DNA of 64,000 bases from Patescibacteria group bacterium (lineage in GTDB: Bacteria > Patescibacteriota > Patescibacteriia > Buchananbacterales > SURF-54). A program made the translations under genes and the position numbers. Positions 1 to 64,000 of this stretch are shown here, piece after piece (positions within the stretch are counted from its first letter, which is position 1; the number at the start of each line of letters is the position of its first letter). A model generated the notes under the pieces. That model had not been told where the DNA came from. It made no database searches and was given only the letters and a program-made list of their open reading frames with translations. The stretch covers positions 12,461 to 76,460 of the forward strand of contig JAHIRB010000021.1 in NCBI GenBank assembly GCA_018818885.1, read 5' to 3'.

Positions 1-598
1 ACTTACAGTTCCCGCCACAGCCGTCTGAAGTTTTGATCTGGAGGGTGGGCCGCACGAGTGGCGGACCAGAGTGAGGATGTCCAATCTCCTGATATGTTTC
101 CTCGTATTTTGGCCACCAAATATCACGGTCAGGCAAAATATCGAGGTCGCAGTCATCACTACTCAGTAGCCCAATATTCAAAGGCTTTCCGATTCCCACC
201 GTATAGCAAATTTGCGTTGTTGCCAGTTCTGGTGGCAGGAATTCTCTTGGAATGGTTGCCACGCCAGGGCCACCGAGAAGAATTGTGGGGTTTGTTTTCT
301 GGCGCAGAGCGTTTACTAACTGCACCGCAATCCCAATCTCGGTTGACACACCGATGTGAACACCGATTACATCGGCTTGACGTTCAATGATGGTTTCGGT
401 CAGTTGAGGAATTGGCAAACCGTATGTCCACCATTTTCCCCCATCGGTCCAGCCTGCGCCTTGCTCGATACGGCCATCAAGATATTCAACATCGGCGGTA
501 AGATATTTCGCCAGATAAGCGGCCCATAGTGGTGGTTGTACACGTACTACTTTAAGTGGACAGACAGTTGGTATATCAACCAATAACATCGATTTCAT
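1..598 (-). CDS. B12-binding-domain radical SAM protein, N-terminal part (gene runs off the window start)
   Basis: Minus-strand frame starting at the ATG at ~598 and open to position 1. The translation begins MKSMLLVDIPT... and contains ...DVIGVHIGVSTEIGIAVQLVNALRQKTNPTILLGGPGVATIP..., a cobalamin-binding Rossmann-like segment. It is followed by ...SDGCGGNCK, consistent with the start of a CxxxCxxC radical SAM motif. GC is ~50%, far above the genome background. Missing from the ORF track because it is partial. A strong SD (GGAAGGAGAGGA) lies 5 nt upstream. The ATG overlaps the TGA of the upstream small gene (ATGA). Confidence 0.6.
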   Translation of the reverse strand, partial: MKSMLLVDIPTVCPLKVVRVQPPLWAAYLAKYLTADVEYLDGRIEQGAGWTDGGKWWTYGLPIPQLTETIIERQADVIGVHIGVSTEIGIAVQLVNALRQKTNPTILLGGPGVATIPREFLPPELATTQICYTVGIGKPLNIGLLSSDDCDLDILPDRDIWWPKYEETYQEIGHPHSGPPLVRPTLQIKTSDGCGGNCK

Positions 599-777
599 AA
601 TCCTCTCCTTCCATTTTTCTTCTCGCATTCTTTGTATATCCCTTCCCTTTGTTCGCGCTTGGATCTATTTCGTCTTACAAGCGCATGTGGAAGAGTGACA
701 ACTATAAGAAAGTAAAAAGTACCAATAATCAACAACACCCCAATTAGTCCTATCCATTCCATTACTGAATTAGACAT
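595..777 (-). CDS. small single-pass membrane protein (60 aa) with charged Cys-containing tail, translationally coupled to the rSAM gene
   Basis: ORF with a perfect SD (AAGGAGAGG) 4 nt upstream of the ATG. One hydrophobic helix (IGLIGVLLIIGTFYFLIVVTL) then a K/R/E-rich tail ...GIYKECEKKNGRRGL. The stop overlaps the rSAM start codon. Confidence 0.55.
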   Translation of the reverse strand: MSNSVMEWIGLIGVLLIIGTFYFLIVVTLPHALVRRNRSKREQREGIYKECEKKNGRRGL

Positions 778-876
778 TGTACCTCTCCTTTTTTGGTTGT
801 TTTTTCATTTTCAAAGACCAAACGCTTCTCGTAATTGAGAAGCGCTTAGGATTGAAAACTAAATTGTTGTTTGAAT

Positions 877-1614
877 TTATGCTGCGAGAGGCCAGATGAG
901 TTCAAACATTGAACGTGCCATCTGAGCAATTGGCTTGCTGTCAATAATTAAACCCATAAGTTCTTTTTCTGAACTTATAATACCTATGGTATCTCCATAG
1001 ATGAGCATGGAGGCATCAAATTTAAATTGTTCAGGTAAAAATCGAGTTGTTCGTAAATTCTTATCATCGTTTTCCCTAAAGTTTTTCATTTCTGGTGTTT
1101 CTAGTGCAGCTATACGTATAGTTTTGCCTGCTGCTAAACGAGCTGGAATATACACTTCATTATCATAGTCATATGTAATGACTTCTTCTAGATTAGCGAG
1201 GTTTCCAATAAATAATATTTCCTTATCTGAACGCTTTACTGAATCATCACATATGTTTATGTAACCCTGCCTTCCTTCGTAATACTGTATACGCGGTTTT
1301 GTTTCTGAAAGATTAAACATTGACTTCAGCACAGGCATGGATTTTTTTAGACTTTCCAATTTTTCCTCTGAAAGGCGTAATAGTTTTTCTGGTTCTTGTG
1401 CAATATATTGCTGTTTACCTTTTACCACGGTTTTATTAACAATTCCTTTCTGTATCATTGTTTCAAGGATAATATAGCAAGACGTTCTTTTAACATCAGC
1501 TTTTTGAGAAACCTTGGCAATATTTGTTACACCCAACTCAATTAAAGCTAAATATATCTTTGATTCGTTTTCACTTAATCCTAAAGCTTGTATTGTTTGG
1601 CTTAAATTAGACAT
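877..1614 (-). CDS. TrmB-family transcriptional regulator (sugar-responsive HTH)
   Basis: N-terminal LGLSENESKIYLALIELGVTNIAKVSQKADVKRTSCYIILETMIQKGIV is a typical TrmB wHTH; 245 aa. Confidence 0.7.
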   Translation of the reverse strand: MSNLSQTIQALGLSENESKIYLALIELGVTNIAKVSQKADVKRTSCYIILETMIQKGIVNKTVVKGKQQYIAQEPEKLLRLSEEKLESLKKSMPVLKSMFNLSETKPRIQYYEGRQGYINICDDSVKRSDKEILFIGNLANLEEVITYDYDNEVYIPARLAAGKTIRIAALETPEMKNFRENDDKNLRTTRFLPEQFKFDASMLIYGDTIGIISSEKELMGLIIDSKPIAQMARSMFELIWPLAA

Positions 1615-1834
1615 ATGTTTATAATTTATTTGTCTACGTATTAGACAACATTAGTTATATATCCATTTTAAACCATATTTATTTATTTGTCAAGGGTCAA
1701 GATTTACTTTAAATTTAAATAATTTATTCTCTAACATCCTATTCTAGCATAATAAACATATTTTGTCAAGAGATTAGACAAAAATAAAAAAAGCATACAT
1801 TGTATGACTAGATCTTTGATAATTTTATTTGTGA

Positions 1835-2323
1835 TTATCTAAACTTGTCTATCTGAAATAATGCAACACCCGTTGCTACAGAAACGTTAAGTGACTCCTT
1901 CGTCCCCTGCATAGAAATTTCAATAATTTCATCAGCTTGATTTAATATATTCTTCTTTATCCCTTCCACTTCATGCCCAACTATCAATGCTAAAGGAAAT
2001 TTTGGTTTAAATTTTAAAATTGACTTACTCTTTTTGCTGGTTTCTAACGCCACTACATTAACTCCATCTCTCTTTAACTTCTTAACTAAAGCCAATGTCT
2101 GCTGACATTTTTCCCATTCTACCGACTCCTCTGCTCCCAGCGCAGTTTTGCTGATCTGATTTCTCGGTGGTGTGCCAGTATAACCGCATAAATAAATCTT
2201 TTCGACCTTAAAAGCATCGCAGGTTCTAAAAAGTGAGCCGACATTGTACAAACTCCTAATATTTTGTGCTATTAGATATATTTCTTTTTTACGCTTGGCA
2301 GTTGACATATTTAGTATTATCAT
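1835..2323 (-). CDS. SpoU/TrmH-family RNA 2'-O-methyltransferase
   Basis: Motifs NVGSLFRTCDAF, LIVGHEVEGI and SLNVSVATGVALF are characteristic of the SPOUT methylase fold. Confidence 0.8.
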   Translation of the reverse strand: MIILNMSTAKRKKEIYLIAQNIRSLYNVGSLFRTCDAFKVEKIYLCGYTGTPPRNQISKTALGAEESVEWEKCQQTLALVKKLKRDGVNVVALETSKKSKSILKFKPKFPLALIVGHEVEGIKKNILNQADEIIEISMQGTKESLNVSVATGVALFQIDKFR

Positions 2324-2360
2324 TATAATAGTATAGTATTTATTGCAAATTGTTAACTAC

Positions 2361-2444
2361 GCCCAGGTGGTGGAATTGGTATACACGCAAGACTTAAAAT
2401 CTTGTGGTCTTACGACCTTGCGAGTTCGAGTCTCGCCCTGGGCA
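2361..2444 (+). tRNA. tRNA-Leu (anticodon TAA)
   Basis: Manual cloverleaf: acceptor GCCCAGG/CCTGGGC, anticodon stem CAAGA/TCTTG with loop CTTAAAA (anticodon UAA), long variable arm GGTC-TTAC-GACC, T-arm GCGAG-TTCGAGT-CTCGC, discriminator A. No CCA is encoded. Confidence 0.85.
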
Positions 2445-2625
2445 TTAATAATAACAATACTAAATATATAAGGGTTCGACTATGCCCGCCGAAGTCCAAC
2501 AGGACGTAGGCGGGGTCCCGCCCCGGGCACTTATAAATTATAAAAAAATATTAAAATTGACTGGTCCTGAGCGACTCAAAGTTAACCTAAGTTAAGTCGA
2601 AGGGCCTTGGGCACCAATAAAATTT

Positions 2626-2892
2626 ATGGATTACTATCTTATAATTTATTTTCTTGCAGGCGTTCTGCAGGATTTTTTATTGACATTAAACTGGCGATTT
2701 ATTGCTAAAGATAAAACCTGGCCAGCAGCTGCTTTTTCTTTTTTGACAACTGTCGTTTCTCTGCTTGTGCTATATAATATTTTAACGAAACTAGATAGCC
2801 AAAGAAGTATTATAGCGATATTATTCTACGCTCTAGGTATTGCAACAGGAACTGTGCTTGCGATGAAAACAAAAATTGGCTTTAAAAAATAG
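2626..2892 (+). CDS. hypothetical small membrane protein (88 aa, 3 predicted TM helices)
   Basis: ORF with hydrophobic segments; no recognisable family. Confidence 0.45.
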   Translation: MDYYLIIYFLAGVLQDFLLTLNWRFIAKDKTWPAAAFSFLTTVVSLLVLYNILTKLDSQRSIIAILFYALGIATGTVLAMKTKIGFKK

Positions 2893-3018
2893 TGTCCTAT
2901 CAAAAAAGTAAGGCTAAACCTTCTTTTTTTATTTGCCTTGACTTTTACATATATATTAATTAAGATACAGGTCGGATAAGTTTCGATGGCTTTTACTATA
3001 TACGAAGGAGGTGTGCAA

Positions 3019-3705
3019 ATGAGATACTCGTTTTCTGCAATTGTAATGGTGATAATGTTCTTTGCTTTTTCAATCGCGTTAACTCTATGCGGTTGCGCGC
3101 AAACTCAAGATTTCAAACCCCCACCCACACACACAATCGACAAACCCGACCCTAACGAAACAACAATACCCGTTAACGCTCTACTGAAAAAGCTGGAAGT
3201 GATGGCCTACACCGGAGCCCGCATTATCAACATTGAGGTCTACTGTGAAGGTTCCAACTTGTGGTGTTTTACAGACGACGGCATCAATCTCGATCCTGGG
3301 CAAACTCATACGTTTGAACTTTCCCCACAAGGCAAGTTTGTCACAAAGATTGTGCTTCGGTCTCGCGGAATGCTTGTGTTCACAGGTATTCCAAGCTACA
3401 ACATCCCTCTCGAAAAAATCCGAGCACGTCTTGAGGCTCAAACCCACTTCATCGTTATACCGCATGGTATGCACATTAAGCAACTGTCGCTGGAGGTCGT
3501 TGGCAAACAAGACGTTAAAATTCTTTATCTGCAAATAAACGGACAAGGTGTTGTCGGCGTACCGCCCAAAATAAAAAGTGGTAACTCTCATACCATAAGA
3601 ACTGACGCACATGTCAAAACAACCAGCATCAAAATAGTCATTCAATCAACTAAAGGAACTTCTTATCTACAAGTATGGGCAAGACCTATGCGACTCTACC
3701 GCTGA
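3019..3705 (+). CDS. putative lipoprotein (signal peptide plus LTLCG lipobox), GC-rich gene
   Basis: Strong SD GAAGGAGGTG sits 6 nt before the ATG at 3019 (the ORF-track start at 2986 is upstream of the SD). MRYSFSAIVMVIMFFAFSIALTLCGC gives a lipobox. GC is ~47% against ~30% background. No family recognised. Confidence 0.55.
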   Translation: MRYSFSAIVMVIMFFAFSIALTLCGCAQTQDFKPPPTHTIDKPDPNETTIPVNALLKKLEVMAYTGARIINIEVYCEGSNLWCFTDDGINLDPGQTHTFELSPQGKFVTKIVLRSRGMLVFTGIPSYNIPLEKIRARLEAQTHFIVIPHGMHIKQLSLEVVGKQDVKILYLQINGQGVVGVPPKIKSGNSHTIRTDAHVKTTSIKIVIQSTKGTSYLQVWARPMRLYR

Positions 3706-3812
3706 TGCCAAAGCAATCAAAAAAGGGACGAAGCTACCAAGTCTTCGCCCTTTTCTCTTTATCAAAATTTTGCTAAAATTAAATAAAGGCGAAAAAAAAG
3801 GAGGGGTTTTTT

Positions 3813-4016
3813 ATGAAAAAAATTTTTTTGTTTTGTGCAACAATAATTCTTTTTTTGTTGATCACCACAAAAAGCATTGGATTCGCATCACAAAAAAATA
3901 ATCTGCCACAAACGTCCTGGCACCACACTGAAAATTTACAAATCTCGCCTGAAACATTCGATACCATGGAGAAGGGACACGGCTATATGTACGTAGAAGC
4001 CAAGCTCGATTTTTAA
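3813..4016 (+). CDS. small secreted protein (67 aa) with signal peptide
   Basis: SD AAAGGAGGGG at ~3797-3806; MKKIFLFCATIILFLLITTKSIGFA signal peptide. Confidence 0.5.
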   Translation: MKKIFLFCATIILFLLITTKSIGFASQKNNLPQTSWHHTENLQISPETFDTMEKGHGYMYVEAKLDF

Positions 4017-4020
4017 AAAT

Positions 4021-4088
4021 CCAAGGCACGCTCTCCACTCTTCCAAAAAACGAGGTGAGGATCATGCGCGCCTTGTTTTTTTTGTATT
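4021..4088 (+). terminator. possible rho-independent terminator (imperfect long hairpin plus T8)
   Basis: caaggcacgc ... gcgcgccttg followed by ttttttttg. Confidence 0.35.
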
Positions 4089-4110
4089 TTAAAAGTAAAA
4101 TTTATACACT

Positions 4111-5397
4111 ATGGGACATCAAACATCAAAATCTTATATAAACTTACAAAACCGGCTGGATAAATCTCCGCAAGGTGCACCTGCAACCGACACTTTATTT
4201 AAAATATTAGAAGTGTTGTTTTCTTCTGAAGAAGCTGAGCTTGTCTCTAAACTTCCAATTAATATGTTTTCTGTAGGAAAAGCTGCTAAGATTTGGAATA
4301 AATCAAATGATGAATCAAGAAAAATTCTTGATGGTTTAGCAGATAAAGGAATAATGGTTGATATCGCATATAAAGATACAAAAAAATATTTCCTGGCTCC
4401 GACAATGGCAGGTTTTTTTGAATTTTCAATCATGCGAACTGATGGCAAGTTTGATAGAAAACTACTGTCTGAACTTTTTCATCAATATATAAATGTAGAA
4501 GATAAATTCTTAAAAAGGATATTTAATTTAGAACCACCGGTTACCAGAACATTTGTGCACGAAGATATGCTCGAAGCAGAGCAAGAATTAACAATTTTAG
4601 ACTACGAACGAGCAACAAAGGTAATTGACAGTGCTAGCTGTATAACAGTGGGTACTTGTTATTGCCGACACAAAATGGAACATTTGGGCAAAGCTTGCAA
4701 CATGCCCCAAGATGTCTGCTTAACCTTTAATAACTGCGCTAAAAGTTTGTCTGACCACGGTATTGCTAAAAAAATTGGTAAAACGCAAGCTCACAAAATA
4801 TTAAAAAAATGTATTGATCTTGGTTTAACGCAAGTTGGCGACAACGTACAAGAAAGTGTAAGCTTTATCTGCAACTGCTGCGGCTGCTGCTGCGAAGCGT
4901 TACTTGGTTATAAAAGACTTGGGTATATGCCCAAAATAAATACTAATTATGCACCAAAAATTAGTAATTGCAATGGATGTGGTCTATGTGTTATTAAATG
5001 TCCTGTCGACGCTATAAAAATGACTGACAAAAAAGCAATTGTCGATATAGAAAAATGTATTGGTTGTGGTGTGTGTAAAAGATTTTGTAATTTTGATGCT
5101 ATAAAAATGTATCGACGAAAAAAAACCAAATTTGTGCCAAAAGATAGTTTAGAAAGATTTGTGATGGAGGCTATAGATTCTGGTAGACTGCAAAATCTTA
5201 TTTTTGATAATTACAATTTATGGACATATGATATACTAAGAAATTTTTTTGGAATTATTCTTAATCTTAAACCTGCCAAAAAAATACTTGCCAATCAACA
5301 ACTTCAATCAAGATATATAAATGGAATCACAAAATTATACTACAAATTTAATAAAAAAGTTGAAAAAGTTGATTACTCTCATCCTGAGATGAAATAG
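4111..5397 (+). CDS. 4Fe-4S dicluster ferredoxin-domain protein with additional Cys-rich motif (CNCCGCCC)
   Basis: Two canonical CxxCxxCxxxCP motifs (CNGCGLCVIKCP, CIGCGVCKRFC) plus FICNCCGCCCE; 428 aa; N-terminal region unassigned. Confidence 0.7.
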   Translation: MGHQTSKSYINLQNRLDKSPQGAPATDTLFKILEVLFSSEEAELVSKLPINMFSVGKAAKIWNKSNDESRKILDGLADKGIMVDIAYKDTKKYFLAPTMAGFFEFSIMRTDGKFDRKLLSELFHQYINVEDKFLKRIFNLEPPVTRTFVHEDMLEAEQELTILDYERATKVIDSASCITVGTCYCRHKMEHLGKACNMPQDVCLTFNNCAKSLSDHGIAKKIGKTQAHKILKKCIDLGLTQVGDNVQESVSFICNCCGCCCEALLGYKRLGYMPKINTNYAPKISNCNGCGLCVIKCPVDAIKMTDKKAIVDIEKCIGCGVCKRFCNFDAIKMYRRKKTKFVPKDSLERFVMEAIDSGRLQNLIFDNYNLWTYDILRNFFGIILNLKPAKKILANQQLQSRYINGITKLYYKFNKKVEKVDYSHPEMK

Positions 5398-5410
5398 ATC
5401 GTTACTTCTA

Positions 5411-5445
5411 CAAGCTGTAGCGAGGAGCGGCTTGTTTTTTTTGTT
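5411..5445 (+). terminator. rho-independent terminator after the Fe-S gene
   Basis: caagctgtagcgaggagcggcttg followed by tttttttt. Confidence 0.45.
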
Positions 5446-5467
5446 TTAGAAAGGTAAAATTATTACA

Positions 5468-7825
5468 ATGTTAAATATATTCAAGACAGAAGAAAATCGT
5501 TTACCCCTAGGGATTTTTTTTATTTCCTTGAGTGTTTTATATTTTGAACTAACTCTAATTAGATTATTTTCGATTATTTTTCAGTCCAACTTATCATTTT
5601 TGGGTATTTCAATCGCTCTTTTTGGTCTTGCTGTTGGTGGGATTGTTGTTTATTTTTTACCGTCTCACTTCGAAGAAAAAGATTTTAATATAAAATTAAT
5701 ATTTCTTTGTCTTAGTTATTCATTATCATTAGCCATTATTGCCATTGTGCTGTTGCTGCCAATTAGAATTTCTAATCTGCCCATAGTATTAACCTTTTGT
5801 ACATTCATTTTTACTTCAATACCTTTTATTATTGCTAACGTATGTTTGTCATATATTTTTAAAATTAAAACAAAAATCATCAATAAGCTTTATTTTTACG
5901 ATCTAGTTGGGGCTGCTATAGGTGTCGTATTAGCAATAATATTAATGACATCTCTTTCGATTTTTAACGTAATAATAGTTGCGATTATAACAGGGTTTAT
6001 AGCAACAATTATTTTTAGTAATAAAAACAAACCAATTACTTATTCAATATTTATAATAATATTTATTTTAGTAATTTTAGTTTGCCAAAATCAAAAATAC
6101 AACTTTATCAAAATAGATATAATTTATAGTAAATTGAATGCAACAAAAGAAATTATTTTCGAAAAATCAAATTCTTTTTCTCATATCAGTGTTAGTATTG
6201 AAGATAATCAGGATGGCGTAGTTCTTGAATCGTTATCGCCTTCAATAAGCCGGGAAGATATGCCAGATATTTTAGGAACAAGAATCGATGTTAATGCCTA
6301 CACCCCAATTTATGGTTTTGATGGAGATTTAGATAAGGTTAATTTTTTAAATTCAGATTTATCAAGTATCGCTTATCAAATTTCTCCTCCCAGTCAAGTT
6401 TTAATTATTGGACCAGGGGGTGGAAGAAATGTTTTAATGGCGTTACTTTCTAAGCATAAAGTTACTGGTGTTGATATTAATCCAATAATTATCAACGACA
6501 TGATGAAAAATGAGTTTAAAGATTTCTCAGGTCAGCTATATTTAAACCCCAATGTTGAAATAATAGTTGCCGAAGGGAGAAGCTATATTAATAAAGAAAC
6601 AAAAAAATATCAAGTCATAGATTTACCCTTGGTAGATACTTGGGCATCGACATCCGCAGGTAATTTAGCACTTGTTGAAAGCTATCTATATACAGTGGAA
6701 GCTTTCGAACAATATTTGCACCATTTAAAAAAAGACGGCCTTCTTACCATAACACGATGGAACACAGACGGTATGAGAATAGTTACCTTGTTTTTGGAAG
6801 CTAGCAAAATACTTGGGATAAGTAAACCTGAAAATAATATTGCAATTATCCAAATTCAAGGTCGTACAGGTAAATACCTAAATAATTACATTGTAAAGAC
6901 TACTCCGTTTACAGAAAATGAAATTCTTAATATGAAAAATGTTGTCAAAACAAATGATTTTAAAATAATATATTTACCATACGAAAAACATCAAAACGAC
7001 TATAACGATTTGCTTACATCAAAAGATCAACAATTATTTATTGATAGCTACCATAAAGATATAAAAATTATTGATGATAATCGACCTTTTTTCTTTTCTG
7101 CGTCTATTACTAAAAAATCATTTACAAAAAATATTTGGAGGTCTAATGGTGGAATAGTATCGACTTTCTATATCGTTTTATTATTTACTTTACTATGCTT
7201 ACTTATCCCGTTGATATACACAAAATCATTATTAAAAAAAATTAATAAAAACCAAAGAAGCTTTATATTATATCTTGGATATTTTAGCTGCTTAGGATTA
7301 GCATTTATCTTTATCGAGATGTCTCTACTTCAAAAATTCATTCTTTACCTAGAGCAACCAATTTATTCTTATTCTGTTATTTTGGCTGGATTATTATTTT
7401 TTGCTGGTATTGGAAGCTATATCAGTAATAATTTTAATTGTTCAAATAAAAAAACTTTCTTTTTTATTGTGCTTAGTATTTTTGTTTTGATATCGGTTCT
7501 CTTTCTCTTACTACCAGTATTGATCAACGCAACCTTAAGTCTACCTATATATAATAAAATATTTATTTCTATATTATGTATTGCACCATTATCTATGTTG
7601 ATGGGCATGATGATGCCGATGGGTTTGAAAAGAATAAACCACTATGAATTAAATATTATCATACCGTGGTGTTGGGCTGTTAACGGAGCTTTATCAGTAT
7701 TGGCTACAGTAACTGCTATAATATTAGCTATTAACTATGGCTTCAATATTGTCTTATCACTTGGTGGAATTTTTTACATAGTATCATTCTTATTTATATT
7801 AAGTCTAAAAGAAAAATCCATATAA
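5468..7825 (+). CDS. membrane-embedded spermidine-synthase-like (aminopropyltransferase fold) protein, polytopic N- and C-terminal TM domains
   Basis: The central region ...VLIIGPGGGRNVLMALL...VTGVDINP...VEIIVAEGRSY...VIDLPLVDTWAS... matches the SpeE/class-I MTase-like fold. It is flanked by ~8 N-terminal and ~6 C-terminal hydrophobic helices; 785 aa. Confidence 0.65.
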   Translation: MLNIFKTEENRLPLGIFFISLSVLYFELTLIRLFSIIFQSNLSFLGISIALFGLAVGGIVVYFLPSHFEEKDFNIKLIFLCLSYSLSLAIIAIVLLLPIRISNLPIVLTFCTFIFTSIPFIIANVCLSYIFKIKTKIINKLYFYDLVGAAIGVVLAIILMTSLSIFNVIIVAIITGFIATIIFSNKNKPITYSIFIIIFILVILVCQNQKYNFIKIDIIYSKLNATKEIIFEKSNSFSHISVSIEDNQDGVVLESLSPSISREDMPDILGTRIDVNAYTPIYGFDGDLDKVNFLNSDLSSIAYQISPPSQVLIIGPGGGRNVLMALLSKHKVTGVDINPIIINDMMKNEFKDFSGQLYLNPNVEIIVAEGRSYINKETKKYQVIDLPLVDTWASTSAGNLALVESYLYTVEAFEQYLHHLKKDGLLTITRWNTDGMRIVTLFLEASKILGISKPENNIAIIQIQGRTGKYLNNYIVKTTPFTENEILNMKNVVKTNDFKIIYLPYEKHQNDYNDLLTSKDQQLFIDSYHKDIKIIDDNRPFFFSASITKKSFTKNIWRSNGGIVSTFYIVLLFTLLCLLIPLIYTKSLLKKINKNQRSFILYLGYFSCLGLAFIFIEMSLLQKFILYLEQPIYSYSVILAGLLFFAGIGSYISNNFNCSNKKTFFFIVLSIFVLISVLFLLLPVLINATLSLPIYNKIFISILCIAPLSMLMGMMMPMGLKRINHYELNIIIPWCWAVNGALSVLATVTAIILAINYGFNIVLSLGGIFYIVSFLFILSLKEKSI

Positions 7826-7970
7826 CTTTTGTTAAAAAATATGAGGTTCTATTGCCTTGTTTTTTTTGTCCTAGAAGAGTAAAATAACAATACTATGCCC
7901 GATAGAGATCCAGTAAAATTAAAAATTCCACCGGATAAATGGCTCAGCTTTCAAAATAATATATAATAAA

Positions 7971-8006
7971 TAATTCTAATCCCATTTACGGGACTACTAC
8001 CGGACT
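7971..8006 (+). promoter_or_regulatory. conserved leader motif (a.tcc.at.tacgggactactac.gg) immediately 5' of the ruvB start; second copy at ~30813-30848
   Basis: 28-nt near-identical element ending 3-4 nt before the ATG of two unrelated genes; see findings. Confidence 0.35.
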
Positions 8007-9047
8007 ATGACCACAAAAAAAGACAAAGAAAGAGTGGTAAATCCAAAATCTCAAAAATCAGATAAAGTTTTAGATACTACTCTTCGACCAAAATCTTTAA
8101 CTGAATTTATTGGGCAAGAAAAGATTAAACAAAATCTTGATATTTTTATTTCTGCCGCACAAAAAAGAGGCGAACCCATTGAACATGTTTTGCTTTACGG
8201 CCCACCAGGACTTGGTAAAACAACACTAGCACATATTATCTCCAAAGAAATGAATTCTAATATACGAGTTACTTCTGGCCCATCACTTGAGCATAGCGGT
8301 GACTTAGCCGCCATTTTAACTAACTTAGAAGATGGCGATATTTTGTTTATTGATGAAATCCACCGCCTCAATAAAGTGGTTGAAGAAATTTTGTATCCTG
8401 CTATGGAAGAATATGCGTTAGACATTATTATTGGCAAGGGCCCAAGCGCAAGAACTTTGCGGCTTGACCTTCCACACTTTACGTTGATTGGCGCAACTAC
8501 AAAAATAAGTTTGCTTTCTTCACCTCTACGTGACAGGTTTGGTTCCGTCTACCATTTAAATTTTTATCAAGATGACGAAATAAAATTAATTGTTGACCGC
8601 TCAGCAAATTTGTTAAGTTTAATAGTTGATGATTTGTCATCAGCCGAAATTGCTAAGCGCGCACGTAAAACTCCACGTGTGGCAAACCGCTTATTAAAAA
8701 GAGTTAGAGATTACGCCCAAGTTAAAGCTGATGGAAATGTTACAGAAGATGTTGTCCAAAAAGCCATGGAGATGTTAGAGGTAGACCAGTACGGATTAGA
8801 TAAAATCGATAGAGATATTCTAAAAATTATTATCGAAAAATTTAATGGTGGTCCGGTTGGGCTTGGCACAATTTCTGCAGCGACCGGGGAAGAAACCGCA
8901 ACTGTAGAAGAAGTTTACGAACCATTTTTAATACAAGTTGGATTACTCCATAGAACCTCTCAAGGCAGAGTTGCTACCGAAAACGCCTACAAACATCTAG
9001 GAATAGATTTACCAAATAGTCAAAGTTCACCCCCAACCCTTTTTTAA
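8007..9047 (+). CDS. ruvB: Holliday junction branch migration ATPase RuvB
   Basis: [17 protein letters not shown] Walker A, sensor motifs, and the C-terminal winged helix typical of RuvB; 346 aa. Confidence 0.95.
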
Positions 9048-9106
9048 AAGAATGCTACTGACACACTCTATAGACAAAAAGGTGGAGGGTAAGTTATTAT
9101 AAAAGT

Positions 9107-9352
9107 ATGGAAATAACTTTAGAAATTTTTTATTATGCTTACTTAGTGATGGTGGGAATTTCTTTTCTATTCAGTTTTGTAGTTGTTTGGCATCTACTTC
9201 GTTTTGGACATTTTAATATTTCCAGTATAGTTTTTGTTTGCGCTTACCTCGTAGTCGCCATTTCAATTTTAGGTTTTTCATGGCAAATAATTTCTAAAAT
9301 AAATTGGAATGAACCCATCCAAATTACAGGTGGCTTTCAATTAAATAAATAA
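9107..9352 (+). CDS. hypothetical small membrane protein (81 aa)
   Basis: Two hydrophobic helices; tightly followed by the next gene. Confidence 0.4.
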   Translation: MEITLEIFYYAYLVMVGISFLFSFVVVWHLLRFGHFNISSIVFVCAYLVVAISILGFSWQIISKINWNEPIQITGGFQLNK

Positions 9353-9354
9353 TT

Positions 9355-9918
9355 ATGCTAAATTTTTATATTTCACACAAAGAACCAAACGAAAAAATAA
9401 TAATGCTTCTACGTAGGCATTGGACTATCATGTTATTTAAAATACTCTTTTTTGGTCTTGCAGCAATCTTGCCTATAATTTTTTACTTCTTAGCTAATAA
9501 CTTTATACAGACAATAATCTCTCACAACTTTGGCAATGTTTTGTTTGTATTAATTACTAGCCTTTATTATCTTTATATCTGGTTGTTTATTTTTGCAGTT
9601 TTTGTAGATTACTATTTAGATGTTTGGATAGTTACCAATCATAGAATTTTAAATATCGAACAAAAAGGTTTATTCCATCGTGTTATTTCCGAACAAAAGC
9701 TTTACCGTATTCAAGATGTTACTTCCGAACTGAAAGGAATACTACCTACACTATTTAATTATGGAACAGTGCACATCCAAACTGCAGCAGAAAAATCAAG
9801 ATTTATTTTTAAACAAGTCCCAGACCCCCGCCATGTTTCTAAAAAAGTTATTATGATGTCAGAACAGAGCAAAAAATTTAAAAGGATCATGGAAGAAAAA
9901 GAAGAAATCACAACATAA
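9355..9918 (+). CDS. membrane protein with bacterial PH (bPH_2/YdbS-like) domain
   Basis: Two N-terminal TM helices followed by ...IVTNHRILNIEQKGLFHRVISEQKLYRIQDVTSELKGILPTLFNYGTVHIQTA..., a typical bPH_2 signature. Confidence 0.6.
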   Translation: MLNFYISHKEPNEKIIMLLRRHWTIMLFKILFFGLAAILPIIFYFLANNFIQTIISHNFGNVLFVLITSLYYLYIWLFIFAVFVDYYLDVWIVTNHRILNIEQKGLFHRVISEQKLYRIQDVTSELKGILPTLFNYGTVHIQTAAEKSRFIFKQVPDPRHVSKKVIMMSEQSKKFKRIMEEKEEITT

Positions 9919-9935
9919 ATTATTATCAAAAAAAA

Positions 9936-9975
9936 TATGGCCTCTAAGGGTCATATTTTTGTTTTTGTTTTTGTA
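9936..9975 (+). terminator. rho-independent terminator (hairpin with GU wobble plus repeated T5G tracts)
   Basis: atatggcctctaagggtcatat followed by ttttgtttttgtttttg. Confidence 0.5.
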
Positions 9976-10151
9976 AAGAATTTCAGATCGAAAACAAGAA
10001 AAACATGAGTATTGGAAAGAGCTACCAGTTTATCCTCTCACCTTTTTCATCAAAATTGAAATTTTATTCAAGAAAAAGGGTGAGGGGATAATTCAGCAAA
10101 ATTTTAATCAAAATAATTTTTATTTTGATTAATCTTTCTACCAACTATTGA

Positions 10152-10451
10152 TTATTTGCCTATATAGGCACTAACATCTGTTTCTTGTGCGATGTATTGT
10201 CCTGGCATCCAGCCAACTTTTTCTTCTACCGATGCCATAACCGTATTACGTACAATCTTTTGTTCAATTGCTCCAGAGGCAAAGCGTAGACAAAACGCTG
10301 CACCTAAAACAATCAAAAAAGCGCTAACAATACTCACAAACATCCCCTTAGCAAGGATTTTTTCTGTCAACGCACTAAAGAATCGTGTTTTTGGTTGTAC
10401 CGGTGGACATAAAAGCGATAGGATTTCATGCCCTGGTTGTGGTTCTGGCAT
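10152..10451 (-). CDS. hypothetical membrane protein (99 aa) in GC-rich block
   Basis: Preferred over the overlapping plus-strand ORF 10192-10497 because it has a clean TM helix (FVSIVSAFLIVLGAAFCL) and less junk-like composition. Still weak. Confidence 0.3.
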   Translation of the reverse strand: MPEPQPGHEILSLLCPPVQPKTRFFSALTEKILAKGMFVSIVSAFLIVLGAAFCLRFASGAIEQKIVRNTVMASVEEKVGWMPGQYIAQETDVSAYIGK

Positions 10452-10545
10452 AGTTTTGTTTTGTTTTTTGTTTTTGCTTCGATATTGCTTCAGATGAACT
10501 CTGAGCTTCGAAGAGTTTTACTCCCCGCTTAGTATCTAGGAGGAG

Positions 10546-10580
10546 ATTTTTCAAAATAAAAGACCCTTTTGTGGGGGTCT
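10546..10580 (-). terminator. rho-independent terminator for the minus-strand gene 10759-11220
   Basis: Minus-strand reading agacccccacaaaagggtct followed by tttattttg. Confidence 0.5.
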
Positions 10581-10758
10581 ATATATATCTTATCATACCT
10601 TATAAAAAAAGTCAACCCTTCTTTATCAACAGTTCATATATCAAGGTTGACCTTGAGTAAATCGAATGGGTCAAGCAATTCTTATCAACATGTAAAAAAA
10701 GGAGGCCGCTGACAAAAATGTCAACGGCCCGACAAAGCTATGCTTGTAATGATGGTGT

Positions 10759-11220
10759 TCACGCACAACGCGCAAGAATCTGAAACGATTGAGAGTTGAT
10801 TCTGCTTCGGCGCGGAAACGTGTGGAGAAACGGCTCGCTATCTTTCGATATATGGATAGCTATGCAATGTTCCTCTCCTAGGTGGGACACGGTCGCCCCC
10901 GGCACAATAACCAGAAGCGGAAAATGCGGTTCGAGCTTCATGAGTGTAATCACGTCGCTGATGTGGGGGAGCTTTTTCCCATTCGAAAGGAGAAGATCGT
11001 CAACTTCTCCGATGACCATACCTTCCGAATGCTGTAAAAGCTGACACATCCCTTCCGAGCCCGTAACGTGACTTACAATTTTTGTGAGATCCAGATTTTG
11101 GTCATGCCCGATCATACATTCTTTGATGAGTTCGGGAATCGACTGACCAGTTGTCTCGACGGGAAACTGTGTTTGAGTCGGATCTTGATAGCTGCACAAC
11201 ACTTTTAATTGTCCGCTCAT
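10759..11220 (-). CDS. hypothetical protein (153 aa), GC-rich (~48%) gene
   Basis: Long ORF with non-repetitive composition and a terminator downstream. No family recognised from memory. Confidence 0.45.
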   Translation of the reverse strand: MSGQLKVLCSYQDPTQTQFPVETTGQSIPELIKECMIGHDQNLDLTKIVSHVTGSEGMCQLLQHSEGMVIGEVDDLLLSNGKKLPHISDVITLMKLEPHFPLLVIVPGATVSHLGEEHCIAIHISKDSEPFLHTFPRRSRINSQSFQILARCA

Positions 11221-11335
11221 TTTTCCTTTTCCTCCATTTCAAAACCTTTGTTATCCCCTCCATTCGCGCACCTAGCTTTATATCATATAAAATTTATTTT
11301 GTCAATCCCCGCCTTTTAATGTTATCATTTTATAT

Positions 11336-12769
11336 ATGACTGTGACAACAAAAATAGCTCAAAACACTGTTGTCCAAATTATTGGACGTGGTATTGCTGT
11401 TGGAATTGCACTAATTACTTTAGCGATAACCACCCGTTATCTTGGCACAGATGGCTATGGAGCTTACATTACCATAATTGCTTTTATACAAATTTTTAGT
11501 ATTTTGGCAGATTTAGGAATTCAGATGACTTCGGTTCAATCAATTTCGGAAAGTGGTGTAGATGAATCAAAAATTTTAAGTAACATTTTTAGCCTTCGTG
11601 TTTTTACTGCCTCTATTGCCTTGATCCTCACGCCAATTATTATCTTTTTATTTCCATATCCAATAATGATAAAAATTGGTGTACTTATCGCTGCTATTGC
11701 TTTTTTTATTGCCGGACTTTCTTCGGTGTTCACTGGCGTCTTTCTAAAAAAATTATTAATGGGTCGATTTACCCTTACCGATATTGTACAAAAAGTAATT
11801 ACGTTAATCGTTGTTATTTTGGCTGTCTATTTTAATCTTGGTCTTTATGGAATACTGCTAGCCTTAATTATCGCTAATTTATTTCAATTCTTACTACTCT
11901 TTAGCTTTTCACAAAAATTAATTAAGATTACCTGGCAAATAGATTTTTTAATTTGGAAAAAAATTCTTTCTAAAAGTTTGCCAATTGTTACAACTATTGC
12001 TTTAAACCTTTTATACTTTAAGGGTGATACCGTTATACTTTCTTTATTTAGAAGCCAGCAAGAAGTCGGTCTTTATGGCGCACCATACAGAGTACTGGAA
12101 GTTCTTATTAATTTAATATATCTCTTTTTAGGACTGCTACTTCCCTTAATGACTTTGTACTACACAAATAAAAATTGGGAAGCATTAAAAAAAATTATAC
12201 AACTTGGCTACGATATCATTACCTTAATTTCTTTTCCTCTAATTGTTGGGGGGTTATTTGTTGGTCCTAAATTAATGTCGTTTATTGCTGGAGAAAATTA
12301 TTTAATTTCTGGCCACATATTAAAAATATTAATTCCTGCAACAATAGCAATATTTTTTGCAGCCATCTTTGGATATCTTATTGTTGCTGCTAACCAGCAA
12401 AAAAGGGTGATTAAATTTTATGTAGCAAATGCTATAATTTCTTTAACACTATATTTAATTTTTATTCCTAAGTACGGATATTGGGCTGCTGCTATTATCA
12501 CTGTATTTTCTGAATTGTTTATATTATTTTCTGCTATTTATGTTGCGCAAAAAATTTATAGATTTAAAGCTGATTTGTCTTTAACCAAAAAATCTTTTCT
12601 GGCATCAATGGCCATGGCAATTGCTTTATATTTTGTTGTAGACCTGCACGTTTTGTTTTCCATGTCTATTGGCGCCTCAGTATATCTAGTAATTTTATAT
12701 CTACTCAAAGGATTTTCTAAAGAAATGATAAAAGAAATAATGAGCTTTAAAAAAACGCCTACTAACTAA
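11336..12769 (+). CDS. oligosaccharide/polysaccharide flippase (Wzx-like, MOP superfamily)
   Basis: 477 aa with ~12-14 TM helices; N-terminus ...QNTVVQIIGRGIAVGIALITLAITTRYLGTDGYGAY... is typical of PF01943 polysaccharide biosynthesis proteins. Confidence 0.75.
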   Translation: MTVTTKIAQNTVVQIIGRGIAVGIALITLAITTRYLGTDGYGAYITIIAFIQIFSILADLGIQMTSVQSISESGVDESKILSNIFSLRVFTASIALILTPIIIFLFPYPIMIKIGVLIAAIAFFIAGLSSVFTGVFLKKLLMGRFTLTDIVQKVITLIVVILAVYFNLGLYGILLALIIANLFQFLLLFSFSQKLIKITWQIDFLIWKKILSKSLPIVTTIALNLLYFKGDTVILSLFRSQQEVGLYGAPYRVLEVLINLIYLFLGLLLPLMTLYYTNKNWEALKKIIQLGYDIITLISFPLIVGGLFVGPKLMSFIAGENYLISGHILKILIPATIAIFFAAIFGYLIVAANQQKRVIKFYVANAIISLTLYLIFIPKYGYWAAAIITVFSELFILFSAIYVAQKIYRFKADLSLTKKSFLASMAMAIALYFVVDLHVLFSMSIGASVYLVILYLLKGFSKEMIKEIMSFKKTPTN

Positions 12770-12771
12770 TT

Positions 12772-14082
12772 ATGTTTATTTTTGATTTCCCGTGGGAAAT
12801 TCAACATTTTTTTACTGACTTCTGGCTTGCAGTAAATATTACCTTACTGCTCATTTTGGGTGTATTAGTTTATTTAGCCTTAAAAAAACCAGTTTGGGCA
12901 AATTTTTTAGTAATTATACTACTTCCAACTTACTTGTTTAGAAGTAATATATTTTGGCTACCTTTAACGTATTTAGAAATTTGTATTTGGATAGTTTTTG
13001 TTGCCTTAATTGTGAGAATGATTATTAATAAAGAAAAGGTAAAAACTCATTTTCAATATCCTTACAAATGGCCTATTTTAATAATTTTGCTTAGTGCTAC
13101 CATTTCAGTTTTTATTTCAACTAACTTAACTGCTGCAGCTGGGCTTTGGAAAGCTTATTTTGTTGAAAGCTTAATGTTTTTTATTGTGTTGATTAATACT
13201 GTGAAATCAAAAAAAGACCGAGACATTATTCTTTGGGCTTTAGGTATTTCTACGTTGAGCATATCATTACTGGCAATCTACCAAAAATTTACAGCTTTTG
13301 GCATTGCAGAAAGCGCGTGGGTGGCGCCAGACATCAGGCGAGTTAATGCTATGTTTACTTCTCCCAATTCAGTTGCCTTATATCTTGTTCCGATTATGAT
13401 GATTTATATTGGCTGGATGCTTGATGATATTAAGAATAAACTTTTTGATTTTGGATTTATTTCTAAACTACTGATCTTTATCCTTTCCTGTTTAGCGGTG
13501 GTTTATACTGTATCACAAGGTGCGTGGCTAGCATTAGCTGCTGCTTTGTTTTTTTTCTTATTCTTTACTGTATCAAAAAAATGGACAACAGCAATAGTTA
13601 TAAGTTTAGTTATTTTGACATTACTGATACCGCAAACTAAAAATCTCATAATCTCAGTTGGCATTGAAAGCCCCTCAGCACAAAATCGTTTTGTTTTGTG
13701 GCAAGGCTCACTTGATTATTTAACAAGTAGTGCAAAAAACTTTATCTTTGGTGCCGGACTATTTGGTTTTTCTGATATTCTTGATACATTTCGCGATCCA
13801 CTTAAAATGGAACCACTAATATACCCACATAATATTATTTTAAATTTTTGGATGGAGATTGGTTTGCTGGGGTTAATTGGCTTTGTTTGGTTGATATTTG
13901 ACTTTTTCGAAAAAGGATTTAAAAAACTTATCGTTGGCGACTTTGGCCAAAGTCGCCTACTGTTAATCGGAATCCTCGCTGCCATGATTACGATTCTTAT
14001 TCATGGACTTATTGATGTGCCTTACTTTAAAAATGACCTATCGGTTTTATTTTGGATAATTGCAGGCTTGGCAATACTGTAA
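12772..14082 (+). CDS. O-antigen ligase/Wzy_C-family membrane protein (possible polymerase, ligase or PglL-like O-oligosaccharyltransferase)
   Basis: 436 aa polytopic protein with a large periplasmic loop region ...SQGAWLALAAALFFFLF... typical of the O-antigen ligase domain; 3 nt from the flippase gene. Confidence 0.6.
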   Translation: MFIFDFPWEIQHFFTDFWLAVNITLLLILGVLVYLALKKPVWANFLVIILLPTYLFRSNIFWLPLTYLEICIWIVFVALIVRMIINKEKVKTHFQYPYKWPILIILLSATISVFISTNLTAAAGLWKAYFVESLMFFIVLINTVKSKKDRDIILWALGISTLSISLLAIYQKFTAFGIAESAWVAPDIRRVNAMFTSPNSVALYLVPIMMIYIGWMLDDIKNKLFDFGFISKLLIFILSCLAVVYTVSQGAWLALAAALFFFLFFTVSKKWTTAIVISLVILTLLIPQTKNLIISVGIESPSAQNRFVLWQGSLDYLTSSAKNFIFGAGLFGFSDILDTFRDPLKMEPLIYPHNIILNFWMEIGLLGLIGFVWLIFDFFEKGFKKLIVGDFGQSRLLLIGILAAMITILIHGLIDVPYFKNDLSVLFWIIAGLAIL

Positions 14083-14134
14083 TATTTTTATATAATAACT
14101 TTACACATAATTGAAAAAGATAAGGAGGGAAACA

Positions 14135-14314
14135 ATGTCATATTTTTTATTCCTGTCAAAATACGGAAAAGATCCAAGGCAATTTTTTACGATTGTGGAG
14201 GTCAACAGATTTGTAGAAAATGCAACCGGATGCAAACTAATAATTCGTCGATGTGAGATCAATAAAAAAGCCGTTGATCCAAACAAAATCATTGATGAAG
14301 CGCTAAAAGAATAA
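14135..14314 (+). CDS. hypothetical small protein (59 aa)
   Basis: SD AAGGAGGG 6 nt upstream of the ATG at 14135; the ORF-track start at 14111 lies upstream of the SD. Confidence 0.4.
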   Translation: MSYFLFLSKYGKDPRQFFTIVEVNRFVENATGCKLIIRRCEINKKAVDPNKIIDEALKE

Positions 14315-14394
14315 CTACCCACCAAAAAACCATTGTTTCACTTTCCAACTTGCCGGGGCATCGCGTCTCGGCTTTTTCATATTTCAACAATTTA

Positions 14395-14437
14395 AAAAGC
14401 AGGTCGGGGCCAGGCCCCGACCTACAAATTTTTTTTG
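14395..14437. terminator. bidirectional rho-independent terminator between convergent genes
   Basis: Perfect 11-bp GC stem aggtcggggcc/ggccccgacct with T tracts on both sides (acaaattttttttg on plus, gctttttaaa on minus). Confidence 0.7.
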
Positions 14438-14444
14438 ACTTTAT

Positions 14445-15119
14445 CTATTTTCTTGAAACTTTATCCAAAAGTTCTCTTGCTTTTTCTTTACCACCCAATC
14501 CAAAAGCTAAACCACCTGCCAAAGCAAGCATAGCTACTAAACCAGTAAACAACGTTTGGATCATGCTTGCTGCAACACGGAGTTGCACTAACGCTGCCAT
14601 CAAAGAAAAAATCAAAATTGACCACTTCCCAAGTGCAGCTAAAAAATGAGCTGAGGCTATGTTAGCAGCTCCTGCTGATTGCTGAATTGCAGACTTAACA
14701 AAATTGCCAACAATTATTCCAATAACCATTATCACTACTGCAATAATAACATTAGGAATGTAGGCAACAACTTTATTAAGAAACTGCGAGATCTGTCCTA
14801 AATGCAAAATTTCTGCAGAAGCTACCAAAAAAACTGCAATCAAAAACCACATTGTTAAAAGCCCCAAAAGTTTACTGATACCCATTCTAAAGCCAACTTT
14901 ATCCAATACTTTTAGTACTCCTGCTTTTTCTAGCATCTTATCTAAGTACAGTTTTTCCAATAACTTTGTGATTAATCGACCCAAAGCTTCGGCGATAAAC
15001 AAACCAACGATAAATACCGCCAATGCAACTACTATTTCTGGAATAATATTGACAAATTTTAACCACAAACCCTGAAAAGAACCTGTAATTACAGCTGTCC
15101 AGCTTGATAAATTTGACAT
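14445..15119 (-). CDS. membrane protein with conserved TM-helix repeats (MscS N-terminal-like / PF05552-like)
   Basis: 224 aa with repeated amphipathic/hydrophobic helices (…IIAVVIMVIGIIVGNFVKSAIQQS…). Family assignment is tentative. Confidence 0.5.
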   Translation of the reverse strand: MSNLSSWTAVITGSFQGLWLKFVNIIPEIVVALAVFIVGLFIAEALGRLITKLLEKLYLDKMLEKAGVLKVLDKVGFRMGISKLLGLLTMWFLIAVFLVASAEILHLGQISQFLNKVVAYIPNVIIAVVIMVIGIIVGNFVKSAIQQSAGAANIASAHFLAALGKWSILIFSLMAALVQLRVAASMIQTLFTGLVAMLALAGGLAFGLGGKEKARELLDKVSRK

Positions 15120-15338
15120 AATTTCCCCTTTCTATAATTAACGAAATGTTATTTTTCGTTTATTTAATTTTTAAAATATGATAACTTGTATTATGCACAT
15201 ATCATTTATAATTATAGCAGATATCAACCCTTTACCCCATCCCCCTTAAGACTTTTGACTACGACAACTGACTTGTTTAGATAAAGAGGGAGGGGTTTAC
15301 AAAACTAAAAAAATGTGCTACAATTACTATGTTAAATT

Positions 15339-17582
15339 ATGACATTTCTATTTAACAAACAAAAAACAAAAACAAAACATACAGCACAAATTATCGCTTT
15401 GAGCATAATTTGTTTTTTATTACTTTCTCCCCTAGCTTCCTTACAAGCTAGGGTTTTTGAACCAGAAAATATCTTAACTGATTCTGAATTATTCGATAAG
15501 GATTCTTTAAGCAAAGCTGCTATTCAAAACTTTTTAGAGCAGAAAGATTCCGTACTAGCTCGATATTCGCAAGTGGTAGAAGGTACACCAATGACAGCTA
15601 CAGAAATTATATATGATGTGGCACAAATGCATTCAATTAATCCAAAGTTCTTATTGACAACTCTAGAAAAGGAACAAGGACTTTTACATAAAAGTCATGC
15701 TACAGAAGATGAACTTGCTTGGGCTATGGGCTATGGCTGCTATGGTGGGCAATGCAACAGTAAATACGAAGGCTTTTACGATCAAGTGGAATCTTCTGCT
15801 GTTACGCAAAATATTTATGTTGACCGCAAATCTACTTTTAGTTTTCAGGTAGGAAAAATGACAGTTACTTTTGATGACTACCACTTAGTTCCAAAAAATC
15901 AAGCAACTGCTAATCTTTTTATCTATACTCCTTATGTTGGCTTCTCACCCGAGCTTGGGGTGACTAAGCCTTATGGTGGCAATCGACTTTTTTGGATAAT
16001 TTGGAATCGATACTTTACTAAAAAATATTATCCAGATGGTTTTGTAATAAAAAATTCTGGCAATTATTATTTGATTGAAAATAATAAAAAAAGAAAATTT
16101 GCTTCCAGCTCATTATTTCTAAAAGATTATTCAGAAAACAATGCTCATCAAGTTACAAACGACATCGCAAACGCATACGAAGACGGCGCACCAATTGAGT
16201 TTAGTAAAAATACCTTAGTTAAACACCCAACTTCTGGACAAATCTTTTTACTAGCAGATTATGATACCAAAAGACCTATATTAGACAACAACGCTTTAGC
16301 TTTACTGGGAAATGTGTACATAGCTGTTACTGCAGGTCAAATACCAACAGTTACCGCTAATAAGCTAATACCCTACAATTTAGGTGATTCAATATCTTCT
16401 ACTTCTGCCTACCCTCAAGGAAAATTATTCAAAATTGAAAATGGTCAAATATATTTAGTTCAAGATGGCATAAAACATTTAGTTGATCCTGTGGTATGGC
16501 GAGAAAAATATAACAACCAAACACCTCAAAATACAACTGCAGCTGCCTTGGAAGGTTTATTGGATGGTTCTATGGATAGATTAGATGATGGCAGTTTTGT
16601 AAAAAGTAGCAGTGGAAGATATTATGTAATTGCAACTGGGGGTGAGCGAATGCGTATTCAAACAACTGAAATATTTAGCAGAACTTTTGGGTTAGATAAA
16701 TTATCTACTGCGATTGTTGTCTCCGACGAGCTTTTAGAAGCCCACCCAGCTGGTGAAACAATAGAATATATTGATGACACAATTAAAGATCCTATAACTC
16801 CGACTGCTCCAAGTTCAAACACAACATCTCCAAGCGGATCATATACTGCCCTATTCTTAAATACTCAACCACAAAACATAGAGTTGATAGATGGTGAACA
16901 AAAAACCGTATCAATACAATTTAAAAATATTGGTGGTGCTACCTGGCAACCAGAAACTGTTTATCTAAAGGTTTTTGATCAAAACGGGGAGGCTATCTAT
17001 ACTCAAGGACAAAAATTTCCTTTGGCAGAAAGTAGAATAAATAATGGTGAAACAGGCACTTTCTATCCCTTGCTAACTGCACCATCAACAGCTGGCTTAT
17101 TACAAATACAATTTAAACTTTTTTATCTAAAAAATGGTGTTGAAACTCAAATTACCTCTGGCACACAAGGAAAATTTATCTTTGTTGAAGGTGGAGAAAC
17201 TTCCCAAGTACTAAGTCACAACTACCCAATAGCTGTAAGAAATGACTGGGGAGTTCAAAATATCGAAATCAGACTAAAAAACACCAGCAAAGATACTACC
17301 TGGACTTCTAAATACACCAAACTAAAAATAACCAATGAAGACGGCAGCCAAAGCAGTTTTTACGATCCAAACGACTGGCTAGACGAAACTGTAGCTGCAA
17401 TACCAATCAATGCCAGATCTATAGCACCAGGCGAAGAAGCAGTTTTTAAATTTACTTTAAAGGTGAGAGGCGTTGATCCAAAAGTATATGGCCACAGAAT
17501 GGTACTAGAACTAACAGATCTCGATAAAACTGTACTGCTAAGCGGCAGATCTGCTTGGGTTCGTTTAATGCGTGTAGATTAA
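15339..17582 (+). CDS. large secreted protein (747 aa); N-terminal domain with lytic-transglycosylase/cell-wall-hydrolase-like flavour, C-terminal beta-rich repeats
   Basis: Signal peptide (IIALSIICFLLLSPLASLQA). Segment ...TATEIIYDVAQMHSINPKFLLTTLEKEQGLL... resembles SLT/glucosaminidase cores. The functional call is low confidence. Confidence 0.6.
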   Translation: MTFLFNKQKTKTKHTAQIIALSIICFLLLSPLASLQARVFEPENILTDSELFDKDSLSKAAIQNFLEQKDSVLARYSQVVEGTPMTATEIIYDVAQMHSINPKFLLTTLEKEQGLLHKSHATEDELAWAMGYGCYGGQCNSKYEGFYDQVESSAVTQNIYVDRKSTFSFQVGKMTVTFDDYHLVPKNQATANLFIYTPYVGFSPELGVTKPYGGNRLFWIIWNRYFTKKYYPDGFVIKNSGNYYLIENNKKRKFASSSLFLKDYSENNAHQVTNDIANAYEDGAPIEFSKNTLVKHPTSGQIFLLADYDTKRPILDNNALALLGNVYIAVTAGQIPTVTANKLIPYNLGDSISSTSAYPQGKLFKIENGQIYLVQDGIKHLVDPVVWREKYNNQTPQNTTAAALEGLLDGSMDRLDDGSFVKSSSGRYYVIATGGERMRIQTTEIFSRTFGLDKLSTAIVVSDELLEAHPAGETIEYIDDTIKDPITPTAPSSNTTSPSGSYTALFLNTQPQNIELIDGEQKTVSIQFKNIGGATWQPETVYLKVFDQNGEAIYTQGQKFPLAESRINNGETGTFYPLLTAPSTAGLLQIQFKLFYLKNGVETQITSGTQGKFIFVEGGETSQVLSHNYPIAVRNDWGVQNIEIRLKNTSKDTTWTSKYTKLKITNEDGSQSSFYDPNDWLDETVAAIPINARSIAPGEEAVFKFTLKVRGVDPKVYGHRMVLELTDLDKTVLLSGRSAWVRLMRVD

Positions 17583-17671
17583 TACAATTTTTACTATTGA
17601 GTTCTCCGCCTGAGGCGGATCCGCCTTCGGCGGAAAATCCCATCTACCACCCCTTTTTTAAACAAAAAAAA

Positions 17672-17701
17672 TTCTACTTTAATTGTAGAATTTTTTGTTT
17701 T
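17672..17701 (+). terminator. rho-independent terminator
   Basis: ttctac-tttaatt-gtagaa followed by ttttttgtttt. Confidence 0.5.
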
Positions 17702-17771
17702 AGAGATGTTGAGTCCGAGGAGCGCAAAACGCGTGCGCCCCTCGGTGTGAAAATAATAGCTACGATAAATC

Positions 17772-17999
17772 TCATTTTTTTCGAGGATTATACCTATATG
17801 CAAGCACGACTCCGCACAGCGGACATTTCATATACCATCTGGTGCCACTCTGTTTGTAAGAAGCTAACTCTTCGTTGAGAGGAAAATCACAATCTCTACA
17901 CTCAGGTTTTTTGAATGTCCCCCTAAACTTATCGGCTACATCTTCTGGTAGATCACCAAAATCATATTGCTTTTTTTTCACTTGTGTTGAAGAACTCAT
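17772..17999 (-). CDS. small zinc-ribbon protein (75 aa; CxxC...CxxC)
   Basis: CRDC....CPLC pairs; an isolated ORF. Confidence 0.45.
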   Translation of the reverse strand: MSSSTQVKKKQYDFGDLPEDVADKFRGTFKKPECRDCDFPLNEELASYKQSGTRWYMKCPLCGVVLAYRYNPRKK

Positions 18000-18302
18000 A
18001 CCTTGCCCCCTTTGTATTGTTTTTCACAACGTGTGGGTATGACTAATAATATTTCAATCCCGACGTTGATTCACGTCAATGACATTTAAGCAAATGGTTA
18101 CTCATTTGTCAAGGCTTGTGCAATAAAATATAATCTCAATTCCTTTATAATTTTATCAATCTTAGTTCTAACATCGCCCGCCACGCCGAAGACGAAGCCC
18201 AAAGGCGAGTCGAGGCGAGTCCCTACTACCACCCACCAAACACTTCGTATAATGAAGTGTTTTTTGTTTACATTGAGTTTAACGAAATGCTATTATTACT
18301 AC

Positions 18303-19502
18303 ATGACTTTCACCAAAACAACTTTGCTACTTGTATTACTGTTTTTTGTATCCATTCTTTTTAGTTCTTTTTTTATTAATAACTTCTATGAAGATCGATA
18401 TGTTATTAATGAATTTGGAGATAGATATATCTATGCCCAACGCGGTATGTGGTATATAAACGAAAAAACACCTTATTCGGAGGTTTTTTCTGAATATCCC
18501 CAAATAGCAACATATTTTTTTGCTTTACCTTATATCATCCAAAAATTAACTAATGCAGAAACCGCCCCCCAGATCATGTATGCATATACCACTATTTTTT
18601 CTTTATTGATGATGGTTTTTGCGACTGCCTCTATATTTCTGATTTATAAATTAAGAGTAGATAAAAAATATCTTAGCTTGCTTATGCTGCTTCCTGCTTC
18701 TTTGTATTTTATTCATAATCGATATGATATCATTCCTGCGTTTTTATCACTCTTGAGTTTGTATTTATTACAAAAGAAAAAATTTTTTTGGGCGACCGCA
18801 ATATTAGCAATTGGCGTAATGACAAAATGGTACTTAGTAATTTTGCTCCCAATCTATTTGACATACTACTTTTGGCAAACAAAAAAAATAAATTGGAAAA
18901 TGATTATTGTTTTTACTCTAACTACTATCATAATCATTATGCCAACAATTTTAACTGCGGGCTTTGATGGATTTTTAGTGCCTTATATTTTCCACCTAAC
19001 TAGAAATTTTAATCTCGAAAGTACGTTTTTCATTTTATATTATGTTTTTGAACAAATTGGTAATATTTATATTGATAGTAATGCAATGTTAACTTTCTTT
19101 TTTTTGATGCAATTTTTTATTGCACCATTAGCGCTAACTAGTAAAATTAAAACATTCGAAAAAGTAATAAAATGGTCTTTACTTTCGATTTTATTTTTTG
19201 TCTTTTTTGCTAAGTTTTATTCTCCACAATGGATATTATGGTTTAGTCCTCTAGTGATTATTCTAATAAAAAATAAACGTGATGTTTTGTGGTTGATATT
19301 GTTTGATCTGACAACTTATATATATTTTCCGATTCTCTATTACACAATCACAGAAATTTCAATAATATATTTATTAACCATTATTTTTAGAACTTTCTTA
19401 TTTATCAAACTAATTCTACCCTTATTGCTGGAATTATTAAATGATAATTTAATATTAAGCTACTTTAAAAAGAAACTAATCCCAAAAACGGTTTCTAATT
19501 AG
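18303..19502 (+). CDS. polytopic membrane protein, putative GT-C-fold glycosyltransferase (DUF2029-like); paralog A of tandem pair
   Basis: Shares blocks with the next gene: YSEVFSEYPQIATYFFALPY, LLMLLPASLYF.HNRYDIIPAF, IGVMTKWYLVILLPIYLTYYFWQ, FYSPQWILWFSPL. Start moved to the internal ATG (~18303) because the track start overlaps a terminator-like hairpin. Confidence 0.55.
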   Translation: MTFTKTTLLLVLLFFVSILFSSFFINNFYEDRYVINEFGDRYIYAQRGMWYINEKTPYSEVFSEYPQIATYFFALPYIIQKLTNAETAPQIMYAYTTIFSLLMMVFATASIFLIYKLRVDKKYLSLLMLLPASLYFIHNRYDIIPAFLSLLSLYLLQKKKFFWATAILAIGVMTKWYLVILLPIYLTYYFWQTKKINWKMIIVFTLTTIIIIMPTILTAGFDGFLVPYIFHLTRNFNLESTFFILYYVFEQIGNIYIDSNAMLTFFFLMQFFIAPLALTSKIKTFEKVIKWSLLSILFFVFFAKFYSPQWILWFSPLVIILIKNKRDVLWLILFDLTTYIYFPILYYTITEISIIYLLTIIFRTFLFIKLILPLLLELLNDNLILSYFKKKLIPKTVSN

Positions 19503-19505
19503 TAT

Positions 19506-20813
19506 ATGAAAATTAAAACAACAATTTTTCTTTTACTGATGCTAATAGTTGCCACTTTTATTTTTCATACTTTCTTTTTAGACAACTTCAATACGTCTGT
19601 TAGATATATCAATGATTATTGGGTGGATTTCGACCATGATGGGCAAGCTCTACTTGTTCACCATGACAAGGGCGTTTATGCCCTTAGGGGAGTTTGGTTT
19701 CCTAGAAAGCTTAGACCATATACGGATGTCTTTTCTGAATATCCAGAAATTGCCACCTATTTTTTTGCTATCCCATATTTCTTTATAAATACAACTGATG
19801 ATGCAACTATTTTATTTGAATACTCATTGGTTTTTTCTCTGTTAATGATGATTTTTTTAGCATTTACGATATCGCTACTTTACAAAATGAAACCAGAAAA
19901 AAAGTATCTAGCCTTTCTAATGTTGCTACCTGCCTCCCTTTACTTCAGCTATAATAGATACGATATAATCATAGCTTTCATAATGTTATTAAGCTTATTT
20001 TATCTAAGAGAAAAAAAATTCGGATTGGCAACATTAATTTTAGCAATAGGAGTTATGACAAAATGGTTTTTAATTATACTTTTTCCTATTTATCTAACAT
20101 ATTACTATTGGCAAAAAGAAAAAAATCACACCACACCTAATGCCATAATTCACAGCATAAAATTAATGTTGTATAAAATAAATTGGAAAATGATAACCAT
20201 CTTTGTGTTAACGATATCATTTATTATATTACCCACACTTTATTTTTCTGGCCTTAAAGGCTTTTTAATACCTTACGATTTTCATATGTCACGGGGAGTT
20301 AATGACCAAAGCTTTCTTTTCCAAATAACTTTTTTGCTTGACATGCTTAGCGATCAATTTAAAACCATCGGTTCAATTATTCATAGTCTCAATATACGCA
20401 CCTTATTATATGGCGTGTTTTTTGTGATGCAATTTTTCATTTCATTACTTGTAATAACGAGTAGGATTGATAGTTTTGAAAAAGTTATAAAGTGGTCTCT
20501 GCTATCTATTTTATTTTTTGTTTTGTTTGCCAAATTTTATTCTCCGCAATGGATATTATGGTTTAGTCCCTTGTTGATATATTTAGCCAAAAATAAAAAA
20601 GATGTATTCTTAATTGTTATTTTAGATTTGATTACTTATCTTTACTTTCCTGTTGTTTATGATATATACAAACATTCAATCGAATTAGTATTAATTTGTT
20701 CACTCATATCAATCATTCTAATAATTTTAATCTTTAGAACTTTTCCCCAGCTCATTAAAGATAACCACTTGCTATTCCCTAAAAACAAAAAACAGCCGTC
20801 ATCATTTTATTAA
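19506..20813 (+). CDS. polytopic membrane protein, putative GT-C-fold glycosyltransferase; paralog B of tandem pair
   Basis: Same conserved blocks as 18303-19502 with ~40% identity by eye; 3 nt intergenic gap. Confidence 0.55.
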   Translation: MKIKTTIFLLLMLIVATFIFHTFFLDNFNTSVRYINDYWVDFDHDGQALLVHHDKGVYALRGVWFPRKLRPYTDVFSEYPEIATYFFAIPYFFINTTDDATILFEYSLVFSLLMMIFLAFTISLLYKMKPEKKYLAFLMLLPASLYFSYNRYDIIIAFIMLLSLFYLREKKFGLATLILAIGVMTKWFLIILFPIYLTYYYWQKEKNHTTPNAIIHSIKLMLYKINWKMITIFVLTISFIILPTLYFSGLKGFLIPYDFHMSRGVNDQSFLFQITFLLDMLSDQFKTIGSIIHSLNIRTLLYGVFFVMQFFISLLVITSRIDSFEKVIKWSLLSILFFVLFAKFYSPQWILWFSPLLIYLAKNKKDVFLIVILDLITYLYFPVVYDIYKHSIELVLICSLISIILIILIFRTFPQLIKDNHLLFPKNKKQPSSFY

Positions 20814-20874
20814 TTTGACCGCTTTAAAGACTTAATTAAAGACAATAGATACTATTTAGAAAACAAGTCTTAAA

Positions 20875-21822
20875 CTAAACTTGTAATCCTGATAAATTAT
20901 TCTCTTTATGTTTATTTAAATTTTCCACAAATTTTTTATCAATAGTAGACAACGCCTTTACATCTTCATCAAGCAAAACTTTCGGATCTACGTACCGAAA
21001 TTTTTTTATAATTTTTTTTCCTAGCAGTTGATTAACTTCTTTAAGATGTGCGTTTTCTAAAATGTCAATCAAATCTTTCCTATTACTTTTATATAATTTA
21101 TTCATTACAAATTGATCGTCAACAAACAAATCGTCTTTAACGATTATTTGATCATCTAACGCCATCTTTAAAACTTTTGCCATTTTCAAATGACGCGAAG
21201 AAGCGTCTAGGCCTCCCCAATGTTCTGTCTGTAATCTTAAAAAAGTATCAGCAAAAACTTTCGCCAAATCAAACCTTTTAAACACAATTTCGTTATCTAT
21301 AACTGCGAGATTGTTTAAAATATCTTGAGACAAGCCTGGATTAGCCCAAATTTCAAATTCCCGCAAAGCATAATCAATATTATCAGCACTTGCGTTGGGA
21401 ATATTGCTTTTGATTATTGAAAAGCTATCAACATCGACTATCTCTTTTTGATCGTAGTTGTAATTCTTTATGATATTTTTGGTATCAGAGTTTTCAAAGT
21501 ATTCATCTACGATAGTGTCGTGAAAATCTTCATTTTCCTCATGTCCAAGCGCATAATCAACACAATGAGAAAACGCGGTATGAGAGATATCATGCAGTAA
21601 ACCAGCAATTTGAGTTTTTAAATCTGCCCCTAGTTTTTTTAAAAGTAACATTACGCCCACAGAATGCTCAAAACGACTAAATCCTGGGTATGGATAATTT
21701 TCATTATGCCAACCATATTGTGCTACACCCTTTAATCGTTGCATTGATTTACTTTCAATCAAATCTATTAATACTTGGTCGCTAACTTCACACTTGCCGT
21801 ATATTGGATCTTGAATAAGCAT
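20875..21822 (-). CDS. HD-domain metal-dependent phosphohydrolase
   Basis: H...HD motif in ...FEHSVGVMLLLKKLGADLKTQIAGLLHDISHTAFSH...; 315 aa. Confidence 0.8.
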   Translation of the reverse strand: MLIQDPIYGKCEVSDQVLIDLIESKSMQRLKGVAQYGWHNENYPYPGFSRFEHSVGVMLLLKKLGADLKTQIAGLLHDISHTAFSHCVDYALGHEENEDFHDTIVDEYFENSDTKNIIKNYNYDQKEIVDVDSFSIIKSNIPNASADNIDYALREFEIWANPGLSQDILNNLAVIDNEIVFKRFDLAKVFADTFLRLQTEHWGGLDASSRHLKMAKVLKMALDDQIIVKDDLFVDDQFVMNKLYKSNRKDLIDILENAHLKEVNQLLGKKIIKKFRYVDPKVLLDEDVKALSTIDKKFVENLNKHKENNLSGLQV

Positions 21823-22921
21823 TTTTTAATTCTTTAATATTTTTAATTATAATATCAAAACCATACGCAGAAAATATTATTAATACAGGCATTAGAATTA
21901 CATCGCGTGTAGGGCTATAACCTAAATGTGCATCAACAAAAGAAGGGATAGCTGCACCTAACACAAACCATAAAATCAAAAACTTATAACTTGATTTTAG
22001 CTTGTCACTTAACATAGAAAATATTGCGATCAGTATAAAAAATACATCCCAAAAATAAACTAAACCGTAAAAATAATTTCCTCCTCGTGTCAGTAAAGTC
22101 AAAATATTAAAGTGTAATAAGTAATTGAGACTGTAATTTATTGGTATCATCATACCTTCATAAATATTCAAAACTGAAACACCACTAAAACGAGTGTGCG
22201 AAAGTGAGGGTAAATCAAAAAATAAAAACTTATCAAATCCCAAAATATTAAATTGATTCTTTAAATAAAAAAGTACTATCGGTAAACTAAAGAGAAACAT
22301 AACAGCAATACCTGCGCTAAAAAATCTTTTATTAATCTGCTTGTGATAAATAAAACAAATGATCGCAATTAATAATGGTACAAACATAAAACTTACTGCG
22401 TAAGTATAAAAAGAAAGTGCTAATAGCAAAAAACTAATGATGTAATAAACTACTTTTTTATTATTAATACCTAATAGAATAAATAATATGGCTGCAGTAT
22501 AAATTAAAGGTAATAGATATGCATTAAAGCCGATAACAGACGTTCTGATACTCCAGGGGTTAATAAGTGCAAATGCTGCTGCTATAACTGCCACCTCTTG
22601 ATTAAATAATAATTTAACAAAATGAAATAAAACAAACACAAATAGAAGGTTTGCCAGCAAAATAAGTACTCTAAAAATAACGATTGGATGCAAATTAGAG
22701 AATATTTTGATAAATGGTAATGCTAAATAAGCTAAAGTAGTATTTTCTCCCCAGCCAAAACCATAAAAATGTACTGGGACATTTTGCAACGTTATTGACT
22801 TGACCCCTTGGACGAGTTGATACTCATCAACTTCAAAATCTATACTAATAATAAAATAAATTCTGACTAATATTCCCAAAACTAAAATTAATACTAGAAA
22901 CAATTTTAATCTTTTTGACAT
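21788..22921 (-). CDS. polytopic membrane protein, putative GT-C glycosyltransferase (ArnT/PMT-like)
   Basis: ~11 TM helices. The track ORF starts with TTG at 22969; the first ATG (MSKRLKLF...) at ~22921 is preferred. Confidence 0.5.
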   Translation of the reverse strand: MSKRLKLFLVLILVLGILVRIYFIISIDFEVDEYQLVQGVKSITLQNVPVHFYGFGWGENTTLAYLALPFIKIFSNLHPIVIFRVLILLANLLFVFVLFHFVKLLFNQEVAVIAAAFALINPWSIRTSVIGFNAYLLPLIYTAAILFILLGINNKKVVYYIISFLLLALSFYTYAVSFMFVPLLIAIICFIYHKQINKRFFSAGIAVMFLFSLPIVLFYLKNQFNILGFDKFLFFDLPSLSHTRFSGVSVLNIYEGMMIPINYSLNYLLHFNILTLLTRGGNYFYGLVYFWDVFFILIAIFSMLSDKLKSSYKFLILWFVLGAAIPSFVDAHLGYSPTRDVILMPVLIIFSAYGFDIIIKNIKELKNAYSRSNIRQV

Positions 22922-23163
22922 AAATTTAAATAATTTTGATAAAGCAAAAATAACAAATATTCTGTACAAAACGAAAAGGGGCGAGATTCCTCGTCAAAGG
23001 CGAGTGTGCCTCCCGTTCAGGGTCTGAGACCCTTCAGAGTCGAATGACTGGCACAGAGCCCACATTTAATTATCCACATTAGATTTTTTATCAATCCCGT
23101 ATAAAACGGAAGAGGCGAGATTCGAACTCTCGCGAGGGTATTACTACCCCACGGCTTTTCGAG

Positions 23164-23448
23164 ACCCCGTAGAAGAGCGGTGGGGGTGGGATTTGAACCC
23201 ACGGTCCACTTTCGTGAACAACGGTTTTCGAAACCGTCCCATTAAGCCGCTCTGGCACCCCACCGCTCTTCTACGGGGCATGGCCGCGCTCTTGCCCTGT
23301 AAAATCCAAAAGATTTTTACGGGGTTAAACCACTCAGCCACCCTTCCGTTTTCTACGGGACAAGCCAGCACATTAGACCACTCTGCTTGCCCGCCGAAGC
23401 TTGGAGAGCGCAGGCGGGCCAACCCTCCGCTCTTCTGCGAAAACGTAC
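23164..23448. repeat. 16-nt GC-rich motif ccgctcttctacgggg in three direct copies (~23262, ~23344, ~23436; spacing 82-92 nt) plus one inverted copy (~23164) bracketing tRNA-Ser
   Basis: Direct reading of the sequence. The inverted pair can extend the tRNA acceptor stem by ~14 bp. Confidence 0.6.
23178..23264 (-). tRNA. tRNA-Ser (anticodon CGA), type II with long variable arm
   Basis: Manual fold of the minus strand: acceptor GGTGGGG/CCCCACC, D-arm CCA-GAGCGGCTTAA-TGG, anticodon stem ACGGT/ACCGT with loop TTCGAAA (anticodon CGA, U33, A37), variable hairpin GTTCAC-GAAA-GTGGAC, T-arm GTGGG-TTCAAAT-CCCAC, discriminator G. Coordinates +/-1. Confidence 0.75.
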
Positions 23449-23533
23449 AGATATCCTCCTTTAAAACATTTATATCTTATCACCTAAATTGACTAATTAA
23501 AAGTTTATAAATTTAAATATTTGTGGTATAATT

Positions 23534-24370
23534 TTGTATATGAAAAAAATAAAAAAAGTAGTAATTCCAGCTGCAGGACTCGGCACTAGATTCTTACCCG
23601 CTGCTAAAGCACAACCTAAGGAAATGTTAACTATTGTTGATAAACCCTTAATTCAATATATTGTAGAAGAGGCGGTTGCTGCAGGTATCGAAGATGTAAT
23701 CATTGTCACAGGCCAAAGCAAGCGTGCAATTGAAGATCATTTTGATAGAAATATTGAATTAGAAAATACCTTAAAACGAAATGGCAAAGCAAAACTTGCA
23801 AACGAAATGAAAAAAATTGCAGAAATGGCAAACTTTATTTACATTCGTCAAAAAGGTCCTTATGGCAATGGCACACCTATTCTTAATGCTAAACATTTGA
23901 TTGGTGACGAACCATTTGCGGTTTTGTGGGGTGATGATCTATTTTTAGGTAAAGAACCGCGACTCAAACAACTCATTAAAGTTTTTAATAAATATGGGGA
24001 CCCAGTAATTAATGCCGTTAATATTGATAACGAAGGAACAAAAAAGTATGGAGTTATTGATGGACTTCAAGTAGAAAAAAATGTTTTTCAACTAAAAACA
24101 ATTATTGAAAAACCAGGGCCTAAAAAAGCACCATCACGAATTGGTGCTGTTGGTGGCTTTGTTTTAACTCCTGATATATTCGAGATTCTAGAAAAAACAC
24201 CTTTAGGAAAAGGCGGCGAGCTGTGGCTAGTTGATGCAATATTTAGATTAATGAAGAAACGACCAGTCTATGCATGCAGAGTTGATGCGGAATATTATGA
24301 TATTGGTTCACCACTAGGTTGGCTAAAAGCTAATATGGCAGTAGCAAAAAAACAAAAAATGAAAATATAA
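23534..24370 (+). CDS. galU: UTP--glucose-1-phosphate uridylyltransferase
   Basis: KKVVIPAAGLGTRFLPAAKAQPKEMLTIVDKPLIQYIVEEA... is a canonical GalU N-terminus; 278 aa. Confidence 0.9.
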   Translation: MYMKKIKKVVIPAAGLGTRFLPAAKAQPKEMLTIVDKPLIQYIVEEAVAAGIEDVIIVTGQSKRAIEDHFDRNIELENTLKRNGKAKLANEMKKIAEMANFIYIRQKGPYGNGTPILNAKHLIGDEPFAVLWGDDLFLGKEPRLKQLIKVFNKYGDPVINAVNIDNEGTKKYGVIDGLQVEKNVFQLKTIIEKPGPKKAPSRIGAVGGFVLTPDIFEILEKTPLGKGGELWLVDAIFRLMKKRPVYACRVDAEYYDIGSPLGWLKANMAVAKKQKMKI

Positions 24371-24371
24371 T

Positions 24372-25751
24372 ATGAAAAAACAATATCAAAAAATATCAAT
24401 TCTATCTCTGCTGGCAGTTTTTGTTTTAGTCTCTGGTTTTAGTTGCCGTTGCATGTCCAAAGAAGAAAAACAAGCACTACAACCCATTGTTTTAAATTAC
24501 TGGCGTGCGTGGGACGATACTTCTGATTTTCAAGAAATTATAAATGCTTATCAAACACTCCATCCAAATATCACTATCAACTATAGAAAATTGAGATATC
24601 AAGAATACGAAAATGAATTATTGAATGCCTGGGCAGAAGATAGAGGCCCTGACATTTTTTCCATTCGTAATACCTGGGTTAGGGATTACCAAAATAAAAT
24701 CCTGCCATTGCCACCAGAAATTACCATGGCATATCAGTTCACACAAAAAGCACTTGGTATAAAACAAGAAACCATCATTGAAGTAAGAAAAGAAAAGAGT
24801 TTAACACCAACAGATCTAGCAAATAACTTTTTAGATGTAGTAAACCGTGATGCTGTTGTCGACGGAAAAATATGGGGACTACCTTTAAGCGTGGATACAT
24901 TAGTAATGTATTACAATAGAGATTTATTAAATAATGCAGGAATTGCTCTACCACCAACAGAATGGCGACAGTTTCAAAGTGATATTAAAAAAATCACCTT
25001 GCTAAATCGTGATAATACTATTATTCAAGCCGGCGCTGCTTTAGGCACAGGACGAAATGTACTACACGCATCAGATATAATTTCTCTTTTAATGATGCAA
25101 AACGGGGCGCAAATGGTAGATCCAAGTGGTCGAGTTACTTTTCAAAACATTCCCGAAAGTCAAAAGGGTAGTAATTACAACCCAGGTATTGAAGCAGTAA
25201 AATTTTACACTGATTTTGCACTGCCATCGCGAGAAGTTTATTCCTGGAACTCAACAATGCCAGATTCTCGAAAAGCCTTTGCTCAAGGCTTGGTTGGGTT
25301 CTACTTTGGCTATTCTTCTGACATGGAATACATCGAGGCAAACAGTAAAGGGAAAATTCATTACAACTTAACTAAAATACCACAGATAGAAGGTAACCCA
25401 GAAATTAATTTTGCTAACTATTGGTTAGAAGTGGTTTCTAAAAAAAGTGGCCACCTGAACGAAGCCTGGGATTTTATTCAATTTGCCACGCAAGCGCAGC
25501 AAGCAAAAAAATATCTTGTAGCAACAAAACAGCCAACTGCTCTAAGATCATTAGTCGACGAACAAAAAAATAGTGAGGACATGAATGTTTTTGGATCACA
25601 ACTTTTAACTACGCGAACATGGTATAGAGGCAAAAATGCTAAAAGCGCAGATAATATTTTAATCGAAATGATTGATTCAATTCTGCAGGGCGCAGATCCA
25701 GTAAAGGCAGTTCCCCTGGCTGCAGAAAAAGTTCAACAGACAATCCGGTAA
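24372..25751 (+). CDS. extracellular solute-binding protein (ABC-type sugar-binding family 1-like), lipoprotein-type signal
   Basis: Signal/lipobox (LVSGFSC), 459 aa, typical SBP length and composition. Starts 1 nt after the galU stop. Confidence 0.65.
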   Translation: MKKQYQKISILSLLAVFVLVSGFSCRCMSKEEKQALQPIVLNYWRAWDDTSDFQEIINAYQTLHPNITINYRKLRYQEYENELLNAWAEDRGPDIFSIRNTWVRDYQNKILPLPPEITMAYQFTQKALGIKQETIIEVRKEKSLTPTDLANNFLDVVNRDAVVDGKIWGLPLSVDTLVMYYNRDLLNNAGIALPPTEWRQFQSDIKKITLLNRDNTIIQAGAALGTGRNVLHASDIISLLMMQNGAQMVDPSGRVTFQNIPESQKGSNYNPGIEAVKFYTDFALPSREVYSWNSTMPDSRKAFAQGLVGFYFGYSSDMEYIEANSKGKIHYNLTKIPQIEGNPEINFANYWLEVVSKKSGHLNEAWDFIQFATQAQQAKKYLVATKQPTALRSLVDEQKNSEDMNVFGSQLLTTRTWYRGKNAKSADNILIEMIDSILQGADPVKAVPLAAEKVQQTIR

Positions 25752-25872
25752 AGTACAAATTACGAATCAATACAAATATACGAATTGGAATAAAGATATA
25801 AAAATATTGAATATAAAAATAAATTCGTGATTTGTATATTCGTATAAAATTTGTAATTAGTAACTTGAACAT

Positions 25873-26541
25873 ATGTTTACAAAAAATATAAAAATTCTAC
25901 TAGCATTATCTGTAATTTTATTATTGACTTTTGCGCTTGGTATCAAAACTGCAGATGCTGGGTGTTGTTTTTGCGAAGATGAAGTACCTGAATCTGCAGA
26001 TCAAGAAAGTGATTGCCGTGATGAATGTGTTTTTGAAAATGACGACAGTGTTTGTAGTCAAGTATCAACTTGCCAGAATAATCCGACAGCTCCTGGGTGC
26101 ACATCCAAAAATTGGGTAGAACAAATTGTTGGTGGACCGTTGATACCTTATGGCTGTACTACTTCATGTATAGAATGGGGGTCTGACGACAAATGTACAA
26201 ATCCCAAAGGTGCTGGGGAATGTGGATTTAATGATGTTGTAAAAATGATTGCCAACTTTTCTAAATTGCTCTTAGGCGTGGTTGGTAGCTTGGCTCTTCT
26301 AATGTTTATCTACGGTGGTTTAATGTTTGTTATTGCAGAAGGTAAAGAGGAAAGAATTCAAAAAGCAAAAGATGTCTTAAAGAATGCAGCTATTGGTTTA
26401 CTTATTGTGTTTACTGCTTGGATAATTGTTAATGTGGTCATTGCGGCGTTGACTGGACAATCCATTGGAGAACCCGCTGATCTATTCAAACAAGGCACTA
26501 CTGGACAAGGTACGCCCTGGAACCAACCTTCAGCAAATTAA
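25873..26541 (+). CDS. pilin-like paralog 1: signal peptide, 14-Cys extracellular domain, C-terminal VirB2/TrbC-like two-helix module
   Basis: C-terminal LLLGVVGSLALLMFIYGGLMFVIAEGKEERIQKAKDVLKNAAIGLLIVFTAWIIVNVV aligns with the core of the nine following genes. N-terminal 120 aa hold 14 Cys (GCCFCEDE...CRDECVFENDDSVCSQVSTCQNNPTAPGCTSKNW...CTTSCIEWGSDDKCTNPKGAGECGF). Confidence 0.6.
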   Translation: MFTKNIKILLALSVILLLTFALGIKTADAGCCFCEDEVPESADQESDCRDECVFENDDSVCSQVSTCQNNPTAPGCTSKNWVEQIVGGPLIPYGCTTSCIEWGSDDKCTNPKGAGECGFNDVVKMIANFSKLLLGVVGSLALLMFIYGGLMFVIAEGKEERIQKAKDVLKNAAIGLLIVFTAWIIVNVVIAALTGQSIGEPADLFKQGTTGQGTPWNQPSAN

Positions 26542-26661
26542 TATAATCCTACATATCCACACCACCTGTTGACAAATTAGGGATAAAGTTGTTATAATAT
26601 ACACAGTTTAATATTACTATTTAGTATAAGTTGGAGGAACTTAATAATTTTATACAAAAAC

Positions 26662-27018
26662 ATGCGAAAACTAACATTTTTCCTAACAGTATTAGCTGTT
26701 TTCACTTTAACAGCTGTACCAGTATTAGCACTTGATTGGGGCTCTGGCTATCTTTCTGCAACCGGTTTAGGAACCAAAGAACTACGAGAATCAGTAATGA
26801 GCATTGTTAATGTCGCCTTAGGATTTTTAGGCATATTGGCAATTTTAATCATCCTATGGGGTGGCTTTGTTTGGCTAACAGCTGGCGGGGATGAAAGTAA
26901 AGTAGAAAGTGCAAAAAAAATCATTACTGGTGGAGTAGTTGGGCTGGTTATTATCCTTTCCGCACTGGCAATTACCAACTTCGTAGTTGCACAAATATTG
27001 AATGCTACTGGTGCATAA
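26662..27018 (+). CDS. pilin-like paralog 2 (118 aa, minimal core form)
   Basis: Signal peptide. Core ...IVNVALGFLGILAILIILWGGFVWLTAGGDESKVESAKKIITGGVVGLVIILSALAITNFVV... ~85% identical to paralog 3. Own SD (GGAGG). Confidence 0.65.
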   Translation: MRKLTFFLTVLAVFTLTAVPVLALDWGSGYLSATGLGTKELRESVMSIVNVALGFLGILAILIILWGGFVWLTAGGDESKVESAKKIITGGVVGLVIILSALAITNFVVAQILNATGA

Positions 27019-27158
27019 ACAGTTTAATATTTAAACTTAACCCTAATATTTCCTCAAATAAAATATTAAGAATTAATTGTTTAGCTCTTTAAATAATTAA
27101 TGACGATTTATTATTAATAAAGAGTTAAGCGAGGAAAAAGGAAGGGGGTGAAAAAGAA

Positions 27159-27515
27159 ATGAAAAAACTTACTATATTTGCTACAACTGTAGCAGTATTT
27201 ACCCTAACAGTTATGCCAGTATTGGCATTAGATCTAGGAACTGGTTACTTATCAGCAACCGGTTTAGGAACCAAAGAACTTAGAGAATCAGTAATGAGTA
27301 TTGTTAATGTCGCCTTAGGATTCTTAGGTATATTGGCAATTTTAATCATCCTATGGGGTGGTTTTAGATGGTTGACTGCTGGAGGATCAGAAGATAAAGT
27401 TGGCGAAGCAAAAAAGATTATTGTTGCTGGAATTATTGGCTTAGTCATTATTCTATCAGCATTAGCAATTACTACATTTGTTGTATCGAACATACTAACT
27501 GCAACAGGAGCATAA
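27159..27515 (+). CDS. pilin-like paralog 3 (118 aa, minimal core form)
   Basis: Near-duplicate of paralog 2; strong SD (GGAAGGGGGTG); terminator immediately downstream. Confidence 0.65.
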   Translation: MKKLTIFATTVAVFTLTVMPVLALDLGTGYLSATGLGTKELRESVMSIVNVALGFLGILAILIILWGGFRWLTAGGSEDKVGEAKKIIVAGIIGLVIILSALAITTFVVSNILTATGA

Positions 27516-27540
27516 CACTAACCTTAACTATAATTTTGTT

Positions 27541-27570
27541 AAAGACCCGGAGAAATCCGGGTCTTTACTT
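27541..27570 (+). terminator. rho-independent terminator after paralog 3
   Basis: agacccgg-agaaat-ccgggtct followed by a T-rich tract. Confidence 0.6.
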
Positions 27571-27632
27571 ATTGATTATAATAGTGTATAAATCCCCTTA
27601 TTTTTTCATAGATTTTGTAGTATAATAAAGAT

Positions 27633-28049
27633 ATGAAAATACTTCATAAAAATACCTATAAAATTGTTGTGATCTTACCATTGTTGGTATATTTGTGTTT
27701 AACCTTACTGATACCAGCTGTAGTTTTTGCAAGTCCAAGTGATGATAATTATGGCCTAGACACAACTGTTGATACAGGAGGAGTTACTGAATTTGCTGGC
27801 AAAGAAAGTGATCTAAGCAAAATGGCCGGACAATTTATAAATTACGTTTTGGGAATAGTTGGTACTATCTTTTTTCTTGTCATTCTAATTGGCGGCTATA
27901 GATGGATGACAGCAGGTGGTAGCGAAGAAAAAGTTGGTGCAGCAAAAAAGATTATTGTGCAAGGTATTTTCGGTATGTTAGCTATCTTTTTAGCTTATGC
28001 ATTAGCCTTTGCTATAATACAAGCATTGACTACGGCAATAAAACCTTAA
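27633..28049 (+). CDS. pilin-like paralog 4 (138 aa)
   Basis: Signal peptide, variable region, then core ...YVLGIVGTIFFLVILIGGYRWMTAGGSEEKVGAAKKIIVQGIFGMLAIFLAYALAFAII... Confidence 0.6.
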   Translation: MKILHKNTYKIVVILPLLVYLCLTLLIPAVVFASPSDDNYGLDTTVDTGGVTEFAGKESDLSKMAGQFINYVLGIVGTIFFLVILIGGYRWMTAGGSEEKVGAAKKIIVQGIFGMLAIFLAYALAFAIIQALTTAIKP

Positions 28050-28068
28050 TAATGAATATTGCGATGAG

Positions 28069-28461
28069 ATGGCTAATAGATTAAAAAAACAAATATTACT
28101 TACTTTAGTCTGTTGTTTGATAATCTTACCTGCAACAAGCATACTAGCTACCACTGTGGAAGAAAGCCTAATTAATTCTGGCAAAGAAGCTGGATTTTAT
28201 AAAGGTGAAGAAACCGCTAGTTTTTCTCAAGCTCTTATTGTTTACGCTAATGGTTTAGCAGGAATGCTAGGAGTATTATATTTAATTCTAATGATGTATG
28301 CCGGGTATGTTTGGATGAACTCAAGAGGTAATGAAGAAGAAGTTACTAAAGCAAGAAAAATAATAATTTGGTCTACAGTTGGCATAGGAACAATATTAAT
28401 GGCTCTTATTATTTCCGAATTTATTATATATAATTTCTACACGCAATCTAAAACTCCGTAA
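28069..28461 (+). CDS. pilin-like paralog 5 (130 aa)
   Basis: Core ...LGVLYLILMMYAGYVWMNSRGNEEEVTKARKIIIWSTVGIGTILMALIISEFII... Confidence 0.6.
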   Translation: MANRLKKQILLTLVCCLIILPATSILATTVEESLINSGKEAGFYKGEETASFSQALIVYANGLAGMLGVLYLILMMYAGYVWMNSRGNEEEVTKARKIIIWSTVGIGTILMALIISEFIIYNFYTQSKTP

Positions 28462-28474
28462 ATATCTTTAAAAA

Positions 28475-28888
28475 ATGACTATTCAAAGCAAGTTTATCAA
28501 AACCATTTTGTGTAGCTTACTAATCTTAGTTTGCTTAAATATACCTTTACATTATATTGCCGCTACAGATAGCATAGGTCAACGAATGGCAGATGAATCA
28601 CAAAAAGCAGCAAAAGCTGCAAAATTCGATGATACACCAGATTTTACAACTTCTGCACTTGGACTTATCAATATACTTTTAGGTTTTCTAGGTGTTTTCT
28701 TCATCATTTTAATAATATATGGCGGATACCTATGGATGGATGCGCGTGGCAGAGAAGAACAAATTGATAAAGGAAAAAAAATATTAATTGCTGCGTTTAT
28801 TGGCATTGTTATAATTATAAGTGCGAGAATCATATCTGAATATCTACTAATAGAAATATTTAATAAAGCTGCTCAAAAAATATCATGA
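28475..28888 (+). CDS. pilin-like paralog 6 (137 aa)
   Basis: Core ...LGFLGVFFIILIIYGGYLWMDARGREEQIDKGKKILIAAFIGIVIIISARIISEYLL... Confidence 0.6.
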   Translation: MTIQSKFIKTILCSLLILVCLNIPLHYIAATDSIGQRMADESQKAAKAAKFDDTPDFTTSALGLINILLGFLGVFFIILIIYGGYLWMDARGREEQIDKGKKILIAAFIGIVIIISARIISEYLLIEIFNKAAQKIS

Positions 28889-29331
28889 ATATAAATTACA
28901 ATAAAATTATTATTATACTTGTTGCCGGATTTTTATTTATGAATATATGCACACCAGTACTGGCAACAGAATGTGACGACCCATCTTTTACTATTGTTCA
29001 AAAAATGGCTTGTCAAAATAAAAAGTCGGACCTGCCTGGGTATCTTGATTCAGGTGGAGGCACAATCTCAACCAACTCCCCGGATGTAGTAGTTGGCAAA
29101 GTTATAGGATATATGCTAACTTTTTTGGGAGTATTGTTTTTAGTATTAATTATTTACGGTGGCTATCTTTGGATGACAGCCAGCGGTAATGACGACCAAA
29201 TCGGCAAGGCTAAAAAGATAATTATTGGCGCTTTTATTGGGTTTGTAATCATTATATTAGCAAATATTATTGTACAGTTCGCTACGCAAGTTATTGAACA
29301 AGGAGTTACCACGCCAGAAGCTACTGAATAA
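28885..29331 (+). CDS. pilin-like paralog 7 (148 aa)
   Basis: ATGA overlap with paralog 6. Core ...LTFLGVLFLVLIIYGGYLWMTASGNDDQIGKAKKIIIGAFIGFVIIILANIIVQF... Confidence 0.6.
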   Translation: MNINYNKIIIILVAGFLFMNICTPVLATECDDPSFTIVQKMACQNKKSDLPGYLDSGGGTISTNSPDVVVGKVIGYMLTFLGVLFLVLIIYGGYLWMTASGNDDQIGKAKKIIIGAFIGFVIIILANIIVQFATQVIEQGVTTPEATE

Positions 29332-29346
29332 AAATTCGTTTAATTT

Positions 29347-29754
29347 ATGATAAAAAATAAAAAAATAATAAATTTCATCTTCTTATTAGCGATCTTTTTA
29401 ATACTGGTCCAACCTCTTGCAGTGCAAGCTAGCATATTTGAAACAATAAGAAGCAAGACTGTTGGCTTTGGAGATTTACCTGACTATTCCGCAACTGAAA
29501 ACAGCCCGGAATTAATAGCAGGTAGAATAATCGGATATTTATTATCTTTCCTAGGAGTATTATTTATTATTTTAATTATTTATGGCGGCTTTATGTGGAT
29601 GACAGCCTCAGGCAATGACGAACAGGTAGAAAAAGCAAAAAAGATGATTAAAAGAGCAACGATTGGATTATTTATTGTGTTAGCTTCAGCTGCAATTGCA
29701 TGGAGCGTATTTTTGGCACTAAGTAAATCTAATATTTACTTGTTGCCTGAGTAG
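29347..29754 (+). CDS. pilin-like paralog 8 (135 aa)
   Basis: Core ...LSFLGVLFIILIIYGGFMWMTASGNDEQVEKAKKMIKRATIGLFIVLASAAIAWSVF... Confidence 0.6.
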   Translation: MIKNKKIINFIFLLAIFLILVQPLAVQASIFETIRSKTVGFGDLPDYSATENSPELIAGRIIGYLLSFLGVLFIILIIYGGFMWMTASGNDEQVEKAKKMIKRATIGLFIVLASAAIAWSVFLALSKSNIYLLPE

Positions 29755-29777
29755 ATATTACTACAATAAAATTTATT

Positions 29778-30164
29778 ATGAATAAATATTATAAAACACT
29801 AAGTTATATAGTTCCCAACTTTGCCATATTATTATTTTGTAAAACAGCAAAAGCAACGGAGATGTATGAAAGAGTCAACAAATTTAACGTTGCGGCAGGA
29901 CTAACTGCAACTCCGGCAAGTGTTGTAATAACTTCAATTATCAGTTATTTATTATCGTTTGTTGGTGTTCTATTCATAATATTAATTATCTATGGTGGCT
30001 ACATGTGGATGACAGCGCGCGGTAACGACGAACAGGTTGAAAAAGCAAAAAAATTAATAATTAGAGCCACTATTGGTATATTAATTGTTTTATCTGCATA
30101 CGTAATTACTTATTTTGTATTAAAAGTAGTGCTTGGATCCACGGGTATTGCCACATCATCATAA
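29778..30164 (+). CDS. pilin-like paralog 9 (128 aa)
   Basis: Core ...LSFVGVLFIILIIYGGYMWMTARGNDEQVEKAKKLIIRATIGILIVLSAYVITYFVL... Confidence 0.6.
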   Translation: MNKYYKTLSYIVPNFAILLFCKTAKATEMYERVNKFNVAAGLTATPASVVITSIISYLLSFVGVLFIILIIYGGYMWMTARGNDEQVEKAKKLIIRATIGILIVLSAYVITYFVLKVVLGSTGIATSS

Positions 30165-30166
30165 AT

Positions 30167-30604
30167 ATGAAACTTCCAACCAAATTACTAAACTTATTTA
30201 TACTAAGCATAGTCATAATACAATTATTTACTTTTTTTGTAGTTAGACCTGTAGCACACGCTGGTTTGTGGGAAGACATCAGAGGCGAACTTGAACCAAT
30301 TGGGACAGCTTATGGTGTTACCGGTGCTCCTAATGATCCTCGGGATATCGCTATGACCGTTGTTAATTTCGCCTTGGGCTTTTTCTCTGTCATATTTCTA
30401 ATTTTGATTATCTATGCAGGCTACTTATGGATGACAGCAAGAGGCAACGACGATCAAATTGAAAAAGCAAAAAAAATAATTACTAGAACAGTCATTGGCG
30501 CAGCTATTGTGTTGGCTGCTTGGATGATTACTCTTTTTGTTATATCAACACTCCTAAGTGCTACAAACGAAAATCTTTTCCGTGATCGCTGGCGTTGGTT
30601 TTAA
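30167..30604 (+). CDS. pilin-like paralog 10 (145 aa)
   Basis: Core ...LGFFSVIFLILIIYAGYLWMTARGNDDQIEKAKKIITRTVIGAAIVLAAWMITLFVI...; 2-nt gap from paralog 9. Confidence 0.6.
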   Translation: MKLPTKLLNLFILSIVIIQLFTFFVVRPVAHAGLWEDIRGELEPIGTAYGVTGAPNDPRDIAMTVVNFALGFFSVIFLILIIYAGYLWMTARGNDDQIEKAKKIITRTVIGAAIVLAAWMITLFVISTLLSATNENLFRDRWRWF

Positions 30605-30812
30605 AAAACTTACCATAGAAAGTAAGCATTATGCGCCAGTTTTTTGATTGCTTAAAACTAATCATATTTTATACTTCAAATGAGTTCTATAATTATAGGT
30701 CAAGTTTCCATACTTGACCTGTTTTAGGTATAATTAAGTTATACCCAGTAGTGTATCCTGCAAAAATTAAATTAACACTATTGGGTTCGTAATTATGCAT
30801 TGAATATAAAAA

Positions 30813-30848
30813 ATAAAACAAGTCCAATCTACGGGACTACTACTGGTT
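30813..30848 (+). promoter_or_regulatory. second copy of the tacgggactactac leader motif, ending 4 nt before the start codon of the DUF2079-like gene
   Basis: agtccaatctacgggactactactggtt-ATG compared with aatcccatttacgggactactaccggact-ATG upstream of ruvB. Confidence 0.35.
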
Positions 30849-32765
30849 ATGCAAAAAATTAATGAATTTTTAGAAAAAAAGACTGTACTAATTCTTGTTA
30901 TAGCTATAATTTTATATGTAATGCTTTTTAGTTTAATTTGCCTTTGGAAATACACCAATTATTCTTATGACCTTCTAGATTTATCAATAATCAACCAGGT
31001 TTTTTTTAATTCTGCAAGTGGTGATTTTTTTGCTTCAAGCATCCATCCCCCCTCTTATTTGGGTGACCATTTTACGCCGATTTTGATTCTACTCTTACCT
31101 TTTTATTTTCTCTTTAAATCCCCCCTTACATTATTGTTTTTACAGACAATAATACTTGCTCTCTGCGCGTGGCCTATTTATTTGATTGCAAACAAAATTT
31201 TAAATAGACGTTGGGGATTATTTTTTGCCTTGATGTTTTTAGTTAATCCTTTAATTGCCAATGTTAATCTATTTGAATTTCACTTTATCCCTTTTGCTAT
31301 ATTCACTTTACTATGGGCAATATATTTTTATCTTAAAGAAGACTTTTGGAAATTTCTTCTGTTTATTTTTTTGAGTTTATTAATTCGCGAAGATGTTTCT
31401 TTAGTAATTTTTATGTTTGGTATTTTAGCATTGTTTGATAGAAAAAAAAATAAATGGGTGCTAACACCAATATTTCTTTCCATACTTTACTTTATAATAT
31501 CTGTAAAAATCACAAGTATTTTTTGGCCGGGTGGAAATTATAAGTTTATGATCTATTATTCTTGGCTTGGAGAAAACTGGCCAGAGCTTATTAAGAATTC
31601 AATTTTAAAAATTGATAAAGTTTTTTTGCACTTCTTCAAGCTCGGTAATATCGAAATGATATTAGGTTTACTGTTACCTTTTGCTCTACTGCCTTTACTT
31701 GCACCTAAATTTTTGATTTTAACTTTACTTATTTTTGTCCAGTTTGTTTTAGGTGAAGCAGGTGGCAGTGCACTTATTGTAAAAACTCATTATTCATCTT
31801 TGTTTATCCCAGCATTATTTACTGCCACGATCATAGCCCTTAAAAAATTTCAAAATAAAAAAATTCAGTTTATTTTTTTTAAATTTCTTCAAAAAGAAAA
31901 AACACTGGCAATTCTCATATTTGTGGTTGCAATTATTTACACTTCAATAGCGCTTGGTCCTTCAATTGGAATTATAAAAACTATAAAAAACACTAAAACT
32001 ATAAAAAACAATACTGACATCAAAAATAAAATGATTGAGCAAATTGATCCTAACGATAGCGTTGTTTCTTCTTATGGTGCATTGACTCCTCTGTCTTCAA
32101 GAAAAAATGTCTATTCCTTACACTATATCTATATGGGCTACCAGCAGTTTAGTAGGAATAAATACGTATTGATAGACCCTGTTGATGCAATGTTAATTGA
32201 TTATCAAGATCTATTTACCTATTATCTTCAATATTATGACAAGTTAGAAGAAGACGAGGAGCTTAATCCTAATAATCTTAATGAACTAATCAAAAATAAT
32301 AATTTAGGACTTGTTGAAATAACCAATGGCATTGCATTATACAAAAAAAATGTAGCAACTGATTATGCACTCTACCAAATACATAATCAAATCCCAAGTA
32401 TAGACTTTCAGCAATCATTGAATTTGGATGATCAAATGATGTTTTTGGGATACAGTCTCTTACCCAACAACGGGGTTGCGACATACTGGCAAAAAATTGG
32501 CGATTCTGATAATTATTTCATAAGGACCAATTCAGACGATATTTTTCTACTTGCATACGGATTGTATCCATTAAAGAATTGGGGAGTAAACGAAATTGTT
32601 CAAATGAACTTTTGGTTTGACCATACAAAAAATAACTCCCAAGTTAGCTTGGAAGTTATCGAAGTTGAAGGTGGTGTAATTCTAAGTGGAATCAGAAGCA
32701 CTCAAAATGCTATCAAAACAAAAACTATTGGGGAATCGATTCAAATTCAGTTACCGACAAACTGA
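30849..32765 (+). CDS. large polytopic membrane protein, DUF2079-like (putative GT-C glycosyltransferase)
   Basis: 638 aa, ~12 TM helices, N-terminal ...DLLDLSIINQVFFNSASGDFFASSIHPPSYLGDHFTPILILLLPFYF... recalled as DUF2079-like. Family call is tentative. Confidence 0.5.
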   Translation: MQKINEFLEKKTVLILVIAIILYVMLFSLICLWKYTNYSYDLLDLSIINQVFFNSASGDFFASSIHPPSYLGDHFTPILILLLPFYFLFKSPLTLLFLQTIILALCAWPIYLIANKILNRRWGLFFALMFLVNPLIANVNLFEFHFIPFAIFTLLWAIYFYLKEDFWKFLLFIFLSLLIREDVSLVIFMFGILALFDRKKNKWVLTPIFLSILYFIISVKITSIFWPGGNYKFMIYYSWLGENWPELIKNSILKIDKVFLHFFKLGNIEMILGLLLPFALLPLLAPKFLILTLLIFVQFVLGEAGGSALIVKTHYSSLFIPALFTATIIALKKFQNKKIQFIFFKFLQKEKTLAILIFVVAIIYTSIALGPSIGIIKTIKNTKTIKNNTDIKNKMIEQIDPNDSVVSSYGALTPLSSRKNVYSLHYIYMGYQQFSRNKYVLIDPVDAMLIDYQDLFTYYLQYYDKLEEDEELNPNNLNELIKNNNLGLVEITNGIALYKKNVATDYALYQIHNQIPSIDFQQSLNLDDQMMFLGYSLLPNNGVATYWQKIGDSDNYFIRTNSDDIFLLAYGLYPLKNWGVNEIVQMNFWFDHTKNNSQVSLEVIEVEGGVILSGIRSTQNAIKTKTIGESIQIQLPTN

Positions 32766-34333
32766 TAAATAGAGATATTTTCTTGATTATAAATTTCTTT
32801 AAGGCGACATTGTCCAATGTCGTTTTCTTTTTTATTAAAAATTACGTAATTAATTTTATTACGTTCTAAAAAACTATCTTTTTGTTCGCAACTAACTTTG
32901 GATAAATAAAACCATTGGTTAAGTATCTTTTTATTGTTTTTAAAATACAAGGTTTCAATTTCGTGTGCTGCATATACTTTTTGGTCCGCATATGCTGGTA
33001 TAAACAAACTATCAAACAACGGTGCTAATACCACTCCTTTGTCTGGTATATATTGATCTAACCATCGCCAGGCCTCAACTTTTTCATCAGGTAAATAAAA
33101 ATTGGAATTACCATTGCTAAAATAATAAATATCTTTTGCTATAACAAACAAATTAGTTGGTGCAATCAATAATAAAAACAAAACCACTGCTAATAATTTA
33201 TTGTTTAATTTTTTATACAGTAAATAAAGAGGGGTGCATGCAAGTACTGCTAAAGGAAAAATTAAGCTCTGCAAAAAACGACTTTGGAATTGTGTCGGTA
33301 TTACTACTAGTAATAAAATTGCCGCCAGCCAGGCTACAAGAAATAATTTTTTTTCATCATATTTATTAGACTTAATTAGCTTGTAAATGGTAAAACCAGA
33401 AAATAACCACAGGAGTCCATACCCTAAAATAATGATCCACAAAGAATCCAAGACAACAATATTTTGAGTTGCTCTAGTATATAATACAGGCACTGTTTTG
33501 ATCAACCAGATATGATAAAAAATCGAAGGAAGCGAAATCACAAAAATTATTGCTACGTGACTAACTTTTTGCCACCCAATTTTCTTGTTCTGTATAAATA
33601 ATGCTAATAGATACAATGATAATATTAAAAAAATGGTTAAAAAATAAAATGGATGAAAATTAAAATAAATCAAAGCCAATATTCCTGCAATAATTGAATA
33701 CCTAAATTTATTATGGTCAAAAGATAACAAAATCAATAAGATAATCAAAAACATCATAATGTACGACATGATAAAATGCGGGCTTTGATACATTGTTAAA
33801 AACAAATTCGATTCTGCAACCCACAAATCTGTAGAATGAAAATAATACTGACTGATTTCTGCTAAAGGTGCAAAATAAAAACCTAAGCCTGATGACAAAG
33901 CTAATATTATAAGTGTAAATTTTCTTTGATTAGTTTCTTTAAAAAAGTAAGCGATTAACAAATAACTAACAACTATCAGTGCTGGTATCAACAAAATTCT
34001 AAACACATGAAATGCTAGAGCAGGCGTAAAAATAAAAATTTTTGCAAATAGACCGACTATCAACCAACTGATATTGAAAAAACCAATTTCTTGGTTTTCT
34101 GATGTAAAATAATCTTCAAATAGATAATCACCTGTCTTGACTTGGTTTATATAGGAAAAATAAATTGGCGGGTCGCCTGGAGATAAAGAATGTAGACCAT
34201 TATAAACGGTACCTGGAGGCACATTAAAGTAAGCAAAAATATAAGGAAAAGTTACAATCACAACCACGGCCAAACTAAAAAATAAGACATAAGCCCATTC
34301 TCGTTTTGAAATTGTTGCCAATAATTCCTTCAT
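32747..34333 (-). CDS. polytopic membrane protein, putative GT-C glycosyltransferase; paralog of 34330-35976
   Basis: Shared N-terminal blocks with the next gene (EWxxVxF...PY...YxGxHxL...D.P.YxSYI.Q...G..LF...F.SE) and similar TM topology; 528 aa. Confidence 0.5.
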   Translation of the reverse strand: MKELLATISKREWAYVLFFSLAVVVIVTFPYIFAYFNVPPGTVYNGLHSLSPGDPPIYFSYINQVKTGDYLFEDYFTSENQEIGFFNISWLIVGLFAKIFIFTPALAFHVFRILLIPALIVVSYLLIAYFFKETNQRKFTLIILALSSGLGFYFAPLAEISQYYFHSTDLWVAESNLFLTMYQSPHFIMSYIMMFLIILLILLSFDHNKFRYSIIAGILALIYFNFHPFYFLTIFLILSLYLLALFIQNKKIGWQKVSHVAIIFVISLPSIFYHIWLIKTVPVLYTRATQNIVVLDSLWIIILGYGLLWLFSGFTIYKLIKSNKYDEKKLFLVAWLAAILLLVVIPTQFQSRFLQSLIFPLAVLACTPLYLLYKKLNNKLLAVVLFLLLIAPTNLFVIAKDIYYFSNGNSNFYLPDEKVEAWRWLDQYIPDKGVVLAPLFDSLFIPAYADQKVYAAHEIETLYFKNNKKILNQWFYLSKVSCEQKDSFLERNKINYVIFNKKENDIGQCRLKEIYNQENISIYQFVGN

Positions 34334-35976
34334 AAAACTTGATAAACAAAATAATCATCATTGCTATATATCTCAAAAAGATATTTCTTACTTACTGGAT
34401 TATAATCACCCAACCTTTTTTCTCTAAAAGAATAATAAACATAATCAATATTTCTTAGATTTAAAAAATCTTTTTCTAAAACATCATCTCGATTCTTACT
34501 ATAAAACCAATTGGCTTCATTTTCTTTTATATATGAATTAATAGTTTCCACAGTATGCCCATTATATACACGACGAGTTGAAAAACCTGGGATTAAATTA
34601 CCACTTGTTTTCCCAGAAAATATTATTTCATCATCTTTTGTGTTTGTTTTAAGCCACTGAAAAACTTTTAACTCACTATTATCAATATAATAAATGTCGT
34701 CTCCTCTGTTAAATAACATGATGTCGGTTGCTATATGAACTAAGGGTGTTGAAAAAAACATAATTATTAATACAAAAATTATGAAAACTGGGTTATTTAA
34801 CCAACGATATTTATTTTTTATGCTTGTATAAACCAATACCAATAAATAAACAGTAAGTAGCGACATGGGAAATGTCATACCCTGAACCATTCTACGCTGG
34901 AATACAAATGGCAAGTAAATAATAATTAACTGGGCATACAGCCATATGACTAACAAACTTAATTTATTATCCTTTAATTTTTTACTATATAATAAATAAA
35001 TTGAACCAATAATTGGAAGCAACAATAAGAACCCATAACCGATTAATAATAAGAAGGGGGTGCTGGTAGGACAGGTATTTTGTAAATATTTAATTTGACC
35101 ATTTAAATTAATATTCACAAACCAATTATAATAGATTATGATTGGCGACGAAATTGCTACAAAAATAATATAATTAAAATATTTTTTCCATACTATCCTT
35201 TTTTCTTTTATCGACTGAAAAGTAAAAATAACAAAAATGATTGGAAATAATGAAAAAATATGAAATGGGTGAAAAGAAAACAAAAGTAATGCCAATATTC
35301 CTGCGATTATCGCATAGCTTCTCTTGTTATTTTCAAGGCATAAAAACATCAACAAAAATATCAATAATATCAACGCTATTGCTGCGATATGATGAGGGCT
35401 ATAATACGTCATTAAAAAAACAAAACTTTCAATAATCCACAGATCAGCTGGCCAAATATATTTACCATCAACTAATATATTTGCCAATTTATCAATAAAA
35501 AATAACATATAATAAAAACCCCAACCCGAGGCAAAAGTAAAAAAGATCAAACTTAATTTTCTTAATCTTTTATCATCAAAGAAATAACTTATTAATAGAT
35601 AGCTTATAATTAATAAAATTGGAATAAAACAAATTCTTGATATTTGGAAAGAAGCCTGTGGGGAAATATTGAATAGTCTAGATATTGTCCCAGGAAATAA
35701 CCAAATAATATTTAATATATCGTGATCATGGGTTTCTGATGAAAATAAATTAGTAAATAATAAATTACCTTCACTCGCCTGCGAAATATACGAGTAATAA
35801 ACCGGTTGATCTGTGGACATTAATAAATGAAAGCCAGTACTTACCTTTCCTTCTGGCGCCTTTAACCAACCATAAACATAAGGTAGAGTGGTAACAATGA
35901 TTGTTAAAATAATAATAGCAAAAACAAACTTCCACTCTTTTTTGTTAATAGAGCTTGTTAGTTGAGTAAAATTCAT
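34330..35976 (-). CDS. polytopic membrane protein, putative GT-C glycosyltransferase; paralog of 32747-34333
   Basis: 548 aa; 4-nt overlaps with both neighbours (operon). Confidence 0.5.
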   Translation of the reverse strand: MNFTQLTSSINKKEWKFVFAIIILTIIVTTLPYVYGWLKAPEGKVSTGFHLLMSTDQPVYYSYISQASEGNLLFTNLFSSETHDHDILNIIWLFPGTISRLFNISPQASFQISRICFIPILLIISYLLISYFFDDKRLRKLSLIFFTFASGWGFYYMLFFIDKLANILVDGKYIWPADLWIIESFVFLMTYYSPHHIAAIALILLIFLLMFLCLENNKRSYAIIAGILALLLFSFHPFHIFSLFPIIFVIFTFQSIKEKRIVWKKYFNYIIFVAISSPIIIYYNWFVNINLNGQIKYLQNTCPTSTPFLLLIGYGFLLLLPIIGSIYLLYSKKLKDNKLSLLVIWLYAQLIIIYLPFVFQRRMVQGMTFPMSLLTVYLLVLVYTSIKNKYRWLNNPVFIIFVLIIMFFSTPLVHIATDIMLFNRGDDIYYIDNSELKVFQWLKTNTKDDEIIFSGKTSGNLIPGFSTRRVYNGHTVETINSYIKENEANWFYSKNRDDVLEKDFLNLRNIDYVYYSFREKRLGDYNPVSKKYLFEIYSNDDYFVYQVL

Positions 35977-36686
35977 TTTTTAAATCTTAAAAAAAGTACC
36001 TTTAAAAAACTTTCGATGATGATTTTGAATTCAAATTTTGATGTACCAATTTGTCGTTCAGTAAAAGTAATTGGCAGCTCTTTTATTTTGAATCCTTTTT
36101 GATAAGCACGATAAGTTGTTTCGATTTGAAAGTTGTATCCAACAGAAGAAAGTTCATTAATATCTATGGATTCTAATACTTGACGTTTATAACATTTAAA
36201 TCCGCCAGTTAAATCTTTGATAGGTAAAAATAAAATTACCTGAGCGTATATATTTCCAAACCTACTTATTAATCTCCTCATTAAATTCCAATTTATTATC
36301 TTACCACCTCTGGTATATCTTGAACCTAGAACCAAGTCACATGATTTTATTTTTTCTAAAAATTGTGGTATATACTCTGGTTTATGCGAAAAATCTGCAT
36401 CCATTTCAAAAATTAAATCAGCGCCTGCCTTTAATGCATGCTTAAACCCAGCAACGTAAGCTGTTCCTAGCCCCATTTTGCCTTGACGATGGAGAATGTG
36501 TAAATTTGAATATTTTGATTTTAGGTCGTCGACCAATTGGCCCGTTCCGTCTGGAGAATTGTCATCAACTACTAAAATATTTAAATTATCAATGTGTAGA
36601 TTAAAAATTTCATCGATGATTGTACCGATATTATTTTTCTCGTTGTATGTAGGAATGATTATGTATATTTTATTTTGATTCTCCAT
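35973..36686 (-). CDS. GT2 polyprenol-phosphate sugar synthase (dolichol-phosphate mannosyltransferase/Dpm1-like, soluble form)
   Basis: IIIPTYNEKNNIGTII...LNILVVDDNSPDGTGQLVDDL...GKMGLGTAYVAGF...EMDADFSHKPEYIPQFL...LVLGSRY: DxD and GT2 motifs; 237 aa. Confidence 0.8.
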   Translation of the reverse strand: MENQNKIYIIIPTYNEKNNIGTIIDEIFNLHIDNLNILVVDDNSPDGTGQLVDDLKSKYSNLHILHRQGKMGLGTAYVAGFKHALKAGADLIFEMDADFSHKPEYIPQFLEKIKSCDLVLGSRYTRGGKIINWNLMRRLISRFGNIYAQVILFLPIKDLTGGFKCYKRQVLESIDINELSSVGYNFQIETTYRAYQKGFKIKELPITFTERQIGTSKFEFKIIIESFLKVLFLRFKK

Positions 36687-36687
36687 A

Positions 36688-38316
36688 TTATTCTTTTAGT
36701 ATCTTGAAAATTAAATACGTGTCAGTACACCCTTCATGTGCCTTTACTAGTAACTGCCAATTTTTTGGTACATTCTTGATTTGCCATAGTTTATCTATCG
36801 CATCAAAACCAATATAATTATTCAATATATCTTCTCTCCTTTCAAAAACCATAGAATTTATAAATATATAACTTATACCATTCTCAGCTATAAAATCTTC
36901 AAATTCATCTAATTTAATATTATATTCAATATCTTTAACTTCAATTTGATTTGACCAAAATTCACCTCTTGGAATAAACCAATTTCCGGTTGTTAATAAC
37001 TTGACAGGATAAGCCTCCTTATAATTACTTAATACTAATTCTTTGATGGTTTCTTGTTGTTTTAAATTTACTTTAATAATGCCTTGGTAATCAAGCGTAA
37101 GCAACATTTTAATATTGAATAATAACAAAAGCACTATCATTGTGACAGAAAAAATATAAAAAAATTTCTTTTTTAATTTTACATTGATTTTTATAAAATG
37201 CTTTATTGTTATCAAAAATATTTCTACCAACAAAAAAATTAGTATAGGCATTACTGGATAAATGAATCTTTGATTTTGAGAACCTCTCATCATGTATATA
37301 TACCAACTAATAATAATAAAATAACTACTAATAAAAACTAGAGATATAAGCCAAGTTTCTCTATTAATTAATATATGGTGTGTGTGATACTTTTTTTTGT
37401 CACGCTTATAATCAAGTGCCAGCAGTATAACCGCTATAATGATAAACATGACAAAGAGTATATTGAAAGGTGTGTAAAAAACTCCAACAATAATTCTTTC
37501 AAAAATATCGTATAAAGTATGACTAGATAAATACCTCCACAAACTACCTTGCAAGATAAAACCTGGTTGGTAAATGTCATCCCATCTATCAATCCACATA
37601 AAGTGTGCGGAATTCTTATTATAAAATGGATTTCCATATACTAACATATTTGCTATCAATAAGGGAAAGTTGATAACAAGTAGTGGTAACAACAAAATCA
37701 ACAAATCTTTAGATTTAGAAACAATTTGCTTCCGATAATATACAAAAAAAATAATAATTGAAACAAAAAGCAAAAGCAAACCTGATGCTTTGGTAAAAAA
37801 AGCAAGCCCAATAAAAATTCCCGCCGATAAAAAATATTTAGTTTCGTTTGTCTCCAAGGCTTTTATTAAATAATGCCACCACAGAAAAAACCATAAAACT
37901 AATAGCACTTCACATAATACTTGGACGGATAACTCTCCAATAATAGGTATCAAAAATACTGATCCTAATGAGGCGACAATATAACCAAATCTTTTCAAGG
38001 CGACTAGATATATAATAATAAAAGAAATTATACCCAGTGATAAAACTAACATTTTTGCTTTAAACAAATAAGTACTCAAGTCATGAGATAGTGGTGCTAA
38101 AAGTATAGGTAGTAATGGGTGTTGATTTCCCAAATACCAGTCGCCGTTACTGATCTTAAATCCTAAATCCAAAAATGCAAATTGGTCAACGTTTTCATTA
38201 AAGTATTCTGTATTTATTATTATATTTAATGTATACAGAGCAAGCAACAATACTAAAAAAAATAATGTTATATACTTTCTAAAACAAATTATTCTCTTTT
38301 TATTCAATTGCATCAT
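36688..38316 (-). CDS. ArnT/PMT-like GT-C membrane glycosyltransferase with C-terminal soluble domain
   Basis: 542 aa; ...IFIGLAFFTKASGLLLLFVSIIIFF... GT39/PMT_2-like block; ~10 TM helices. Confidence 0.5.
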   Translation of the reverse strand: MMQLNKKRIICFRKYITLFFLVLLLALYTLNIIINTEYFNENVDQFAFLDLGFKISNGDWYLGNQHPLLPILLAPLSHDLSTYLFKAKMLVLSLGIISFIIIYLVALKRFGYIVASLGSVFLIPIIGELSVQVLCEVLLVLWFFLWWHYLIKALETNETKYFLSAGIFIGLAFFTKASGLLLLFVSIIIFFVYYRKQIVSKSKDLLILLLPLLVINFPLLIANMLVYGNPFYNKNSAHFMWIDRWDDIYQPGFILQGSLWRYLSSHTLYDIFERIIVGVFYTPFNILFVMFIIIAVILLALDYKRDKKKYHTHHILINRETWLISLVFISSYFIIISWYIYMMRGSQNQRFIYPVMPILIFLLVEIFLITIKHFIKINVKLKKKFFYIFSVTMIVLLLLFNIKMLLTLDYQGIIKVNLKQQETIKELVLSNYKEAYPVKLLTTGNWFIPRGEFWSNQIEVKDIEYNIKLDEFEDFIAENGISYIFINSMVFERREDILNNYIGFDAIDKLWQIKNVPKNWQLLVKAHEGCTDTYLIFKILKE

Positions 38317-38345
38317 GAGATTGATTGCTTTTGCTAAGTAGTTAA

Positions 38346-39761
38346 TTATGTATTTGTTTGGCTAGGATCAATTTTTATTAGTCTTACTTCAAGCGAAACT
38401 AATAGTATCAATAAACCCTGAATCAAATAATAATAGTTAACAAAACCTCTTTTGATTAAGAACAGCGCAAACAAGAATAGGGTAATAGAATGAATTATTG
38501 TAACGATATCTCTATTTTTATTGATTTGATACATCAAAAAGCAAAATAACGCTAATAGTATTGGTAAATACACCGTGGGAGGGATTATATAATTGAAATG
38601 AATCTTGCTGATTGTCATAAATGATATCGAATGTAAAGCGTCATTCATCTGTAATTGATGCAAAAATACATCTGAAACAAAATCCCAAAAATTCCATAGA
38701 AGAAAGGGTATGACAAATATTAATACTGTGACCGTAGATACGATTATTTTTTTTATATTTATATCTTTTAAAAATAACAAAAATGGTACAAAGGCAAACA
38801 TTGTCTGTTTAGTTGCTAATGATATCCCAAAAGCAATATAAGGAAGGTACTTAAAATTATATATATATAGATAAATAGCAAGATAGAAAAACAAAAGTGA
38901 AAGAGGCTCAACCCAAGTTTTTTCCATAACTAAAAGATTCAAAGGTAAATATAAAACAAATAATGCTAATATCTCTGCCATTTCTTTATTCTCTCGATTT
39001 CCATTTTTTACAATTGAATAGATGATTAAAGACATGCCAAAAAAGCAATACATTAATATAACTCTTGGATCAGAAAATAAAAATCTAAAAAGGACAGAAA
39101 AAATTAAAGTCGCGGGCATGTATGCGTATTTATCATTCTTACAATCTGCATCATTATAAATTTCTAGGCATGCTTCCTTGGGATAAGGGTTAAGAAACTC
39201 AGCGCTATAAGGATTTTCTCCTTGCATTAAAGACTCTGCGCCTCCTCCAATTGCCCAATAAACATCTATCCAGGGACCCGTACTATAAGCCATTACTCCA
39301 AGACGCAAAATAAAAGCTATGGTTAGTAAATATATGAATTTGTATTTATAAATGTGCTTTATAATTTTTTTCAATGGTGACCATCTAACTTCAAATTTTA
39401 CATAATAAAAAATAAAAAATAAAATTGCCAAAAATTTAAAATGGAAAAAATCAGAAAATGCAATCTTACCAAAAGTTGCTTCTTCAATCATGTCATAATG
39501 AAAAAACAAAATAATATTAATTAAAAATGCTATCTTAATTAAGTGTATAACTTCAATATTATTTTTTATTATTGCATACCGCTTTAAAAAAGGTAAAAAT
39601 AATATTAACCATGCTAATGCAAGAATGTAAACTTGTACGGGATATTCATACATACCTCGTAGAAGTGTATGTCCGACTAAAATAATTATCAAGGCGATAG
39701 TAAAATAAATTATTCTATTATTATCTTTATGGGGTGTGTTTTGTTTATTGTCGTTAAACAT
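38346..39761 (-). CDS. polytopic membrane protein (putative GT-C glycosyltransferase)
   Basis: 471 aa, >10 TM helices, Cys-containing periplasmic loop. No family recognised. Confidence 0.45.
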   Translation of the reverse strand: MFNDNKQNTPHKDNNRIIYFTIALIIILVGHTLLRGMYEYPVQVYILALAWLILFLPFLKRYAIIKNNIEVIHLIKIAFLINIILFFHYDMIEEATFGKIAFSDFFHFKFLAILFFIFYYVKFEVRWSPLKKIIKHIYKYKFIYLLTIAFILRLGVMAYSTGPWIDVYWAIGGGAESLMQGENPYSAEFLNPYPKEACLEIYNDADCKNDKYAYMPATLIFSVLFRFLFSDPRVILMYCFFGMSLIIYSIVKNGNRENKEMAEILALFVLYLPLNLLVMEKTWVEPLSLLFFYLAIYLYIYNFKYLPYIAFGISLATKQTMFAFVPFLLFLKDINIKKIIVSTVTVLIFVIPFLLWNFWDFVSDVFLHQLQMNDALHSISFMTISKIHFNYIIPPTVYLPILLALFCFLMYQINKNRDIVTIIHSITLFLFALFLIKRGFVNYYYLIQGLLILLVSLEVRLIKIDPSQTNT

Positions 39762-40395
39762 AATGGTTAGAAATATTTTCTTTTTTCTTTTCTATAATGA
39801 AAGTTGGTGATAATAAACCAACTAATTTTTTTATTTTAAACTTAATAATACAATATGGAAAATATCCAAAAATGCTTGCATGAGGAAATAATATTTTTAT
39901 ATCCCTTAAATTAAAAAAATGTTTGTGTCCAATATTTTGTAACTTATTTGGTTTAATACCCAACCAATGGAAAAGTTTCATCAGAAAAAAATAGCTATTG
40001 GGTGTTGTCAATATTAATTTTCCATTCAATTTCATAACTCTATTAAACTCTTTGATTGAGTCTTTGGGAGAATTTAAATGCTCAAGCACTTCTGTTGCCC
40101 ACACTATATCAAAAGTAAAATCTTCAAATGGTAAACCTTTATTAACATCTACCCTTTGACAATCTTTATACATCTTTTCCTTATCAATAGAAATAACTCT
40201 AAATCCACTTTGTTTTAATATTTCCGACCAATAACCTTCTCTACAACCGACATCTAAAACAATTTTACCTTTACCTTGCCCAACCAAACTTAAAGCAATT
40301 AATTTACCCTTAGTTATTTTTGCCATTTTCTCTTGTGCTAAATCAATGGGTATTTTTTTTAACAGCTGTAATGATTTGTTTATTATTTTAAGCAT
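39754..40395 (-). CDS. class I SAM-dependent methyltransferase (MTase 1 of 5)
   Basis: VLDVGCREGYWSEILKQSGFRVISID (motif I), WATEVLEHL (motif II-like), LILTTPN. Confidence 0.8.
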   Translation of the reverse strand: MLKIINKSLQLLKKIPIDLAQEKMAKITKGKLIALSLVGQGKGKIVLDVGCREGYWSEILKQSGFRVISIDKEKMYKDCQRVDVNKGLPFEDFTFDIVWATEVLEHLNSPKDSIKEFNRVMKLNGKLILTTPNSYFFLMKLFHWLGIKPNKLQNIGHKHFFNLRDIKILFPHASIFGYFPYCIIKFKIKKLVGLLSPTFIIEKKKENISNHYV

Positions 40396-41821
40396 GGTTT
40401 AACTTACCATTATTATCTTTTACCCAATATTTCCTTAATATTATTATACCAGGCAAAATCAATAATAAAAACATGCTGATATAAGTAAAAGTTAAAGTAT
40501 AGCCAGCAAAAAAAATAGCTGTCAAAATAACAAAAATCATATATGAATTCTTTTTACTTTCAAGTATTAATAATGGACCGATCCAAATAAAATACCAGGG
40601 ATGAATTTTGACTGAAAATATTAAAAATACTACTGCAAATACTACTAGGGTCTTGATTAAAGAAATATTTTTTTTTAAAAATAATTTTGTAATAGTAAAT
40701 AAATAAATTAATATTGATAGCTGTTTGCTAAACAAAAGAAGCATATCTGAATCAAATTTTATGTTAATTAAAGTATTAAATAATAATATGATACTAAAAA
40801 TCAAGACGGGAACCAGCGAAATATTAAATTTCCAAATAAAACCTTGGCTAAAGTATATAATATCTTTAAATATACTAAACCCATTCCAAAAAGGTAGAAA
40901 AAATAATATTAACAGACCAAAAACCAAAATTACGTTTTTTATTGTAAAATATATTTTCTCCTTTATGCTTGGATATTTTCTTAACAAAAGTATGTAGAAA
41001 ATTGGAAAAAAAATAAATGTGATGTATTTAATCAAGATTGATAATACTACCATAGGCAAAACCAACATTTTTTTTTCAACAATAAAAAAATAAACCGCCA
41101 ATACTAAAAAAAATATCATCACTATATCGTTATGCCCATTATTTATTGTCTCAAAAAGTATCAATGGATTCCAGGCAAAGAGAAATGTACCAAAATATTT
41201 ATACGAGTCTGCAATTTTTTCTAAAATTTTGTATACTAAAAAAATTAAAGCAAAATTAACTATTGCTAAAAATATTTTAAATAGAAAAATACTGGCCACT
41301 AAAGTATATGATGTGATAAATCCAGGCAAAATTGAAATTAATAACCATAACGGGCCATATGTCATTTGCTCATTAACGCATGTATAAGTAGAAGGCGAAT
41401 TTTGGCAATCAATAGTTGTAGAAACCGCAAACGGGTTTAAGCCATAAAAAGAAAAAGATTTCACCTTATAAAAATTATGGAAAATATCTATGGAAGAAGT
41501 GGGCTGCGCAAATATTAATATTAAACTAAAAACTACCGTAAATAATATAACAACTTTAAACTGATGATTAGTAATTTTTTTATCTTTAATCCAAAAAAAT
41601 AAAAAAATATAAGTAAGTGATATTAGAATTAGCCAGAGATCAAAAATATAAAGTAAAATTTTGTTTTCGGATTGAAACAGCCCAAACATTGTAACATCAC
41701 TCACATAAGAAAAAAATAAAATGAATAAATATAAAATTATAAATAAAGTACCAAAAAATATTATTCTACGAGTTAAATGTTTCATAAATGTTATCTCTTG
41801 ATAAAAACTGCCAAAACCCAC
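40388..41821 (-). CDS. polytopic membrane protein (putative GT-C glycosyltransferase)
   Basis: 477 aa, >10 TM helices. 8-nt overlap with the downstream MTase gene. Confidence 0.45.
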   Translation of the reverse strand: MGFGSFYQEITFMKHLTRRIIFFGTLFIILYLFILFFSYVSDVTMFGLFQSENKILLYIFDLWLILISLTYIFLFFWIKDKKITNHQFKVVILFTVVFSLILIFAQPTSSIDIFHNFYKVKSFSFYGLNPFAVSTTIDCQNSPSTYTCVNEQMTYGPLWLLISILPGFITSYTLVASIFLFKIFLAIVNFALIFLVYKILEKIADSYKYFGTFLFAWNPLILFETINNGHNDIVMIFFLVLAVYFFIVEKKMLVLPMVVLSILIKYITFIFFPIFYILLLRKYPSIKEKIYFTIKNVILVFGLLILFFLPFWNGFSIFKDIIYFSQGFIWKFNISLVPVLIFSIILLFNTLINIKFDSDMLLLFSKQLSILIYLFTITKLFLKKNISLIKTLVVFAVVFLIFSVKIHPWYFIWIGPLLILESKKNSYMIFVILTAIFFAGYTLTFTYISMFLLLILPGIIILRKYWVKDNNGKLNHA

Positions 41822-42420
41822 ATGCCAAGATGAGTTTTTTGAATAGTTACTTTTTCAAATCCTGCGCGAACAAATGCTTGCATGTTTTCTTCAAACGATT
41901 CATGAACATGCTGATCATTTAAATTTTTTGCTGCTAACTTCACCCAAAAATACCAAATCACTTTAAAGAATATATTTTCTGCTGGTAAACCAACTATTAA
42001 ATATCCATCTGGTTTTAATACTCTTTTAAGCTCTTTTATTGCATTATTGATATTTGGGATATGCTCTAAAACGTCAAAAGCTGATACAAAATCAAAGCTA
42101 TTATCTCTAAATGGGACATTAGAAGAAATATCGCCACTTATAAAATTTATTGATGGAAATCTTTGTTTCGCATATCCAATAGCATCTTTGGAAAGATCCA
42201 TTCCGGTTATGGAACAATTAAAATTTTTCTTTAAAATGATTGTCAAATCACCGCTGTGGCAACCAGCATCTAATACGTCCCCCGAAAAATCAATTTTTTT
42301 CAGTTCTTTAATGATTAACTTAAAACGCTTTTGATGCCAGTATTTCTGAAAAAAATTACTTTCGATCCCTTTTTGAAACCAATCATGTGGAATTTCTTTT
42401 GGAGATTTAATATTATTCAT
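41791..42420 (-). CDS. class I SAM-dependent methyltransferase (MTase 2 of 5)
   Basis: VLDAGCHSGDLTIIL...ITGMDLSKDAIGYAKQRF...FDFVSAFDVLEHI...GYLIVGLP. Confidence 0.8.
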   Translation of the reverse strand: MNNIKSPKEIPHDWFQKGIESNFFQKYWHQKRFKLIIKELKKIDFSGDVLDAGCHSGDLTIILKKNFNCSITGMDLSKDAIGYAKQRFPSINFISGDISSNVPFRDNSFDFVSAFDVLEHIPNINNAIKELKRVLKPDGYLIVGLPAENIFFKVIWYFWVKLAAKNLNDQHVHESFEENMQAFVRAGFEKVTIQKTHLGMWVLAVFIKR

Positions 42421-42451
42421 TTATTATTTTATTATCCGAAAACATTTAATA

Positions 42452-43819
42452 TTATAAATAGTAATACGACAACAATATCAGTTTAATAAATTGAAATTTA
42501 ATAAGCTCATAGAATAGCGAGAGATTACCCAGTAGTGGAAAAAAAACATATTCTCCTACTCCGATTGCTTTGTATGGGGGACAATTATAAACTTCTATTA
42601 CTCCCACTGCACTAAAAATAAATGAAACGATAAATAAATACAAAATTATTCTTTTATATTGATTCCAATAAGGAGGTTCAAATAAAAAAGCCAAGAAGAA
42701 AATTAAAAATGGTGCTAATCCTATATAATAACGAAAGCCATATGAAGTGCCTCCAAAATTACCTGTTTTAACTACATAAAAAGTTGTCAAAATTATAAAC
42801 CCAATCAACACTAATAATGCTTCGTGCCAATACTTATGTTTCTTATACAAGATAATCTTAAATACTACTATAAAAGACAAAATAAGTATGGGTGTATATA
42901 ATAGTAAGCCATGAGTCCCTAATAAAATATGAAATAAATATTCAAACTTATTTTGATGCAACGTGTCTATACCACGTGGATTAGCCCAGTAATCAACAAA
43001 TTCTATCGTTCTACTATCAATATGCAAATGAAAGAAAGATTTAAACAATTTATAATTTATAATGATTTGCGACAACAAAAACGGCGTGCTACCTACTACA
43101 TAAAATAATATATCTTTGATCTTTCTTGTTTGATGCAAATACATTACAAAAAATACTAGCAAAAATATACCACCTAGCGGAATATCAATCACTGCTGCCC
43201 AAGATACAAATAATCCAGATAAAAATAAATTTAATGATTTTTTTCCCTCATTGTGTTTTTGCTTCAAATAATAATAAAAACCGATAAACAGCAGGGCGCC
43301 CGCAATAGTGTGATTATTAAAAGTTGTTGAATACGGAAGATAAAAAGTACCCAAGCCTAAAATTAAAGTCAAATATAACCTATGTATTGGTTTAATTTCT
43401 AACCATCTAGTAGACAAGAAAAAGTACCAGAGTAATATCAACGTACTGCCCCCTATAATAAAAAGCGTCAGCCAATAATAAGCATTTCTTTTAGTGGCAG
43501 AGTGAAAGTCTAAATTAAAAAAATCGTGCAACACCGTATAAACACCCGTTCCCATTATAGTTAATACTGCTGGCTTAGAAGAATATAGATTACCTTGATA
43601 AATTACTTTATCAACCGTTAATTGCCCAAAATGAGATTCATCAATAACCCACGTGTTTCGTTCTACTAATGATTCAATGGTGGCAATTCGAGATTGATCA
43701 TTGGCGTTATGTGGAAATGGCCTGGTAAAAATTACTAAAATTACCAACATTAAAAATAGGATCTTGGCTACTTGATCGTATTCTGATTTAAATTTTTTTA
43801 TATTGTTTTTTAATTTCAT
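42452..43819 (-). CDS. ArnT/PMT-like GT-C membrane glycosyltransferase
   Basis: 455 aa; N-terminal loop ...NANDQSRIATIESLVERNTWVIDESHF... resembles the first periplasmic loop of PMT/ArnT-family enzymes. Confidence 0.5.
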   Translation of the reverse strand: MKLKNNIKKFKSEYDQVAKILFLMLVILVIFTRPFPHNANDQSRIATIESLVERNTWVIDESHFGQLTVDKVIYQGNLYSSKPAVLTIMGTGVYTVLHDFFNLDFHSATKRNAYYWLTLFIIGGSTLILLWYFFLSTRWLEIKPIHRLYLTLILGLGTFYLPYSTTFNNHTIAGALLFIGFYYYLKQKHNEGKKSLNLFLSGLFVSWAAVIDIPLGGIFLLVFFVMYLHQTRKIKDILFYVVGSTPFLLSQIIINYKLFKSFFHLHIDSRTIEFVDYWANPRGIDTLHQNKFEYLFHILLGTHGLLLYTPILILSFIVVFKIILYKKHKYWHEALLVLIGFIILTTFYVVKTGNFGGTSYGFRYYIGLAPFLIFFLAFLFEPPYWNQYKRIILYLFIVSFIFSAVGVIEVYNCPPYKAIGVGEYVFFPLLGNLSLFYELIKFQFIKLILLSYYYL

Positions 43820-43835
43820 TATTAAATTATATTAC

Positions 43836-44630
43836 TTATTTGCTCACTAGATAATATATACTAGTAGTAAAAAAGTCTCTTAAAATTGGCACTGATCGCA
43901 CTATCTTGAATTGTTTTCTTACCTTTAAACCAAATTTGTATTTATAGATCGGATTGATCAAAAATAATTCTTTTTCAACAATTTTTAAATTATTACTATC
44001 CAATATTTTCTCAAAAGCATCAATGGATATCCCGTCATGTTTGATTCTCAATAAACGACTAATAAGATCCTGATCTTCATTAAAAATATTTAACATTAAT
44101 TTGTAAAGAAATACGGGTAATAGATGAAAGTATGGCAACCTGGAAAGTATTCGACTTTGGCATCCTTGTTGATGTCCACCAAAGGGCATATGCCAAGGCG
44201 GAAAACAAATAAAAATCTTACCATTTGGTTTTATGATATTTAATATATGTCCGATAAAAATATGTTTTTTTTCTACATGTTCAATCGTATCTTTAAGAAT
44301 AATCAAGTCAAAGTTATGGCTAAATTCTTTTTGAAAATTTTCTTTGGTAATGTCTATATTTAATAATTTTATATTTTGCTTTGGTTGGTTAACATCTAAT
44401 AAACCTTTTGCGGCCAGCAGACGCTCCTTGTCTAAATCGACTCCTACAACACTACAACCTATTTCCATAAATGGCTGAATACTTCCTCCAAAACCACACC
44501 CAATATCTACTACTTTTATTTTACGATTAATTTTTAAACTTTTTTCTATAAAAGGTATTATAAAATTCTTGGTTGTTAGTTTTTGATGTTCAAAATATAT
44601 TTTTTCATTATGATGAAAATAACAAGTCAT
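43836..44630 (-). CDS. class I SAM-dependent methyltransferase (MTase 3 of 5)
   Basis: VVDIGCGFGGSIQPFMEIGCSVVGVDLDKERL...FDLIILKDTIEHV. Confidence 0.75.
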   Translation of the reverse strand: MTCYFHHNEKIYFEHQKLTTKNFIIPFIEKSLKINRKIKVVDIGCGFGGSIQPFMEIGCSVVGVDLDKERLLAAKGLLDVNQPKQNIKLLNIDITKENFQKEFSHNFDLIILKDTIEHVEKKHIFIGHILNIIKPNGKIFICFPPWHMPFGGHQQGCQSRILSRLPYFHLLPVFLYKLMLNIFNEDQDLISRLLRIKHDGISIDAFEKILDSNNLKIVEKELFLINPIYKYKFGLKVRKQFKIVRSVPILRDFFTTSIYYLVSK

Positions 44631-44657
44631 AATTGCACATTATTAATATTACACTAT

Positions 44658-45440
44658 TCAATCTTTGCGCAGAAGCCAAACATAAGAAGGAAATATCCAA
44701 TAGTTGGTTCTTAATAAAAATATGCCAGCTTTCTGCTTAAATGAATTAGATTTTAGCATATCTATTGCCTCGAATTTTTCTGGATTTTTTGTAATTTTAA
44801 TTGTGTAATCAATTATCCTAAATTTGCTGACTATTTTTCTTAGACCCCAGTAAGTAAGTAAATTTTCGTAATAATGTTTTCCTTTTTTTGTAAGACGTAA
44901 ATATAAACTAGATATTGGTTTAGGAAAAATAGACAATAAAGGTAGTTTATAATGTTCTTCTATAAGTTTAATTCGATTACCTGCTGCAAAAAAACAAATT
45001 CCTCCTTTTTTTAAGACTCTATTGATTTCATCCATCAAGCGTTGAGCGTTTGGCACATGCTCATAAATTTGCGAACAATTCACAATATCAAATGATCCGT
45101 CAGGAAAATTTAAATTCATCCCATCAGAAACATAATAGTTTGCGTTATTTAACATTCTATTATGTTGTGCATATTCAACAGCACTCTTGTCAATATCAAT
45201 CCCTACAACTTCTCTAAAGTTCCTAGCTAAATAATTAGATATTATCCCCGTAGAACATCCTACATCTAATAATTTTTTATCACGTAAATCTCCATGGTAA
45301 TAATCCGCCAAAACTGCTATAATTTTTTTTGCCTTTTGTTCTCTGCCAGAGATATTATACATCTCTTTTCCATGCATTTGAGAAAAATTGTGCTGATATT
45401 GATATTTATCTTCCATACAAATTAGAATATAATTTCTCAA
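44658..45440 (-). CDS. class I SAM-dependent methyltransferase (MTase 4 of 5)
   Basis: LLDVGCSTGIISNYLARNFREVVGIDIDKSAVEYAQ...FDIVNCSQIYEHV...GGICFFA. Confidence 0.8.
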   Translation of the reverse strand: MRNYILICMEDKYQYQHNFSQMHGKEMYNISGREQKAKKIIAVLADYYHGDLRDKKLLDVGCSTGIISNYLARNFREVVGIDIDKSAVEYAQHNRMLNNANYYVSDGMNLNFPDGSFDIVNCSQIYEHVPNAQRLMDEINRVLKKGGICFFAAGNRIKLIEEHYKLPLLSIFPKPISSLYLRLTKKGKHYYENLLTYWGLRKIVSKFRIIDYTIKITKNPEKFEAIDMLKSNSFKQKAGIFLLRTNYWIFPSYVWLLRKD

Positions 45441-45448
45441 TTTTAAAA

Positions 45449-46204
45449 TTAATAATTTTTCGCTTTAATAATAATCAATTTGGCATTACTATTGTATTTT
45501 AAAAATTTCGTAATGATCATATCAAAATAAAAAATTGGTTTTAAAAAAAATTTTTCAAAATACTTATTTTTAAACAATAAATAACTAGGGCTTCTATTAA
45601 ACAAAAAATATATCGGTCGAATACTAACAATTTCTAATCCTTGCTCTGCTAATATTTTATTATAAAAACTTTTCGATCTAAATTTAACATGCTTTTGAAA
45701 ATGGATGGTAAAGCAGCCTAATGTATCGGTAATAATAATATAACCATCATCCTGTACTAATTTTTTGATGTTGCTTATTGATTGATTGAAAGCATCATCT
45801 TCGATTATATGAAAAAGAACATTATACGCTGTAACTATATCAAATTTCTTATTCTCAAGATCAGCCGGTAGATTCTTACTTATGTCAAATTGATAATATT
45901 GATTCTGCGGATATATTTTTTTTAATTTACTAACTGCATATTCCGAAATATCTGTTCCCACTACTTTAGCTGCGCCAAGTTGTTTAAAATAATTATCAAA
46001 ATATCCAACGCCAGATGCAATATTGATTACTTCTTTATTTTGAATAACAATACCAAGCTTATTGAATAATCTGATGGTAGCAATTTCTTGTAATCTATAG
46101 AGGTATTGATTATATCTTTTTGAAAACGAACGATTGCCCACACCTTGCAAATCAAAACTCTTCTTTAGCCGTTCGTTCCAAAAATTTTCATTACTGTAAC
46201 CCAT
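45449..46204 (-). CDS. class I SAM-dependent methyltransferase (MTase 5 of 5)
   Basis: VINIASGVGYFDNYFKQLGAAKVVGTDISEYAV...FDIVTAYNVLFHI...GYIIITD. Confidence 0.75.
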   Translation of the reverse strand: MGYSNENFWNERLKKSFDLQGVGNRSFSKRYNQYLYRLQEIATIRLFNKLGIVIQNKEVINIASGVGYFDNYFKQLGAAKVVGTDISEYAVSKLKKIYPQNQYYQFDISKNLPADLENKKFDIVTAYNVLFHIIEDDAFNQSISNIKKLVQDDGYIIITDTLGCFTIHFQKHVKFRSKSFYNKILAEQGLEIVSIRPIYFLFNRSPSYLLFKNKYFEKFFLKPIFYFDMIITKFLKYNSNAKLIIIKAKNY

Positions 46205-46218
46205 AGAAAAAATTAACT

Positions 46219-47400
46219 TTACAAATTAAAATATAGTTTTTCGATCTTTGATATCAAAGATTTTTTTGAATAATTATCGTCTACTAATCTCCTGGCATTA
46301 TTAATAAGGTGATCTGATAATTCCGAATTTTTAATTAATCTTGATAATTGCTTGGCTAAATCACTACTTGATCCTGCTTTAAATAATAAACCTGTTTTTT
46401 CATTTATTACTAACTCTGGTATCCCGCCTGAAGCTGCTGCGACGACAGCACACTTACTTGCCATGGCCTCGGCTATGACCATGCCTAAACCCTCTTCCCT
46501 TGATGGCAATACAAAAATATCTGATTTATCATAATATTGATATATCTGACTATGTGGTACCGAACCGACAAATTTGATCCGACCACCAATTTTTAAACCA
46601 GCAACTAATTCTTCTAGATAATTTTTTTGTGGGCCTGACCCCACTATTACAGCCTTTACATCAAAACTTTGATCTAATAATATCTTTATTGCTTTGATAA
46701 AAGTCTTAAAATCTTTTTTGGGGATTAAAGACCCGACACCTAAGATTGCATGTACTATGGCATTATTCTTTGTTTTATTATCTTTTAAAAAGACATCATT
46801 TAAAGGCATGGGAATAGTAATAATTTTAGCACTATTCTCTGGGCTTTTTTCCATAATGACTTGCCCTAAATAGTTGGACACAACTACTATTTTATTAGCT
46901 CTAGTAAAAACTAATTTAGCGAAAAATTTTAATAGTTTACTTTTTCCAAGCAAATAAACATCAGTCCCATGGCAAGTGATTATTAACGGTTTTCTTAATA
47001 TTACTGAAATCAATAACCCAACTAACCCTGCGGGAAACCACCAGTGTGAGTGGATAACATCAACTTTTCTTTTATAGGCAACCCTTAAAGATTTATAAAA
47101 AAAACAAAAAATAAAGCTTAAAAAAACGATTTTATTAGTAAAACTTTTTCTGACTAACTCGTCCATGTTGCCACGATAAGCTAACTTTTGTAAAAAATTA
47201 GGCGCATACTTAAAGCGCCAAATTCTCACTGAATCAATCACTTGATGTTTTGATAAATTCTTATCCATGGGTGCTACTACATCTACCGAAAAACGATCAC
47301 TATTTAAAATCTGACAATAATCCCATAAAAATGGGACTGTAGCATCGTCTTTATTTTTTATAAAGACATGTGATAAGAAACAAATTTTTATTTTCGCCAC
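46219..47400 (-). CDS. GT4-family (GT-B fold) glycosyltransferase
   Basis: ...FVLPSREEGLGMVIAEAMASKCAVVAAASGGIPELVINEKTGLL... classic EX7E region; 393 aa. Confidence 0.85.
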   Translation of the reverse strand: MAKIKICFLSHVFIKNKDDATVPFLWDYCQILNSDRFSVDVVAPMDKNLSKHQVIDSVRIWRFKYAPNFLQKLAYRGNMDELVRKSFTNKIVFLSFIFCFFYKSLRVAYKRKVDVIHSHWWFPAGLVGLLISVILRKPLIITCHGTDVYLLGKSKLLKFFAKLVFTRANKIVVVSNYLGQVIMEKSPENSAKIITIPMPLNDVFLKDNKTKNNAIVHAILGVGSLIPKKDFKTFIKAIKILLDQSFDVKAVIVGSGPQKNYLEELVAGLKIGGRIKFVGSVPHSQIYQYYDKSDIFVLPSREEGLGMVIAEAMASKCAVVAAASGGIPELVINEKTGLLFKAGSSSDLAKQLSRLIKNSELSDHLINNARRLVDDNYSKKSLISKIEKLYFNL

Positions 47401-47441
47401 AATATATATGTTCTTTATGAAACCACTAAAAAACTTATGGT

Positions 47442-48377
47442 TTACTTATATAATACTTTTTTTATTAAATATTCATGCTTTTTATCTTTTTGTATTATTA
47501 TTTCACTCAACAGTCCCAACGAAATTAACTGAACACCCACTACAATCATTAACACTCCAAATATCAACAAAGGAATCCTTCCTTGAGTTGATCCAGTTAT
47601 AAATTTTAGTAGTGTGACATAAAAATCAGCTATAAAACCGATACTAAAAAACAACAAGCCAAAGCTACCAAAAAAATGTGAAGGTTTTTTTACGTATCTC
47701 GTTAAAAGTAGAACTGTCAACAAATCTAAAATTCCTTCAACAAATCTTTTTATTCCATATTTAGTTTTTCCATATTTCCTGGCGTGATGCTGCACCTTAA
47801 TTTCTGTTACCTTAAAACCTTTATTGCTTGCGATCACTGGCAAAAAACGATGGAGATCGCCGTAAACATCTATTTCTTTAATGACTGTGCTACGATAGGC
47901 CTTAATGCCACAATTAATGTCGTGAAGCTTAACTCCTGTGAGCATTCTGACCATAAAATTAAAAGCTCTTGAAGGGATTGTTTTGGTGATTGGATCATTT
48001 CTTTTTTGTTTCCAACCTGATACTAAATCATAGCCTTCATTGATTTTATTAATGAGGGCAGGAATTTCTTGTGGATCGTCTTGCAAGTCTGCATCCATAG
48101 TAATTATTATTTTACCAATGGCTGTTTTAAAACCAGCTGCCAAAGCTGCTGACTTACCAAAATTTGTCCTAAACCTAATAACTTTTACTCCTTGATTATC
48201 ATTATACAATTCTTCCATCACCTTAAAAGTTCCATCTGTTGACCCATCATCAATAAAAATAATTTCATAGCTTAAATTATTGCTTTGCATGACTTGTTTT
48301 ATTTCTAAGTAGAGCTCACTTATGCTATCTTGCTCATTGTATGTCGGAATTACTATTGAAATCTTTTTTTCTTCCAT
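47442..48377 (-). CDS. GT2 polyprenol-phosphate glycosyltransferase with two C-terminal TM helices (GtrB/ArnC-like)
   Basis: ISIVIPTYNEQDSI...IFIDDGSTDGT...GKSAALAAGF...TMDADLQDDPQEI plus C-terminal hydrophobic hairpin; 311 aa. Confidence 0.8.
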   Translation of the reverse strand: MEEKKISIVIPTYNEQDSISELYLEIKQVMQSNNLSYEIIFIDDGSTDGTFKVMEELYNDNQGVKVIRFRTNFGKSAALAAGFKTAIGKIIITMDADLQDDPQEIPALINKINEGYDLVSGWKQKRNDPITKTIPSRAFNFMVRMLTGVKLHDINCGIKAYRSTVIKEIDVYGDLHRFLPVIASNKGFKVTEIKVQHHARKYGKTKYGIKRFVEGILDLLTVLLLTRYVKKPSHFFGSFGLLFFSIGFIADFYVTLLKFITGSTQGRIPLLIFGVLMIVVGVQLISLGLLSEIIIQKDKKHEYLIKKVLYK

Positions 48378-48505
48378 ACCCGGTAGTAGAAATTTAATTA
48401 TTAGGTTAGTATATAATTTGTTTAAAATAATTGTTGATAAATATTATAATTAATTTATCCTGTGCGTGAAATAGCGTTTATTAAATTTCCACTACCGGGA
48501 TATAT

Positions 48506-49222
48506 TTATCTATTTTTTAATCTCTTTTTTAACTGCCTTAAATTTTTAAAATATGACCAGCTTAAAGCCAGCGGCTGTACCCTGCTTATTCTATTTACTG
48601 GCTCACTCCATTTTACTGGCACTTCTTTTATCTTATAATTTTTTTGTTCGGCTAACAAAACTAATTCGCTATCAAAAAACCATTCGTTATTTTGTACCTG
48701 TGGCAGAATATGGTCTACAACTTTTTTGTTGACTGCTTTAAAACCGCATGGCAAATCTTTTATTTTAGTTTTTACAATTATTCTTGTTGCAACAAAATAT
48801 CCAAAAGAAAATAATTTTCTTAAAAGTGATCTTTTTACTTGGGAGCCTTTCATAAATCTTGAGCCTACTGCCATGTCATAACCTCCTTGATTAATAGCAT
48901 CGACCAAAGGAGGTAGCGACGACAGATCAGTTGCTAGATCTGCATCCATAAAGCAATAAATATCTGCATCAAATTTCTGCCATGCTTTTTTGATAGCAAT
49001 ACCCTTGCCCTTTTCTTCTACAAATAAATATTTGATGTGCTGGTAATCTTGCTCTAGACTCTTTGCTATATACGAGGTAAGGTCGGTAGACTTATTGTCT
49101 GCTATAATAATTTGCCATGTTGATTGCGTGATATTCTGTTTTAAATAATGATGTACGCGCAAAACACTTTCTTTGATAATTTTTTCCTCATTAAACGCTG
49201 GTATAACTATTATTAAATTCAT
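48506..49222 (-). CDS. GT2-family glycosyltransferase (Dpm1-like, soluble)
   Basis: IIVIPAFNEEKII...IIIADNKSTD...GKGIAIKKAW...MDADLATD...AVGSRF; 238 aa. Confidence 0.8.
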   Translation of the reverse strand: MNLIIVIPAFNEEKIIKESVLRVHHYLKQNITQSTWQIIIADNKSTDLTSYIAKSLEQDYQHIKYLFVEEKGKGIAIKKAWQKFDADIYCFMDADLATDLSSLPPLVDAINQGGYDMAVGSRFMKGSQVKRSLLRKLFSFGYFVATRIIVKTKIKDLPCGFKAVNKKVVDHILPQVQNNEWFFDSELVLLAEQKNYKIKEVPVKWSEPVNRISRVQPLALSWSYFKNLRQLKKRLKNR

Positions 49223-49225
49223 ACT

Positions 49226-50920
49226 TTAATTAACTTTATATATCTTAGTCGACTGATCTCGATAAACTTCTTCAAAATAAAAATTATTTGATAAATTTCT
49301 ATCTAAAAGCTGGTGCGTGGTATGTTCAATAAACACATATTCTGATTTAAAATCATTTTTAATTTGTTGGTAAAGAAATTCTTTTTCCTGTCCCATTGTA
49401 ATATTATACCATTTCCAATACAAATCCTTATTATAATTATACATAAATGTAGGGTCTAACCCAACTATATAGTAATTATTAGTATTATGATAAAAAAGTA
49501 TCGGAAATTCATCCCAATCACTGTGTAAAACAATGCTTTTGGGCGTTGTATTTTGATTTAGCCAATTTGATGCATCTTGATATTGAGTAAATGAAAAGTT
49601 TTTATGATGATCAATATATACTCTTTTGACGTCTCTAAAAACAATATAAGGCAACAAAACAATTGGAATAATCAATCCTACCAAAAGATATTTTTTTTGT
49701 AATAAAAGCTTCTTAAAATCCTGAGTTATTTGTTTGACCACTTTTGATGAAATAAATTGATTGATACTGATCGCAGAAAACAAAATCGCAAACGGTATAA
49801 AATATTCTACATTACGACGTGATTTTAATGTTAGTCCAAGAAATAACAAACTTAATATTAAGGTAGTTATCGAAATTACTGATTTTTTTCTTATGTGCAA
49901 GAAAAAAATTGTCAAAGCAATAATAAATATTATAAAAGTTAAAGACGAAGCTGCGATCAGATGAAAAAAATTGTATGGATACCACTCCCCTCCTACACCA
50001 ATTATTTTTTGATAATTTACTACTGCAATTTGAATAATCTGTTGCCAGTAAAACAATAAATTTTTTGGAAAGTATGGATTAAATATGAGGCCCGCTGACA
50101 AACCACCGACTACTGACAACAATAATTTAATATTCTGCAAATGTAATCTTTTATGATTCATTCTATTCACAAAAAATTTTAGAATTTGGGATTTAGAATT
50201 TGGAATTTGTTTGGGATTTAAAATTTGGGATTTAGGTTTTGTTCTCTTTACAAAACCTGACTTCACCGAAGAGAGATAACTACAAAATACAAAAATAAAC
50301 GTTATTACTAAAATTAACGGCCATCCTCCATACAACCAAACAAATAAAAATGATAATAATGATAATAACACATAACGTCTCTGTATAATTAGATACAAAC
50401 CAACAAAAAGTGCTATCAAAGCTAGCCCTTGAGCTTTTGCTAAGTTCAATCGAAAAATGAATGGATTAGCAGTTAACAAAATTAAAGTATAAATGATAGC
50501 TCCCTTAATCTTAAGTCTGTTTAGCAACCAATAAAATGTTAAAATTGCTAAAGTTGCAAAACAAATGGTGGCAAGCTTTAATCCGACCAATGGATTTAGA
50601 ATAGTTACAAAGGGTATTAGTAAAATGTGATATAAAAAATGATGGTCAGCAAAATAATTATTCAAAACAGTAAACTGCAAATATGGGAAATCAAAAACAA
50701 TGCCATTTTGACTAATCAATTCTGCCATTTTAGCGTGATAAAAAGAATCGGGATCTGCAAAACTAGGATACCCCTGCAAAATTAAAAAATATAAAAATAC
50801 AAAGGCAAAAAGTATTATGTATTTTAAATAGGGGGCTTGAGAAATAATAAAAGATAATCTATTTTTCATATGAGAAACAAAAACTTCAGTCAAAATACTG
50901 ACAACCCCAGCGCTAAACAC
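49226..50920 (-). CDS. polytopic membrane protein (putative GT-C glycosyltransferase) carrying an internal tandem-repeat-encoded loop (KSQIL x2)
   Basis: 564 aa, >12 TM helices. The loop ...KPKSQILNPKQIPNSKSQILKFF... is encoded by the aatttgggattt tandem repeat at ~50181-50236. Confidence 0.45.
   Translation of the reverse strand: MFSAGVVSILTEVFVSHMKNRLSFIISQAPYLKYIILFAFVFLYFLILQGYPSFADPDSFYHAKMAELISQNGIVFDFPYLQFTVLNNYFADHHFLYHILLIPFVTILNPLVGLKLATICFATLAILTFYWLLNRLKIKGAIIYTLILLTANPFIFRLNLAKAQGLALIALFVGLYLIIQRRYVLLSLLSFLFVWLYGGWPLILVITFIFVFCSYLSSVKSGFVKRTKPKSQILNPKQIPNSKSQILKFFVNRMNHKRLHLQNIKLLLSVVGGLSAGLIFNPYFPKNLLFYWQQIIQIAVVNYQKIIGVGGEWYPYNFFHLIAASSLTFIIFIIALTIFFLHIRKKSVISITTLILSLLFLGLTLKSRRNVEYFIPFAILFSAISINQFISSKVVKQITQDFKKLLLQKKYLLVGLIIPIVLLPYIVFRDVKRVYIDHHKNFSFTQYQDASNWLNQNTTPKSIVLHSDWDEFPILFYHNTNNYYIVGLDPTFMYNYNKDLYWKWYNITMGQEKEFLYQQIKNDFKSEYVFIEHTTHQLLDRNLSNNFYFEEVYRDQSTKIYKVN
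50181..50236. repeat. tandem short repeat (a)gaatttgggattt x ~4 inside the membrane-protein CDS; related copy at 53581-53620
   Basis: agaatttgggatttagaatttggaatttgtttgggatttaaaatttgggatttagg read directly. Confidence 0.55.
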
Positions 50921-51184
50921 TGGGGCTTGGGATAATTAAATACAAACTAATCAATACCTCTCGCCCCGTAAATAACGAACGAAGTCCCGTTCTACGTGAT
51001 GAAATGAGTTATTCTATGGGGTCAAATAATTTGGTTAGTCTTTACCAAGCATGGCTGCAAAGACCAACTGGCTGGAGTTTTTGATTTTTACCCCAGCACC
51101 AATTCTTTATTTATTGATCGTACACACATTAAATTTTACTTTCTTCATATTAATCATACTAAAAAGATTAATATGGTGTGGAGT

Positions 51185-52249
51185 TTATTTTTTAGAAAGT
51201 TGATTTTTAAAAAAATCTACAAATGGGATGATTTCTGGATTAACATTGTTTTGAATTGCCATATAAAAACTAACGTAACTGCCAAACTGTAATACTTCAA
51301 AGGCTTGATTGATTTTTTGCGATTGTACTGTAGAAAAGCTTACATGACTGATTTTATATTTATTTAAAATTTGCTTTGTTATTTTGATTCTTTTTTGATT
51401 TCTTGGTAAAAATAATTTTGATTCAAAAAATATAAAGACTAGATTGCTACCTTTTGGTTCTTTAAGACCTTCTAGCAAATGATGGTTGAGTTCTGGAATT
51501 AAATAATAAAAAGAAGAGTGTTTGGCACTCTCATTAATTTGATTAGCAACAGCATGTGCATTACCAGCTAAATGCTCACAAGCAACTATAATAGGGATTT
51601 TATTTTTTATTTTTTGTGCTGTTTGCTTAGCAGCATTTTTTGTAGTTTTGATGCCAAAATCATATCTTTTTTCACCTTGCTCTAAAGCTTTAATGACTTT
51701 TTGCAGATCATGTTTTGAAAATTTTACTAAACCCAACTTACTTAGAAGTACTAATTGACCTACCAAAGAATACCCAACTCCCATTCGTGGTTGCCCAGAA
51801 GAATTAAATTTTGGCTCAAATATATAACCCGGTAATTTATTTTTTTGCAAATAACTTTTTAGTTTGCCACCAGCTGCAAATCCAACAATTTTGGCTCCCC
51901 TCTTTTTTGCTTCATTTAAAGTAGCGAGAGGTTCCTCAGTATTACCTGAATAACTAGCAACTAAATATAAAGTTTTGTTATTAACATATTTTGGTAATTG
52001 GTAACTGTTGATTATTTCAAATGGAATTTTAATCTGATCTTTATAAACAGATTTTAAAATATGGGCGCCCAAGCCTGAGCCACCCATGCCATTTACCACA
52101 ACGTTATTAATATTTTGATAATTTGCAGGTATCTTAATTTTATTAGCTTCTTCAAACGCCTGCTGACACTGATTGGGTAATTGGCGTATTGATTCCAAAA
52201 TTTCTTCTGCTCCAAGCTTTTGTATTTGTTTATAATTATTGAGTGTCAT
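51185..52249 (-). CDS. SIS-domain sugar-phosphate isomerase, bifunctional phosphoglucose/phosphomannose isomerase-like
   Basis: 354 aa, two SIS-like halves, ...NNVVVNGMGGSGLGAHIL... phosphate-binding loop. Placement next to the glycosylation island fits hexose-6-P interconversion. Confidence 0.55.
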   Translation of the reverse strand: MTLNNYKQIQKLGAEEILESIRQLPNQCQQAFEEANKIKIPANYQNINNVVVNGMGGSGLGAHILKSVYKDQIKIPFEIINSYQLPKYVNNKTLYLVASYSGNTEEPLATLNEAKKRGAKIVGFAAGGKLKSYLQKNKLPGYIFEPKFNSSGQPRMGVGYSLVGQLVLLSKLGLVKFSKHDLQKVIKALEQGEKRYDFGIKTTKNAAKQTAQKIKNKIPIIVACEHLAGNAHAVANQINESAKHSSFYYLIPELNHHLLEGLKEPKGSNLVFIFFESKLFLPRNQKRIKITKQILNKYKISHVSFSTVQSQKINQAFEVLQFGSYVSFYMAIQNNVNPEIIPFVDFFKNQLSKK

Positions 52250-52379
52250 ATTGTCATTATTTTATCTTAAATTCTCTAAAATTTCAAGGTCCTCAAGCAC
52301 TCTTGACATACATTGAAAATAACTAACTTTTATAGTATAATTTAATTGTCATTTAGCTTATTTTCAAGTATAAAAAAAT

Positions 52380-52400
52380 CCCTTTTTCACCCAACAAAGA
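52380..52400 (+). repeat. 22-nt direct repeat copy 1 (ccctttttcacccaacaaaga), ~80 nt upstream of the NYN gene
   Basis: Near-identical to 53061-53083. Confidence 0.5.
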
Positions 52401-52453
52401 TAATGATAATTTGACAATACACTAGCAATCTACTACAATTGTAACTAATATAA

Positions 52454-52480
52454 AAAAACGGCGCGAAAGGCCGTTTTTTA
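52454..52480. terminator. hairpin plus T tract (terminator/attenuator-like) in the 5' leader of the NYN gene
   Basis: aaaaaacggcgcgaaaggccgttttttatg: 6-bp GC stem flanked by A and T tracts, ending at the start codon. Confidence 0.4.
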
Positions 52481-52965
52481 TGATTTCCAAAGAAAACAAT
52501 TTTGCTTTTATAGATGGACAAAATCTAAATCTTGGCATTAAGAATTTAGGTTGGGACCTAGATTTTAGAAAATTTAGAGTATATCTTAAGGAAAAGTATG
52601 CCGTAAGCAAAGTTTATTACTTTATCGGCTACTTGCCACAATATCGTGATTTATACAAATCGTTACAAAAATATGGTTATGAACTAGTCTTTAAACCAGC
52701 GATGCAAGACAAAAAAGGTAAACCTAAAGGTAATGTTGACGCTGACTTGGTTTTAAAAGTTATGTTTGAATATAATAATTTTGATAAAGCTATAATTGTA
52801 AGTAGCGACGGTGATTTCTATTCGTTAATTAAACATCTTTATAGAAATAAAAAAATTAAAATTTGTTATGAGTCCATACGTAAAAACTTGTTCAATATTA
52901 TTGAAAAAAACCGCCAAGGAAAAAATAATCTATATGGACAATCTGAGGCAAAAATTGGAATATAA
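52480..52965 (+). CDS. NYN-domain (LabA-like) putative RNase
   Basis: FIDGQNLNLG...VYYFIGY...GNVDADLVLKVMFEY...AIIVSSDGDFYSLIKHL is a typical PF01936 NYN signature; 161 aa. Confidence 0.8.
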   Translation: MISKENNFAFIDGQNLNLGIKNLGWDLDFRKFRVYLKEKYAVSKVYYFIGYLPQYRDLYKSLQKYGYELVFKPAMQDKKGKPKGNVDADLVLKVMFEYNNFDKAIIVSSDGDFYSLIKHLYRNKKIKICYESIRKNLFNIIEKNRQGKNNLYGQSEAKIGI

Positions 52966-53060
52966 AAAGAAAAACACCGCTTAAGGACAAAACCATTAAG
53001 AGGTGCTTTTCATATATATTCTATAATTAGAATAGCTTGTATAAAAACATTTGTCAATAT

Positions 53061-53083
53061 CCCTCTTTCACCCAACAAAGAGA
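53061..53083 (+). repeat. 22-nt direct repeat copy 2 (ccctctttcacccaacaaagaga), ~55 nt upstream of the GIY-YIG gene
   Basis: Matches copy 1 at 20 of 22 positions. Confidence 0.5.
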
Positions 53084-53137
53084 CTATCCCCGCACTAATT
53101 TTTACTCAAATTAATTATTATTCACAATATAATTCAT

Positions 53138-53368
53138 ATGTTCTACGTTTACCTCATCAAAAATGAAAAAGGTGAATTATACTATGGTTACACTAATAAT
53201 TTAAGAAGACGTTTACTTGAACATAATTCCAGTAAATCATCCTACACTAGAAATCATAAATGGCAGTTGATTTACTATGAGGCTTACCTTGAAAGATCAG
53301 ACGCATATGACCGGGAAAAACATCTCAAACATTATGGTCAATCTTTGTCTCATATATTATTATGTTAA
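53138..53368 (+). CDS. GIY-YIG nuclease-domain protein (76 aa)
   Basis: FYVYLIKNEKGELYYGYTNNLRRRLLEHN... is a canonical GIY-(x10)-YIG with the Arg and Glu catalytic residues. Confidence 0.8.
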   Translation: MFYVYLIKNEKGELYYGYTNNLRRRLLEHNSSKSSYTRNHKWQLIYYEAYLERSDAYDREKHLKHYGQSLSHILLC

Positions 53369-53580
53369 CACCTTGATATTAACTGAATTTCTCTAGATAA
53401 TCAAGCTTGACACAGATTGAAAAAACTTCATCTTTATTGTATAATCTAATTGTTATACAGCTTAAAAATTGAGCTTTTTTTAAACGTTTTAAATCACAAG
53501 TACCAAGCACCAAATAACAAACAACATCCAATAATCAATTTCCAATACCCAAAAACGAGATTGTTTGCAAATTGATTATT

Positions 53581-53620
53581 AGAATTTAGAATTTGTTTGA
53601 GATTTGGGATTTAGAATTTG
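53581..53620. repeat. intergenic copy of the agaatttgggattt repeat family
   Basis: agaatttagaatttgtttgagatttgggatttagaatttg; shares agaatttgtttg(g/a)gattt with 50181-50236. Confidence 0.5.
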
Positions 53621-53636
53621 ATTATTAAACTTAGCC

Positions 53637-54353
53637 ATGTCTGGTCATTCCAAATGGTCAAAAATTCAAAGGCAAAAAGGCGCTGCTGATACTAAGAAAG
53701 GGGCGCTTTTTACCAAATTAGCCAATACTATTACCTTGGCTGCTTCTGAAGGTGGAGGTGAAATTGATATGAACTTTAAATTGAAATTGGCTGTAGACCA
53801 AGCTAGGTCTGCTAACATGCCTAAAGATAATATCGAACGCGCAATAAAACGTGGTACTGGAGAAATTGCAGGTGGGCCGATTGAAGAATTACGCTACGAA
53901 GGTTTTGGTCCAGAAAAGGTTGCCATAATAATTGATAGCTTAACAGATAATCGCAACCGCGCTTTAAGTGAAATAAAAAATGTTTTAAACAAAAATGGCG
54001 GTAGTATCGCAGGCCAAAATGCAGTTTCGTGGCAATTTGAAAGTAAAGGAGTTATACGCTTACCCAAACCAAGTTTTGAAAAAAAGGAGGAACTAGAACT
54101 AACTGCTATTGACGCAGGCGCTGATGACATCGGGGAAGACGACGATTCATTTCTTGTTTATACCGATCCCAAACAACTGCAAAAGGTAAAAGAAAATTTA
54201 GAACAAGCCAATCAAAAAATTGAATATGCTGAGATAGAAATGATTCCTAAAGAAAAAGTTAAAATGAAAAACCCAGACAAACTTGAACAACTATTTTCTG
54301 CTCTCGATGAATGCGCTGACGTAAATAACTACTACACTAATGCCGACATCTAA
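53637..54353 (+). CDS. yebC: YebC/PmpR-family DNA-binding transcriptional regulator
   Basis: MSGHSKWSKIQRQKGAADTKKGALFTKL... is a canonical N-terminus; 238 aa; directly upstream of ruvC as in many bacteria. Confidence 0.9.
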   Translation: MSGHSKWSKIQRQKGAADTKKGALFTKLANTITLAASEGGGEIDMNFKLKLAVDQARSANMPKDNIERAIKRGTGEIAGGPIEELRYEGFGPEKVAIIIDSLTDNRNRALSEIKNVLNKNGGSIAGQNAVSWQFESKGVIRLPKPSFEKKEELELTAIDAGADDIGEDDDSFLVYTDPKQLQKVKENLEQANQKIEYAEIEMIPKEKVKMKNPDKLEQLFSALDECADVNNYYTNADI

Positions 54354-54825
54354 AACAATTACTATCATGGGAATTGACCCAGGGCTTGCTACTACTGGAT
54401 GGGGCATTTTAGAAAAAAAAGGGCAGAAGCTTGCATTGATTGACTATGGTTTAATCGCAACAAATGCTAAAAAAGAATTCGCACAACGTTTAAAAATTAT
54501 CAATCAAGACTTGGCAAAAGTTATAAAGAAATACAAACCCGATGCGTTTGGTGTAGAAAGTATTTATTTTTGTAAAAATGTAAAAACTGCATTACTAGTT
54601 GGACAAGCGCGTGGTGTAATATTGTTGACCTGTATCAAAACTAACAAGCCAATTTTTGATTTCACTCCCCTGCAAATCAAGCAAGCCATCACTACTTATG
54701 GACGCGCTGACAAAAAACAGGTTCAGCAAATGGTAAAAATTATACTTAATCTAAAAAATATTCCCAAGCCAGACCACGCAGCTGATGCTTTAGCCTGCGC
54801 TATCTGTGCTGCTAATTCAATTTAA
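54340..54825 (+). CDS. ruvC: crossover junction endodeoxyribonuclease RuvC
   Basis: IMGIDPGLATTGWGIL...ESIYF...AADALACAICAA: RNase H-like fold with catalytic D/E/D/D positions; 161 aa. Confidence 0.9.
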   Translation: MPTSKTITIMGIDPGLATTGWGILEKKGQKLALIDYGLIATNAKKEFAQRLKIINQDLAKVIKKYKPDAFGVESIYFCKNVKTALLVGQARGVILLTCIKTNKPIFDFTPLQIKQAITTYGRADKKQVQQMVKIILNLKNIPKPDHAADALACAICAANSI

Positions 54826-54951
54826 CTATGGCCCTGTAGTGAAAATTTAATAGGGACGTATGTCATTAAAAAAAATTTCATATATATAATATTTGATATC
54901 AAGAATTTAACATATATATAAACTTAATTAATTAAATTTCTATTACAGGGT

Positions 54952-56031
54952 ATGACTCGAGAAGAAAAAATAAAAAAAATCATTCATAAAAGTAAACAAA
55001 TTTTTAAAGATAATGCTTTAGACAACGGTGCAATATCTGCCGCTAATCCAGACAAAGATTACTATCCTCGCGAAGCTAAAGATTATCATTATGTTTGGCC
55101 ACGCGATGCTGGCTATATTTGTGTTGCCGCAAAAATGGTAGGAATAAATGACATACAAGAACCTTATTTTGATTGGCTACTCAAACGACCAGAAGATTTT
55201 GAAAAAGAAGGTTTGCTATTTGGCAGTTATTCAACAAATGGCAGATTAAAAAATGGCCAATTCCAACCCGACCAGGCAGGCAGTACTTTATGGGCAATTT
55301 ATGATTTTTATAAAGATAATATCGCAGGATGCAAAAAACAGGAACTTCTCATTCGGCGCTTAGCCGATGGTTTAACTAACGACTGGAAGGGCAAATATTT
55401 TTTTCATAACACTGTTGATCTATGGGAAGAAGGAAGAAGAAAAACCTCAACTTCTATGGAAAATAACCACACTTATTCTTTAGCTGCCTGTGCTTATGGA
55501 TTAATTGTTGCAGATAAAATGGCTAACGGCGAAAAATGGAAAGAAGCAGCAGATCAAATGATAAAAATGGTAAATGAAGCATATAGCAAAAAGGATAAAA
55601 GATATTATAGAAATCACGGTAAAATAGACGACTTTAATGTTGATTCTTCTTTATTAGGTCTTGTTTACCCGTGTAGTATAGTAAAAGCAACTGATGAAAA
55701 AATGGTCAATACTGTAAAAGCAATTGAACAAAAAGCTGTTTTCCATGGAGGCGTACACCGCTATCAGTTTGATTATTATGATGGTGAAGGTACAGCAGAA
55801 GAAGGAGCAGGTGCTTGGCCTTTACTTAACTTTTGGATGTCTATTTACTGGTCAATCGGAAACGACAAAAAGAAAGCTCATAAATATTATGATTGGGTGG
55901 TAGACCGCGTAGAAAATGATTATTTAATACCCGAACAAATGTTTGAAGATTTTAGAAAAGGCATAAAGCCTTTAGCTTGGTCTCATGCTATGTTTGTTAT
56001 AGCTTCGAAGTATTTGGGGTATTTGGAGTAA
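54952..56031 (+). CDS. glycoside hydrolase family 15 (glucoamylase/glucodextranase-like) catalytic-domain protein
   Basis: ...YHYVWPRDAGYICVA... and the catalytic-acid context ...TVDLWEEGRR... (DLWEE) are GH15 hallmarks; 359 aa. Confidence 0.65.
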   Translation: MTREEKIKKIIHKSKQIFKDNALDNGAISAANPDKDYYPREAKDYHYVWPRDAGYICVAAKMVGINDIQEPYFDWLLKRPEDFEKEGLLFGSYSTNGRLKNGQFQPDQAGSTLWAIYDFYKDNIAGCKKQELLIRRLADGLTNDWKGKYFFHNTVDLWEEGRRKTSTSMENNHTYSLAACAYGLIVADKMANGEKWKEAADQMIKMVNEAYSKKDKRYYRNHGKIDDFNVDSSLLGLVYPCSIVKATDEKMVNTVKAIEQKAVFHGGVHRYQFDYYDGEGTAEEGAGAWPLLNFWMSIYWSIGNDKKKAHKYYDWVVDRVENDYLIPEQMFEDFRKGIKPLAWSHAMFVIASKYLGYLE

Positions 56032-56177
56032 GAGTAGGGCGAGATGTAAAGTGATTGTTAATACGATTAATATGATGTTTGGAACTCAAGTGTACATATT
56101 AACTGTATCAACCTATCAACAGTATTAACTACACCACAACTCAAATCTCTCTAATAACTCAAATCAACTAAACTACT

Positions 56178-57671
56178 ATGGCAAAAAAACTAAAAATTGT
56201 ACATTTCTGCTCAGAAGTCGAACCGTTTTCCAAAACCGGTGGTTTAGCTGATGTTGCATCTTCTCTGCCTAAAGCTATTAAAGGAGTAGGCCATGATGTA
56301 ATCATTGTTACACCCTTGTATTCAGAAGTTACTGATCTAAAAAAGTTTAAGCTGAAAAAAATAATTGAGGATATCAAGATTGAATTGAGCGAAGGTGTCC
56401 ATATGGAAGCAGATTTCTGGCAAGGAGAGCTAGAAAAAGGTTTACCTGTTTATTTTGTTGAAAATAATAAATATTTTGGCAAAAGAAAAAGTCTTTATGG
56501 ATCTGAACATGAAAATGCCAGATTTTTCTATTTTGATCTTGCTGCTATCAAATTATTAAAATTGATAAATTTCCAGCCAGATATAGTACACTGTCACGAT
56601 TGGCAAACTGGGCTTATCCCATATTTCTTAAAAAGAAGATATGCCAAAGATGAATTCTTTAAAAATACTGCCACAATTTTTACCATTCATAACCTATTAT
56701 TTCAATTCGGCCACAATTGGTGGAAAGTAAGAAGTAATCTACGTGATGATGGCTACTCACGTCTACCAAAATTCGGCCATACGCCAGCTATTGAGCGTAT
56801 TAATTTTGCTAAACGTGCATTTATTAATTCTGATATCATCAACGCTGTATCAGAACAATATGCAGAAGAAATTATCACCAAGGATTTTGGGCAAGACCTA
56901 CATCGGATATTAAAGAACCGTGAAGATAGGCTCTTTGGCATAGTTAATGGGATTGATTATGATGATTTCAACCCAAAAACTGATCCTGGATTATATAAAA
57001 AATATGATCCTAATTCTTTAAACAAAAAAGCGGAAAATAAAAAGTATTTACAAAAATATTTTGGCTTACCGGTTGATCCAGATATTCCGCTGATTGGAAT
57101 GGTAACCAGAATTGCTGAACAAAAAGGCATTGACTTGGTTATGCCAATTATGGAAGAACTGTTAAAACTAGATATTCAATTTGTCATAATGGGATCTGGC
57201 GAAAAGCACTATGAAAGTTTCTTTAAAAAAATGCAGAAAAAATATCCCAAAAAAGTCGGCACACATCTCGAATTTGACGCCAAACGGGCTACCTCTGTTT
57301 ATGCTGGCACTGATTTATTTTTAATGCCTTCACGCTTTGAACCCTGCGGTTTAGGACAATTAATAAGTTTACGATATGGTTCTATCCCTATCGTTCGTTC
57401 CGTTGGAGGATTAGCTGATACGGTAACGGACTACAATGCAAAAACTAAAAAGGGCAATGGTTTTATATTTCACAGCTACAACCATAAAGCATTATTGATA
57501 TCTCTTGTACGAGCAATTGAAAGCTATAAATATAATGAAAATTGGAACGATCTAGTAAAAAGAGGTATGGAGCAATCATCTTCCTGGGAAATCCCAGCTA
57601 AAAAATATTTGGTCTTATATCGCAAAGCTATCAAACAAAGACAAAAAGACTTGGCTAACAATAAAAAATAA
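56178..57671 (+). CDS. glgA: glycogen synthase (ADP/UDP-glucose: alpha-1,4-glucan glucosyltransferase, GT5)
   Basis: MAKKLKIVHFCSEVEPFSKTGGLADVASSLPKAIKGVGHDVIIVTPLY contains the KTGGLADV motif; 497 aa. Confidence 0.9.
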   Translation: MAKKLKIVHFCSEVEPFSKTGGLADVASSLPKAIKGVGHDVIIVTPLYSEVTDLKKFKLKKIIEDIKIELSEGVHMEADFWQGELEKGLPVYFVENNKYFGKRKSLYGSEHENARFFYFDLAAIKLLKLINFQPDIVHCHDWQTGLIPYFLKRRYAKDEFFKNTATIFTIHNLLFQFGHNWWKVRSNLRDDGYSRLPKFGHTPAIERINFAKRAFINSDIINAVSEQYAEEIITKDFGQDLHRILKNREDRLFGIVNGIDYDDFNPKTDPGLYKKYDPNSLNKKAENKKYLQKYFGLPVDPDIPLIGMVTRIAEQKGIDLVMPIMEELLKLDIQFVIMGSGEKHYESFFKKMQKKYPKKVGTHLEFDAKRATSVYAGTDLFLMPSRFEPCGLGQLISLRYGSIPIVRSVGGLADTVTDYNAKTKKGNGFIFHSYNHKALLISLVRAIESYKYNENWNDLVKRGMEQSSSWEIPAKKYLVLYRKAIKQRQKDLANNKK

Positions 57672-57674
57672 TTT

Positions 57675-59906
57675 TTGCCTATGATCACTTGGGTTAATTT
57701 TTTACATATTTATCAACCTCCCTATCAAGATCCTGAGGTTGTACAACAGGTTAGTAAAGAAAGTTACTGGCAGTTGGTAAATATTTTAAAAAAAAACAAA
57801 AATGCAAAAATTACTCTAAATTTTTCTGGTTGCCTTTTAGAACATCTATATAGTGTGGGTCAAGAAAAACTTATTGAAGAATTCAAACAATTAGTTGCTG
57901 GTAGACAAATTGAGCTTGTTGGTTCTGCCAGGTATCATCCAATACTACCACTTTTGCCACCAAATGAAATTAAACGACAAATAGAACTTAATGATCAAAT
58001 TTTAAAACAAGCTTTTGACGATCTTTACCATCCAACGGGGTTTTTCTTGCCAGAGATGGCTTACAATGCTAACGTAGCAAAAATAATTAAAAAACTGGGA
58101 TACAAATGGATTATTCTAGATGAGATTGCGTATAAAGGACGATTAGGACTAGTTGACTATAACAAAAAATATAAAATAAAAAATATCGGCTTAATGGTTG
58201 CCTTTCGTAACCGTGATATTTCCAAAACATTTGTACCAGATACCATACTGAGCCTGACAAAAAAAAGCAATCCTCCTAATTTTCTAATAACTGCCACAGA
58301 CGGCGAAATGTACGGACATCACCATCATGACTGGCAAAATGTATTTGAACAAATTTTAAAAAATAATCAAGTAAGGACAAAAACAGTCTCTGAATATCTT
58401 GAACTGAGCATGCCAACTGAATCTGTCACTCCACTGGCAAGCAGTTGGGAAAGCACCCCTCAGGAACTGAAAAGAAAGCTCCCCTATGCTCTATGGCAAA
58501 ATCCAAAAAACAAGATACATCAAAACCTTTGGGATCTAAGAAAAATTGCTATCAGGGTTGTCAGCGCCAGTAAAGAAAAAGGGCCTAATTACGATTGGGC
58601 TAGGCATCACTTAGATAGAGGCCTTGCCAGCTGTGCCTGGTGGTGGGCAGCAGATAGGAAGCTTGATCTTTTTGATTTTGTCACTTGGAATCCAGATGCT
58701 GTAGAAAAAGGCATAAAAGAATTAATTTCTAGTATTAGATCGCTACACAATGTATCACAAAAAACAAAACTTGAAGCAGAAAAACTGTATCATTTATTAA
58801 TTAAAGAAATTTGGAAAAAGCACTGGAAGAAATATCATAAAACTCAACCAGAAGCAAAAAAAATGTCTACTGAGATTAGACGCGGACTTTCTCTTTTAGA
58901 CCAGAACTTCTTAATAAAACTTTTCAAGAAACATGTAGCCCCACAAATTATTGGCAAAGACGAAATTAGTTACATCGCCATTAATACGTTCAAACAAAAA
59001 ATTGGTCAGCAGTCTTTTTATCATATTGTAGCTAGATACGAAGTACATTTTAAAAATAAAAAGATGAAACCGGTTGTCATATTCTGCAACTCAAATTCTA
59101 AAGAACCTAGACAAGGTGCATTTGAAGCTTTAGACCATTTGTGGAAAAATGATTTTTCTAAAGGAAATTTGATGTGCCCACAACCATTATTTTTTCTAAA
59201 ACGCTACAAAGCAATGTTTTACTTGGAAGCATCCGGAAAAAATCTTTATCAATATATTATTGATCCACAAACAAAGTTTCGAGAACTTAAAAACATTGTA
59301 AAACTTTCTGGTCGCTGGCTGGCAAAACTGCATAATCTTCCTACTGACAAAGTAAAAAATTTCAATCCTGCTCACAGTAAAATTTCTACAATATTGCCTG
59401 GCCCAAAACACTTTCTAAAATCAATTGATATAAAGCATAACAAATATCCAAAATACCATGATCAAACTGAAAAACTTTTCCACAAAATTAACAATTTAGA
59501 AAAAAAGTGGGGTTTTGATGAACAATATATTATCCATGGTGATTTCCACCCAGAAAATGTAATCTATAATAAACAAAATAATTTGTTATTAGCAATTGAT
59601 TATACTGACTGCTGTTTAGGCCACTATGCCAGAGACTTGGCCAGCTTTATTCAACAACTTGGATACATGTCACGAAAAAATATTAGTTATCTCCAAATTA
59701 AAAAACTACAAAAAATATTTTTGCAATCATATTTAAAAAGAAGAAAAATCAAGCTAAAAACAAAAGATCACAACAGGCTTAATCTATATAAAGCTTGGAC
59801 ATCGTTAAGAAGCGCAATATTTTTTCTAACTGTTAGCACTTTTGATAGACCTCGCGCTGATGCGTTATTTGAAGAAACTAAAGGCTACTTAAAAAAAATA
59901 AAATAA
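57675..59906 (+). CDS. fusion protein: N-terminal GH57 alpha-glucan enzyme (branching enzyme/amylase-like), C-terminal APH/maltokinase-like phosphotransferase domain
   Basis: GH57 motifs NFLHIYQPPY, GFFLPEMAYN and ATDGEMYGHHH in the first ~450 aa. The C-terminus carries ...YIIHGDFHPENVIYN...LLAIDYTDCCLGHYARDLASFI..., the Brenner/APH HGDxxxxN...D kinase motif. 743 aa in a single ORF. Confidence 0.7.
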   Translation: MPMITWVNFLHIYQPPYQDPEVVQQVSKESYWQLVNILKKNKNAKITLNFSGCLLEHLYSVGQEKLIEEFKQLVAGRQIELVGSARYHPILPLLPPNEIKRQIELNDQILKQAFDDLYHPTGFFLPEMAYNANVAKIIKKLGYKWIILDEIAYKGRLGLVDYNKKYKIKNIGLMVAFRNRDISKTFVPDTILSLTKKSNPPNFLITATDGEMYGHHHHDWQNVFEQILKNNQVRTKTVSEYLELSMPTESVTPLASSWESTPQELKRKLPYALWQNPKNKIHQNLWDLRKIAIRVVSASKEKGPNYDWARHHLDRGLASCAWWWAADRKLDLFDFVTWNPDAVEKGIKELISSIRSLHNVSQKTKLEAEKLYHLLIKEIWKKHWKKYHKTQPEAKKMSTEIRRGLSLLDQNFLIKLFKKHVAPQIIGKDEISYIAINTFKQKIGQQSFYHIVARYEVHFKNKKMKPVVIFCNSNSKEPRQGAFEALDHLWKNDFSKGNLMCPQPLFFLKRYKAMFYLEASGKNLYQYIIDPQTKFRELKNIVKLSGRWLAKLHNLPTDKVKNFNPAHSKISTILPGPKHFLKSIDIKHNKYPKYHDQTEKLFHKINNLEKKWGFDEQYIIHGDFHPENVIYNKQNNLLLAIDYTDCCLGHYARDLASFIQQLGYMSRKNISYLQIKKLQKIFLQSYLKRRKIKLKTKDHNRLNLYKAWTSLRSAIFFLTVSTFDRPRADALFEETKGYLKKIK

Positions 59907-60007
59907 CGACCCACACTAATTGTTATGTTTAAAACGCTTAATAAAAATTTAATAAGTACAAATATCAATACGCCTATGTTAAATAAAATAATTGGTGGGC
60001 GGTAAAT

Positions 60008-60574
60008 ATGCAACATCATTTAATTTTTGAGGGTGCAGAACTTGCAGGCAAAAGCTATCTAATGGCTCCTGTTTATAATTTCTTGGAAGAAAAATACAAT
60101 CAGAATAAAGTTGTGTTGGACGGCTGCCATTGGTTTAATTCTGATGTTGGTATATTTGGAACTACTTATGGTAAACCATGTATTGAAAAATATACTGAGA
60201 TGCTCAGTTTGTTAAAAGACAAAAACATTTTATTCGAAAAATTCCATATTTCTGATATAGTCTACAACCGCCTTCATAATAATATTGAACTGGATTATTC
60301 TAAAACTGAAACAAAACTAAAAAATCTTAATACTAAAATCATTCTTTGCACTTACACAGAAGACGAAAAACTAATATCAGAACGAATCAAAGACAGGCTG
60401 AATCTTTACCCACACTATAAACGTATTTTGCATGATCCTAAGTGGTACATACAACAGCAGCAACAATATATAGAAGAAGTTAAAAAAAGTCAATTACCAT
60501 ATAAAATTATTGACCTGACAAAAATACCTAACCAAAAGTACAAAGATGTGCTAAAATGGATTGGTGAAAAATAA
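60008..60574 (+). CDS. P-loop kinase-like hypothetical protein (dNK/dTMP-kinase-like Walker A)
   Basis: LIFEGAELAGKSYL resembles a nucleoside(-monophosphate) kinase P-loop; 188 aa. Weak call. Confidence 0.4.
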   Translation: MQHHLIFEGAELAGKSYLMAPVYNFLEEKYNQNKVVLDGCHWFNSDVGIFGTTYGKPCIEKYTEMLSLLKDKNILFEKFHISDIVYNRLHNNIELDYSKTETKLKNLNTKIILCTYTEDEKLISERIKDRLNLYPHYKRILHDPKWYIQQQQQYIEEVKKSQLPYKIIDLTKIPNQKYKDVLKWIGEK

Positions 60575-60586
60575 TATTAACAATTT

Positions 60587-61489
60587 ATGAAAAAATCAAA
60601 ACTCCCATATTATATAGGCGTTGACGTAGGCGGAACAAAAATTGCTGCTGCATTGATTACCAACAATAAAATTCAAAAACGTATAAAGATACCTACCGAA
60701 AGTAGCCGGGGCAAAAAAGTAGTCTTAAAAAATATTGAAACAGCAGTTAGAGAAGTTTGGCAAAAAAACGTCAAAGCAATTGGTGTTAGTTTTGCAGGAC
60801 AAATTGATCAAAAAAAAGGTATCGTGATCGTCAGCCCTAATTTTTCTAAAAATTTTAAAAACGTAAAAGTTGCAGCTTTTTTAAAAAAGAAATTTAAAAA
60901 ACCTACCTTTGTCGAAAACGACACAAATTGTTTTGCGTTAGCAGAAAGTGTGTTAGGTGCGGGCAAAAAATATAAATACGTTGTAGGTTTAACGATAGGA
61001 ACTGGTGTTGGGTCTAGCATGATATTTGATGGTATTATTTTTCATGGAGAAAATGGCGCTGCTGGAGAGTGGGGGCATACCTCTATTGTAGAAAACGGTT
61101 TAACATGTTCTTGCAAACAAGTTGGGCATTTTGAAACTTATGCTTCTGGCAGTGGTATGTCTAAGCTTTACAAAAAAATCACCGGCAAGGAAAAGGATAC
61201 GTTTTATATTGAACAGCAGGCCAAAAAAGGTGATAAACATGCCAAACTTGTTTTAAAAATAATGTCTGAATCTTTGGGTGTAGGCATAGCAAATATCATC
61301 AACGCCTTGAATCCAAGCATTATAATAATTGGTGGTGGAATGATACGAGTAAATGATTTATGGAGTCCTGCTTTAAAAATTGCCCGCAAAAAGGCAGTTT
61401 ATCCAATATTGAAAAAAACAAAAATTGTTAAATCTAAATTAAAAGATGACGCTGGATTGTTAGGTGCGACCTTAATCATTAGAAATTGA
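60587..61489 (+). CDS. ROK-family sugar kinase (glucokinase-like)
   Basis: YIGVDVGGTKIAAALI...ENDTNCFALAE...GEWGHTSI...CSCKQVGHFETYASG (ROK Zn motif); 300 aa. Confidence 0.85.
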   Translation: MKKSKLPYYIGVDVGGTKIAAALITNNKIQKRIKIPTESSRGKKVVLKNIETAVREVWQKNVKAIGVSFAGQIDQKKGIVIVSPNFSKNFKNVKVAAFLKKKFKKPTFVENDTNCFALAESVLGAGKKYKYVVGLTIGTGVGSSMIFDGIIFHGENGAAGEWGHTSIVENGLTCSCKQVGHFETYASGSGMSKLYKKITGKEKDTFYIEQQAKKGDKHAKLVLKIMSESLGVGIANIINALNPSIIIIGGGMIRVNDLWSPALKIARKKAVYPILKKTKIVKSKLKDDAGLLGATLIIRN

Positions 61490-61517
61490 AAATTGAAAAT
61501 TAGAAATTATCCATAAT

Positions 61518-64000
61518 ATGCCCATACCGGGATTATCAATTAAAACCCAATCGCCAAAAAACTGGAATAGATCTACGGGCAAATTAACACCGCCAAGTCG
61601 ATCTAGTGGTCCAAAAAAATACGGCAAATATAAACCAAAAAGACTAAAGCTTGGTTCATCTTTAACTAAGTTAATTCTTGGTGTAATTGTAGCTGGTTTA
61701 ATAATTGGTTCTGTCAGCTCATTAGGCGTGCTTATTTGGGTTTCACGTAATTTACCAGACCCTAATAAAATAATTGAACGTGACATAGCGTTAAGCACAA
61801 AAATTTATGACAGGACCGGTGAAGATATTTTGTATGATATTCATGGTGAAGAAAAAAGGACAATGATTGAACTTTCTGATATTCCACAATTTATGCTTGA
61901 CGCAACCCTAACGGCAGAAGATAGAAAGTTTTATGAACATAAAGGCTACAGCATCACGGGTGTAATTCGTTCAGTAATAAAAAACATAACAACTGGCAGT
62001 CGCGTAGGTGGTTCGACCTTGACACAACAGTTAGTAAAAAACGCTATATTATCTCCAGAAAAAACATACACGCGAAAGATAAAGGAACTTATTCTTTCTT
62101 ATCAAATTGAAAGAAAATTTTCTAAAGAAGAAATTTTAAAACTATACTTTAACGAAATCCCCTATGGCTCAACTGCCTACGGAATTGAGGCAGGTGCTCA
62201 AACATATTTTGGTAAATCAGTGGATGACCTTACGTTAGGCGAAGCAGCTATTTTAGCAGCTATGCCACAAGCACCAAGCTACTACTCCCCTTATGGCACA
62301 CATGTTGAGGAACTCTATGGTCGACAAGGATGGGTTTTAGATAGCATGGTAGAGCTTAATTATATTACAGAAGACCAAGCAACTGCAGCAAAAAATGAAA
62401 CAATTGAATTCAAAAAGAAAAGAGAAAGTATTGTTGCTCCTCATTTTGTAATGTATGTAAAAGAATACTTATCTGAAAAATATGGCGAACGCGCTGTTGA
62501 ACAAGGAGGTCTTAAAGTTATTACCACTCTGGATTTATATAAACAAGAAATTGCTGAAGAAGCTGTTACCAACGGTATGAAAAATATTGAAAACAGAGGT
62601 GGCTCAAATGCAGCTTTAGTTGCTCTTGATCCAAAAAATGGACAAATACTAGCCATGGTTGGTTCTAAAGATTTTTACGACGAAGAAATAGACGGGCAGG
62701 TCAACGTAACTATTAGAGATAGACAGCCTGGTTCTTCGTTTAAGCCAATTGTTTATGCTGCAGCATTCCAAAAAGGCTATACTCCAAACACAACTTTATT
62801 TGATGTAGAAACAACTTTTTTAACAGAGATCGGTAAAGACTACACACCAAAAAATTATGACTTAAAAGAACATGGCCCAGTCACTATTAGAAAAGCTCTG
62901 GCAGGATCATTAAATATACCAGCAGTCAAAACCATTTATTTAACAGGGGTGGATAATGTTTTAGATTTAGCAGACAAGCTAGGCTACACCACCTTAAAAG
63001 ACCGTAGTCGCTTTGGACTTTCTTTAGTACTTGGTGGTGGAGAGGTAAAACTTATTGAGCACGTTAATGCATACTCAGTATTTGCACGCGAAGGAGAATG
63101 GCACCCCATTACTTCTATCTTAAGAGTAGAAGATAAAGAAGGTAAAGTACTTGAAGAATGGGAAGAAACACAAAAAAAAGTAATGGAAACTCAAATCGCG
63201 CGTCAGATAAATAATATCTTGTCTGACAATGCAGCTAGAGCCTATGCTTTTGGTGAAAACTCTGCATTGCAGCTAGGAGGTCGCCCTGTAGCTGCAAAAA
63301 CAGGCACTACCAACGATTACAGAGATGCTTGGACCATTGGTTACACTCCGTCGTTATCAGTTGGTGTCTGGGCAGGAAATAACGATAACTCAGAAATGTC
63401 TAGCTCTGGCTCTATGATGACAGGCCCAATCTGGAACGAATTTATGCGTAGAGTATTGGGTGATACGCCAATTGAATCATTTAAAGAACCAGACGAAGTA
63501 AAGACCAACAAACCCATTTTAGATGGGCAAGTTGCCGGACAAGCTACTTATGACATTGATAGAGTGTCTGGCCTATTAGCTACAAAAAATACACCATCAG
63601 ACTATATCGTTAAAAAAACCTTTACACTTGCTCACAACATACTCTACTACGTAAATAAAGACGACCCTCAAGGCCTGCCGCCTGCTGACCCTACTCAAGA
63701 CTGGCAATATCAAAATTGGGAAGACGCAGTAGCAAAATGGGCGCAGGAAAATAACATGGTTTTAGATGAACCCCCTACTGAATATGATAATGTCCATCTG
63801 CCAGAATACCAGCCTACAATCAAAATTAATACACCAAAAAATAACGACAAAATAATTTCACGTGATATTAACTTAGATGTGCAGGCAGCTGCACCACGTG
63901 GAATTTCTAAAGTAGAATATTATATAGATAACTCTTTAATTGGAGTTGCTCAATCACCACCATTTAATATTATGGGGTACATTGGTGATCCTGCAATTGG
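61518..64000 (+). CDS. class A penicillin-binding protein (PBP1A-type transglycosylase/transpeptidase), 5' part; gene runs off the window end
   Basis: ATG at ~61518 (MPIPGLSIKTQSPKNW...), TM anchor, then GT51 motifs EDRKFYEHKGYS, GGSTLTQQLVKN, RKIKELILSYQIE. Later SxxK context ...RQPGSSFKPIVYAAA... and SxN/KTG motifs (KTGTTND). No stop before 64000, so it is absent from the ORF track. Confidence 0.85.
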   Translation, partial: MPIPGLSIKTQSPKNWNRSTGKLTPPSRSSGPKKYGKYKPKRLKLGSSLTKLILGVIVAGLIIGSVSSLGVLIWVSRNLPDPNKIIERDIALSTKIYDRTGEDILYDIHGEEKRTMIELSDIPQFMLDATLTAEDRKFYEHKGYSITGVIRSVIKNITTGSRVGGSTLTQQLVKNAILSPEKTYTRKIKELILSYQIERKFSKEEILKLYFNEIPYGSTAYGIEAGAQTYFGKSVDDLTLGEAAILAAMPQAPSYYSPYGTHVEELYGRQGWVLDSMVELNYITEDQATAAKNETIEFKKKRESIVAPHFVMYVKEYLSEKYGERAVEQGGLKVITTLDLYKQEIAEEAVTNGMKNIENRGGSNAALVALDPKNGQILAMVGSKDFYDEEIDGQVNVTIRDRQPGSSFKPIVYAAAFQKGYTPNTTLFDVETTFLTEIGKDYTPKNYDLKEHGPVTIRKALAGSLNIPAVKTIYLTGVDNVLDLADKLGYTTLKDRSRFGLSLVLGGGEVKLIEHVNAYSVFAREGEWHPITSILRVEDKEGKVLEEWEETQKKVMETQIARQINNILSDNAARAYAFGENSALQLGGRPVAAKTGTTNDYRDAWTIGYTPSLSVGVWAGNNDNSEMSSSGSMMTGPIWNEFMRRVLGDTPIESFKEPDEVKTNKPILDGQVAGQATYDIDRVSGLLATKNTPSDYIVKKTFTLAHNILYYVNKDDPQGLPPADPTQDWQYQNWEDAVAKWAQENNMVLDEPPTEYDNVHLPEYQPTIKINTPKNNDKIISRDINLDVQAAAPRGISKVEYYIDNSLIGVAQSPPFNIMGYIGDPAI

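Follow-up and report, generated by a model that had tools for sequence, protein, structure and literature searches.

Apart from rare self-splicing introns, the tRNA genes of bacteria are usually regarded as simple and free of interruptions. Archaeal tRNA genes can be disrupted by non-canonical introns, split or permuted, and a protective role of such disruption against integrating elements has been proposed. A bulge-helix-bulge consists of two 3-nt bulges on opposite strands, 4 bp apart, at the exon-intron borders. Long helices are also formed by the RNase III stems of rRNA operons and by the intervening sequences of 23S rRNA, which are cut by a double-strand nuclease and are not re-ligated. 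In Patescibacteria, self-splicing group I introns occupy position 35/36 of tRNA-Asn and tRNA-Asp (PMC13011429); the terms tRNASer, nested and inverted repeat are absent from the text of that paper. Integrases furthermore use tRNA genes as attachment sites and displace fragments of them (Islander, PMC4383910; Williams 2002 cited therein). Insertion sequences with LAGLIDADG are located at the tops or bases of stem-loops in the rRNA of CPR bacteria, where LAGLIDADG_3 is reported in 16S insertions only; that paper deals with rRNA only and the word tRNA occurs in it 0 times (PMC11270868). In the literature searched for nested, split or disrupted tRNA genes in Patescibacteria/CPR we found no description of the kind of nesting reported here.

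The locus lies in a 64-kb stretch of DNA, which we analysed as a whole and call the window. GalU relationships place it in Patescibacteria, nearest to Candidatus Buchananbacteria. A sequence-only reading had singled out a GC-rich block at 22975-23460 with more than 55% GC and no credible ORF. The first figure is valid for the core (56.8% at 23096-23440), not for the block as delimited there (53.7%); the GC content of the window is 32.2%. The second statement stands, three mechanical ORFs of 61-99 aa overlapping the tRNA and not being credible. The block sequence is 100% identical in an independent Logan assembly and is therefore not an assembly artefact. The block is a real feature and not a new RNA family. 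As that reading had also stated, signatures of tmRNA and RNase P are missing: Rfam at E ≤ 10 revealed no tmRNA, RNase P, SRP RNA, riboswitch or group I intron in 22800-23600, and ARAGORN made no tmRNA call in the block. A weak tmRNA_permuted match (11.4 bits vs a threshold of 47) overlaps the tRNA, and the Plastid-psbI-rps4, sX4 and mir-3547 matches in Rfam were rejected as sub-threshold echoes of it. The only tRNA that ARAGORN and Rfam detect in the block is the innermost one; the two outer layers are not detected as encoded.

The block consists of three concentric copies of tRNA-Ser(CGA) on the minus strand, L1 inside L2 inside L3, and both the nested anatomy and the tRNA-Ser homology of each layer are direct observations of this study. 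In the order of the minus strand (three-digit labels denote other loci) the parts are as follows:

23474-23482, minus strand: extended -10 promoter element TGATAAGAT, a conserved upstream element
23360-23438, minus strand: 5' part of L3, placed by alignment to the L103 tRNA and to the outer copies of L120 and L112, which are well preserved
23389-23419, no strand assigned: 31-nt GC hairpin GCCCGCC-N17-GGCGGGC, inserted after L3 position 9
23348-23359, minus strand: L2 leader CCCGTAGAAAAC, paired with the trailer 23096-23107 (inverted repeat I3)
23279-23347, minus strand: 5' part of L2, aligned with the intact tRNA-Ser of L102 and L121
23295-23323, minus strand: cargo-less D-loop hairpin of L2, CCCGTAAAAATC-TTTTG-GATTTTACAGGG, from inverted repeat I20 and alignment
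23265-23278, minus strand: L1 leader CCCCGTAGAAGAGC, in perfect 14-bp pairing with 23165-23178 that is continuous with the acceptor stem
23178-23264, minus strand: L1, type II tRNA-Ser(CGA) of 87 nt (ARAGORN; Rfam RF00005)
23165-23177, minus strand: L1 trailer CTCTTCTACGGGG, from inverted repeat I1 and the fold
23107-23164, minus strand: 3' part of L2, aligned with L102, L121 and L111
23096-23106, minus strand: L2 trailer TTTTATACGGG, from I3 and the alignment of units
22972-23095, minus strand: 3' part of L3, heavily decayed, recognised by its junction match to the L120 outer copy and by 3' direct repeats
22962-22971, minus strand: L3 trailer TTTTGTACAG, from direct repeat D4 and the fold

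L1 is the single canonical tRNA-Ser(CGA) that had been noticed on the minus strand, and it scores 54.6 bits with RF00005 against a gathering score of 29. The 14-bp inverted repeat said to extend its acceptor stem is perfect: 23165-23185 and 23258-23278 form a 21-nt inverted repeat made up of the 14-nt flank and the 7-nt acceptor strand. CCA is not encoded, and the discriminator G at 23178 pairs with the C at position -1 of L1. The 124-nt L1 unit folds as a cloverleaf atop a 21-bp stem (z = -8.8). The insert is only 13 + 87 + 13 nt, its non-tRNA part being about 27 nt. L1 is presumably the sole functional gene of the block.

The leader motif had been reported to recur twice more in direct orientation, at spacings of 82 and 92 nt, and its copies were taken as borders of tRNA-sized units. 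The recurrence is confirmed (TTCTACGGG at 23269 and 23351, TTCTGCG at 23433), but the second spacing is also 82 nt and there are further copies, one at 23315 as part of a hairpin and complementary partners at 23096 and 23166. Nor are the copies borders: they are the 5' arms of nested helices, the 3' arms of which are found downstream of L1. I1 spans 21 nt with 100% complementarity and I3, which includes 5 acceptor bases (23095-23112 / 23343-23360), spans 18 nt with 94%. The two upstream segments are indeed without a T arm, each of them being no more than the 5' half of an outer tRNA-Ser copy. The missing 3' halves are located at 23164-23107 for L2 and, decayed, at 23095-22972 for L3. A tandem tRNA array was rejected, since the upstream segments gave no tRNA with ARAGORN or Rfam and nesting accounts for the missing T arms. 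Near-matches to the motif number 16 in the 64-kb window against 5.6 expected; 5 of them are in the block, the only place in the 64 kb where the motif clusters, and it is not dispersed.

L2 carries its own leader/trailer pair, CCCGTAGAAAAC and GTTTTATACGGG. Its 5' segment opens with GGAAGGG-TG-GCTGAGTGGTTTAA, the 5' end of a type II tRNA lacking the T arm, and comprises in order the acceptor strand GGAAGGG, TG, the D arm interrupted by the hairpin, AGC, G, CGGC and CATG. The L1 unit follows, just 5' of the L2 anticodon loop. The 3' part continues with T, the anticodon loop CTCGAAA, the stem AGCCG, the variable arm, the T arm, the acceptor strand CTCTTCC and the discriminator G; CTCTTCC-G pairs with GGAAGGG. 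A palindrome resembling a T arm, which the earlier reading had pointed out, is real and is the T arm of L2 (GCGAG-AG-TTCGAAT-CTCGC). If the 29-nt D-loop hairpin and the L1 unit are removed in silico and the halves joined, ARAGORN calls a tRNA-Ser(CGA). L2 aligns with intact tRNA-Ser genes over its full length except for 38-nt D-loop and 2-nt T-stem inserts, and once the inserts are removed the homology is collinear over all arms. The D-loop hairpin ends in the same terminal motif as the leader and trailer, and ORF-less hairpins are present at the same position in L120 and in L108/L118/L125. As compared to L102, L121 and L111, L2 has the 2-nt T-stem insertion and a G6-U67 wobble, both of which are signs of decay.

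L3 is less well preserved. Its 5' part contains the leader-like GCAGAAGAGC, the acceptor strand GGAGGGT, TG, the GC hairpin, the D arm GCAGAGTGGTCTAATGTGC, the anticodon-stem strand GCTGG and CTTG (positions 32-35); with the GC hairpin taken out it is collinear with the outer copy of L120. The hairpin belongs to a family with a second copy at 2484-2514, in a tRNA-Leu remnant, and these are its only two sites in 64 kb (0 expected by chance). L102 also has a hairpin at this place of L3. GGCGGGC at 23395 was considered as a fourth acceptor stem and rejected, being the 3' arm of the 31-nt hairpin that recurs in the tRNA-Leu remnant. The 3' part of L3 consists of the tail ATTGATAA, an AT-rich stretch, the anticodon-stem strand CCAGT (23051-23047), an oversized GC-rich variable region, the T-arm remnant GACGAGGAATCTCGCC and the acceptor-like end CCTTTTC + G. 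Its junction ...CGGG/ATTGATAAAAA matches ATTGAGAAAAACCAGT of the L120 outer copy, and its 3' end repeats that of L2 in direct orientation (D4, D6). GTACAG of the L3 trailer pairs with CTGTAC at 23450-23445; since pairing between this trailer and the L3 leader is lacking, the outermost layer is possibly composite. With L2 and L3 identified as tRNA-Ser copies, the idea of degenerate tRNA genes, one of the candidates proposed at the outset, has been borne out.

The minimum-energy fold of the 521-nt region is made of concentric helices (z = -7.9). The element GTGATAAGATA is kept upstream of the tRNA-Ser locus in 6/6 syntenic loci; a simple promoter consensus scan did not detect the conserved -10 element. 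Transcription is predicted to start near 23467, which would make a single transcript of the entire block. Within the block there is no predicted terminator, and a PMT_2 (glycosyltransferase) gene is situated directly downstream on the same strand, with no predicted terminator between. These features, together with the very stable fold and the persistence of an L3-like shell in L102, would fit the view that the entire block acts as one composite structured RNA made of tRNA-like modules, perhaps a scaffold or a regulator ahead of the glycosyltransferase gene. We consider such a function highly improbable. The outer parts differ greatly among syntenic relatives (L096 and L103 are un-nested, L121 bears a different nest), nests occur at three tRNA-Ser loci with unrelated neighbours, and there is no match to an Rfam family.

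In every syntenic locus a tRNA-Ser(CGA) gene is located divergently upstream of galU, behind the conserved GTGATAAGATA element. The most informative relative is L102, with a GalU 73% identical to that of the window. It contains an uninterrupted ortholog of L2 with a canonical T arm and the anticodon arm CGGCT-CTCGAAA-AGCCG, flanked by CCCGTAAAATGC and GCTTTGTACGGG with the same CCCGTA/TACGGG flanks and lying within an L3-like remnant. The window equivalent reads CGGC(CATG-CCCC...L1...GGGG)TCTCGAAAAGCCG. Comparison of the two junctions identifies L102 as an empty site for the L1 insertion. The window and L102 have the L3 remnant and its hairpin in common in spite of the GalU divergence. This is a long persistence for junk in a small genome, and it counts against reading L3 as a relic.

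The un-nested relatives L096 and L103 have one tRNA-Ser each, accompanied by no more than a 5' or a 3' remnant, and an intact gene with a downstream 3' fragment is seen at L103/L104 and at the window tRNA-Leu. Such arrangements recall integrase sites: the anticodon loop and the T loop/junction are where integrases break a tRNA gene, and displaced 5' or 3' fragments remain by the intact gene (PMC4383910). It could be argued that all remnants are footprints of larger integrase-mediated elements (prophages, islands), later nearly all deleted, with no small cassette involved; the large serine recombinase that adjoins tRNA-Ser in L130 speaks for this as well. We regard it as quite unlikely. Integrases normally restore their target and displace one fragment; a complete second gene would not be enclosed by both halves. 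What sets the nest apart from an integrase footprint is that both halves surround a whole gene whose paired flanks are conserved, and deletions that arose independently would not leave identical paired flanks of 13 nt time after time in many lineages. Here there is neither an integrase nor an island, and in no nest did we find integrase or island remnants.

Nests are not confined to the window. We scanned metagenomes with the pattern CCCGTANAA-N2-5-GGNNGGGTGNCNGAGNGG (leader plus tRNA start), counting only leader-bearing loci. Of the 23 loci found, 23/23 have a tRNA-Ser (CGA, TGA or GGA) inside an outer tRNA-Ser remnant. The inner gene is intact in 21; one is cut by a contig end (L107; L117 is likewise without its 3' part), and the unit of L119 is split by a further nested tRNA-Ser. 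At least three layers are present in L119, L120 and L121. Units with CGA and TGA anticodons are inserted after outer position 35, and GGA units after TT in the T loop of the outer copy; anticodon loop and T loop are also the sublocations of tRNA-targeting integrases (PMC4383910). In 10/12 readable cases the inner anticodon (CGA or TGA) is matched by outer positions 33-35 (TCG or TTG). Neighbouring genes point to Parcubacteria bacterium for L108/L118 and to Portnoybacteria for L112/L127, and the nests fall into three conserved chromosomal contexts, i.e. three tRNA-Ser loci with unrelated neighbours. A scan of genome contigs with CCCGTAGAA-N75-105-TTCTACGGG gave 95 matches, and in the 15 loci checked, candidate-phylum ones included, no tRNA lies between the arms; as nests these matches were ruled out, since they are unrelated inverted repeats and one Bdellovibrionota repeat family. 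The nesting unit and its motif are absent from viral contigs, which gives no indication of phage carriage.

It is important to note that the search pattern fixed the leader only, so the trailer was not selected for. Nevertheless the trailer pairs with the leader over 12-14 bp in 13/19 units. In an ungapped alignment of 16 units 93.2% of the cells are standard pairs, as compared to 78.5% in shuffles and 35-54% with the partner slid. Changes on both sides are seen at 13/21 pairs, a count to which joint shifts between 12-nt and 13-nt leaders contribute. Just outside CCCG/CGGG the helix is closed by C-G in some units and by U-A in others. In the middle of the usual consensus 13-bp helix, CCCGUAGAAAAGC / GCUUUCNUACGGG, a G.N + A.C step that is not Watson-Crick is retained; in window L1 this step is fully paired via a compensatory change. 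In L121 the inner unit has a different short stem, and the conserved leader sequence is thus not required for nesting.

The helix resembles RNase III stems in that a continuous flank helix of about two turns is formed from sequences flanking a stable RNA or insert: it is a perfect 21 bp in L1 and 93% paired over the 16 units. Unlike those stems, it encloses a tRNA inside another tRNA gene, and cleavage there is putative. The earlier suggestion of a precursor processed at the long double-stranded stem is plausible as a model. The units also share terminal inverted repeats with MITE-like elements (12-14-nt flanks in 13/19 units). Dispersed copies were not found: within 64 kb the motif clusters in the block, and all 23 metagenome loci are tRNA-Ser. 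The target-site duplication signal is ambiguous, CTCG being duplicated in L111 and at window L1, and the 3' tail in L112 and L120 being complementary, not identical, to the 5' flank.

What state are the outer copies in? The inner unit was excised in silico with 660 boundary combinations per locus in 20 loci. A callable outer tRNA was obtained in 3/20 (L112, L114 and L120) and not in the other 17/20. The remaining outer copies have lost the 3' half, have mutated stems, or have the anticodon loop replaced as a whole (L121). Between near-identical strains the inner gene is invariant and the outer shell has acquired substitutions and deletions (L112 vs L117 and L127; L108 vs L125). The few callable outer copies, the changes between strain pairs and the defects of window L2 taken together lead us to read the outer copies as remnants. 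In a few loci the outer copies may be recently formed or still functional: those of L120, L112/L127 and L114 are fully tRNA-like after removal of the insert, and the two outer substitutions between L112 and L127 are both structure-compatible. Sequence identity is 66-94% among inner units and 47-89% among outer 5' halves, and identity matrices do not separate mobility from functional constraint.

The same data bear on a second explanation, in which the inserts would be genuine introns of a novel type that is not a ribozyme. Once the inner tRNA had been cut out, the outer halves, kept in place by the leader/trailer helix and the outer cloverleaf, would be trimmed and ligated, giving two to three tRNA-Ser per transcript. 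The inserts are found in tRNA loops only (D loop, after position 35, T loop), the helix is conserved and covarying, and the outer tRNAs of L120, L112 and L114 are perfect after excision. Disrupted archaeal tRNA genes are alike in that the D, anticodon or T loop is interrupted and complementary flanks unite the pieces. Here the host is a bacterium, the insert is a complete tRNA of the same anticodon and the outer copies are mostly decayed. To our knowledge, no splicing endonuclease is known in this bacterial setting, and neither a splicing endonuclease nor an RtcB-type ligase was among the ORFs scanned in the 64-kb window. Inspection of the window, L112 and L120 revealed no bulge-helix-bulge, both unpaired stretches being on the 3' strand. 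The group I introns of the same phylum do use the same unusual site inside the anticodon, position 35/36 being the favoured intron site in Patescibacteria tRNAs (PMC13011429). The 13 + 87 + 13-nt insert is, however, too short for a ribozyme, and none is recognised by Rfam. Moreover, most outer copies (17/20) are truncated or decayed beyond calling, and the anticodon loop of the outer copy in L121 is wholly replaced. Neither the T-stem insertion nor the D-loop hairpin of window L2 is present in its intact ortholog. Since outer and inner copies share the anticodon, the outer copy is redundant, which also counts against splicing. Taken together, we find introns of this kind unlikely.

Selfish elements do target the tRNA-Ser(CGA) gene. 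In L099, L129, L130 and L131/L132 a tRNA-Ser sequence breaks off in the D loop (..GGTTGA/CTAATAACTACTCGTAT), and this 5' fragment is succeeded by an HTH-LAGLIDADG_3 gene and, immediately after it, by a complete tRNA-Ser(CGA). The family of the HTH-LAGLIDADG_3 gene has 443 homologs at E ≤ 1e-5. The window nest is similar to such homing-endonuclease insertions in the splitting of tRNA-Ser(CGA), and different in containing no ORF or endonuclease gene. Among the ORFs scanned in and around the window block there is no transposase, recombinase or nuclease, and none is consistently found beside the other nests. GIY-YIG genes were considered as the inserting agent and rejected, since they adjoin only two distinct nests.

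In the explanation we prefer, helix-clamped cassettes carrying a replacement tRNA-Ser were inserted into tRNA loops again and again, and the innermost gene alone is functional. For this insertion model as a whole, the three concentric copies of the block included, we estimate a probability of about 0.6. L1 would have arrived as a cassette in which the tRNA is flanked by a leader of 14 nt and a trailer of 13 nt, and would have been inserted just 5' of the anticodon loop of the resident L2, splitting it. L2 would have arrived earlier in like manner, inside the anticodon loop of L3. Because the cassette carries a complete tRNA of the same anticodon as the broken gene, insertion would cost the cell nothing. 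The broken outer halves would then be left to decay and to gain further small hairpin inserts. The helix of about 21 bp may keep the inner tRNA folding alone amid near-identical half-tRNAs, and it may also be a putative RNase III-type cleavage site that releases the pre-tRNA before its ends are trimmed. Site-specific and repeated insertion, its agent and the role of the helix at the RNA level are what we infer from these arrangements. More tentatively, the nests could represent either a new class of self-complementing tRNA-Ser cassettes of about 115 nt, with cargo-less hairpins, that target tRNA-Ser loops of their own anticodon, take the place of the gene they destroy and so build up multi-layer nests, or a new protein-dependent bacterial tRNA intron.

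As a gene architecture, the nesting of a tRNA within a tRNA, together with its conserved clamp helix, is unusual and recurs: in the window and in more than 20 related loci an essential tRNA gene would have been repeatedly overwritten from inside by its own copy, with concentric remnants left behind. This explains GC-rich islands of structured RNA near CPR tRNA-Ser genes and cautions annotators against taking such islands for novel ncRNAs or tandem tRNAs. With the conserved 13-bp helix (CCCGUAGAAAAGC/GCUUUCNUACGGG) defined, its partner enzyme can be sought. If the cassette is mobile, carrying the gene that it breaks would be a new route to a harmless selfish element. If the outer copies are spliced, this would be the first protein-dependent tRNA intron system in bacteria.

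A second type II tRNA locus with a displaced fragment is present in the window, since a tRNA-Leu 3' remnant lies beside an intact gene. The features of this locus and the related parts of the tRNA-Ser(CGA) nest are:

2361-2444, intact tRNA-Leu(TAA)
2470-2530 (+), tRNA-Leu 3' remnant, 26 nt downstream of the intact gene
2484-2514 and 23389-23418 (+), GC hairpin of the form GCCCGCCGAAG-N13/14-AGGCGGG, in two copies
23063-22996 (−), GC-rich stretch of ~70 nt between the anticodon-stem strand and the T-arm remnant of L3, the most decayed outer copy of the nest

By sequence match, GTCCCGCCCCGGGCA in the remnant is the counterpart of GTCTCGCCCTGGGCA in the intact tRNA-Leu(TAA) gene, and the T loop of the remnant is split by a 31-nt GC hairpin. 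Both GC hairpin copies are located within tRNA remnants. They are the only hairpins of this form in the 64-kb window, against none expected by chance. Hairpins of similar form (CCGCC-loop-GGCGG) are scattered through the remnants of four metagenome nests (L106, L112, L119 and L121). The GC-rich stretch of L3 greatly exceeds a normal variable arm in length and may represent an additional insert; its two small hairpins are AGTC-ATTC-GACT and GGGTC-TCA-GACCC.

Inverted repeats that share a short motif with the leader, i.e. the 5' flank of the inner tRNA-Ser, also occur in other genomes. A Portnoybacteria genome (L017:1751-1853) has a perfect 13-bp repeat, CCCCGTAGAATCA/TGATTCTACGGGG, with 77 nt of AT-rich non-tRNA DNA between its arms. 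A 14-bp repeat, CCCGTAGAACAAAG, is present in a Nanosyncoccus contig (L007:132-232), where it falls within the 5' 726 positions of the 23S rRNA gene. The two repeats have the terminal 9-mer of the leader in common, but their relatedness to it is uncertain because long palindromes are also frequent among unrelated matches of the same scan. The Bdellovibrionota MAG JBIKWF01 carries a 93-nt inverted-repeat element (TGTCCCGTAGAAA...) in >25 copies across one genome (L001, L003, L004, L008-L012 and ~20 more loci); it matched solely via the common 9-mer and is unrelated to the tRNA nests.

About ten small genes form a consecutive array (25873-30604, +) downstream of the genes for GalU and a solute-binding protein. 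The one array gene scanned, 26662-27018, is a T4SS_pilin (Pfam). The array is syntenic in three relatives (L096, L097 and L102), where precomputed Pfam annotation also gives T4SS_pilin.

GIY-YIG, LAGLIDADG_3 and recombinase genes are found at tRNA-Ser in other genomes:

L107:234-476 (−), L112:423-653, L117:3215-3448 and L127:3456-3689, GIY-YIG genes directly upstream of tRNA-Ser nests
L099:84-1067, L129:2501-3481, L130:2501-3514, L131:2501-3505 and L132:1206-2210, HTH + LAGLIDADG_3 genes
L130:3480-5165, large serine recombinase (Resolvase + Recombinase + Zn_ribbon_recom)

The GIY-YIG proteins are small (77-80 aa), with Pfam E-values from 1e-12 to 1e-16, and the adjoining nests belong to two distinct lineages, L107 to one and L112, L117 and L127 to the other. 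The HTH + LAGLIDADG_3 proteins (~330 aa) belong to a large Patescibacteria family with 443 homologs (E <= 1e-5). In all five loci the ORF is flanked by a tRNA-Ser 5' fragment truncated in the D-loop and by a complete tRNA-Ser(CGA), which overlaps the end of the ORF; CTAATAACTACTCGTAT is conserved at the left junction. The recombinase gene of L130 directly adjoins the endonuclease/tRNA-Ser(CGA) pair, and this neighbour suggests the tRNA-Ser(CGA) gene as a hot spot for integration as well.

Follow-up and report, generated by a model that had tools for sequence, protein, structure and literature searches.

A tandem array of ten VirB2/TrbC-type pilin homologues with conserved gene order and neighbours in a patescibacterial genome

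Arrays of pilin genes have already been described in the ultrasmall Patescibacteria, or CPR bacteria (PMC10633639, PMC12102498, PMC12857230), and the array analyzed here is a clear further example of this known, functionally unsolved feature rather than a new kind of system. VirB2-like arrays of 2-11 pilins were reported from 383 assemblies of Patescibacteria by Quinonero-Coronel et al. 2025 (PMC12102498), and arrays of this type adjoin virB4 in Saccharimonadia and Microgenomatia (PMC12102498, PMC10633639). In Ca. Southlakia epibionticum ML1, a member of the Saccharimonadia, a series of pilin genes lies within a T4SS cluster, SEML1_0006-0019, that is essential according to Tn-seq (Wang et al. 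2023, PMC10633639; reviewed in PMC12857230). Experimentally, no T4SS pilus has been seen in any Patescibacterium, and the literature terms such a pilus a possibility. Outside this group, multiple divergent tandem copies of virB2 occur in Bartonella and Anaplasma phagocytophilum (cited in PMC12102498). These bacteria too are host-dependent, but they are diderms that live inside animal cells as pathogens, and their paralogues are believed to bring about antigenic variation.

The window, meaning the whole 64,000-nucleotide stretch of DNA that was analyzed, contains ten consecutive ORFs at 25873-30604, all on the + strand. The best matches of the genes flanking them are in a Ca. Buchananbacteria MAG (GTDB class ABY1). 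The features of the locus are as follows.

23534..24370, + strand: galU, UTP-glucose-1-phosphate uridylyltransferase (TIGR01099 334 bits, cut-off 326.8; Pfam NTP_transferase)
24372..25751, + strand: orphan sugar-type solute-binding protein (SBP), SBP_bac_1 (PF01547 95.7 bits)
25873..26541, + strand: P1, first-position pilin, 222 aa (PF18895 46.4 bits)
26569..26598, + strand: sigma-70-type promoter-like site ahead of P2, TTGACA-18-TATAAT, 12/12 consensus with an upstream TG (pattern match only)
26662..27018, + strand: P2, short pilin, 118 aa, candidate major subunit (PF18895 45.2 bits)
27159..27515, + strand: P3, paralogue of P2, 118 aa (PF18895 46.2 bits)
27540..27567, + strand: terminator-like hairpin after P3, 12-pair stem with 6 GC pairs, 4-nt loop, then a T-rich tail (pattern match only)
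27633..28049, + strand: P4, pilin, 138 aa, opening the tightly packed P4-P10 block (PF18895 30.3 bits)
28069..28461, + strand: P5, pilin, 130 aa (PF18895 34.0 bits)
28475..28888, + strand: P6, pilin, 137 aa, stop overlapping the P7 start (PF18895 37.9 bits)
28885..29331, + strand: P7, pilin, 148 aa (PF18895 40.3 bits)
29347..29754, + strand: P8, pilin, 135 aa (PF18895 36.5 bits)
29778..30164, + strand: P9, pilin, 128 aa (PF18895 37.8 bits, PF04956 25.7 bits)
30167..30604, + strand: P10, last-position pilin, 145 aa (PF18895 36.4 bits)
30849..32765, + strand: DUF2079 polytopic membrane protein, a conserved downstream neighbour (PF09852 189 bits)

The ORFs, leaders and hydropathy agree with the preliminary description of ten same-strand genes that each encode a signal peptide and a two-helix core. 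All ten proteins begin with a hydrophobic leader closing with a small-x-small motif (ADA, VLA, VLA, VFA, ILA, IAA, VLA, VQA, AKA and AHA from P1 to P10), and hydropathy places two hydrophobic helices with a short charged loop between them after each leader. The loop consensus proposed earlier, IIYGGYxWMTAxGN(D/E)EQ(V/I)EKAKK, fits P6-P10 best, and only the start Met and three glycines (G149, G157 and G175 in P1 numbering) are invariant across the ten. Identity among the paralogues averages 40% in the core (23-84%) and 19% in the N-terminal region. The segment between leader and helix 1 had been given as 0-45 aa; from alignment and hydropathy segments we estimate ~15-45 aa in P2-P10 and ~90 aa in P1, where this Cys-rich insert contains 12 Cys and the protein also carries a C-terminal tail of ~25 aa. 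The first intergenic gaps are 120 nt (P1-P2), 140 nt (P2-P3) and 117 nt (P3-P4), and those from P4 to P10 are 19, 13, -4, 15, 23 and 2 nt, the negative value being an ATGA overlap of P6 and P7 at 28885-28888. The tight packing and single overlap of P4-P10 stand as first described, with gaps of 2-23 nt rather than 2-20 nt, and they imply that these seven genes are co-expressed.

The ten proteins score 30-46 bits against PF18895 (T4SS_pilin) in the Pfam scan, all above the gathering score of 26.6, which excludes chance similarity, and PF18895 is the top match for every one of them. P9 is the paralogue nearest to canonical TrbC/VirB2, reaching 25.7 bits (E 1.3e-5) against PF04956 (TrbC), with a cut-off of 27.9. 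A profile of the ten proteins aligned by hhalign with five annotated VirB2/TrbC proteins matched over 62 columns including both helices (E 4e-5). The best NCBIfam match of all ten is NF045849, the pilin-like conjugal transfer family of Mbov_0395 and MMCAP2_0565 from Mycoplasma ICEs, whose 80-position model is spanned almost entirely, although at 22.6-34.5 bits the proteins remain below its 40-bit cut-off. These matches support the earlier proposal that the ten are VirB2/TrbC-type T4SS pilin homologues. Two points run counter to a pilin assignment: the hhalign probability is only 70%, and the nine proteins other than P9 fall far under the PF04956 cut-off in the Pfam scan.

It is very improbable that the resemblance to pilins is convergent and that the genes encode small membrane proteins of an unrelated kind (holins, bacteriocin immunity proteins or transporter fragments, for example). 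Short proteins with two transmembrane segments give many weak matches to unrelated membrane families, and a fold search cannot separate a hairpin from other helical proteins. The AF2 model of P9 is such a helical hairpin (helices 47-79 and 84-121, core pLDDT 80-91), too simple a fold to be diagnostic; Foldseek against the PDB returned nothing significant (all E above 1), and no pilin turned up when PDB sequences were searched with a profile. Against convergence, all ten proteins exceed a curated pilin cut-off, the similarity to annotated VirB2 proteins was obtained independently by profile-profile comparison, and no holin or immunity family, let alone a better-matching one, appeared in the Pfam, NCBIfam or PHROGs scans of the ten proteins.

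Several differences set the array apart from its closest relatives. With Agrobacterium VirB2/TrbC it shares the long leader, two hydrophobic helices and short loop, but the loop of the CPR proteins has ~7 additional residues and a strong charge (EEQVEKAKK), the host is monoderm, virB1 and virB3 are not adjacent, and there are ten paralogues rather than one. The Mycoplasma proteins are likewise small two-helix proteins of a T4SS in wall-less or monoderm cells, but are encoded by single genes on mobile elements. The arrays of PMC12102498 are also tandem and match PF18895; their within-array identity averages ~25% with a maximum of 54%, compared with 22-42% here apart from the P2/P3 pair at 81%. 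A Sec-type leader and two-helix core are found in Southlakia as well, but there the pilins are inside an essential T4SS cluster, while the present array has no T4SS gene within ~25-35 kb on either side and belongs to an ABY1-like lineage with galU, SBP and DUF2079 genes as neighbours.

Precomputed Pfam matches, together with Pfam and NCBIfam scans of unannotated large ORFs, revealed no T4SS ATPase or channel gene over ~70 kb (from 4.5 kb before the window to its end at +64 kb), which bears out the statement that T4SS machinery is missing around the array. The missing ATPase, stressed in the preliminary description, is not an anomaly but the rule for the clade: a VirB4-like ATPase is found within 10 kb in 0 of 68 related arrays. 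Published tables flag ABY1 genomes, including Buchananbacteria, as VirB4-positive, and they list relatives with VirB2 genes flagged as not near VirB4 and with VirB4 present elsewhere in the genome. In Table S3, the ABY1 entries that were inspected carry the same flag on their VirB2 genes. We assume that the cognate T4SS is encoded elsewhere in the same genome. Array mapping in PMC12102498 was centred on the virB4 neighbourhood (Fig. S9 legend) and highlights Microgenomatia and Saccharimonadia, whereas the array here is unlinked to virB4.

The neighbours that are present agree with the preliminary description: a sugar-type SBP upstream, and DUF2079 with a glycosyltransferase/methyltransferase island (~18 kb, adjoining the array) downstream. 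That description also raised the possibility that these enzymes glycosylate the pilins. The SBP gene starts 1 nt past the end of galU, and its product has an N-terminal signal or lipoprotein-like leader and weak similarity to GanS/MalE; it is an orphan since ABC permease and ATPase families are found nowhere in the window. An SBP homologue lies directly upstream and co-directional in 22 of the 50 arrays with an available upstream flank, a DUF2079 homologue lies ≤3 ORFs downstream in 17 of the 56 with an available downstream flank (both counts include the window), and galU homologues occur in 17 loci (16 related loci and the window), in most cases immediately ahead of the SBP gene. In a second recurrent context (cluster c5), a large polytopic membrane protein adjoins the array. 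The recurring galU/orphan SBP/array/DUF2079 neighbourhood appears to be new; PMC12102498 mentions neither this linkage nor positional orthology, and the word "solute" is absent from its text.

This conserved linkage is with galU, SBP and DUF2079 and not with T4SS genes, which could mean that the array has a different partner machinery. The proteins might be VirB2-like hairpins that have taken on a T4SS-independent role as small subunits of the membrane or cell surface, for example as anchors or oligomeric pores tied to the orphan SBP, the UDP-glucose supply from galU and a DUF2079/GT-C-type membrane enzyme, with a role in glycan export, formation of a glycosylated surface layer or sugar capture. 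The distance from VirB4, both recurrent contexts, the abutting galU and SBP genes and the adjoining island are consistent with this explanation. We nonetheless consider it unlikely given the homology to T4SS pilins, the arrays that adjoin virB4 in Saccharimonadia and Microgenomatia, and the presence of VirB4 in ABY1 relatives. Small CPR genomes can also keep gene order by descent without functional coupling, and the SBP or DUF2079 neighbour is missing from the majority of arrays.

At least 579 relatives were found in GTDB species genomes, their informative labels being nearly always Patescibacteria/CPR, and 67 of the 78 loci fetched contain tandem arrays, mostly of 5-10 genes and at most 13. 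Paralogues have positional orthologues across distant genomes, which appears to be a new observation. In seven loci (L011, L077, L044, L035, L018, L023 and L037) P1 has its best match in the gene that opens the array, and an LIPxxC...C-G motif and the tail are conserved. The P2/P3 type is second in L011, L077, L044, L035 and L037; a single gene is orthologous to both P2 and P3 in L011, L077 and L044, and L035 has three such copies. The best match of P4 comes directly after the P2-type gene or genes in L011, L077, L035 and L037, and that of P10 closes the pilin series in L011, L077, L044 and L035. Orthologues of P2 are 57-62% identical in L011, L077, L044 and L035 and 45-58% in more distant arrays, mature N-terminus included; for P2-type orthologues in the closest arrays, L037 among them, the range is 57-69%. 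Distant genomes conserve each paralogue class, again with its own mature N-terminus, while flanking proteins of the genomes with positional orthologues are only 43-68% identical.

These orthologues bear on whether the array is a variation repertoire, in which ten interchangeable major subunits would have exposed N-termini whose diversity serves to escape recognition or to fit different host strains. This has been proposed for the VirB2 paralogues of Bartonella and Anaplasma, and PMC12102498 suggests it for Patescibacteria. The low N-terminal identity among paralogues, the range of 4-13 genes across genomes and lineage-specific duplications (P2/P3 here, three copies in L035) would fit such a repertoire. 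However, the N-terminal variability that had been taken for diversification of the exposed part separates paralogues and not orthologues, and this argues against ongoing diversification. P2 and P3, described earlier as near-identical, share 81% of amino acids and 74% of nucleotides; with dS ~1.25 and dN/dS 0.13, the only recent-looking duplicate pair is in fact an old duplication under strong purifying selection. The packing of P4-P10 moreover implies joint rather than alternative expression. We regard a repertoire as improbable, and the positional orthologues favour a fixed set of specialized subunits over a fast-varying one, and argue for fixed roles, in contrast to Bartonella and Anaplasma.

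Expression signals may further distinguish P2 and P3. The preliminary description gave this pair its own promoters and a terminator; a perfect site does precede P2 and a hairpin follows P3, but these are consensus matches only, and promoter-like sites are not enriched overall (24 found versus 23.5 expected). The major subunit is probably the P2/P3 type, since its sequence has the highest conservation between genomes and the shortest mature N-terminus, along with a consensus promoter and terminator of its own. P1, which carries a Cys-containing N-terminal domain and a C-terminal tail, probably has a minor or accessory part in decorating or initiating the structure, and the co-transcribed P4-P10 block is probably minor or accessory too.

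We expect export of each product by Sec, followed by signal peptidase I cleavage after the small-x-small motif, to leave an alpha-helical hairpin in the membrane whose two termini point outward while its short Lys-rich loop (KAKK) lies on the cytoplasmic side. In related genomes the pilin module is fused to the N-terminus of giant proteins with Ig-like domains, which suggests that the pilin C-terminus faces outward. A monoderm-type T4SS encoded elsewhere (VirB4/TrsD/VirB3/VirB6 homologues) would then extract the pilins and polymerize them into a pilus-like surface filament or conduit, which by analogy with Saccharibacteria may be located at the contact with the host cell. On balance, we favour the explanation that a distant T4SS assembles the Sec-exported pilins of this chromosomal array into a filament or conduit on the cell surface, which would be heteromeric and built from a fixed, ordered set of specialized subunits.

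The ten tandem pilin-like genes, P1-P10, follow one another on the + strand at 25873-30604 and encode proteins of 222, 118, 118, 138, 130, 137, 148, 135, 128, and 145 aa. By hydropathy all share one layout, with a hydrophobic N-terminal leader, a variable segment, and a pair of hydrophobic helices that a short charged loop connects. Each leader closes with a small-x-small motif (ADA, VLA, VLA, VFA, ILA, IAA, VLA, VQA, AKA, and AHA in gene order), and together these features give the proteins the leader, two helices, and short polar loop of VirB2/TrbC-like pilins. The variable segment, previously put at 0-45 aa, reaches ~90 aa with 12 Cys in P1, a length estimated from alignment and hydropathy segments. 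Pairwise identity within the array is 22-42% except for one pair at 81%. That pair, P2 and P3, had been called near-identical, yet identity is 81% for protein and 74% for DNA; with a dS of ~1.25 and dN/dS of 0.13, it is an old duplication under purifying selection.

The gaps separating P1 through P4 are 120, 140, and 117 nt, while those from P4 through P10 are 19, 13, -4 (an ATGA overlap), 15, 23, and 2 nt, which agrees with the tight packing of P4-P10 in the preliminary description. The promoter and terminator signals it attributed to P2/P3 were also recovered, as pattern matches only: a perfect TTGACA-18-TATAAT site upstream of P2 and a hairpin with a 12-bp stem and T-rich tail downstream of P3. 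Taken together, promoter-like sites are not enriched over shuffled sequence.

Against Pfam PF18895 (T4SS_pilin), whose curated gathering score is 26.6 bits for the whole protein, P1-P10 all score above the cut-off (30.3-46.4 bits), and this is the top family for each. Precomputed Pfam matches on the source contig give the same assignment. The VirB2/TrbC identity proposed earlier is supported by these scores and by the profile alignment described below, but not by PF04956 (TrbC/VirB2) itself, whose gathering score of 27.9 bits none of the ten reaches. Since P9 falls just short (25.7 bits, E 1.3e-5), P1 scores 11.3 bits, and the other eight have no match at E <= 1, the array proteins would not be classed as PF04956 members in the strict sense. 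Within NCBIfam, each of the ten matches NF045849 best, the family of the Mbov_0395 pilin-like conjugal transfer protein from Mycoplasma ICEs, with scores of 22.6-34.5 bits that lie below its 40-bit cut-off; P1-P10 are thus related to this family without being members of it.

A profile of the ten paralogs was aligned by hhalign with five annotated VirB2/TrbC genes that have virB1 on one side and virB3 on the other in plasmids of Agrobacterium, Sinorhizobium, Sphingobium, and Bradyrhizobium, including the Ti-plasmid. The alignment (probability 70.2%, E 4e-5) extends over 62 columns covering both helices, which gives moderate support for homology to bona fide VirB2 proteins at the profile level, with the difference that the loop of the window proteins is ~7 residues longer than that of the Agrobacterium-type pilins. 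For P9, with its leader included, AlphaFold2 was run on an alignment of the ten paralogs and predicts a leader helix (residues 3-39) followed by hairpin helices at 47-79 and 84-121, with core pLDDT of 80-91. In a Foldseek search of the PDB this model had no match at E <= 0.001, the best being generic helical proteins at E > 1, and searching PDB sequences with a profile yielded no pilin and only spurious matches to membrane transporters. With so simple a two-helix fold, and the leader helix included, we regard this comparison as uninformative, not negative. Holin or immunity families, a better match to which was the alternative named earlier, were sought in Pfam, NCBIfam, and PHROGs, and no match to P1-P10 was found at the thresholds used, so the reading as holins or bacteriocin immunity proteins was rejected. 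That the array encodes an unrelated family of small membrane proteins seems to us very improbable.

The array lies among sugar-related genes, as follows.

Genes flanking the pilin array (window coordinates)
23534-24370: galU, upstream of the array and abutting the next gene; TIGR01099, 334 bits, above cut-off
24372-25751, same direction as the array: sugar-type solute-binding protein (SBP); PF01547, 95.7 bits
25873-30604, + strand: pilin genes P1-P10
30849-32765: DUF2079 polytopic membrane protein, downstream of the array; 189 bits
32747-50920, minus strand: envelope-glycan block of ~18 kb, with three GT2, one GT4, PMT_2, MptA_B-family, and EpsG-like proteins and six SAM methyltransferases

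This arrangement bears out the original account of a sugar-uptake gene on one side and a glycosylation island on the other, with galU now added to the former and DUF2079 standing before the glycosyltransferase/methyltransferase block. The SBP gene is an orphan, since the window contains neither a permease nor an ATPase of an ABC transporter to go with it. Over the window and the ~4.5 kb preceding it, precomputed Pfam matches and scans of unannotated large ORFs revealed no VirB4, VirD4, VirB6, VirB3, TrsD, or VirB11, so the reported lack of T4SS machinery near the array stands over this range. On the 137-kb metagenome contig that contains the window (ENA ERZ27247128 k141_1104353), where window position 1 is 23816, the range runs from 19283 to about 88000.

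Several large membrane ORFs in the glycan block have no family match. Further glycan genes lie upstream of the array and encode a Wzx-like protein (11336-12769), Wzy_C (12772-14082), and a second PMT_2 (21788-22969). ORFs of 785 aa (5468-7825) and 747 aa (15339-17582) have no Pfam family above threshold; residues 307-435 of the former weakly resemble a spermidine synthase (aminopropyltransferase), and the latter has a homolog in three of the related loci fetched, lying directly upstream of SBP in L010. A few kb before the window start (L003 1559-3507, contig 20.8-22.8 kb) are a serine-recombinase gene (Recombinase + Zn_ribbon_recom) and a Fic-domain gene, which may constitute a small mobile or defense-related islet.

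Patescibacteria account for a large share of bacterial diversity, and we searched one genome per GTDB species for relatives of the array with two conserved peptide patterns seeded with P7-P10. This recovered at least 579 relatives, from which 78 loci were kept. Nearly all of the informatively labeled loci come from Patescibacteria MAGs, under the labels Falkowbacteria, Magasanikbacteria, Uhrbacteria, Buchananbacteria, Veblenbacteria, Komeilibacteria, and Paceibacter. Many other array-bearing MAG records (L008, L010, L012, and others; L040, L042, L043, L081) are titled "uncultured Gammaproteobacteria bacterium," Planctomycetota, Lysobacteraceae, Nanoarchaeia, or Methylomirabilis; the gene content behind such titles matches Patescibacteria, and the names appear to be placeholders or the result of mis-binning. 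With an HMM of the ten paralogs, 68 tandem arrays were delineated (67 related loci plus the window), mostly of 5-10 genes, with 6-7 the commonest size and 13 the maximum.

In the 10 kb retrieved to either side, a VirB4-like ATPase is absent from all 68 arrays, and its absence beside the array is therefore the rule in this clade. Linkage to a T4SS, with VirB4 and VirB3/VirB6/TrsD nearby, was likewise found neither at this array nor within 10 kb of the 68. Near related arrays, Walker A-containing ORFs no shorter than 450 aa were considered as VirB4 candidates and proved to be UvrA, Der, DnaA, IF-2, SMC, ComM, and an AAA protein. In L013, L021, and L047 the pilin array is ~3-5 kb from dnaA, echoing the observation, reportedly published, that Patescibacterial T4SS genes often lie near the replication origin.

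Arrays of this kind have been described before. Quinonero-Coronel et al. 2025 searched 3,035 genomes with PF18895 and PF04956 and found VirB2-like pilins in 1,948 VirB4-positive assemblies, near virB4 in 1,135 of the 1,948, and 441 arrays of 2-11 pilin genes with a mean identity of ~25%, for which antigenic or host-range variation was suggested; the legend of their Fig. S9 describes arrays near virB4 (PMC12102498). The array studied here fits their definition (at least two PF18895/VirB2-like genes, in tandem or one gene apart, of low identity, in a Patescibacterial genome) and resembles theirs in its ten tandem genes and low within-array identity, the 81% pair aside. It is thus of a kind already published, and the array alone would not surprise a specialist. 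In their supplementary tables, a Falkowbacteria assembly (ABY1) has VirB4 as gene 789 and VirB2 as genes 589-595, the latter flagged as not near it (Table S3), and Buchananbacteria are placed in the GTDB class ABY1 with assemblies marked VirB4-positive (Table S1).

The nearest flanking proteins are those of L011, a Ca. Buchananbacteria MAG (GalU 68%, SBP 55%, and DUF2079 43% identity). An SBP gene lies directly upstream and co-directional in 22 of the 50 arrays with enough upstream flank, usually preceded by galU, and 17 of 56 have DUF2079 downstream at a distance of at most three ORFs; both counts include the window. The galU/SBP/pilin array/DUF2079 neighborhood is conserved across loci L008-L085 with flanking proteins only 27-69% identical to those of the window. 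This synteny with sugar-related genes, together with the complete absence of virB4 linkage in the clade, could indicate that the pilins have a T4SS-independent role in the envelope tied to these neighbors. We consider such a role unlikely, as the proteins are homologous to T4SS pilins and arrays in other classes are linked to virB4.

In a second recurrent neighborhood, a polytopic membrane protein of 546 aa is encoded upstream of the array on the opposite strand, and a small lipoprotein and a conserved secreted protein of 189 aa are encoded downstream, with no Pfam match for any of the three; the 189-aa protein had been considered as a 3D-domain wall hydrolase, and hence a possible VirB1 analog, and this was dropped for want of a match.

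In about ten related loci (L038 6606-15211; L050 7612-19954; L039, L043, L046, L061, L070, L076, L079, L084), very large ORFs take the place of the small-pilin array, in six of them as an adjacent pair of 645-1055 aa and 1776-3367 aa. Every one of these begins with a complete pilin module of leader and two helices. In all four tested, Big_5 Ig-like domains follow the module, and the two larger also contain TIG domains. Judged from their domains, these look like adhesin-type proteins anchored or presented by a VirB2-like module.

In arrays that share the window's neighborhood, the best matches of the window pilins are largely collinear. For P1 the best match is the first gene in L011, L077, L044, L035, L018, L023, and L037; for P2 as well as P3 it is the second, of which L035 has three copies; for P4 it is the gene directly after the P2-type; and for P9 and P10 it is among the last genes. 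Correspondence is less clearly resolved for the middle pilins. P2-type orthologs in the closest arrays (L011, L077, L044, L035) are 57-69% identical, mature N-terminal segment included, and first-position orthologs share a LIPxxC...C-G motif with two Cys and a conserved C-terminal tail. The Cys-rich insert of P1 between leader and helix 1 is largely lineage-specific, a comparable N-terminal extension (8 Cys) being present only in L037.

These comparisons bear on the proposal that the array is a repertoire for surface variation. The N-terminal hypervariability on which it drew is real between paralogs, whose mean identity is 19% N-terminal to the two-helix core versus 40% within it, but it does not extend to orthologs. 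Since each class is conserved across genomes, even in the N-terminus of the P2-type, the variability appears to reflect differences between individually conserved paralog classes and not ongoing diversification. Conservation of orthologs, the dN/dS of P2/P3, and the packing of the operon all weaken the idea of a variation repertoire, which we regard as improbable. Neither this positional orthology nor the galU-SBP/DUF2079 linkage is described in the cited literature on Patescibacterial pilins.

We think it reasonably probable that the array supplies Sec-exported pilins, held as membrane hairpins, to a distal monoderm-type T4SS that uses them as subunits of a heteromeric filament or conduit on the cell surface. 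The pilins would be exported by Sec and cleaved by signal peptidase I, and the processed proteins would be stored in the membrane with both termini outside and the Lys-rich loop inside. A monoderm-type T4SS encoded elsewhere in the genome would then build the structure from them; related ABY1 assemblies are marked VirB4-positive in the published tables (PMC12102498). Because the P2/P3 type shows the strongest conservation and the shortest mature N-terminus and possesses its own consensus promoter and terminator, we infer that it is probably the major subunit, and that P1 and P4-P10, the latter co-transcribed, probably serve as minor or accessory ones. What the data show directly is family membership, features of topology, and gene order with its conservation; the steps of processing and assembly and the subunit roles are inferred. 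The T4SS and pilins are essential in the one Patescibacteria species tested (PMC10633639). In a 2025 review, the existence of a T4SS pilus in Patescibacteria is treated as an intriguing possibility, with the suggestion that it might be a conduit through which material is taken up from the host, and a VirB4-dependent pilin filament or channel has not been demonstrated for any Patescibacterium (PMC12857230).

A bolder idea, which we hold to be quite unlikely, is that galU, SBP, the ordered pilin set, DUF2079, and the adjacent glycosyltransferase island form a functional unit. In one version the surface sugar-binding protein would be coupled to the assembly or function of a heteromeric VirB2-type filament, possibly a glycosylated one, and the filament would then be a T4SS-derived organelle for capture or import of host-derived carbohydrates. 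In the other, the pilin hairpins would make up a T4SS-independent surface structure. Either version, if true, would give a concrete and testable form to the long-sought function of Patescibacterial "T4SS pilins."

The locus leaves the overall picture of the Patescibacterial T4SS unchanged and adds two usable constraints. The first is that the paralogs are an ancient, ordered set, which suggests a heteromeric structure with one major and several minor subunits and argues against antigenic variation. The second is that in a large clade the array travels not with virB4 but with a UDP-glucose enzyme, an orphan SBP, and a DUF2079 membrane protein.

Follow-up and report, generated by a model that had tools for sequence, protein, structure and literature searches.

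Gene content of the island

The window, the whole 64,000-nt stretch of the MAG of an ultrasmall Patescibacteria bacterium that was analysed, carries RuvC, RuvB and YebC, in keeping with a bacterial host. The 17 ORFs (≥100 aa) between positions 32747 and 52249 are all encoded on the minus strand (Table 1), as stated in an earlier note on this DNA. Its report of gene overlaps (4–30 nt) also held, with 5 of the 16 junctions overlapping by 4–31 nt. The remaining junctions leave gaps of ≤41 nt, save for 128 nt (g15/g14) and 264 nt (g17/g16), and packing is especially tight across g8, g7, g6 and g5, with start/stop overlaps. Because of the 264 nt gap, g17 may be a separate transcription unit, probably distinct from the g16–g1 operon. 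A terminator-like hairpin likely marks the operon's end. GC content was 28.7% in the island versus 33.8% outside; low GC is a common trait of surface-glycan loci.

Table 1. Coordinates, assignment and supporting matches of the island genes and neighbouring features.
Feature	Position	Strand	Assignment	Support
Ten tandem pilin genes	25873..30604	+	VirB2-like T4SS_pilin	PF18895 in 10/10
DUF2079 protein	30849..32765	+	polytopic membrane protein	PF09852 E 2e-55
Terminator-like hairpin	32631..32660	-	13 pairs + T run, 87 nt downstream of g1 stop	consensus match only
g1	32747..34333	-	GT-C, paralogue in tandem with g2	
g2	34330..35976	-	GT-C, paralogue in tandem with g1	
g3	35973..36686	-	soluble GT2, polyprenyl-phosphate-hexose synthase type	PF00535 E 9e-33
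g4	36688..38316	-	PMT_2-type GT-C (ArnT/PMT-like)	PF13231 E 3e-10, above cut-off
g5	38346..39761	-	very divergent, near-orphan GT-C, MptA_B-like group	
g6	39754..40395	-	class I SAM methyltransferase, 8-nt overlaps with g7 and g5	PF13489 E 3e-18
g7	40388..41821	-	GT-C mannosyltransferase-like membrane protein, MptA_B family	PF26314 on identical public product
g8	41791..42420	-	class I SAM methyltransferase, stop overlaps g7 start	PF08241 E 4e-24
g9	42452..43819	-	polytopic GT-C-like putative glycosyltransferase, LA_3751/LA_3752 family type	
g10	43836..44630	-	class I SAM methyltransferase, ~120-aa C-terminal extension	PF13489 E 7e-13
g11	44658..45440	-	class I SAM methyltransferase, motif I LLDVGCSTG	PF08241 E 6e-26; no cut-off reached
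g12	45449..46204	-	class I SAM methyltransferase, motif I VINIASGVG, acidic D85	PF08241 E 2e-12; no NCBIfam cut-off reached
g13	46219..47400	-	GT4 (GT-B fold), cytoplasmic, nucleotide-sugar donor	PF00534 E 4e-42; PF13439 E 2e-16
g14	47442..48377	-	GT2 with two C-terminal TM helices, ArnC/GtrB-like polyprenyl-phosphate glycosyltransferase	PF00535 E 7e-35
g15	48506..49222	-	soluble GT2, polyprenyl-phosphate-hexose synthase type (DPM1/AglJ/PgfS-like)	PF00535 E 1e-29
g16	49226..50920	-	conserved anchor, GT-C(A)-fold membrane enzyme	no Pfam family
g17	51185..52249	-	bifunctional phosphoglucose/phosphomannose isomerase, SIS + bact-PGI_C	PF10432 E 4e-31; NF006426 E 3e-77

Pfam and NCBIfam annotation assigned five class I SAM methyltransferases, three GT2 enzymes, one GT4, one PGI/PMI isomerase and seven polytopic membrane proteins. 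This agreed with the earlier inventory in all but the last class, for which six had been counted. The five methyltransferases are indeed different (pairwise identity ≤33%), and each carries SAM motif I and the acidic motif II residue. None has a signal peptide or TM helix, and they are therefore cytoplasmic. Housekeeping function had been named as the outcome that would speak against a glycan role; none of the five reached the curated NCBIfam cut-off of a UbiE, UbiG, rRNA or other housekeeping model. Sequence does not reveal their substrate specificity. Lipid, phosphoethanolamine and small-molecule methyltransferases occur among the PDB relatives, and for g11 the PDB relatives comprise generic small-molecule, lipid and sugar O/N-methyltransferases.

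The GT2 enzymes were all of the expected polyprenol-phosphate-sugar synthase type, one of them ArnC-like with TM helices (g14, 236–288). Their best NCBIfam matches, all below curated equivalog cut-offs, were exclusively Pol-P-sugar synthases for g15, ArnC over the full length for g14 (NF007986, E 4e-58) and AglJ for g3 (E 4e-18). The PGI/PMI enzyme may also serve glycolysis, or may simply be a glycolytic enzyme.

GT-C membrane proteins and the anchor gene

GT-C enzymes use lipid-phosphate-linked sugars as donors at the membrane's outer face. All seven membrane proteins were supported as GT-C glycosyltransferases and not as transporters, the other identity that had been set against the original proposal. 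Structural neighbours included AftA, AftD, PimE and ArnT. The g9 product matched NF047440 (E 4e-23, below the equivalog cut-off) and has 2316 representative homologues; of 40 relatives, 6 weakly matched PMT_2 and 2 matched GT87. Public annotation begins g7 at 41797 (469 aa), and 17 homologues occur in comparator cassettes. A search of 5.8 billion proteins returned a single weak homologue of g5, which nevertheless aligned with the g7 family (hhalign, 99.1%, E 4e-19, 279 columns) and weakly matched EpsG below cut-off. The convergent DUF2079 protein, which overlaps g1 by 19 nt, is probably also GT-C-related, judging from its alignment with the g7 family (hhalign, 86%, E 5e-6).

Members of the g16 family occur across at least 569 species, and the structure predicted for g16 is closest to the oligosaccharyltransferases (OSTs) AglB/STT3/PglB, C-terminal globular domain included. 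Invariant motifs are ADPDSFYH (D56, D58), GVGGEW (E312), SRRNVEY (R369) and S-D-W469-D470-E-F-P, the last located after the final TM helix. None of 39 family members matched the STT3 Pfam model, and g16 gave no sequence-level PDB match, even when a profile or just the C-terminal domain was searched. The tandem paralogues already noticed, g1 and g2 (33% identity, E 4e-80), form a small Patescibacteria-only family of distant g16 homologues. As modelled, the C-terminal domain common to g16, g1 and g2 appears OST-like.

A conserved frame around a variable cassette

The locus follows a frame found in more than 80 related species: RuvC/YebC, PGI, g16, a variable cassette, a g1-family gene, DUF2079 and a VirB2 array. 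The cassette, bounded by g16 on one side and the g1 family with DUF2079 on the other, occupies a fixed genomic position and its content differs by species. The PGI gene, first in the frame, sits beside g16-family genes in the majority of comparator loci; a g15 orthologue follows g16 in many. At the other end, g1/g2-family genes close the cassette, with g3 as their conserved upstream partner (orthologues in L005, E 6e-112, and L026, E 6e-106), and DUF2079, the right-hand border, adjoins the g1 family in most loci.

Cassettes lying wholly inside the DNA examined had a median of 2 genes, compared to 15 here. Among 82 homologous loci from other species, 69 carried no methyltransferase, 11 carried one and 2 carried two within the 10 kb covered downstream of the anchor, so larger cassettes or higher counts may exist elsewhere. 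The island is the largest and most methyltransferase-rich version among the cassettes compared, and the suggestion that five methyltransferases are unusual was borne out for this locus type.

Several genes recur between cassettes. The g8 product is the methyltransferase that recurs in cassettes of this type, with orthologues in six other loci (E 1e-45 to 3e-65). These lie directly downstream of g16 in L014, L020, L022 and L025; in L014, L020 and L025 the next gene encodes an 8–9 TM protein of ~435 aa. A g6 orthologue (E 2e-90) is present in the cassette of the closest relative (L005), which also encodes YfhO, a GT-C of LTA/WTA glycosylation. Orthologues of g8 and g6 occupy the same cassette in other Patescibacteria classes, abutting GT-C-like proteins. 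A g9 orthologue sits in the L007 cassette (E 3.5e-122), a g12-like gene adjoins GT4 genes in L009, and a 622-aa GT4–methyltransferase fusion was found in a relative's cassette.

The pilin array is a conserved neighbour beyond DUF2079. Its assignment to type IV pilins was rejected, all ten products matching T4SS_pilin (VirB2/TrbC-like); arrays of 2–11 such genes have been reported in Patescibacteria (10.1101/2025.01.22.634366). The idea that the pilin-like proteins are glycosylation substrates found no support: N-x-S/T sequons numbered 2 against 6.3 expected, and array and island are convergent neighbours within the conserved frame, not one operon.

Proposed pathway and competing explanations

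Family annotation supports the original view of a glycosylation locus combining GT2 enzymes of the polyprenyl-phosphate-sugar synthase type with many GT-C proteins. We think it fairly probable that g16 to g1 form one long operon for a surface glycoconjugate built outside the cytoplasmic membrane. Our favoured reading, held with some confidence, is a diversifying and probably methylated glycoconjugate pathway fed by lipid-linked sugars, the candidate acceptor being a protein, a lipid anchor or a wall polymer. PGI/PMI would supply hexose phosphates for nucleotide sugars. The GT2 enzymes would charge polyprenyl phosphate with single sugars, and one GT2, or the GT4, may lengthen a lipid-linked glycan at the cytoplasmic side of the membrane. 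The methyltransferases would O-methylate sugars while still cytoplasmic, on lipid-linked or nucleotide-linked substrates, as AglP does in Haloferax. After flipping, GT-C enzymes would extend the glycan stepwise, and one OST-like enzyme (g16, g1 or g2) would join glycan or sugar to the final acceptor. We infer glycan methylation; the heavily O-methylated polymer suggested earlier stays hypothetical. No lipid-linked-sugar flippase (GtrA/GtcA or Wzx type) or initiating phosphoglycosyl transferase was found in the island, nor in the whole window except for one Wzx 20 kb away. Their absence counts against this explanation, as do the occurrence of the g10 family amid housekeeping genes in other phyla, the below-cut-off family matches of the GT2 enzymes and g9, and the possible glycolytic role of PGI/PMI.

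A possible alternative, tentatively entertained and compatible with the favoured pathway, is a non-protein envelope polymer: a lipoglycan (lipomannan/LAM-like) or decorated teichoic-acid-like or wall polysaccharides. Its synthesis would rely on multi-component GT2 and GT-C systems like those of Gram-positive bacteria and mycobacteria, the GT4 providing a glycolipid anchor. Mycobacterial lipomannan/LAM and arabinogalactan machinery (Ppm1, PimE, MptA/MptB, AftA-D, Emb) likewise feeds many GT-C enzymes with polyprenyl-phosphate sugars, and both the MptA_B family (lipomannan mannosyltransferase type) of g7 and g5 and the structural neighbours AftA, AftD, PimE and ArnT point this way. Its genes are dispersed, however, whereas the island is a single hypervariable operon with no inositol-lipid anchor genes, and methyltransferases are not part of that pathway. 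In the multi-component transmembrane glycosylation of phages and Gram-positive bacteria, a GtrB/ArnC-like GT2 makes a C55-P-sugar that a GT-C transfers outside (PMC8035078, PMC12041528). The type of g14 and the relative's YfhO recall such systems (GtrA/GtrB/GtrV, CsbB/GtcA/YfhO, streptococcal GtrB with GT-C), but these use three components for one sugar, compared to 3 GT2, 7 GT-C, a GT4 and 5 methyltransferases here. The window also contains no GtrA/GtcA flippase or LTA/WTA synthesis genes, and the OST-like domain predicted for g16, g1 and g2 is foreign to such systems.

Archaeal-style N-glycosylation appears rather unlikely. Here g16, perhaps with g1/g2, would be a true OST that moves a partly methylated oligosaccharide en bloc from its lipid carrier to Asn of surface proteins, other GT-C enzymes adding later sugars as AglS does. 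The invariant W-D just past the last TM helix of g16 lies where OSTs carry WWDYG, and D-P-D after TM1 and E312 are likewise invariant; WWDYG as such is not conserved, and the lack of STT3 and PDB matches argues against this assignment. The Haloferax volcanii Agl cluster unites Dol-P-hexose GT2s with a SAM methyltransferase, an OST and, acting outside the cell, a Dol-P-Man GT-C (PMC3871713). The island's parts set matches this pathway (AglJ/G/I/E, AglP, AglB, AglD, AglR, AglS), with the same enzyme classes in one clustered locus, content that varies by species, and AglJ as the top or a high NCBIfam match of g3, g14 and g15; a cytoplasmic methyltransferase acting on a lipid-linked glycan is known on the Agl side. 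In contrast, the host here is bacterial, g16 is not recognisable by sequence as STT3/AglB, and seven GT-C and five methyltransferases compare with two and one. Neither an AglR-like flippase nor a phosphoglycosyl transferase was found in the island, and sequons are depleted in the neighbouring pilins.

It is unlikely that some or all methyltransferases are operon passengers acting on lipids, head groups or small molecules, or that the contiguous g13–g10 block (GT4 and three methyltransferases) makes a cytoplasmic polymethylated polysaccharide like mycobacterial MMP/MGLP. PDB neighbours do include phosphoethanolamine and phosphatidylethanolamine N-methyltransferases and UbiG. The nearest relatives of g10 (42–48% identity, full length) come from non-Patescibacteria genomes, amid housekeeping genes; its 247 metagenome relatives, on contigs of up to 2.27 Mb, neighbour TruB, AroE, DAHP synthase and BamA, and no glycan genes lay near the nearest relatives on large non-Patescibacteria contigs. 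Against a passenger role stand the start/stop overlaps of g8 and g6 with GT-C genes, their recurrence in the same cassette across classes, the GT4–methyltransferase fusion and the unreached housekeeping cut-offs. Patescibacteria also generally lack quinone and de novo lipid synthesis, which likewise argues against it.

O-antigen and S-layer glycan loci can include methyltransferases (E. coli O8/O9a WbdD, Geobacillus WsaE) and rely on ABC-transporter or Wzx/Wzy export, GT-A/GT-B enzymes and a single ligase or OST. The island resembles them as a surface-glycan locus of low GC and hypervariable content that keeps a fixed place in the chromosome, with putative cytoplasmic SAM-dependent glycan methylation, but GT-C enzymes dominate its assembly, and Pfam/NCBIfam annotation of the island revealed no ABC transporter, Wzx, Wzy or initiating transferase. 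For the favoured glycoconjugate pathway, cassette turnover between species and the expansion here (15 genes, 5 methyltransferases) would suggest that a surface antigen or receptor (phage or host recognition) is under diversifying selection, in parallel with O-antigen and archaeal agl loci.

Gene content of the island

Seventeen ORFs of at least 100 aa, numbered g1 to g17 and transcribed in the direction g17 to g1, were found in the island, every one on the minus strand. Neighbouring genes overlap by 4–31 nt at five junctions. The remaining gaps are ≤41 nt, save those at g15/g14 (128 nt) and g17/g16 (264 nt). Pfam and NCBIfam scans identified five class I SAM methyltransferases (g6, g8, g10, g11 and g12; mutual identity ≤33%), a single GT4 enzyme (g13) and a bifunctional PGI/PMI (g17). 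The best specific models for the three GT2 enzymes (g3, g14 and g15) were polyprenyl-phosphate-sugar synthases (AglJ, PgfS, Dol-P-hexose transferase, PpgS and ArnC). The ArnC match of g14 is full-length (E 4e-58) and under the equivalog cut-off. ORF strands and domain content agree with the co-directional glycosylation island proposed in the earlier note, and this core reading stands as real. The predicted polytopic membrane proteins are also present, at seven (g1, g2, g4, g5, g7, g9 and g16) rather than six. GC content is 28.7% in the island versus 33.8% outside. A sigma-70 promoter scan was uninformative in this AT-rich DNA (128 found versus 125 expected).

Coordinates of the island, its neighbours and other features in the window
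Feature	Position	Strand	Remark
Island, g1–g17	32747-52249	-	17 ORFs
g1	32747-34333	-	polytopic membrane protein
g10	43836-44630	-	methyltransferase
g17	51185-52249	-	PGI/PMI
VirB2/TrbC-like T4SS pilin genes	25873-30604	+	PF18895; ten in tandem, divergent
First pilin gene	25873-26541	+	long Cys-rich N-terminal extension
DUF2079 gene	30849-32765	+	convergent with g1
Overlap of g1 and DUF2079 gene	32747-32765		19 nt
Terminator-like hairpin	32631-32660	-	
Terminator-like hairpin	32801-32826	+	
Palindromic hairpin	52453-52479		A run and T run
Wzx and Wzy_C genes	11336-14082	+	second glycan gene set
Second glycan gene set, continued	19506-20813	+	
Second glycan gene set, continued	21788-22969	-	
Second glycan gene set, continued	23534-24370	+	
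GH57-phosphotransferase fusion	57675-59906	+	743 aa
Large ORF	5468-7825	+	785 aa; no significant Pfam match
Large ORF	15339-17582	+	747 aa; no significant Pfam match

All seven membrane proteins have support for a GT-C fold and none is transporter-like; the transporter identity that the earlier note had named as the finding that would overturn it is rejected. PMT_2 is matched over the Pfam cut-off by g4, and a public product identical to g7 bears PF26314 (MptA_B_family). The match of g9 to the NCBIfam LA_3751/LA_3752 putative glycosyltransferase family (E 4e-23) is under the cut-off; among 40 examined of its 2316 representative homologues, six match PMT_2 weakly and two match GT87. The near-orphan g5 had one weak match among 5.8 billion clustered proteins. 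Its small alignment nevertheless matched the g7 family (hhalign 99.1%, E 4e-19), so that by profile comparison it is clearly related to its MptA_B-like neighbour and looks like a cassette gene that has diverged very fast. A weak EpsG match, under the cut-off, had suggested a Wzy polymerase for g5; this was dropped in light of the same alignment. For g1, g2 and g16, sequence comparison with Pfam, NCBIfam and the PDB gave no match, and PDB sequence searches with g1, g16, g9, the g16 profile and the g16 C-terminal domain returned nothing meaningful. AlphaFold2 models built from homologue alignments are confident, at pLDDT 93 for g1 and 90.7 for g16, and the two families are distantly homologous (hhalign 98%, E 3e-13). 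Acidic residues of the first extracytoplasmic loop, as placed by predicted helices, are conserved: D54 is invariant in the g1 family, D58 is invariant and D56 near-invariant in the g16 family, and D70 is invariant in the g9 family. The three co-encoded GT2 enzymes of Pol-P-sugar-synthase type suggest that these putative GT-C enzymes may use polyprenyl-(di)phosphate-linked donors.

The methyltransferases likewise do not resolve into housekeeping enzymes (UbiE/UbiG/MenG, rRNA/tRNA or PrmA types), the other outcome set against the island reading. None of the five reaches the curated cut-off of a specific NCBIfam model, the best scores being 73 bits for UbiG (cut-off 103) and 67 for UbiE (cut-off 216); passing scores were confined to the generic Methyltransf_11/23/25/31 domains. 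All five show a recognisable SAM motif I and, following strand 2, the acidic residue, and no TM helix or signal sequence is present in any, so the enzymes are predicted to be active and cytoplasmic. Their PDB relatives are generic class I enzymes with unrelated substrates, and we therefore make no substrate call. Methyltransferases of g8 type recur in other loci (E 1e-45 to 3e-65). In four of these, of Kerfeldbacteria type (L014, L020, L022 and L025), the gene directly follows g16, and in all but L022 it is followed by a protein of ~435 aa with 8–9 TM helices. Recurrence of g6 and g8 beside glycosyltransferase genes, together with a GT4-methyltransferase fusion in one relative, indicates that at least these two are functionally tied to glycosyltransferases. 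The glycan role of g10 is the least secure of the set, since its nearest relatives (42–48% identity, full length; loci L096, L110, L122 and L135) lie on large non-Patescibacteria contigs (≤2.27 Mb) beside TruB, AroE, DAHP synthase and BamA. Widespread and uncharacterised, the g10 family of methyltransferases has a conserved ICFPPWHM motif.

A conserved frame around a variable cassette

Patescibacteria make up a very large, mostly uncultured share of bacterial diversity and live attached to host cells; to our knowledge, almost nothing has been established about their surface chemistry. An exact-sequence look-up of g9 in public assemblies gave no record, but g1 proved identical to a hypothetical protein of a 'Patescibacteria group bacterium' MAG, through which the source contig was located. 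RuvC, RuvB and YebC in the window confirm that the DNA is bacterial. Its proteins were compared with contigs carrying g1 homologues and with 80 species-representative loci found via the g16 family. A common frame emerged, in which GlgA, GH15, RuvC and YebC genes are followed, in the opposite orientation, by PGI, g16, a variable cassette and a g1-family gene, and then, in the first orientation again, by DUF2079, the VirB2 pilin array and an SBP gene. This frame is seen in Buchanan-, Kerfeld-, Falkow-, Kuenen- and Veblenbacteria and in other Patescibacteria. The cassette ranges from no genes (e.g. L085 and L068) to many, drawn from a pool of GT2, PMT_2, YfhO, MptA_B-like, unclassified polytopic, GT4 and methyltransferase genes. 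The parts list, the predicted cellular location of its products, their tight linkage and this architecture of conserved frame and variable cassette are firm.

Comparator loci reach 10 kb downstream of g16, which bounds their cassette and methyltransferase counts. Within that span, cassettes had a median of two genes and a maximum of seven (54 loci with both borders in the fetched DNA), and methyltransferases numbered none in 69 loci, one in 11 and two in two. In the window, 15 genes including five methyltransferases follow g16, so that on this 10-kb scope the hypervariable cassette is expanded here to an extreme degree. Among the loci compared (comparators to 10 kb), none has a larger version of this cassette, which varies between species while its place in Patescibacteria genomes is conserved. 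The locus is anchored by the widespread, unannotated, OST-like GT-C family g16; both points are new. The closest relative (L005) has g17, g16, g15, g8, g6, g3, g2 and g1 in common with the window and carries YfhO in place of the nine other genes. A recent horizontal origin of the extra genes was set aside, as composition gave no signal of one (GC 29.1% for core genes, 28.4% for extra genes). The locus represents a genomic address, conserved over many classes, at which surface-glycan diversity is generated, and cassette turnover would reflect selection on surface structure. On a conservative reading too, the cassette can be used as it stands as a marker to type strains and to study phage or host specificity in metagenomes. 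Many public MAG records with the frame (L016, L019, L023 and others) bear the title 'uncultured Gammaproteobacteria bacterium', and one that of 'Vicinamibacterales', probably through mislabelling or mis-binning.

The g16 family and oligosaccharyltransferases

The g16 family is a widespread 'dark' membrane enzyme family: the protein collection contains at least 1778 members, and at least 569 species have it in their genomes. Identity among members is 45–60%, every one is annotated as hypothetical, and no member carries a Pfam domain. The predicted structure points to oligosaccharyltransferases (OSTs), comprising the 13-TM GT-C(A) core and C-terminal globular domain (CC unit) required of these enzymes. 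Invariant residues appear to sit at places where GT-C(A) and OST enzymes carry functional motifs: D-P-D after TM1, E312 (in GVGGEW), R369 and W469-D470. The last pair (in S-D-W-D-E-F-P) lies ~30 residues past the last TM helix and differs from canonical WWDYG; a DK/MI motif was not identified in the C-terminal domain. By sequence, g16 falls outside STT3/AglB/PglB (GT66): none of 39 members matched STT3 (PF02516) or a GT-C family in a Pfam scan at E up to 10, and phmmer and profile searches with g16 found no OST in the PDB. As modelled, g16 looks like an OST; we keep it outside that family because it lacks canonical WWDYG and is linked to STT3 by none of the sequence methods used.

A bolder reading, which we consider unlikely, is that g16 represents an unrecognised, sequence-divergent bacterial branch of STT3/AglB/PglB, and that many Patescibacteria have archaeal-style protein N-glycosylation with a strain-specific glycan code. 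One pathway would then comprise Pol-P-hexose GT2 enzymes, methylation of lipid-linked sugars in the cytoplasm and extra GT-C additions outside the cell. The family, in at least 569 species and always followed by a species-specific cassette, would on this doubtful reading produce a glycan (here heavily methylated) that matters for attaching to hosts and for evading phages. If g16 were an OST, bacterial N-glycosylation would be far wider than Campylobacterota-type PglB systems, and Patescibacteria would gain one more archaeal-like trait. No paper among the literature searched links OSTs with Patescibacteria.

Proposed assembly pathway and neighbouring genes

Glycan methylation, any particular kind of acceptor and OST activity are inferences. 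The GT2 enzymes would load sugars onto polyprenyl phosphate, and the GT4 enzyme and methyltransferases would work at the cytoplasmic face. As SAM-dependent enzymes are cytoplasmic, methylation would precede export, and the GT-C enzymes would then act on the outer side of the membrane to build the glycan or attach it. With five methyltransferases, this extreme natural variant is predicted to make an unusually methylated glycan. Among pathways that have been worked out, Haloferax Agl comes closest. Its AglJ and AglD charge dolichol phosphate, a sugar carried on the lipid is methylated by AglP, transfer of the glycan falls to AglB, and a sugar derived from Dol-P-mannose is attached outside the cell by AglS (PMC3871713). 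Other close models are Gram-positive GtrB and GT-C systems (PMC8035078) and mycobacterial lipoglycan assembly of MptA/B type.

Neither a flippase nor an initiating transferase was found in the island. The Gtr-type three-component system shares a GtrB-like GT2 with C-terminal TM helices (g14 has two), but the island has no ORF for its small GtrA/GtcA-type flippase, and all gaps except the two of 128 and 264 nt are ≤41 nt. A Wzx/Wzy-dependent O-antigen or capsule locus does not fit either, as none of the 17 genes matches the phosphoglycosyl transferase, Wzx or Wzy families that would provide its initiating transferase, flippase and polymerase. A second glycan gene set lies upstream in the window, with Wzx and Wzy_C genes ~20 kb from the island. 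It encodes a Wzx-type flippase (Polysacc_synt), a Wzy_C/O-antigen ligase, a weak GT87-like membrane protein, another PMT_2 protein and a sugar-nucleotidyl transferase. This Wzx could act in trans for the island.

The earlier note had suggested the neighbouring pilin-like proteins as substrates. This was dropped as unsupported: the proteins are VirB2-type and sequon-depleted (2 N-x-S/T versus 6.3 expected), and their genes, convergent with the island, belong to the conserved frame, so that adjacency gives no evidence for a substrate role. The sequon count is also the one indirect test here of OST-type en bloc transfer to Asn in N-x-S/T. T4SS pilin arrays of 2–11 genes are known in Patescibacteria (10.1101/2025.01.22.634366), and the window's array is near the upper end of this range. 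Where g1 and the DUF2079 gene overlap, each terminator-like hairpin lies within the opposite gene's 3' coding end. At the other border, the palindromic hairpin (AAAAAACGGCC...GGCCGTTTTTT) lies in the intergenic stretch from which g17 and an NYN-domain gene diverge, and stops a single base short of the NYN start codon. Adjoining the GlgA and GH15 genes, a fusion joins a GH57 domain to an APH/choline-kinase-like phosphotransferase domain; its position is kept in many related loci (ORFs of ~740–760 aa).
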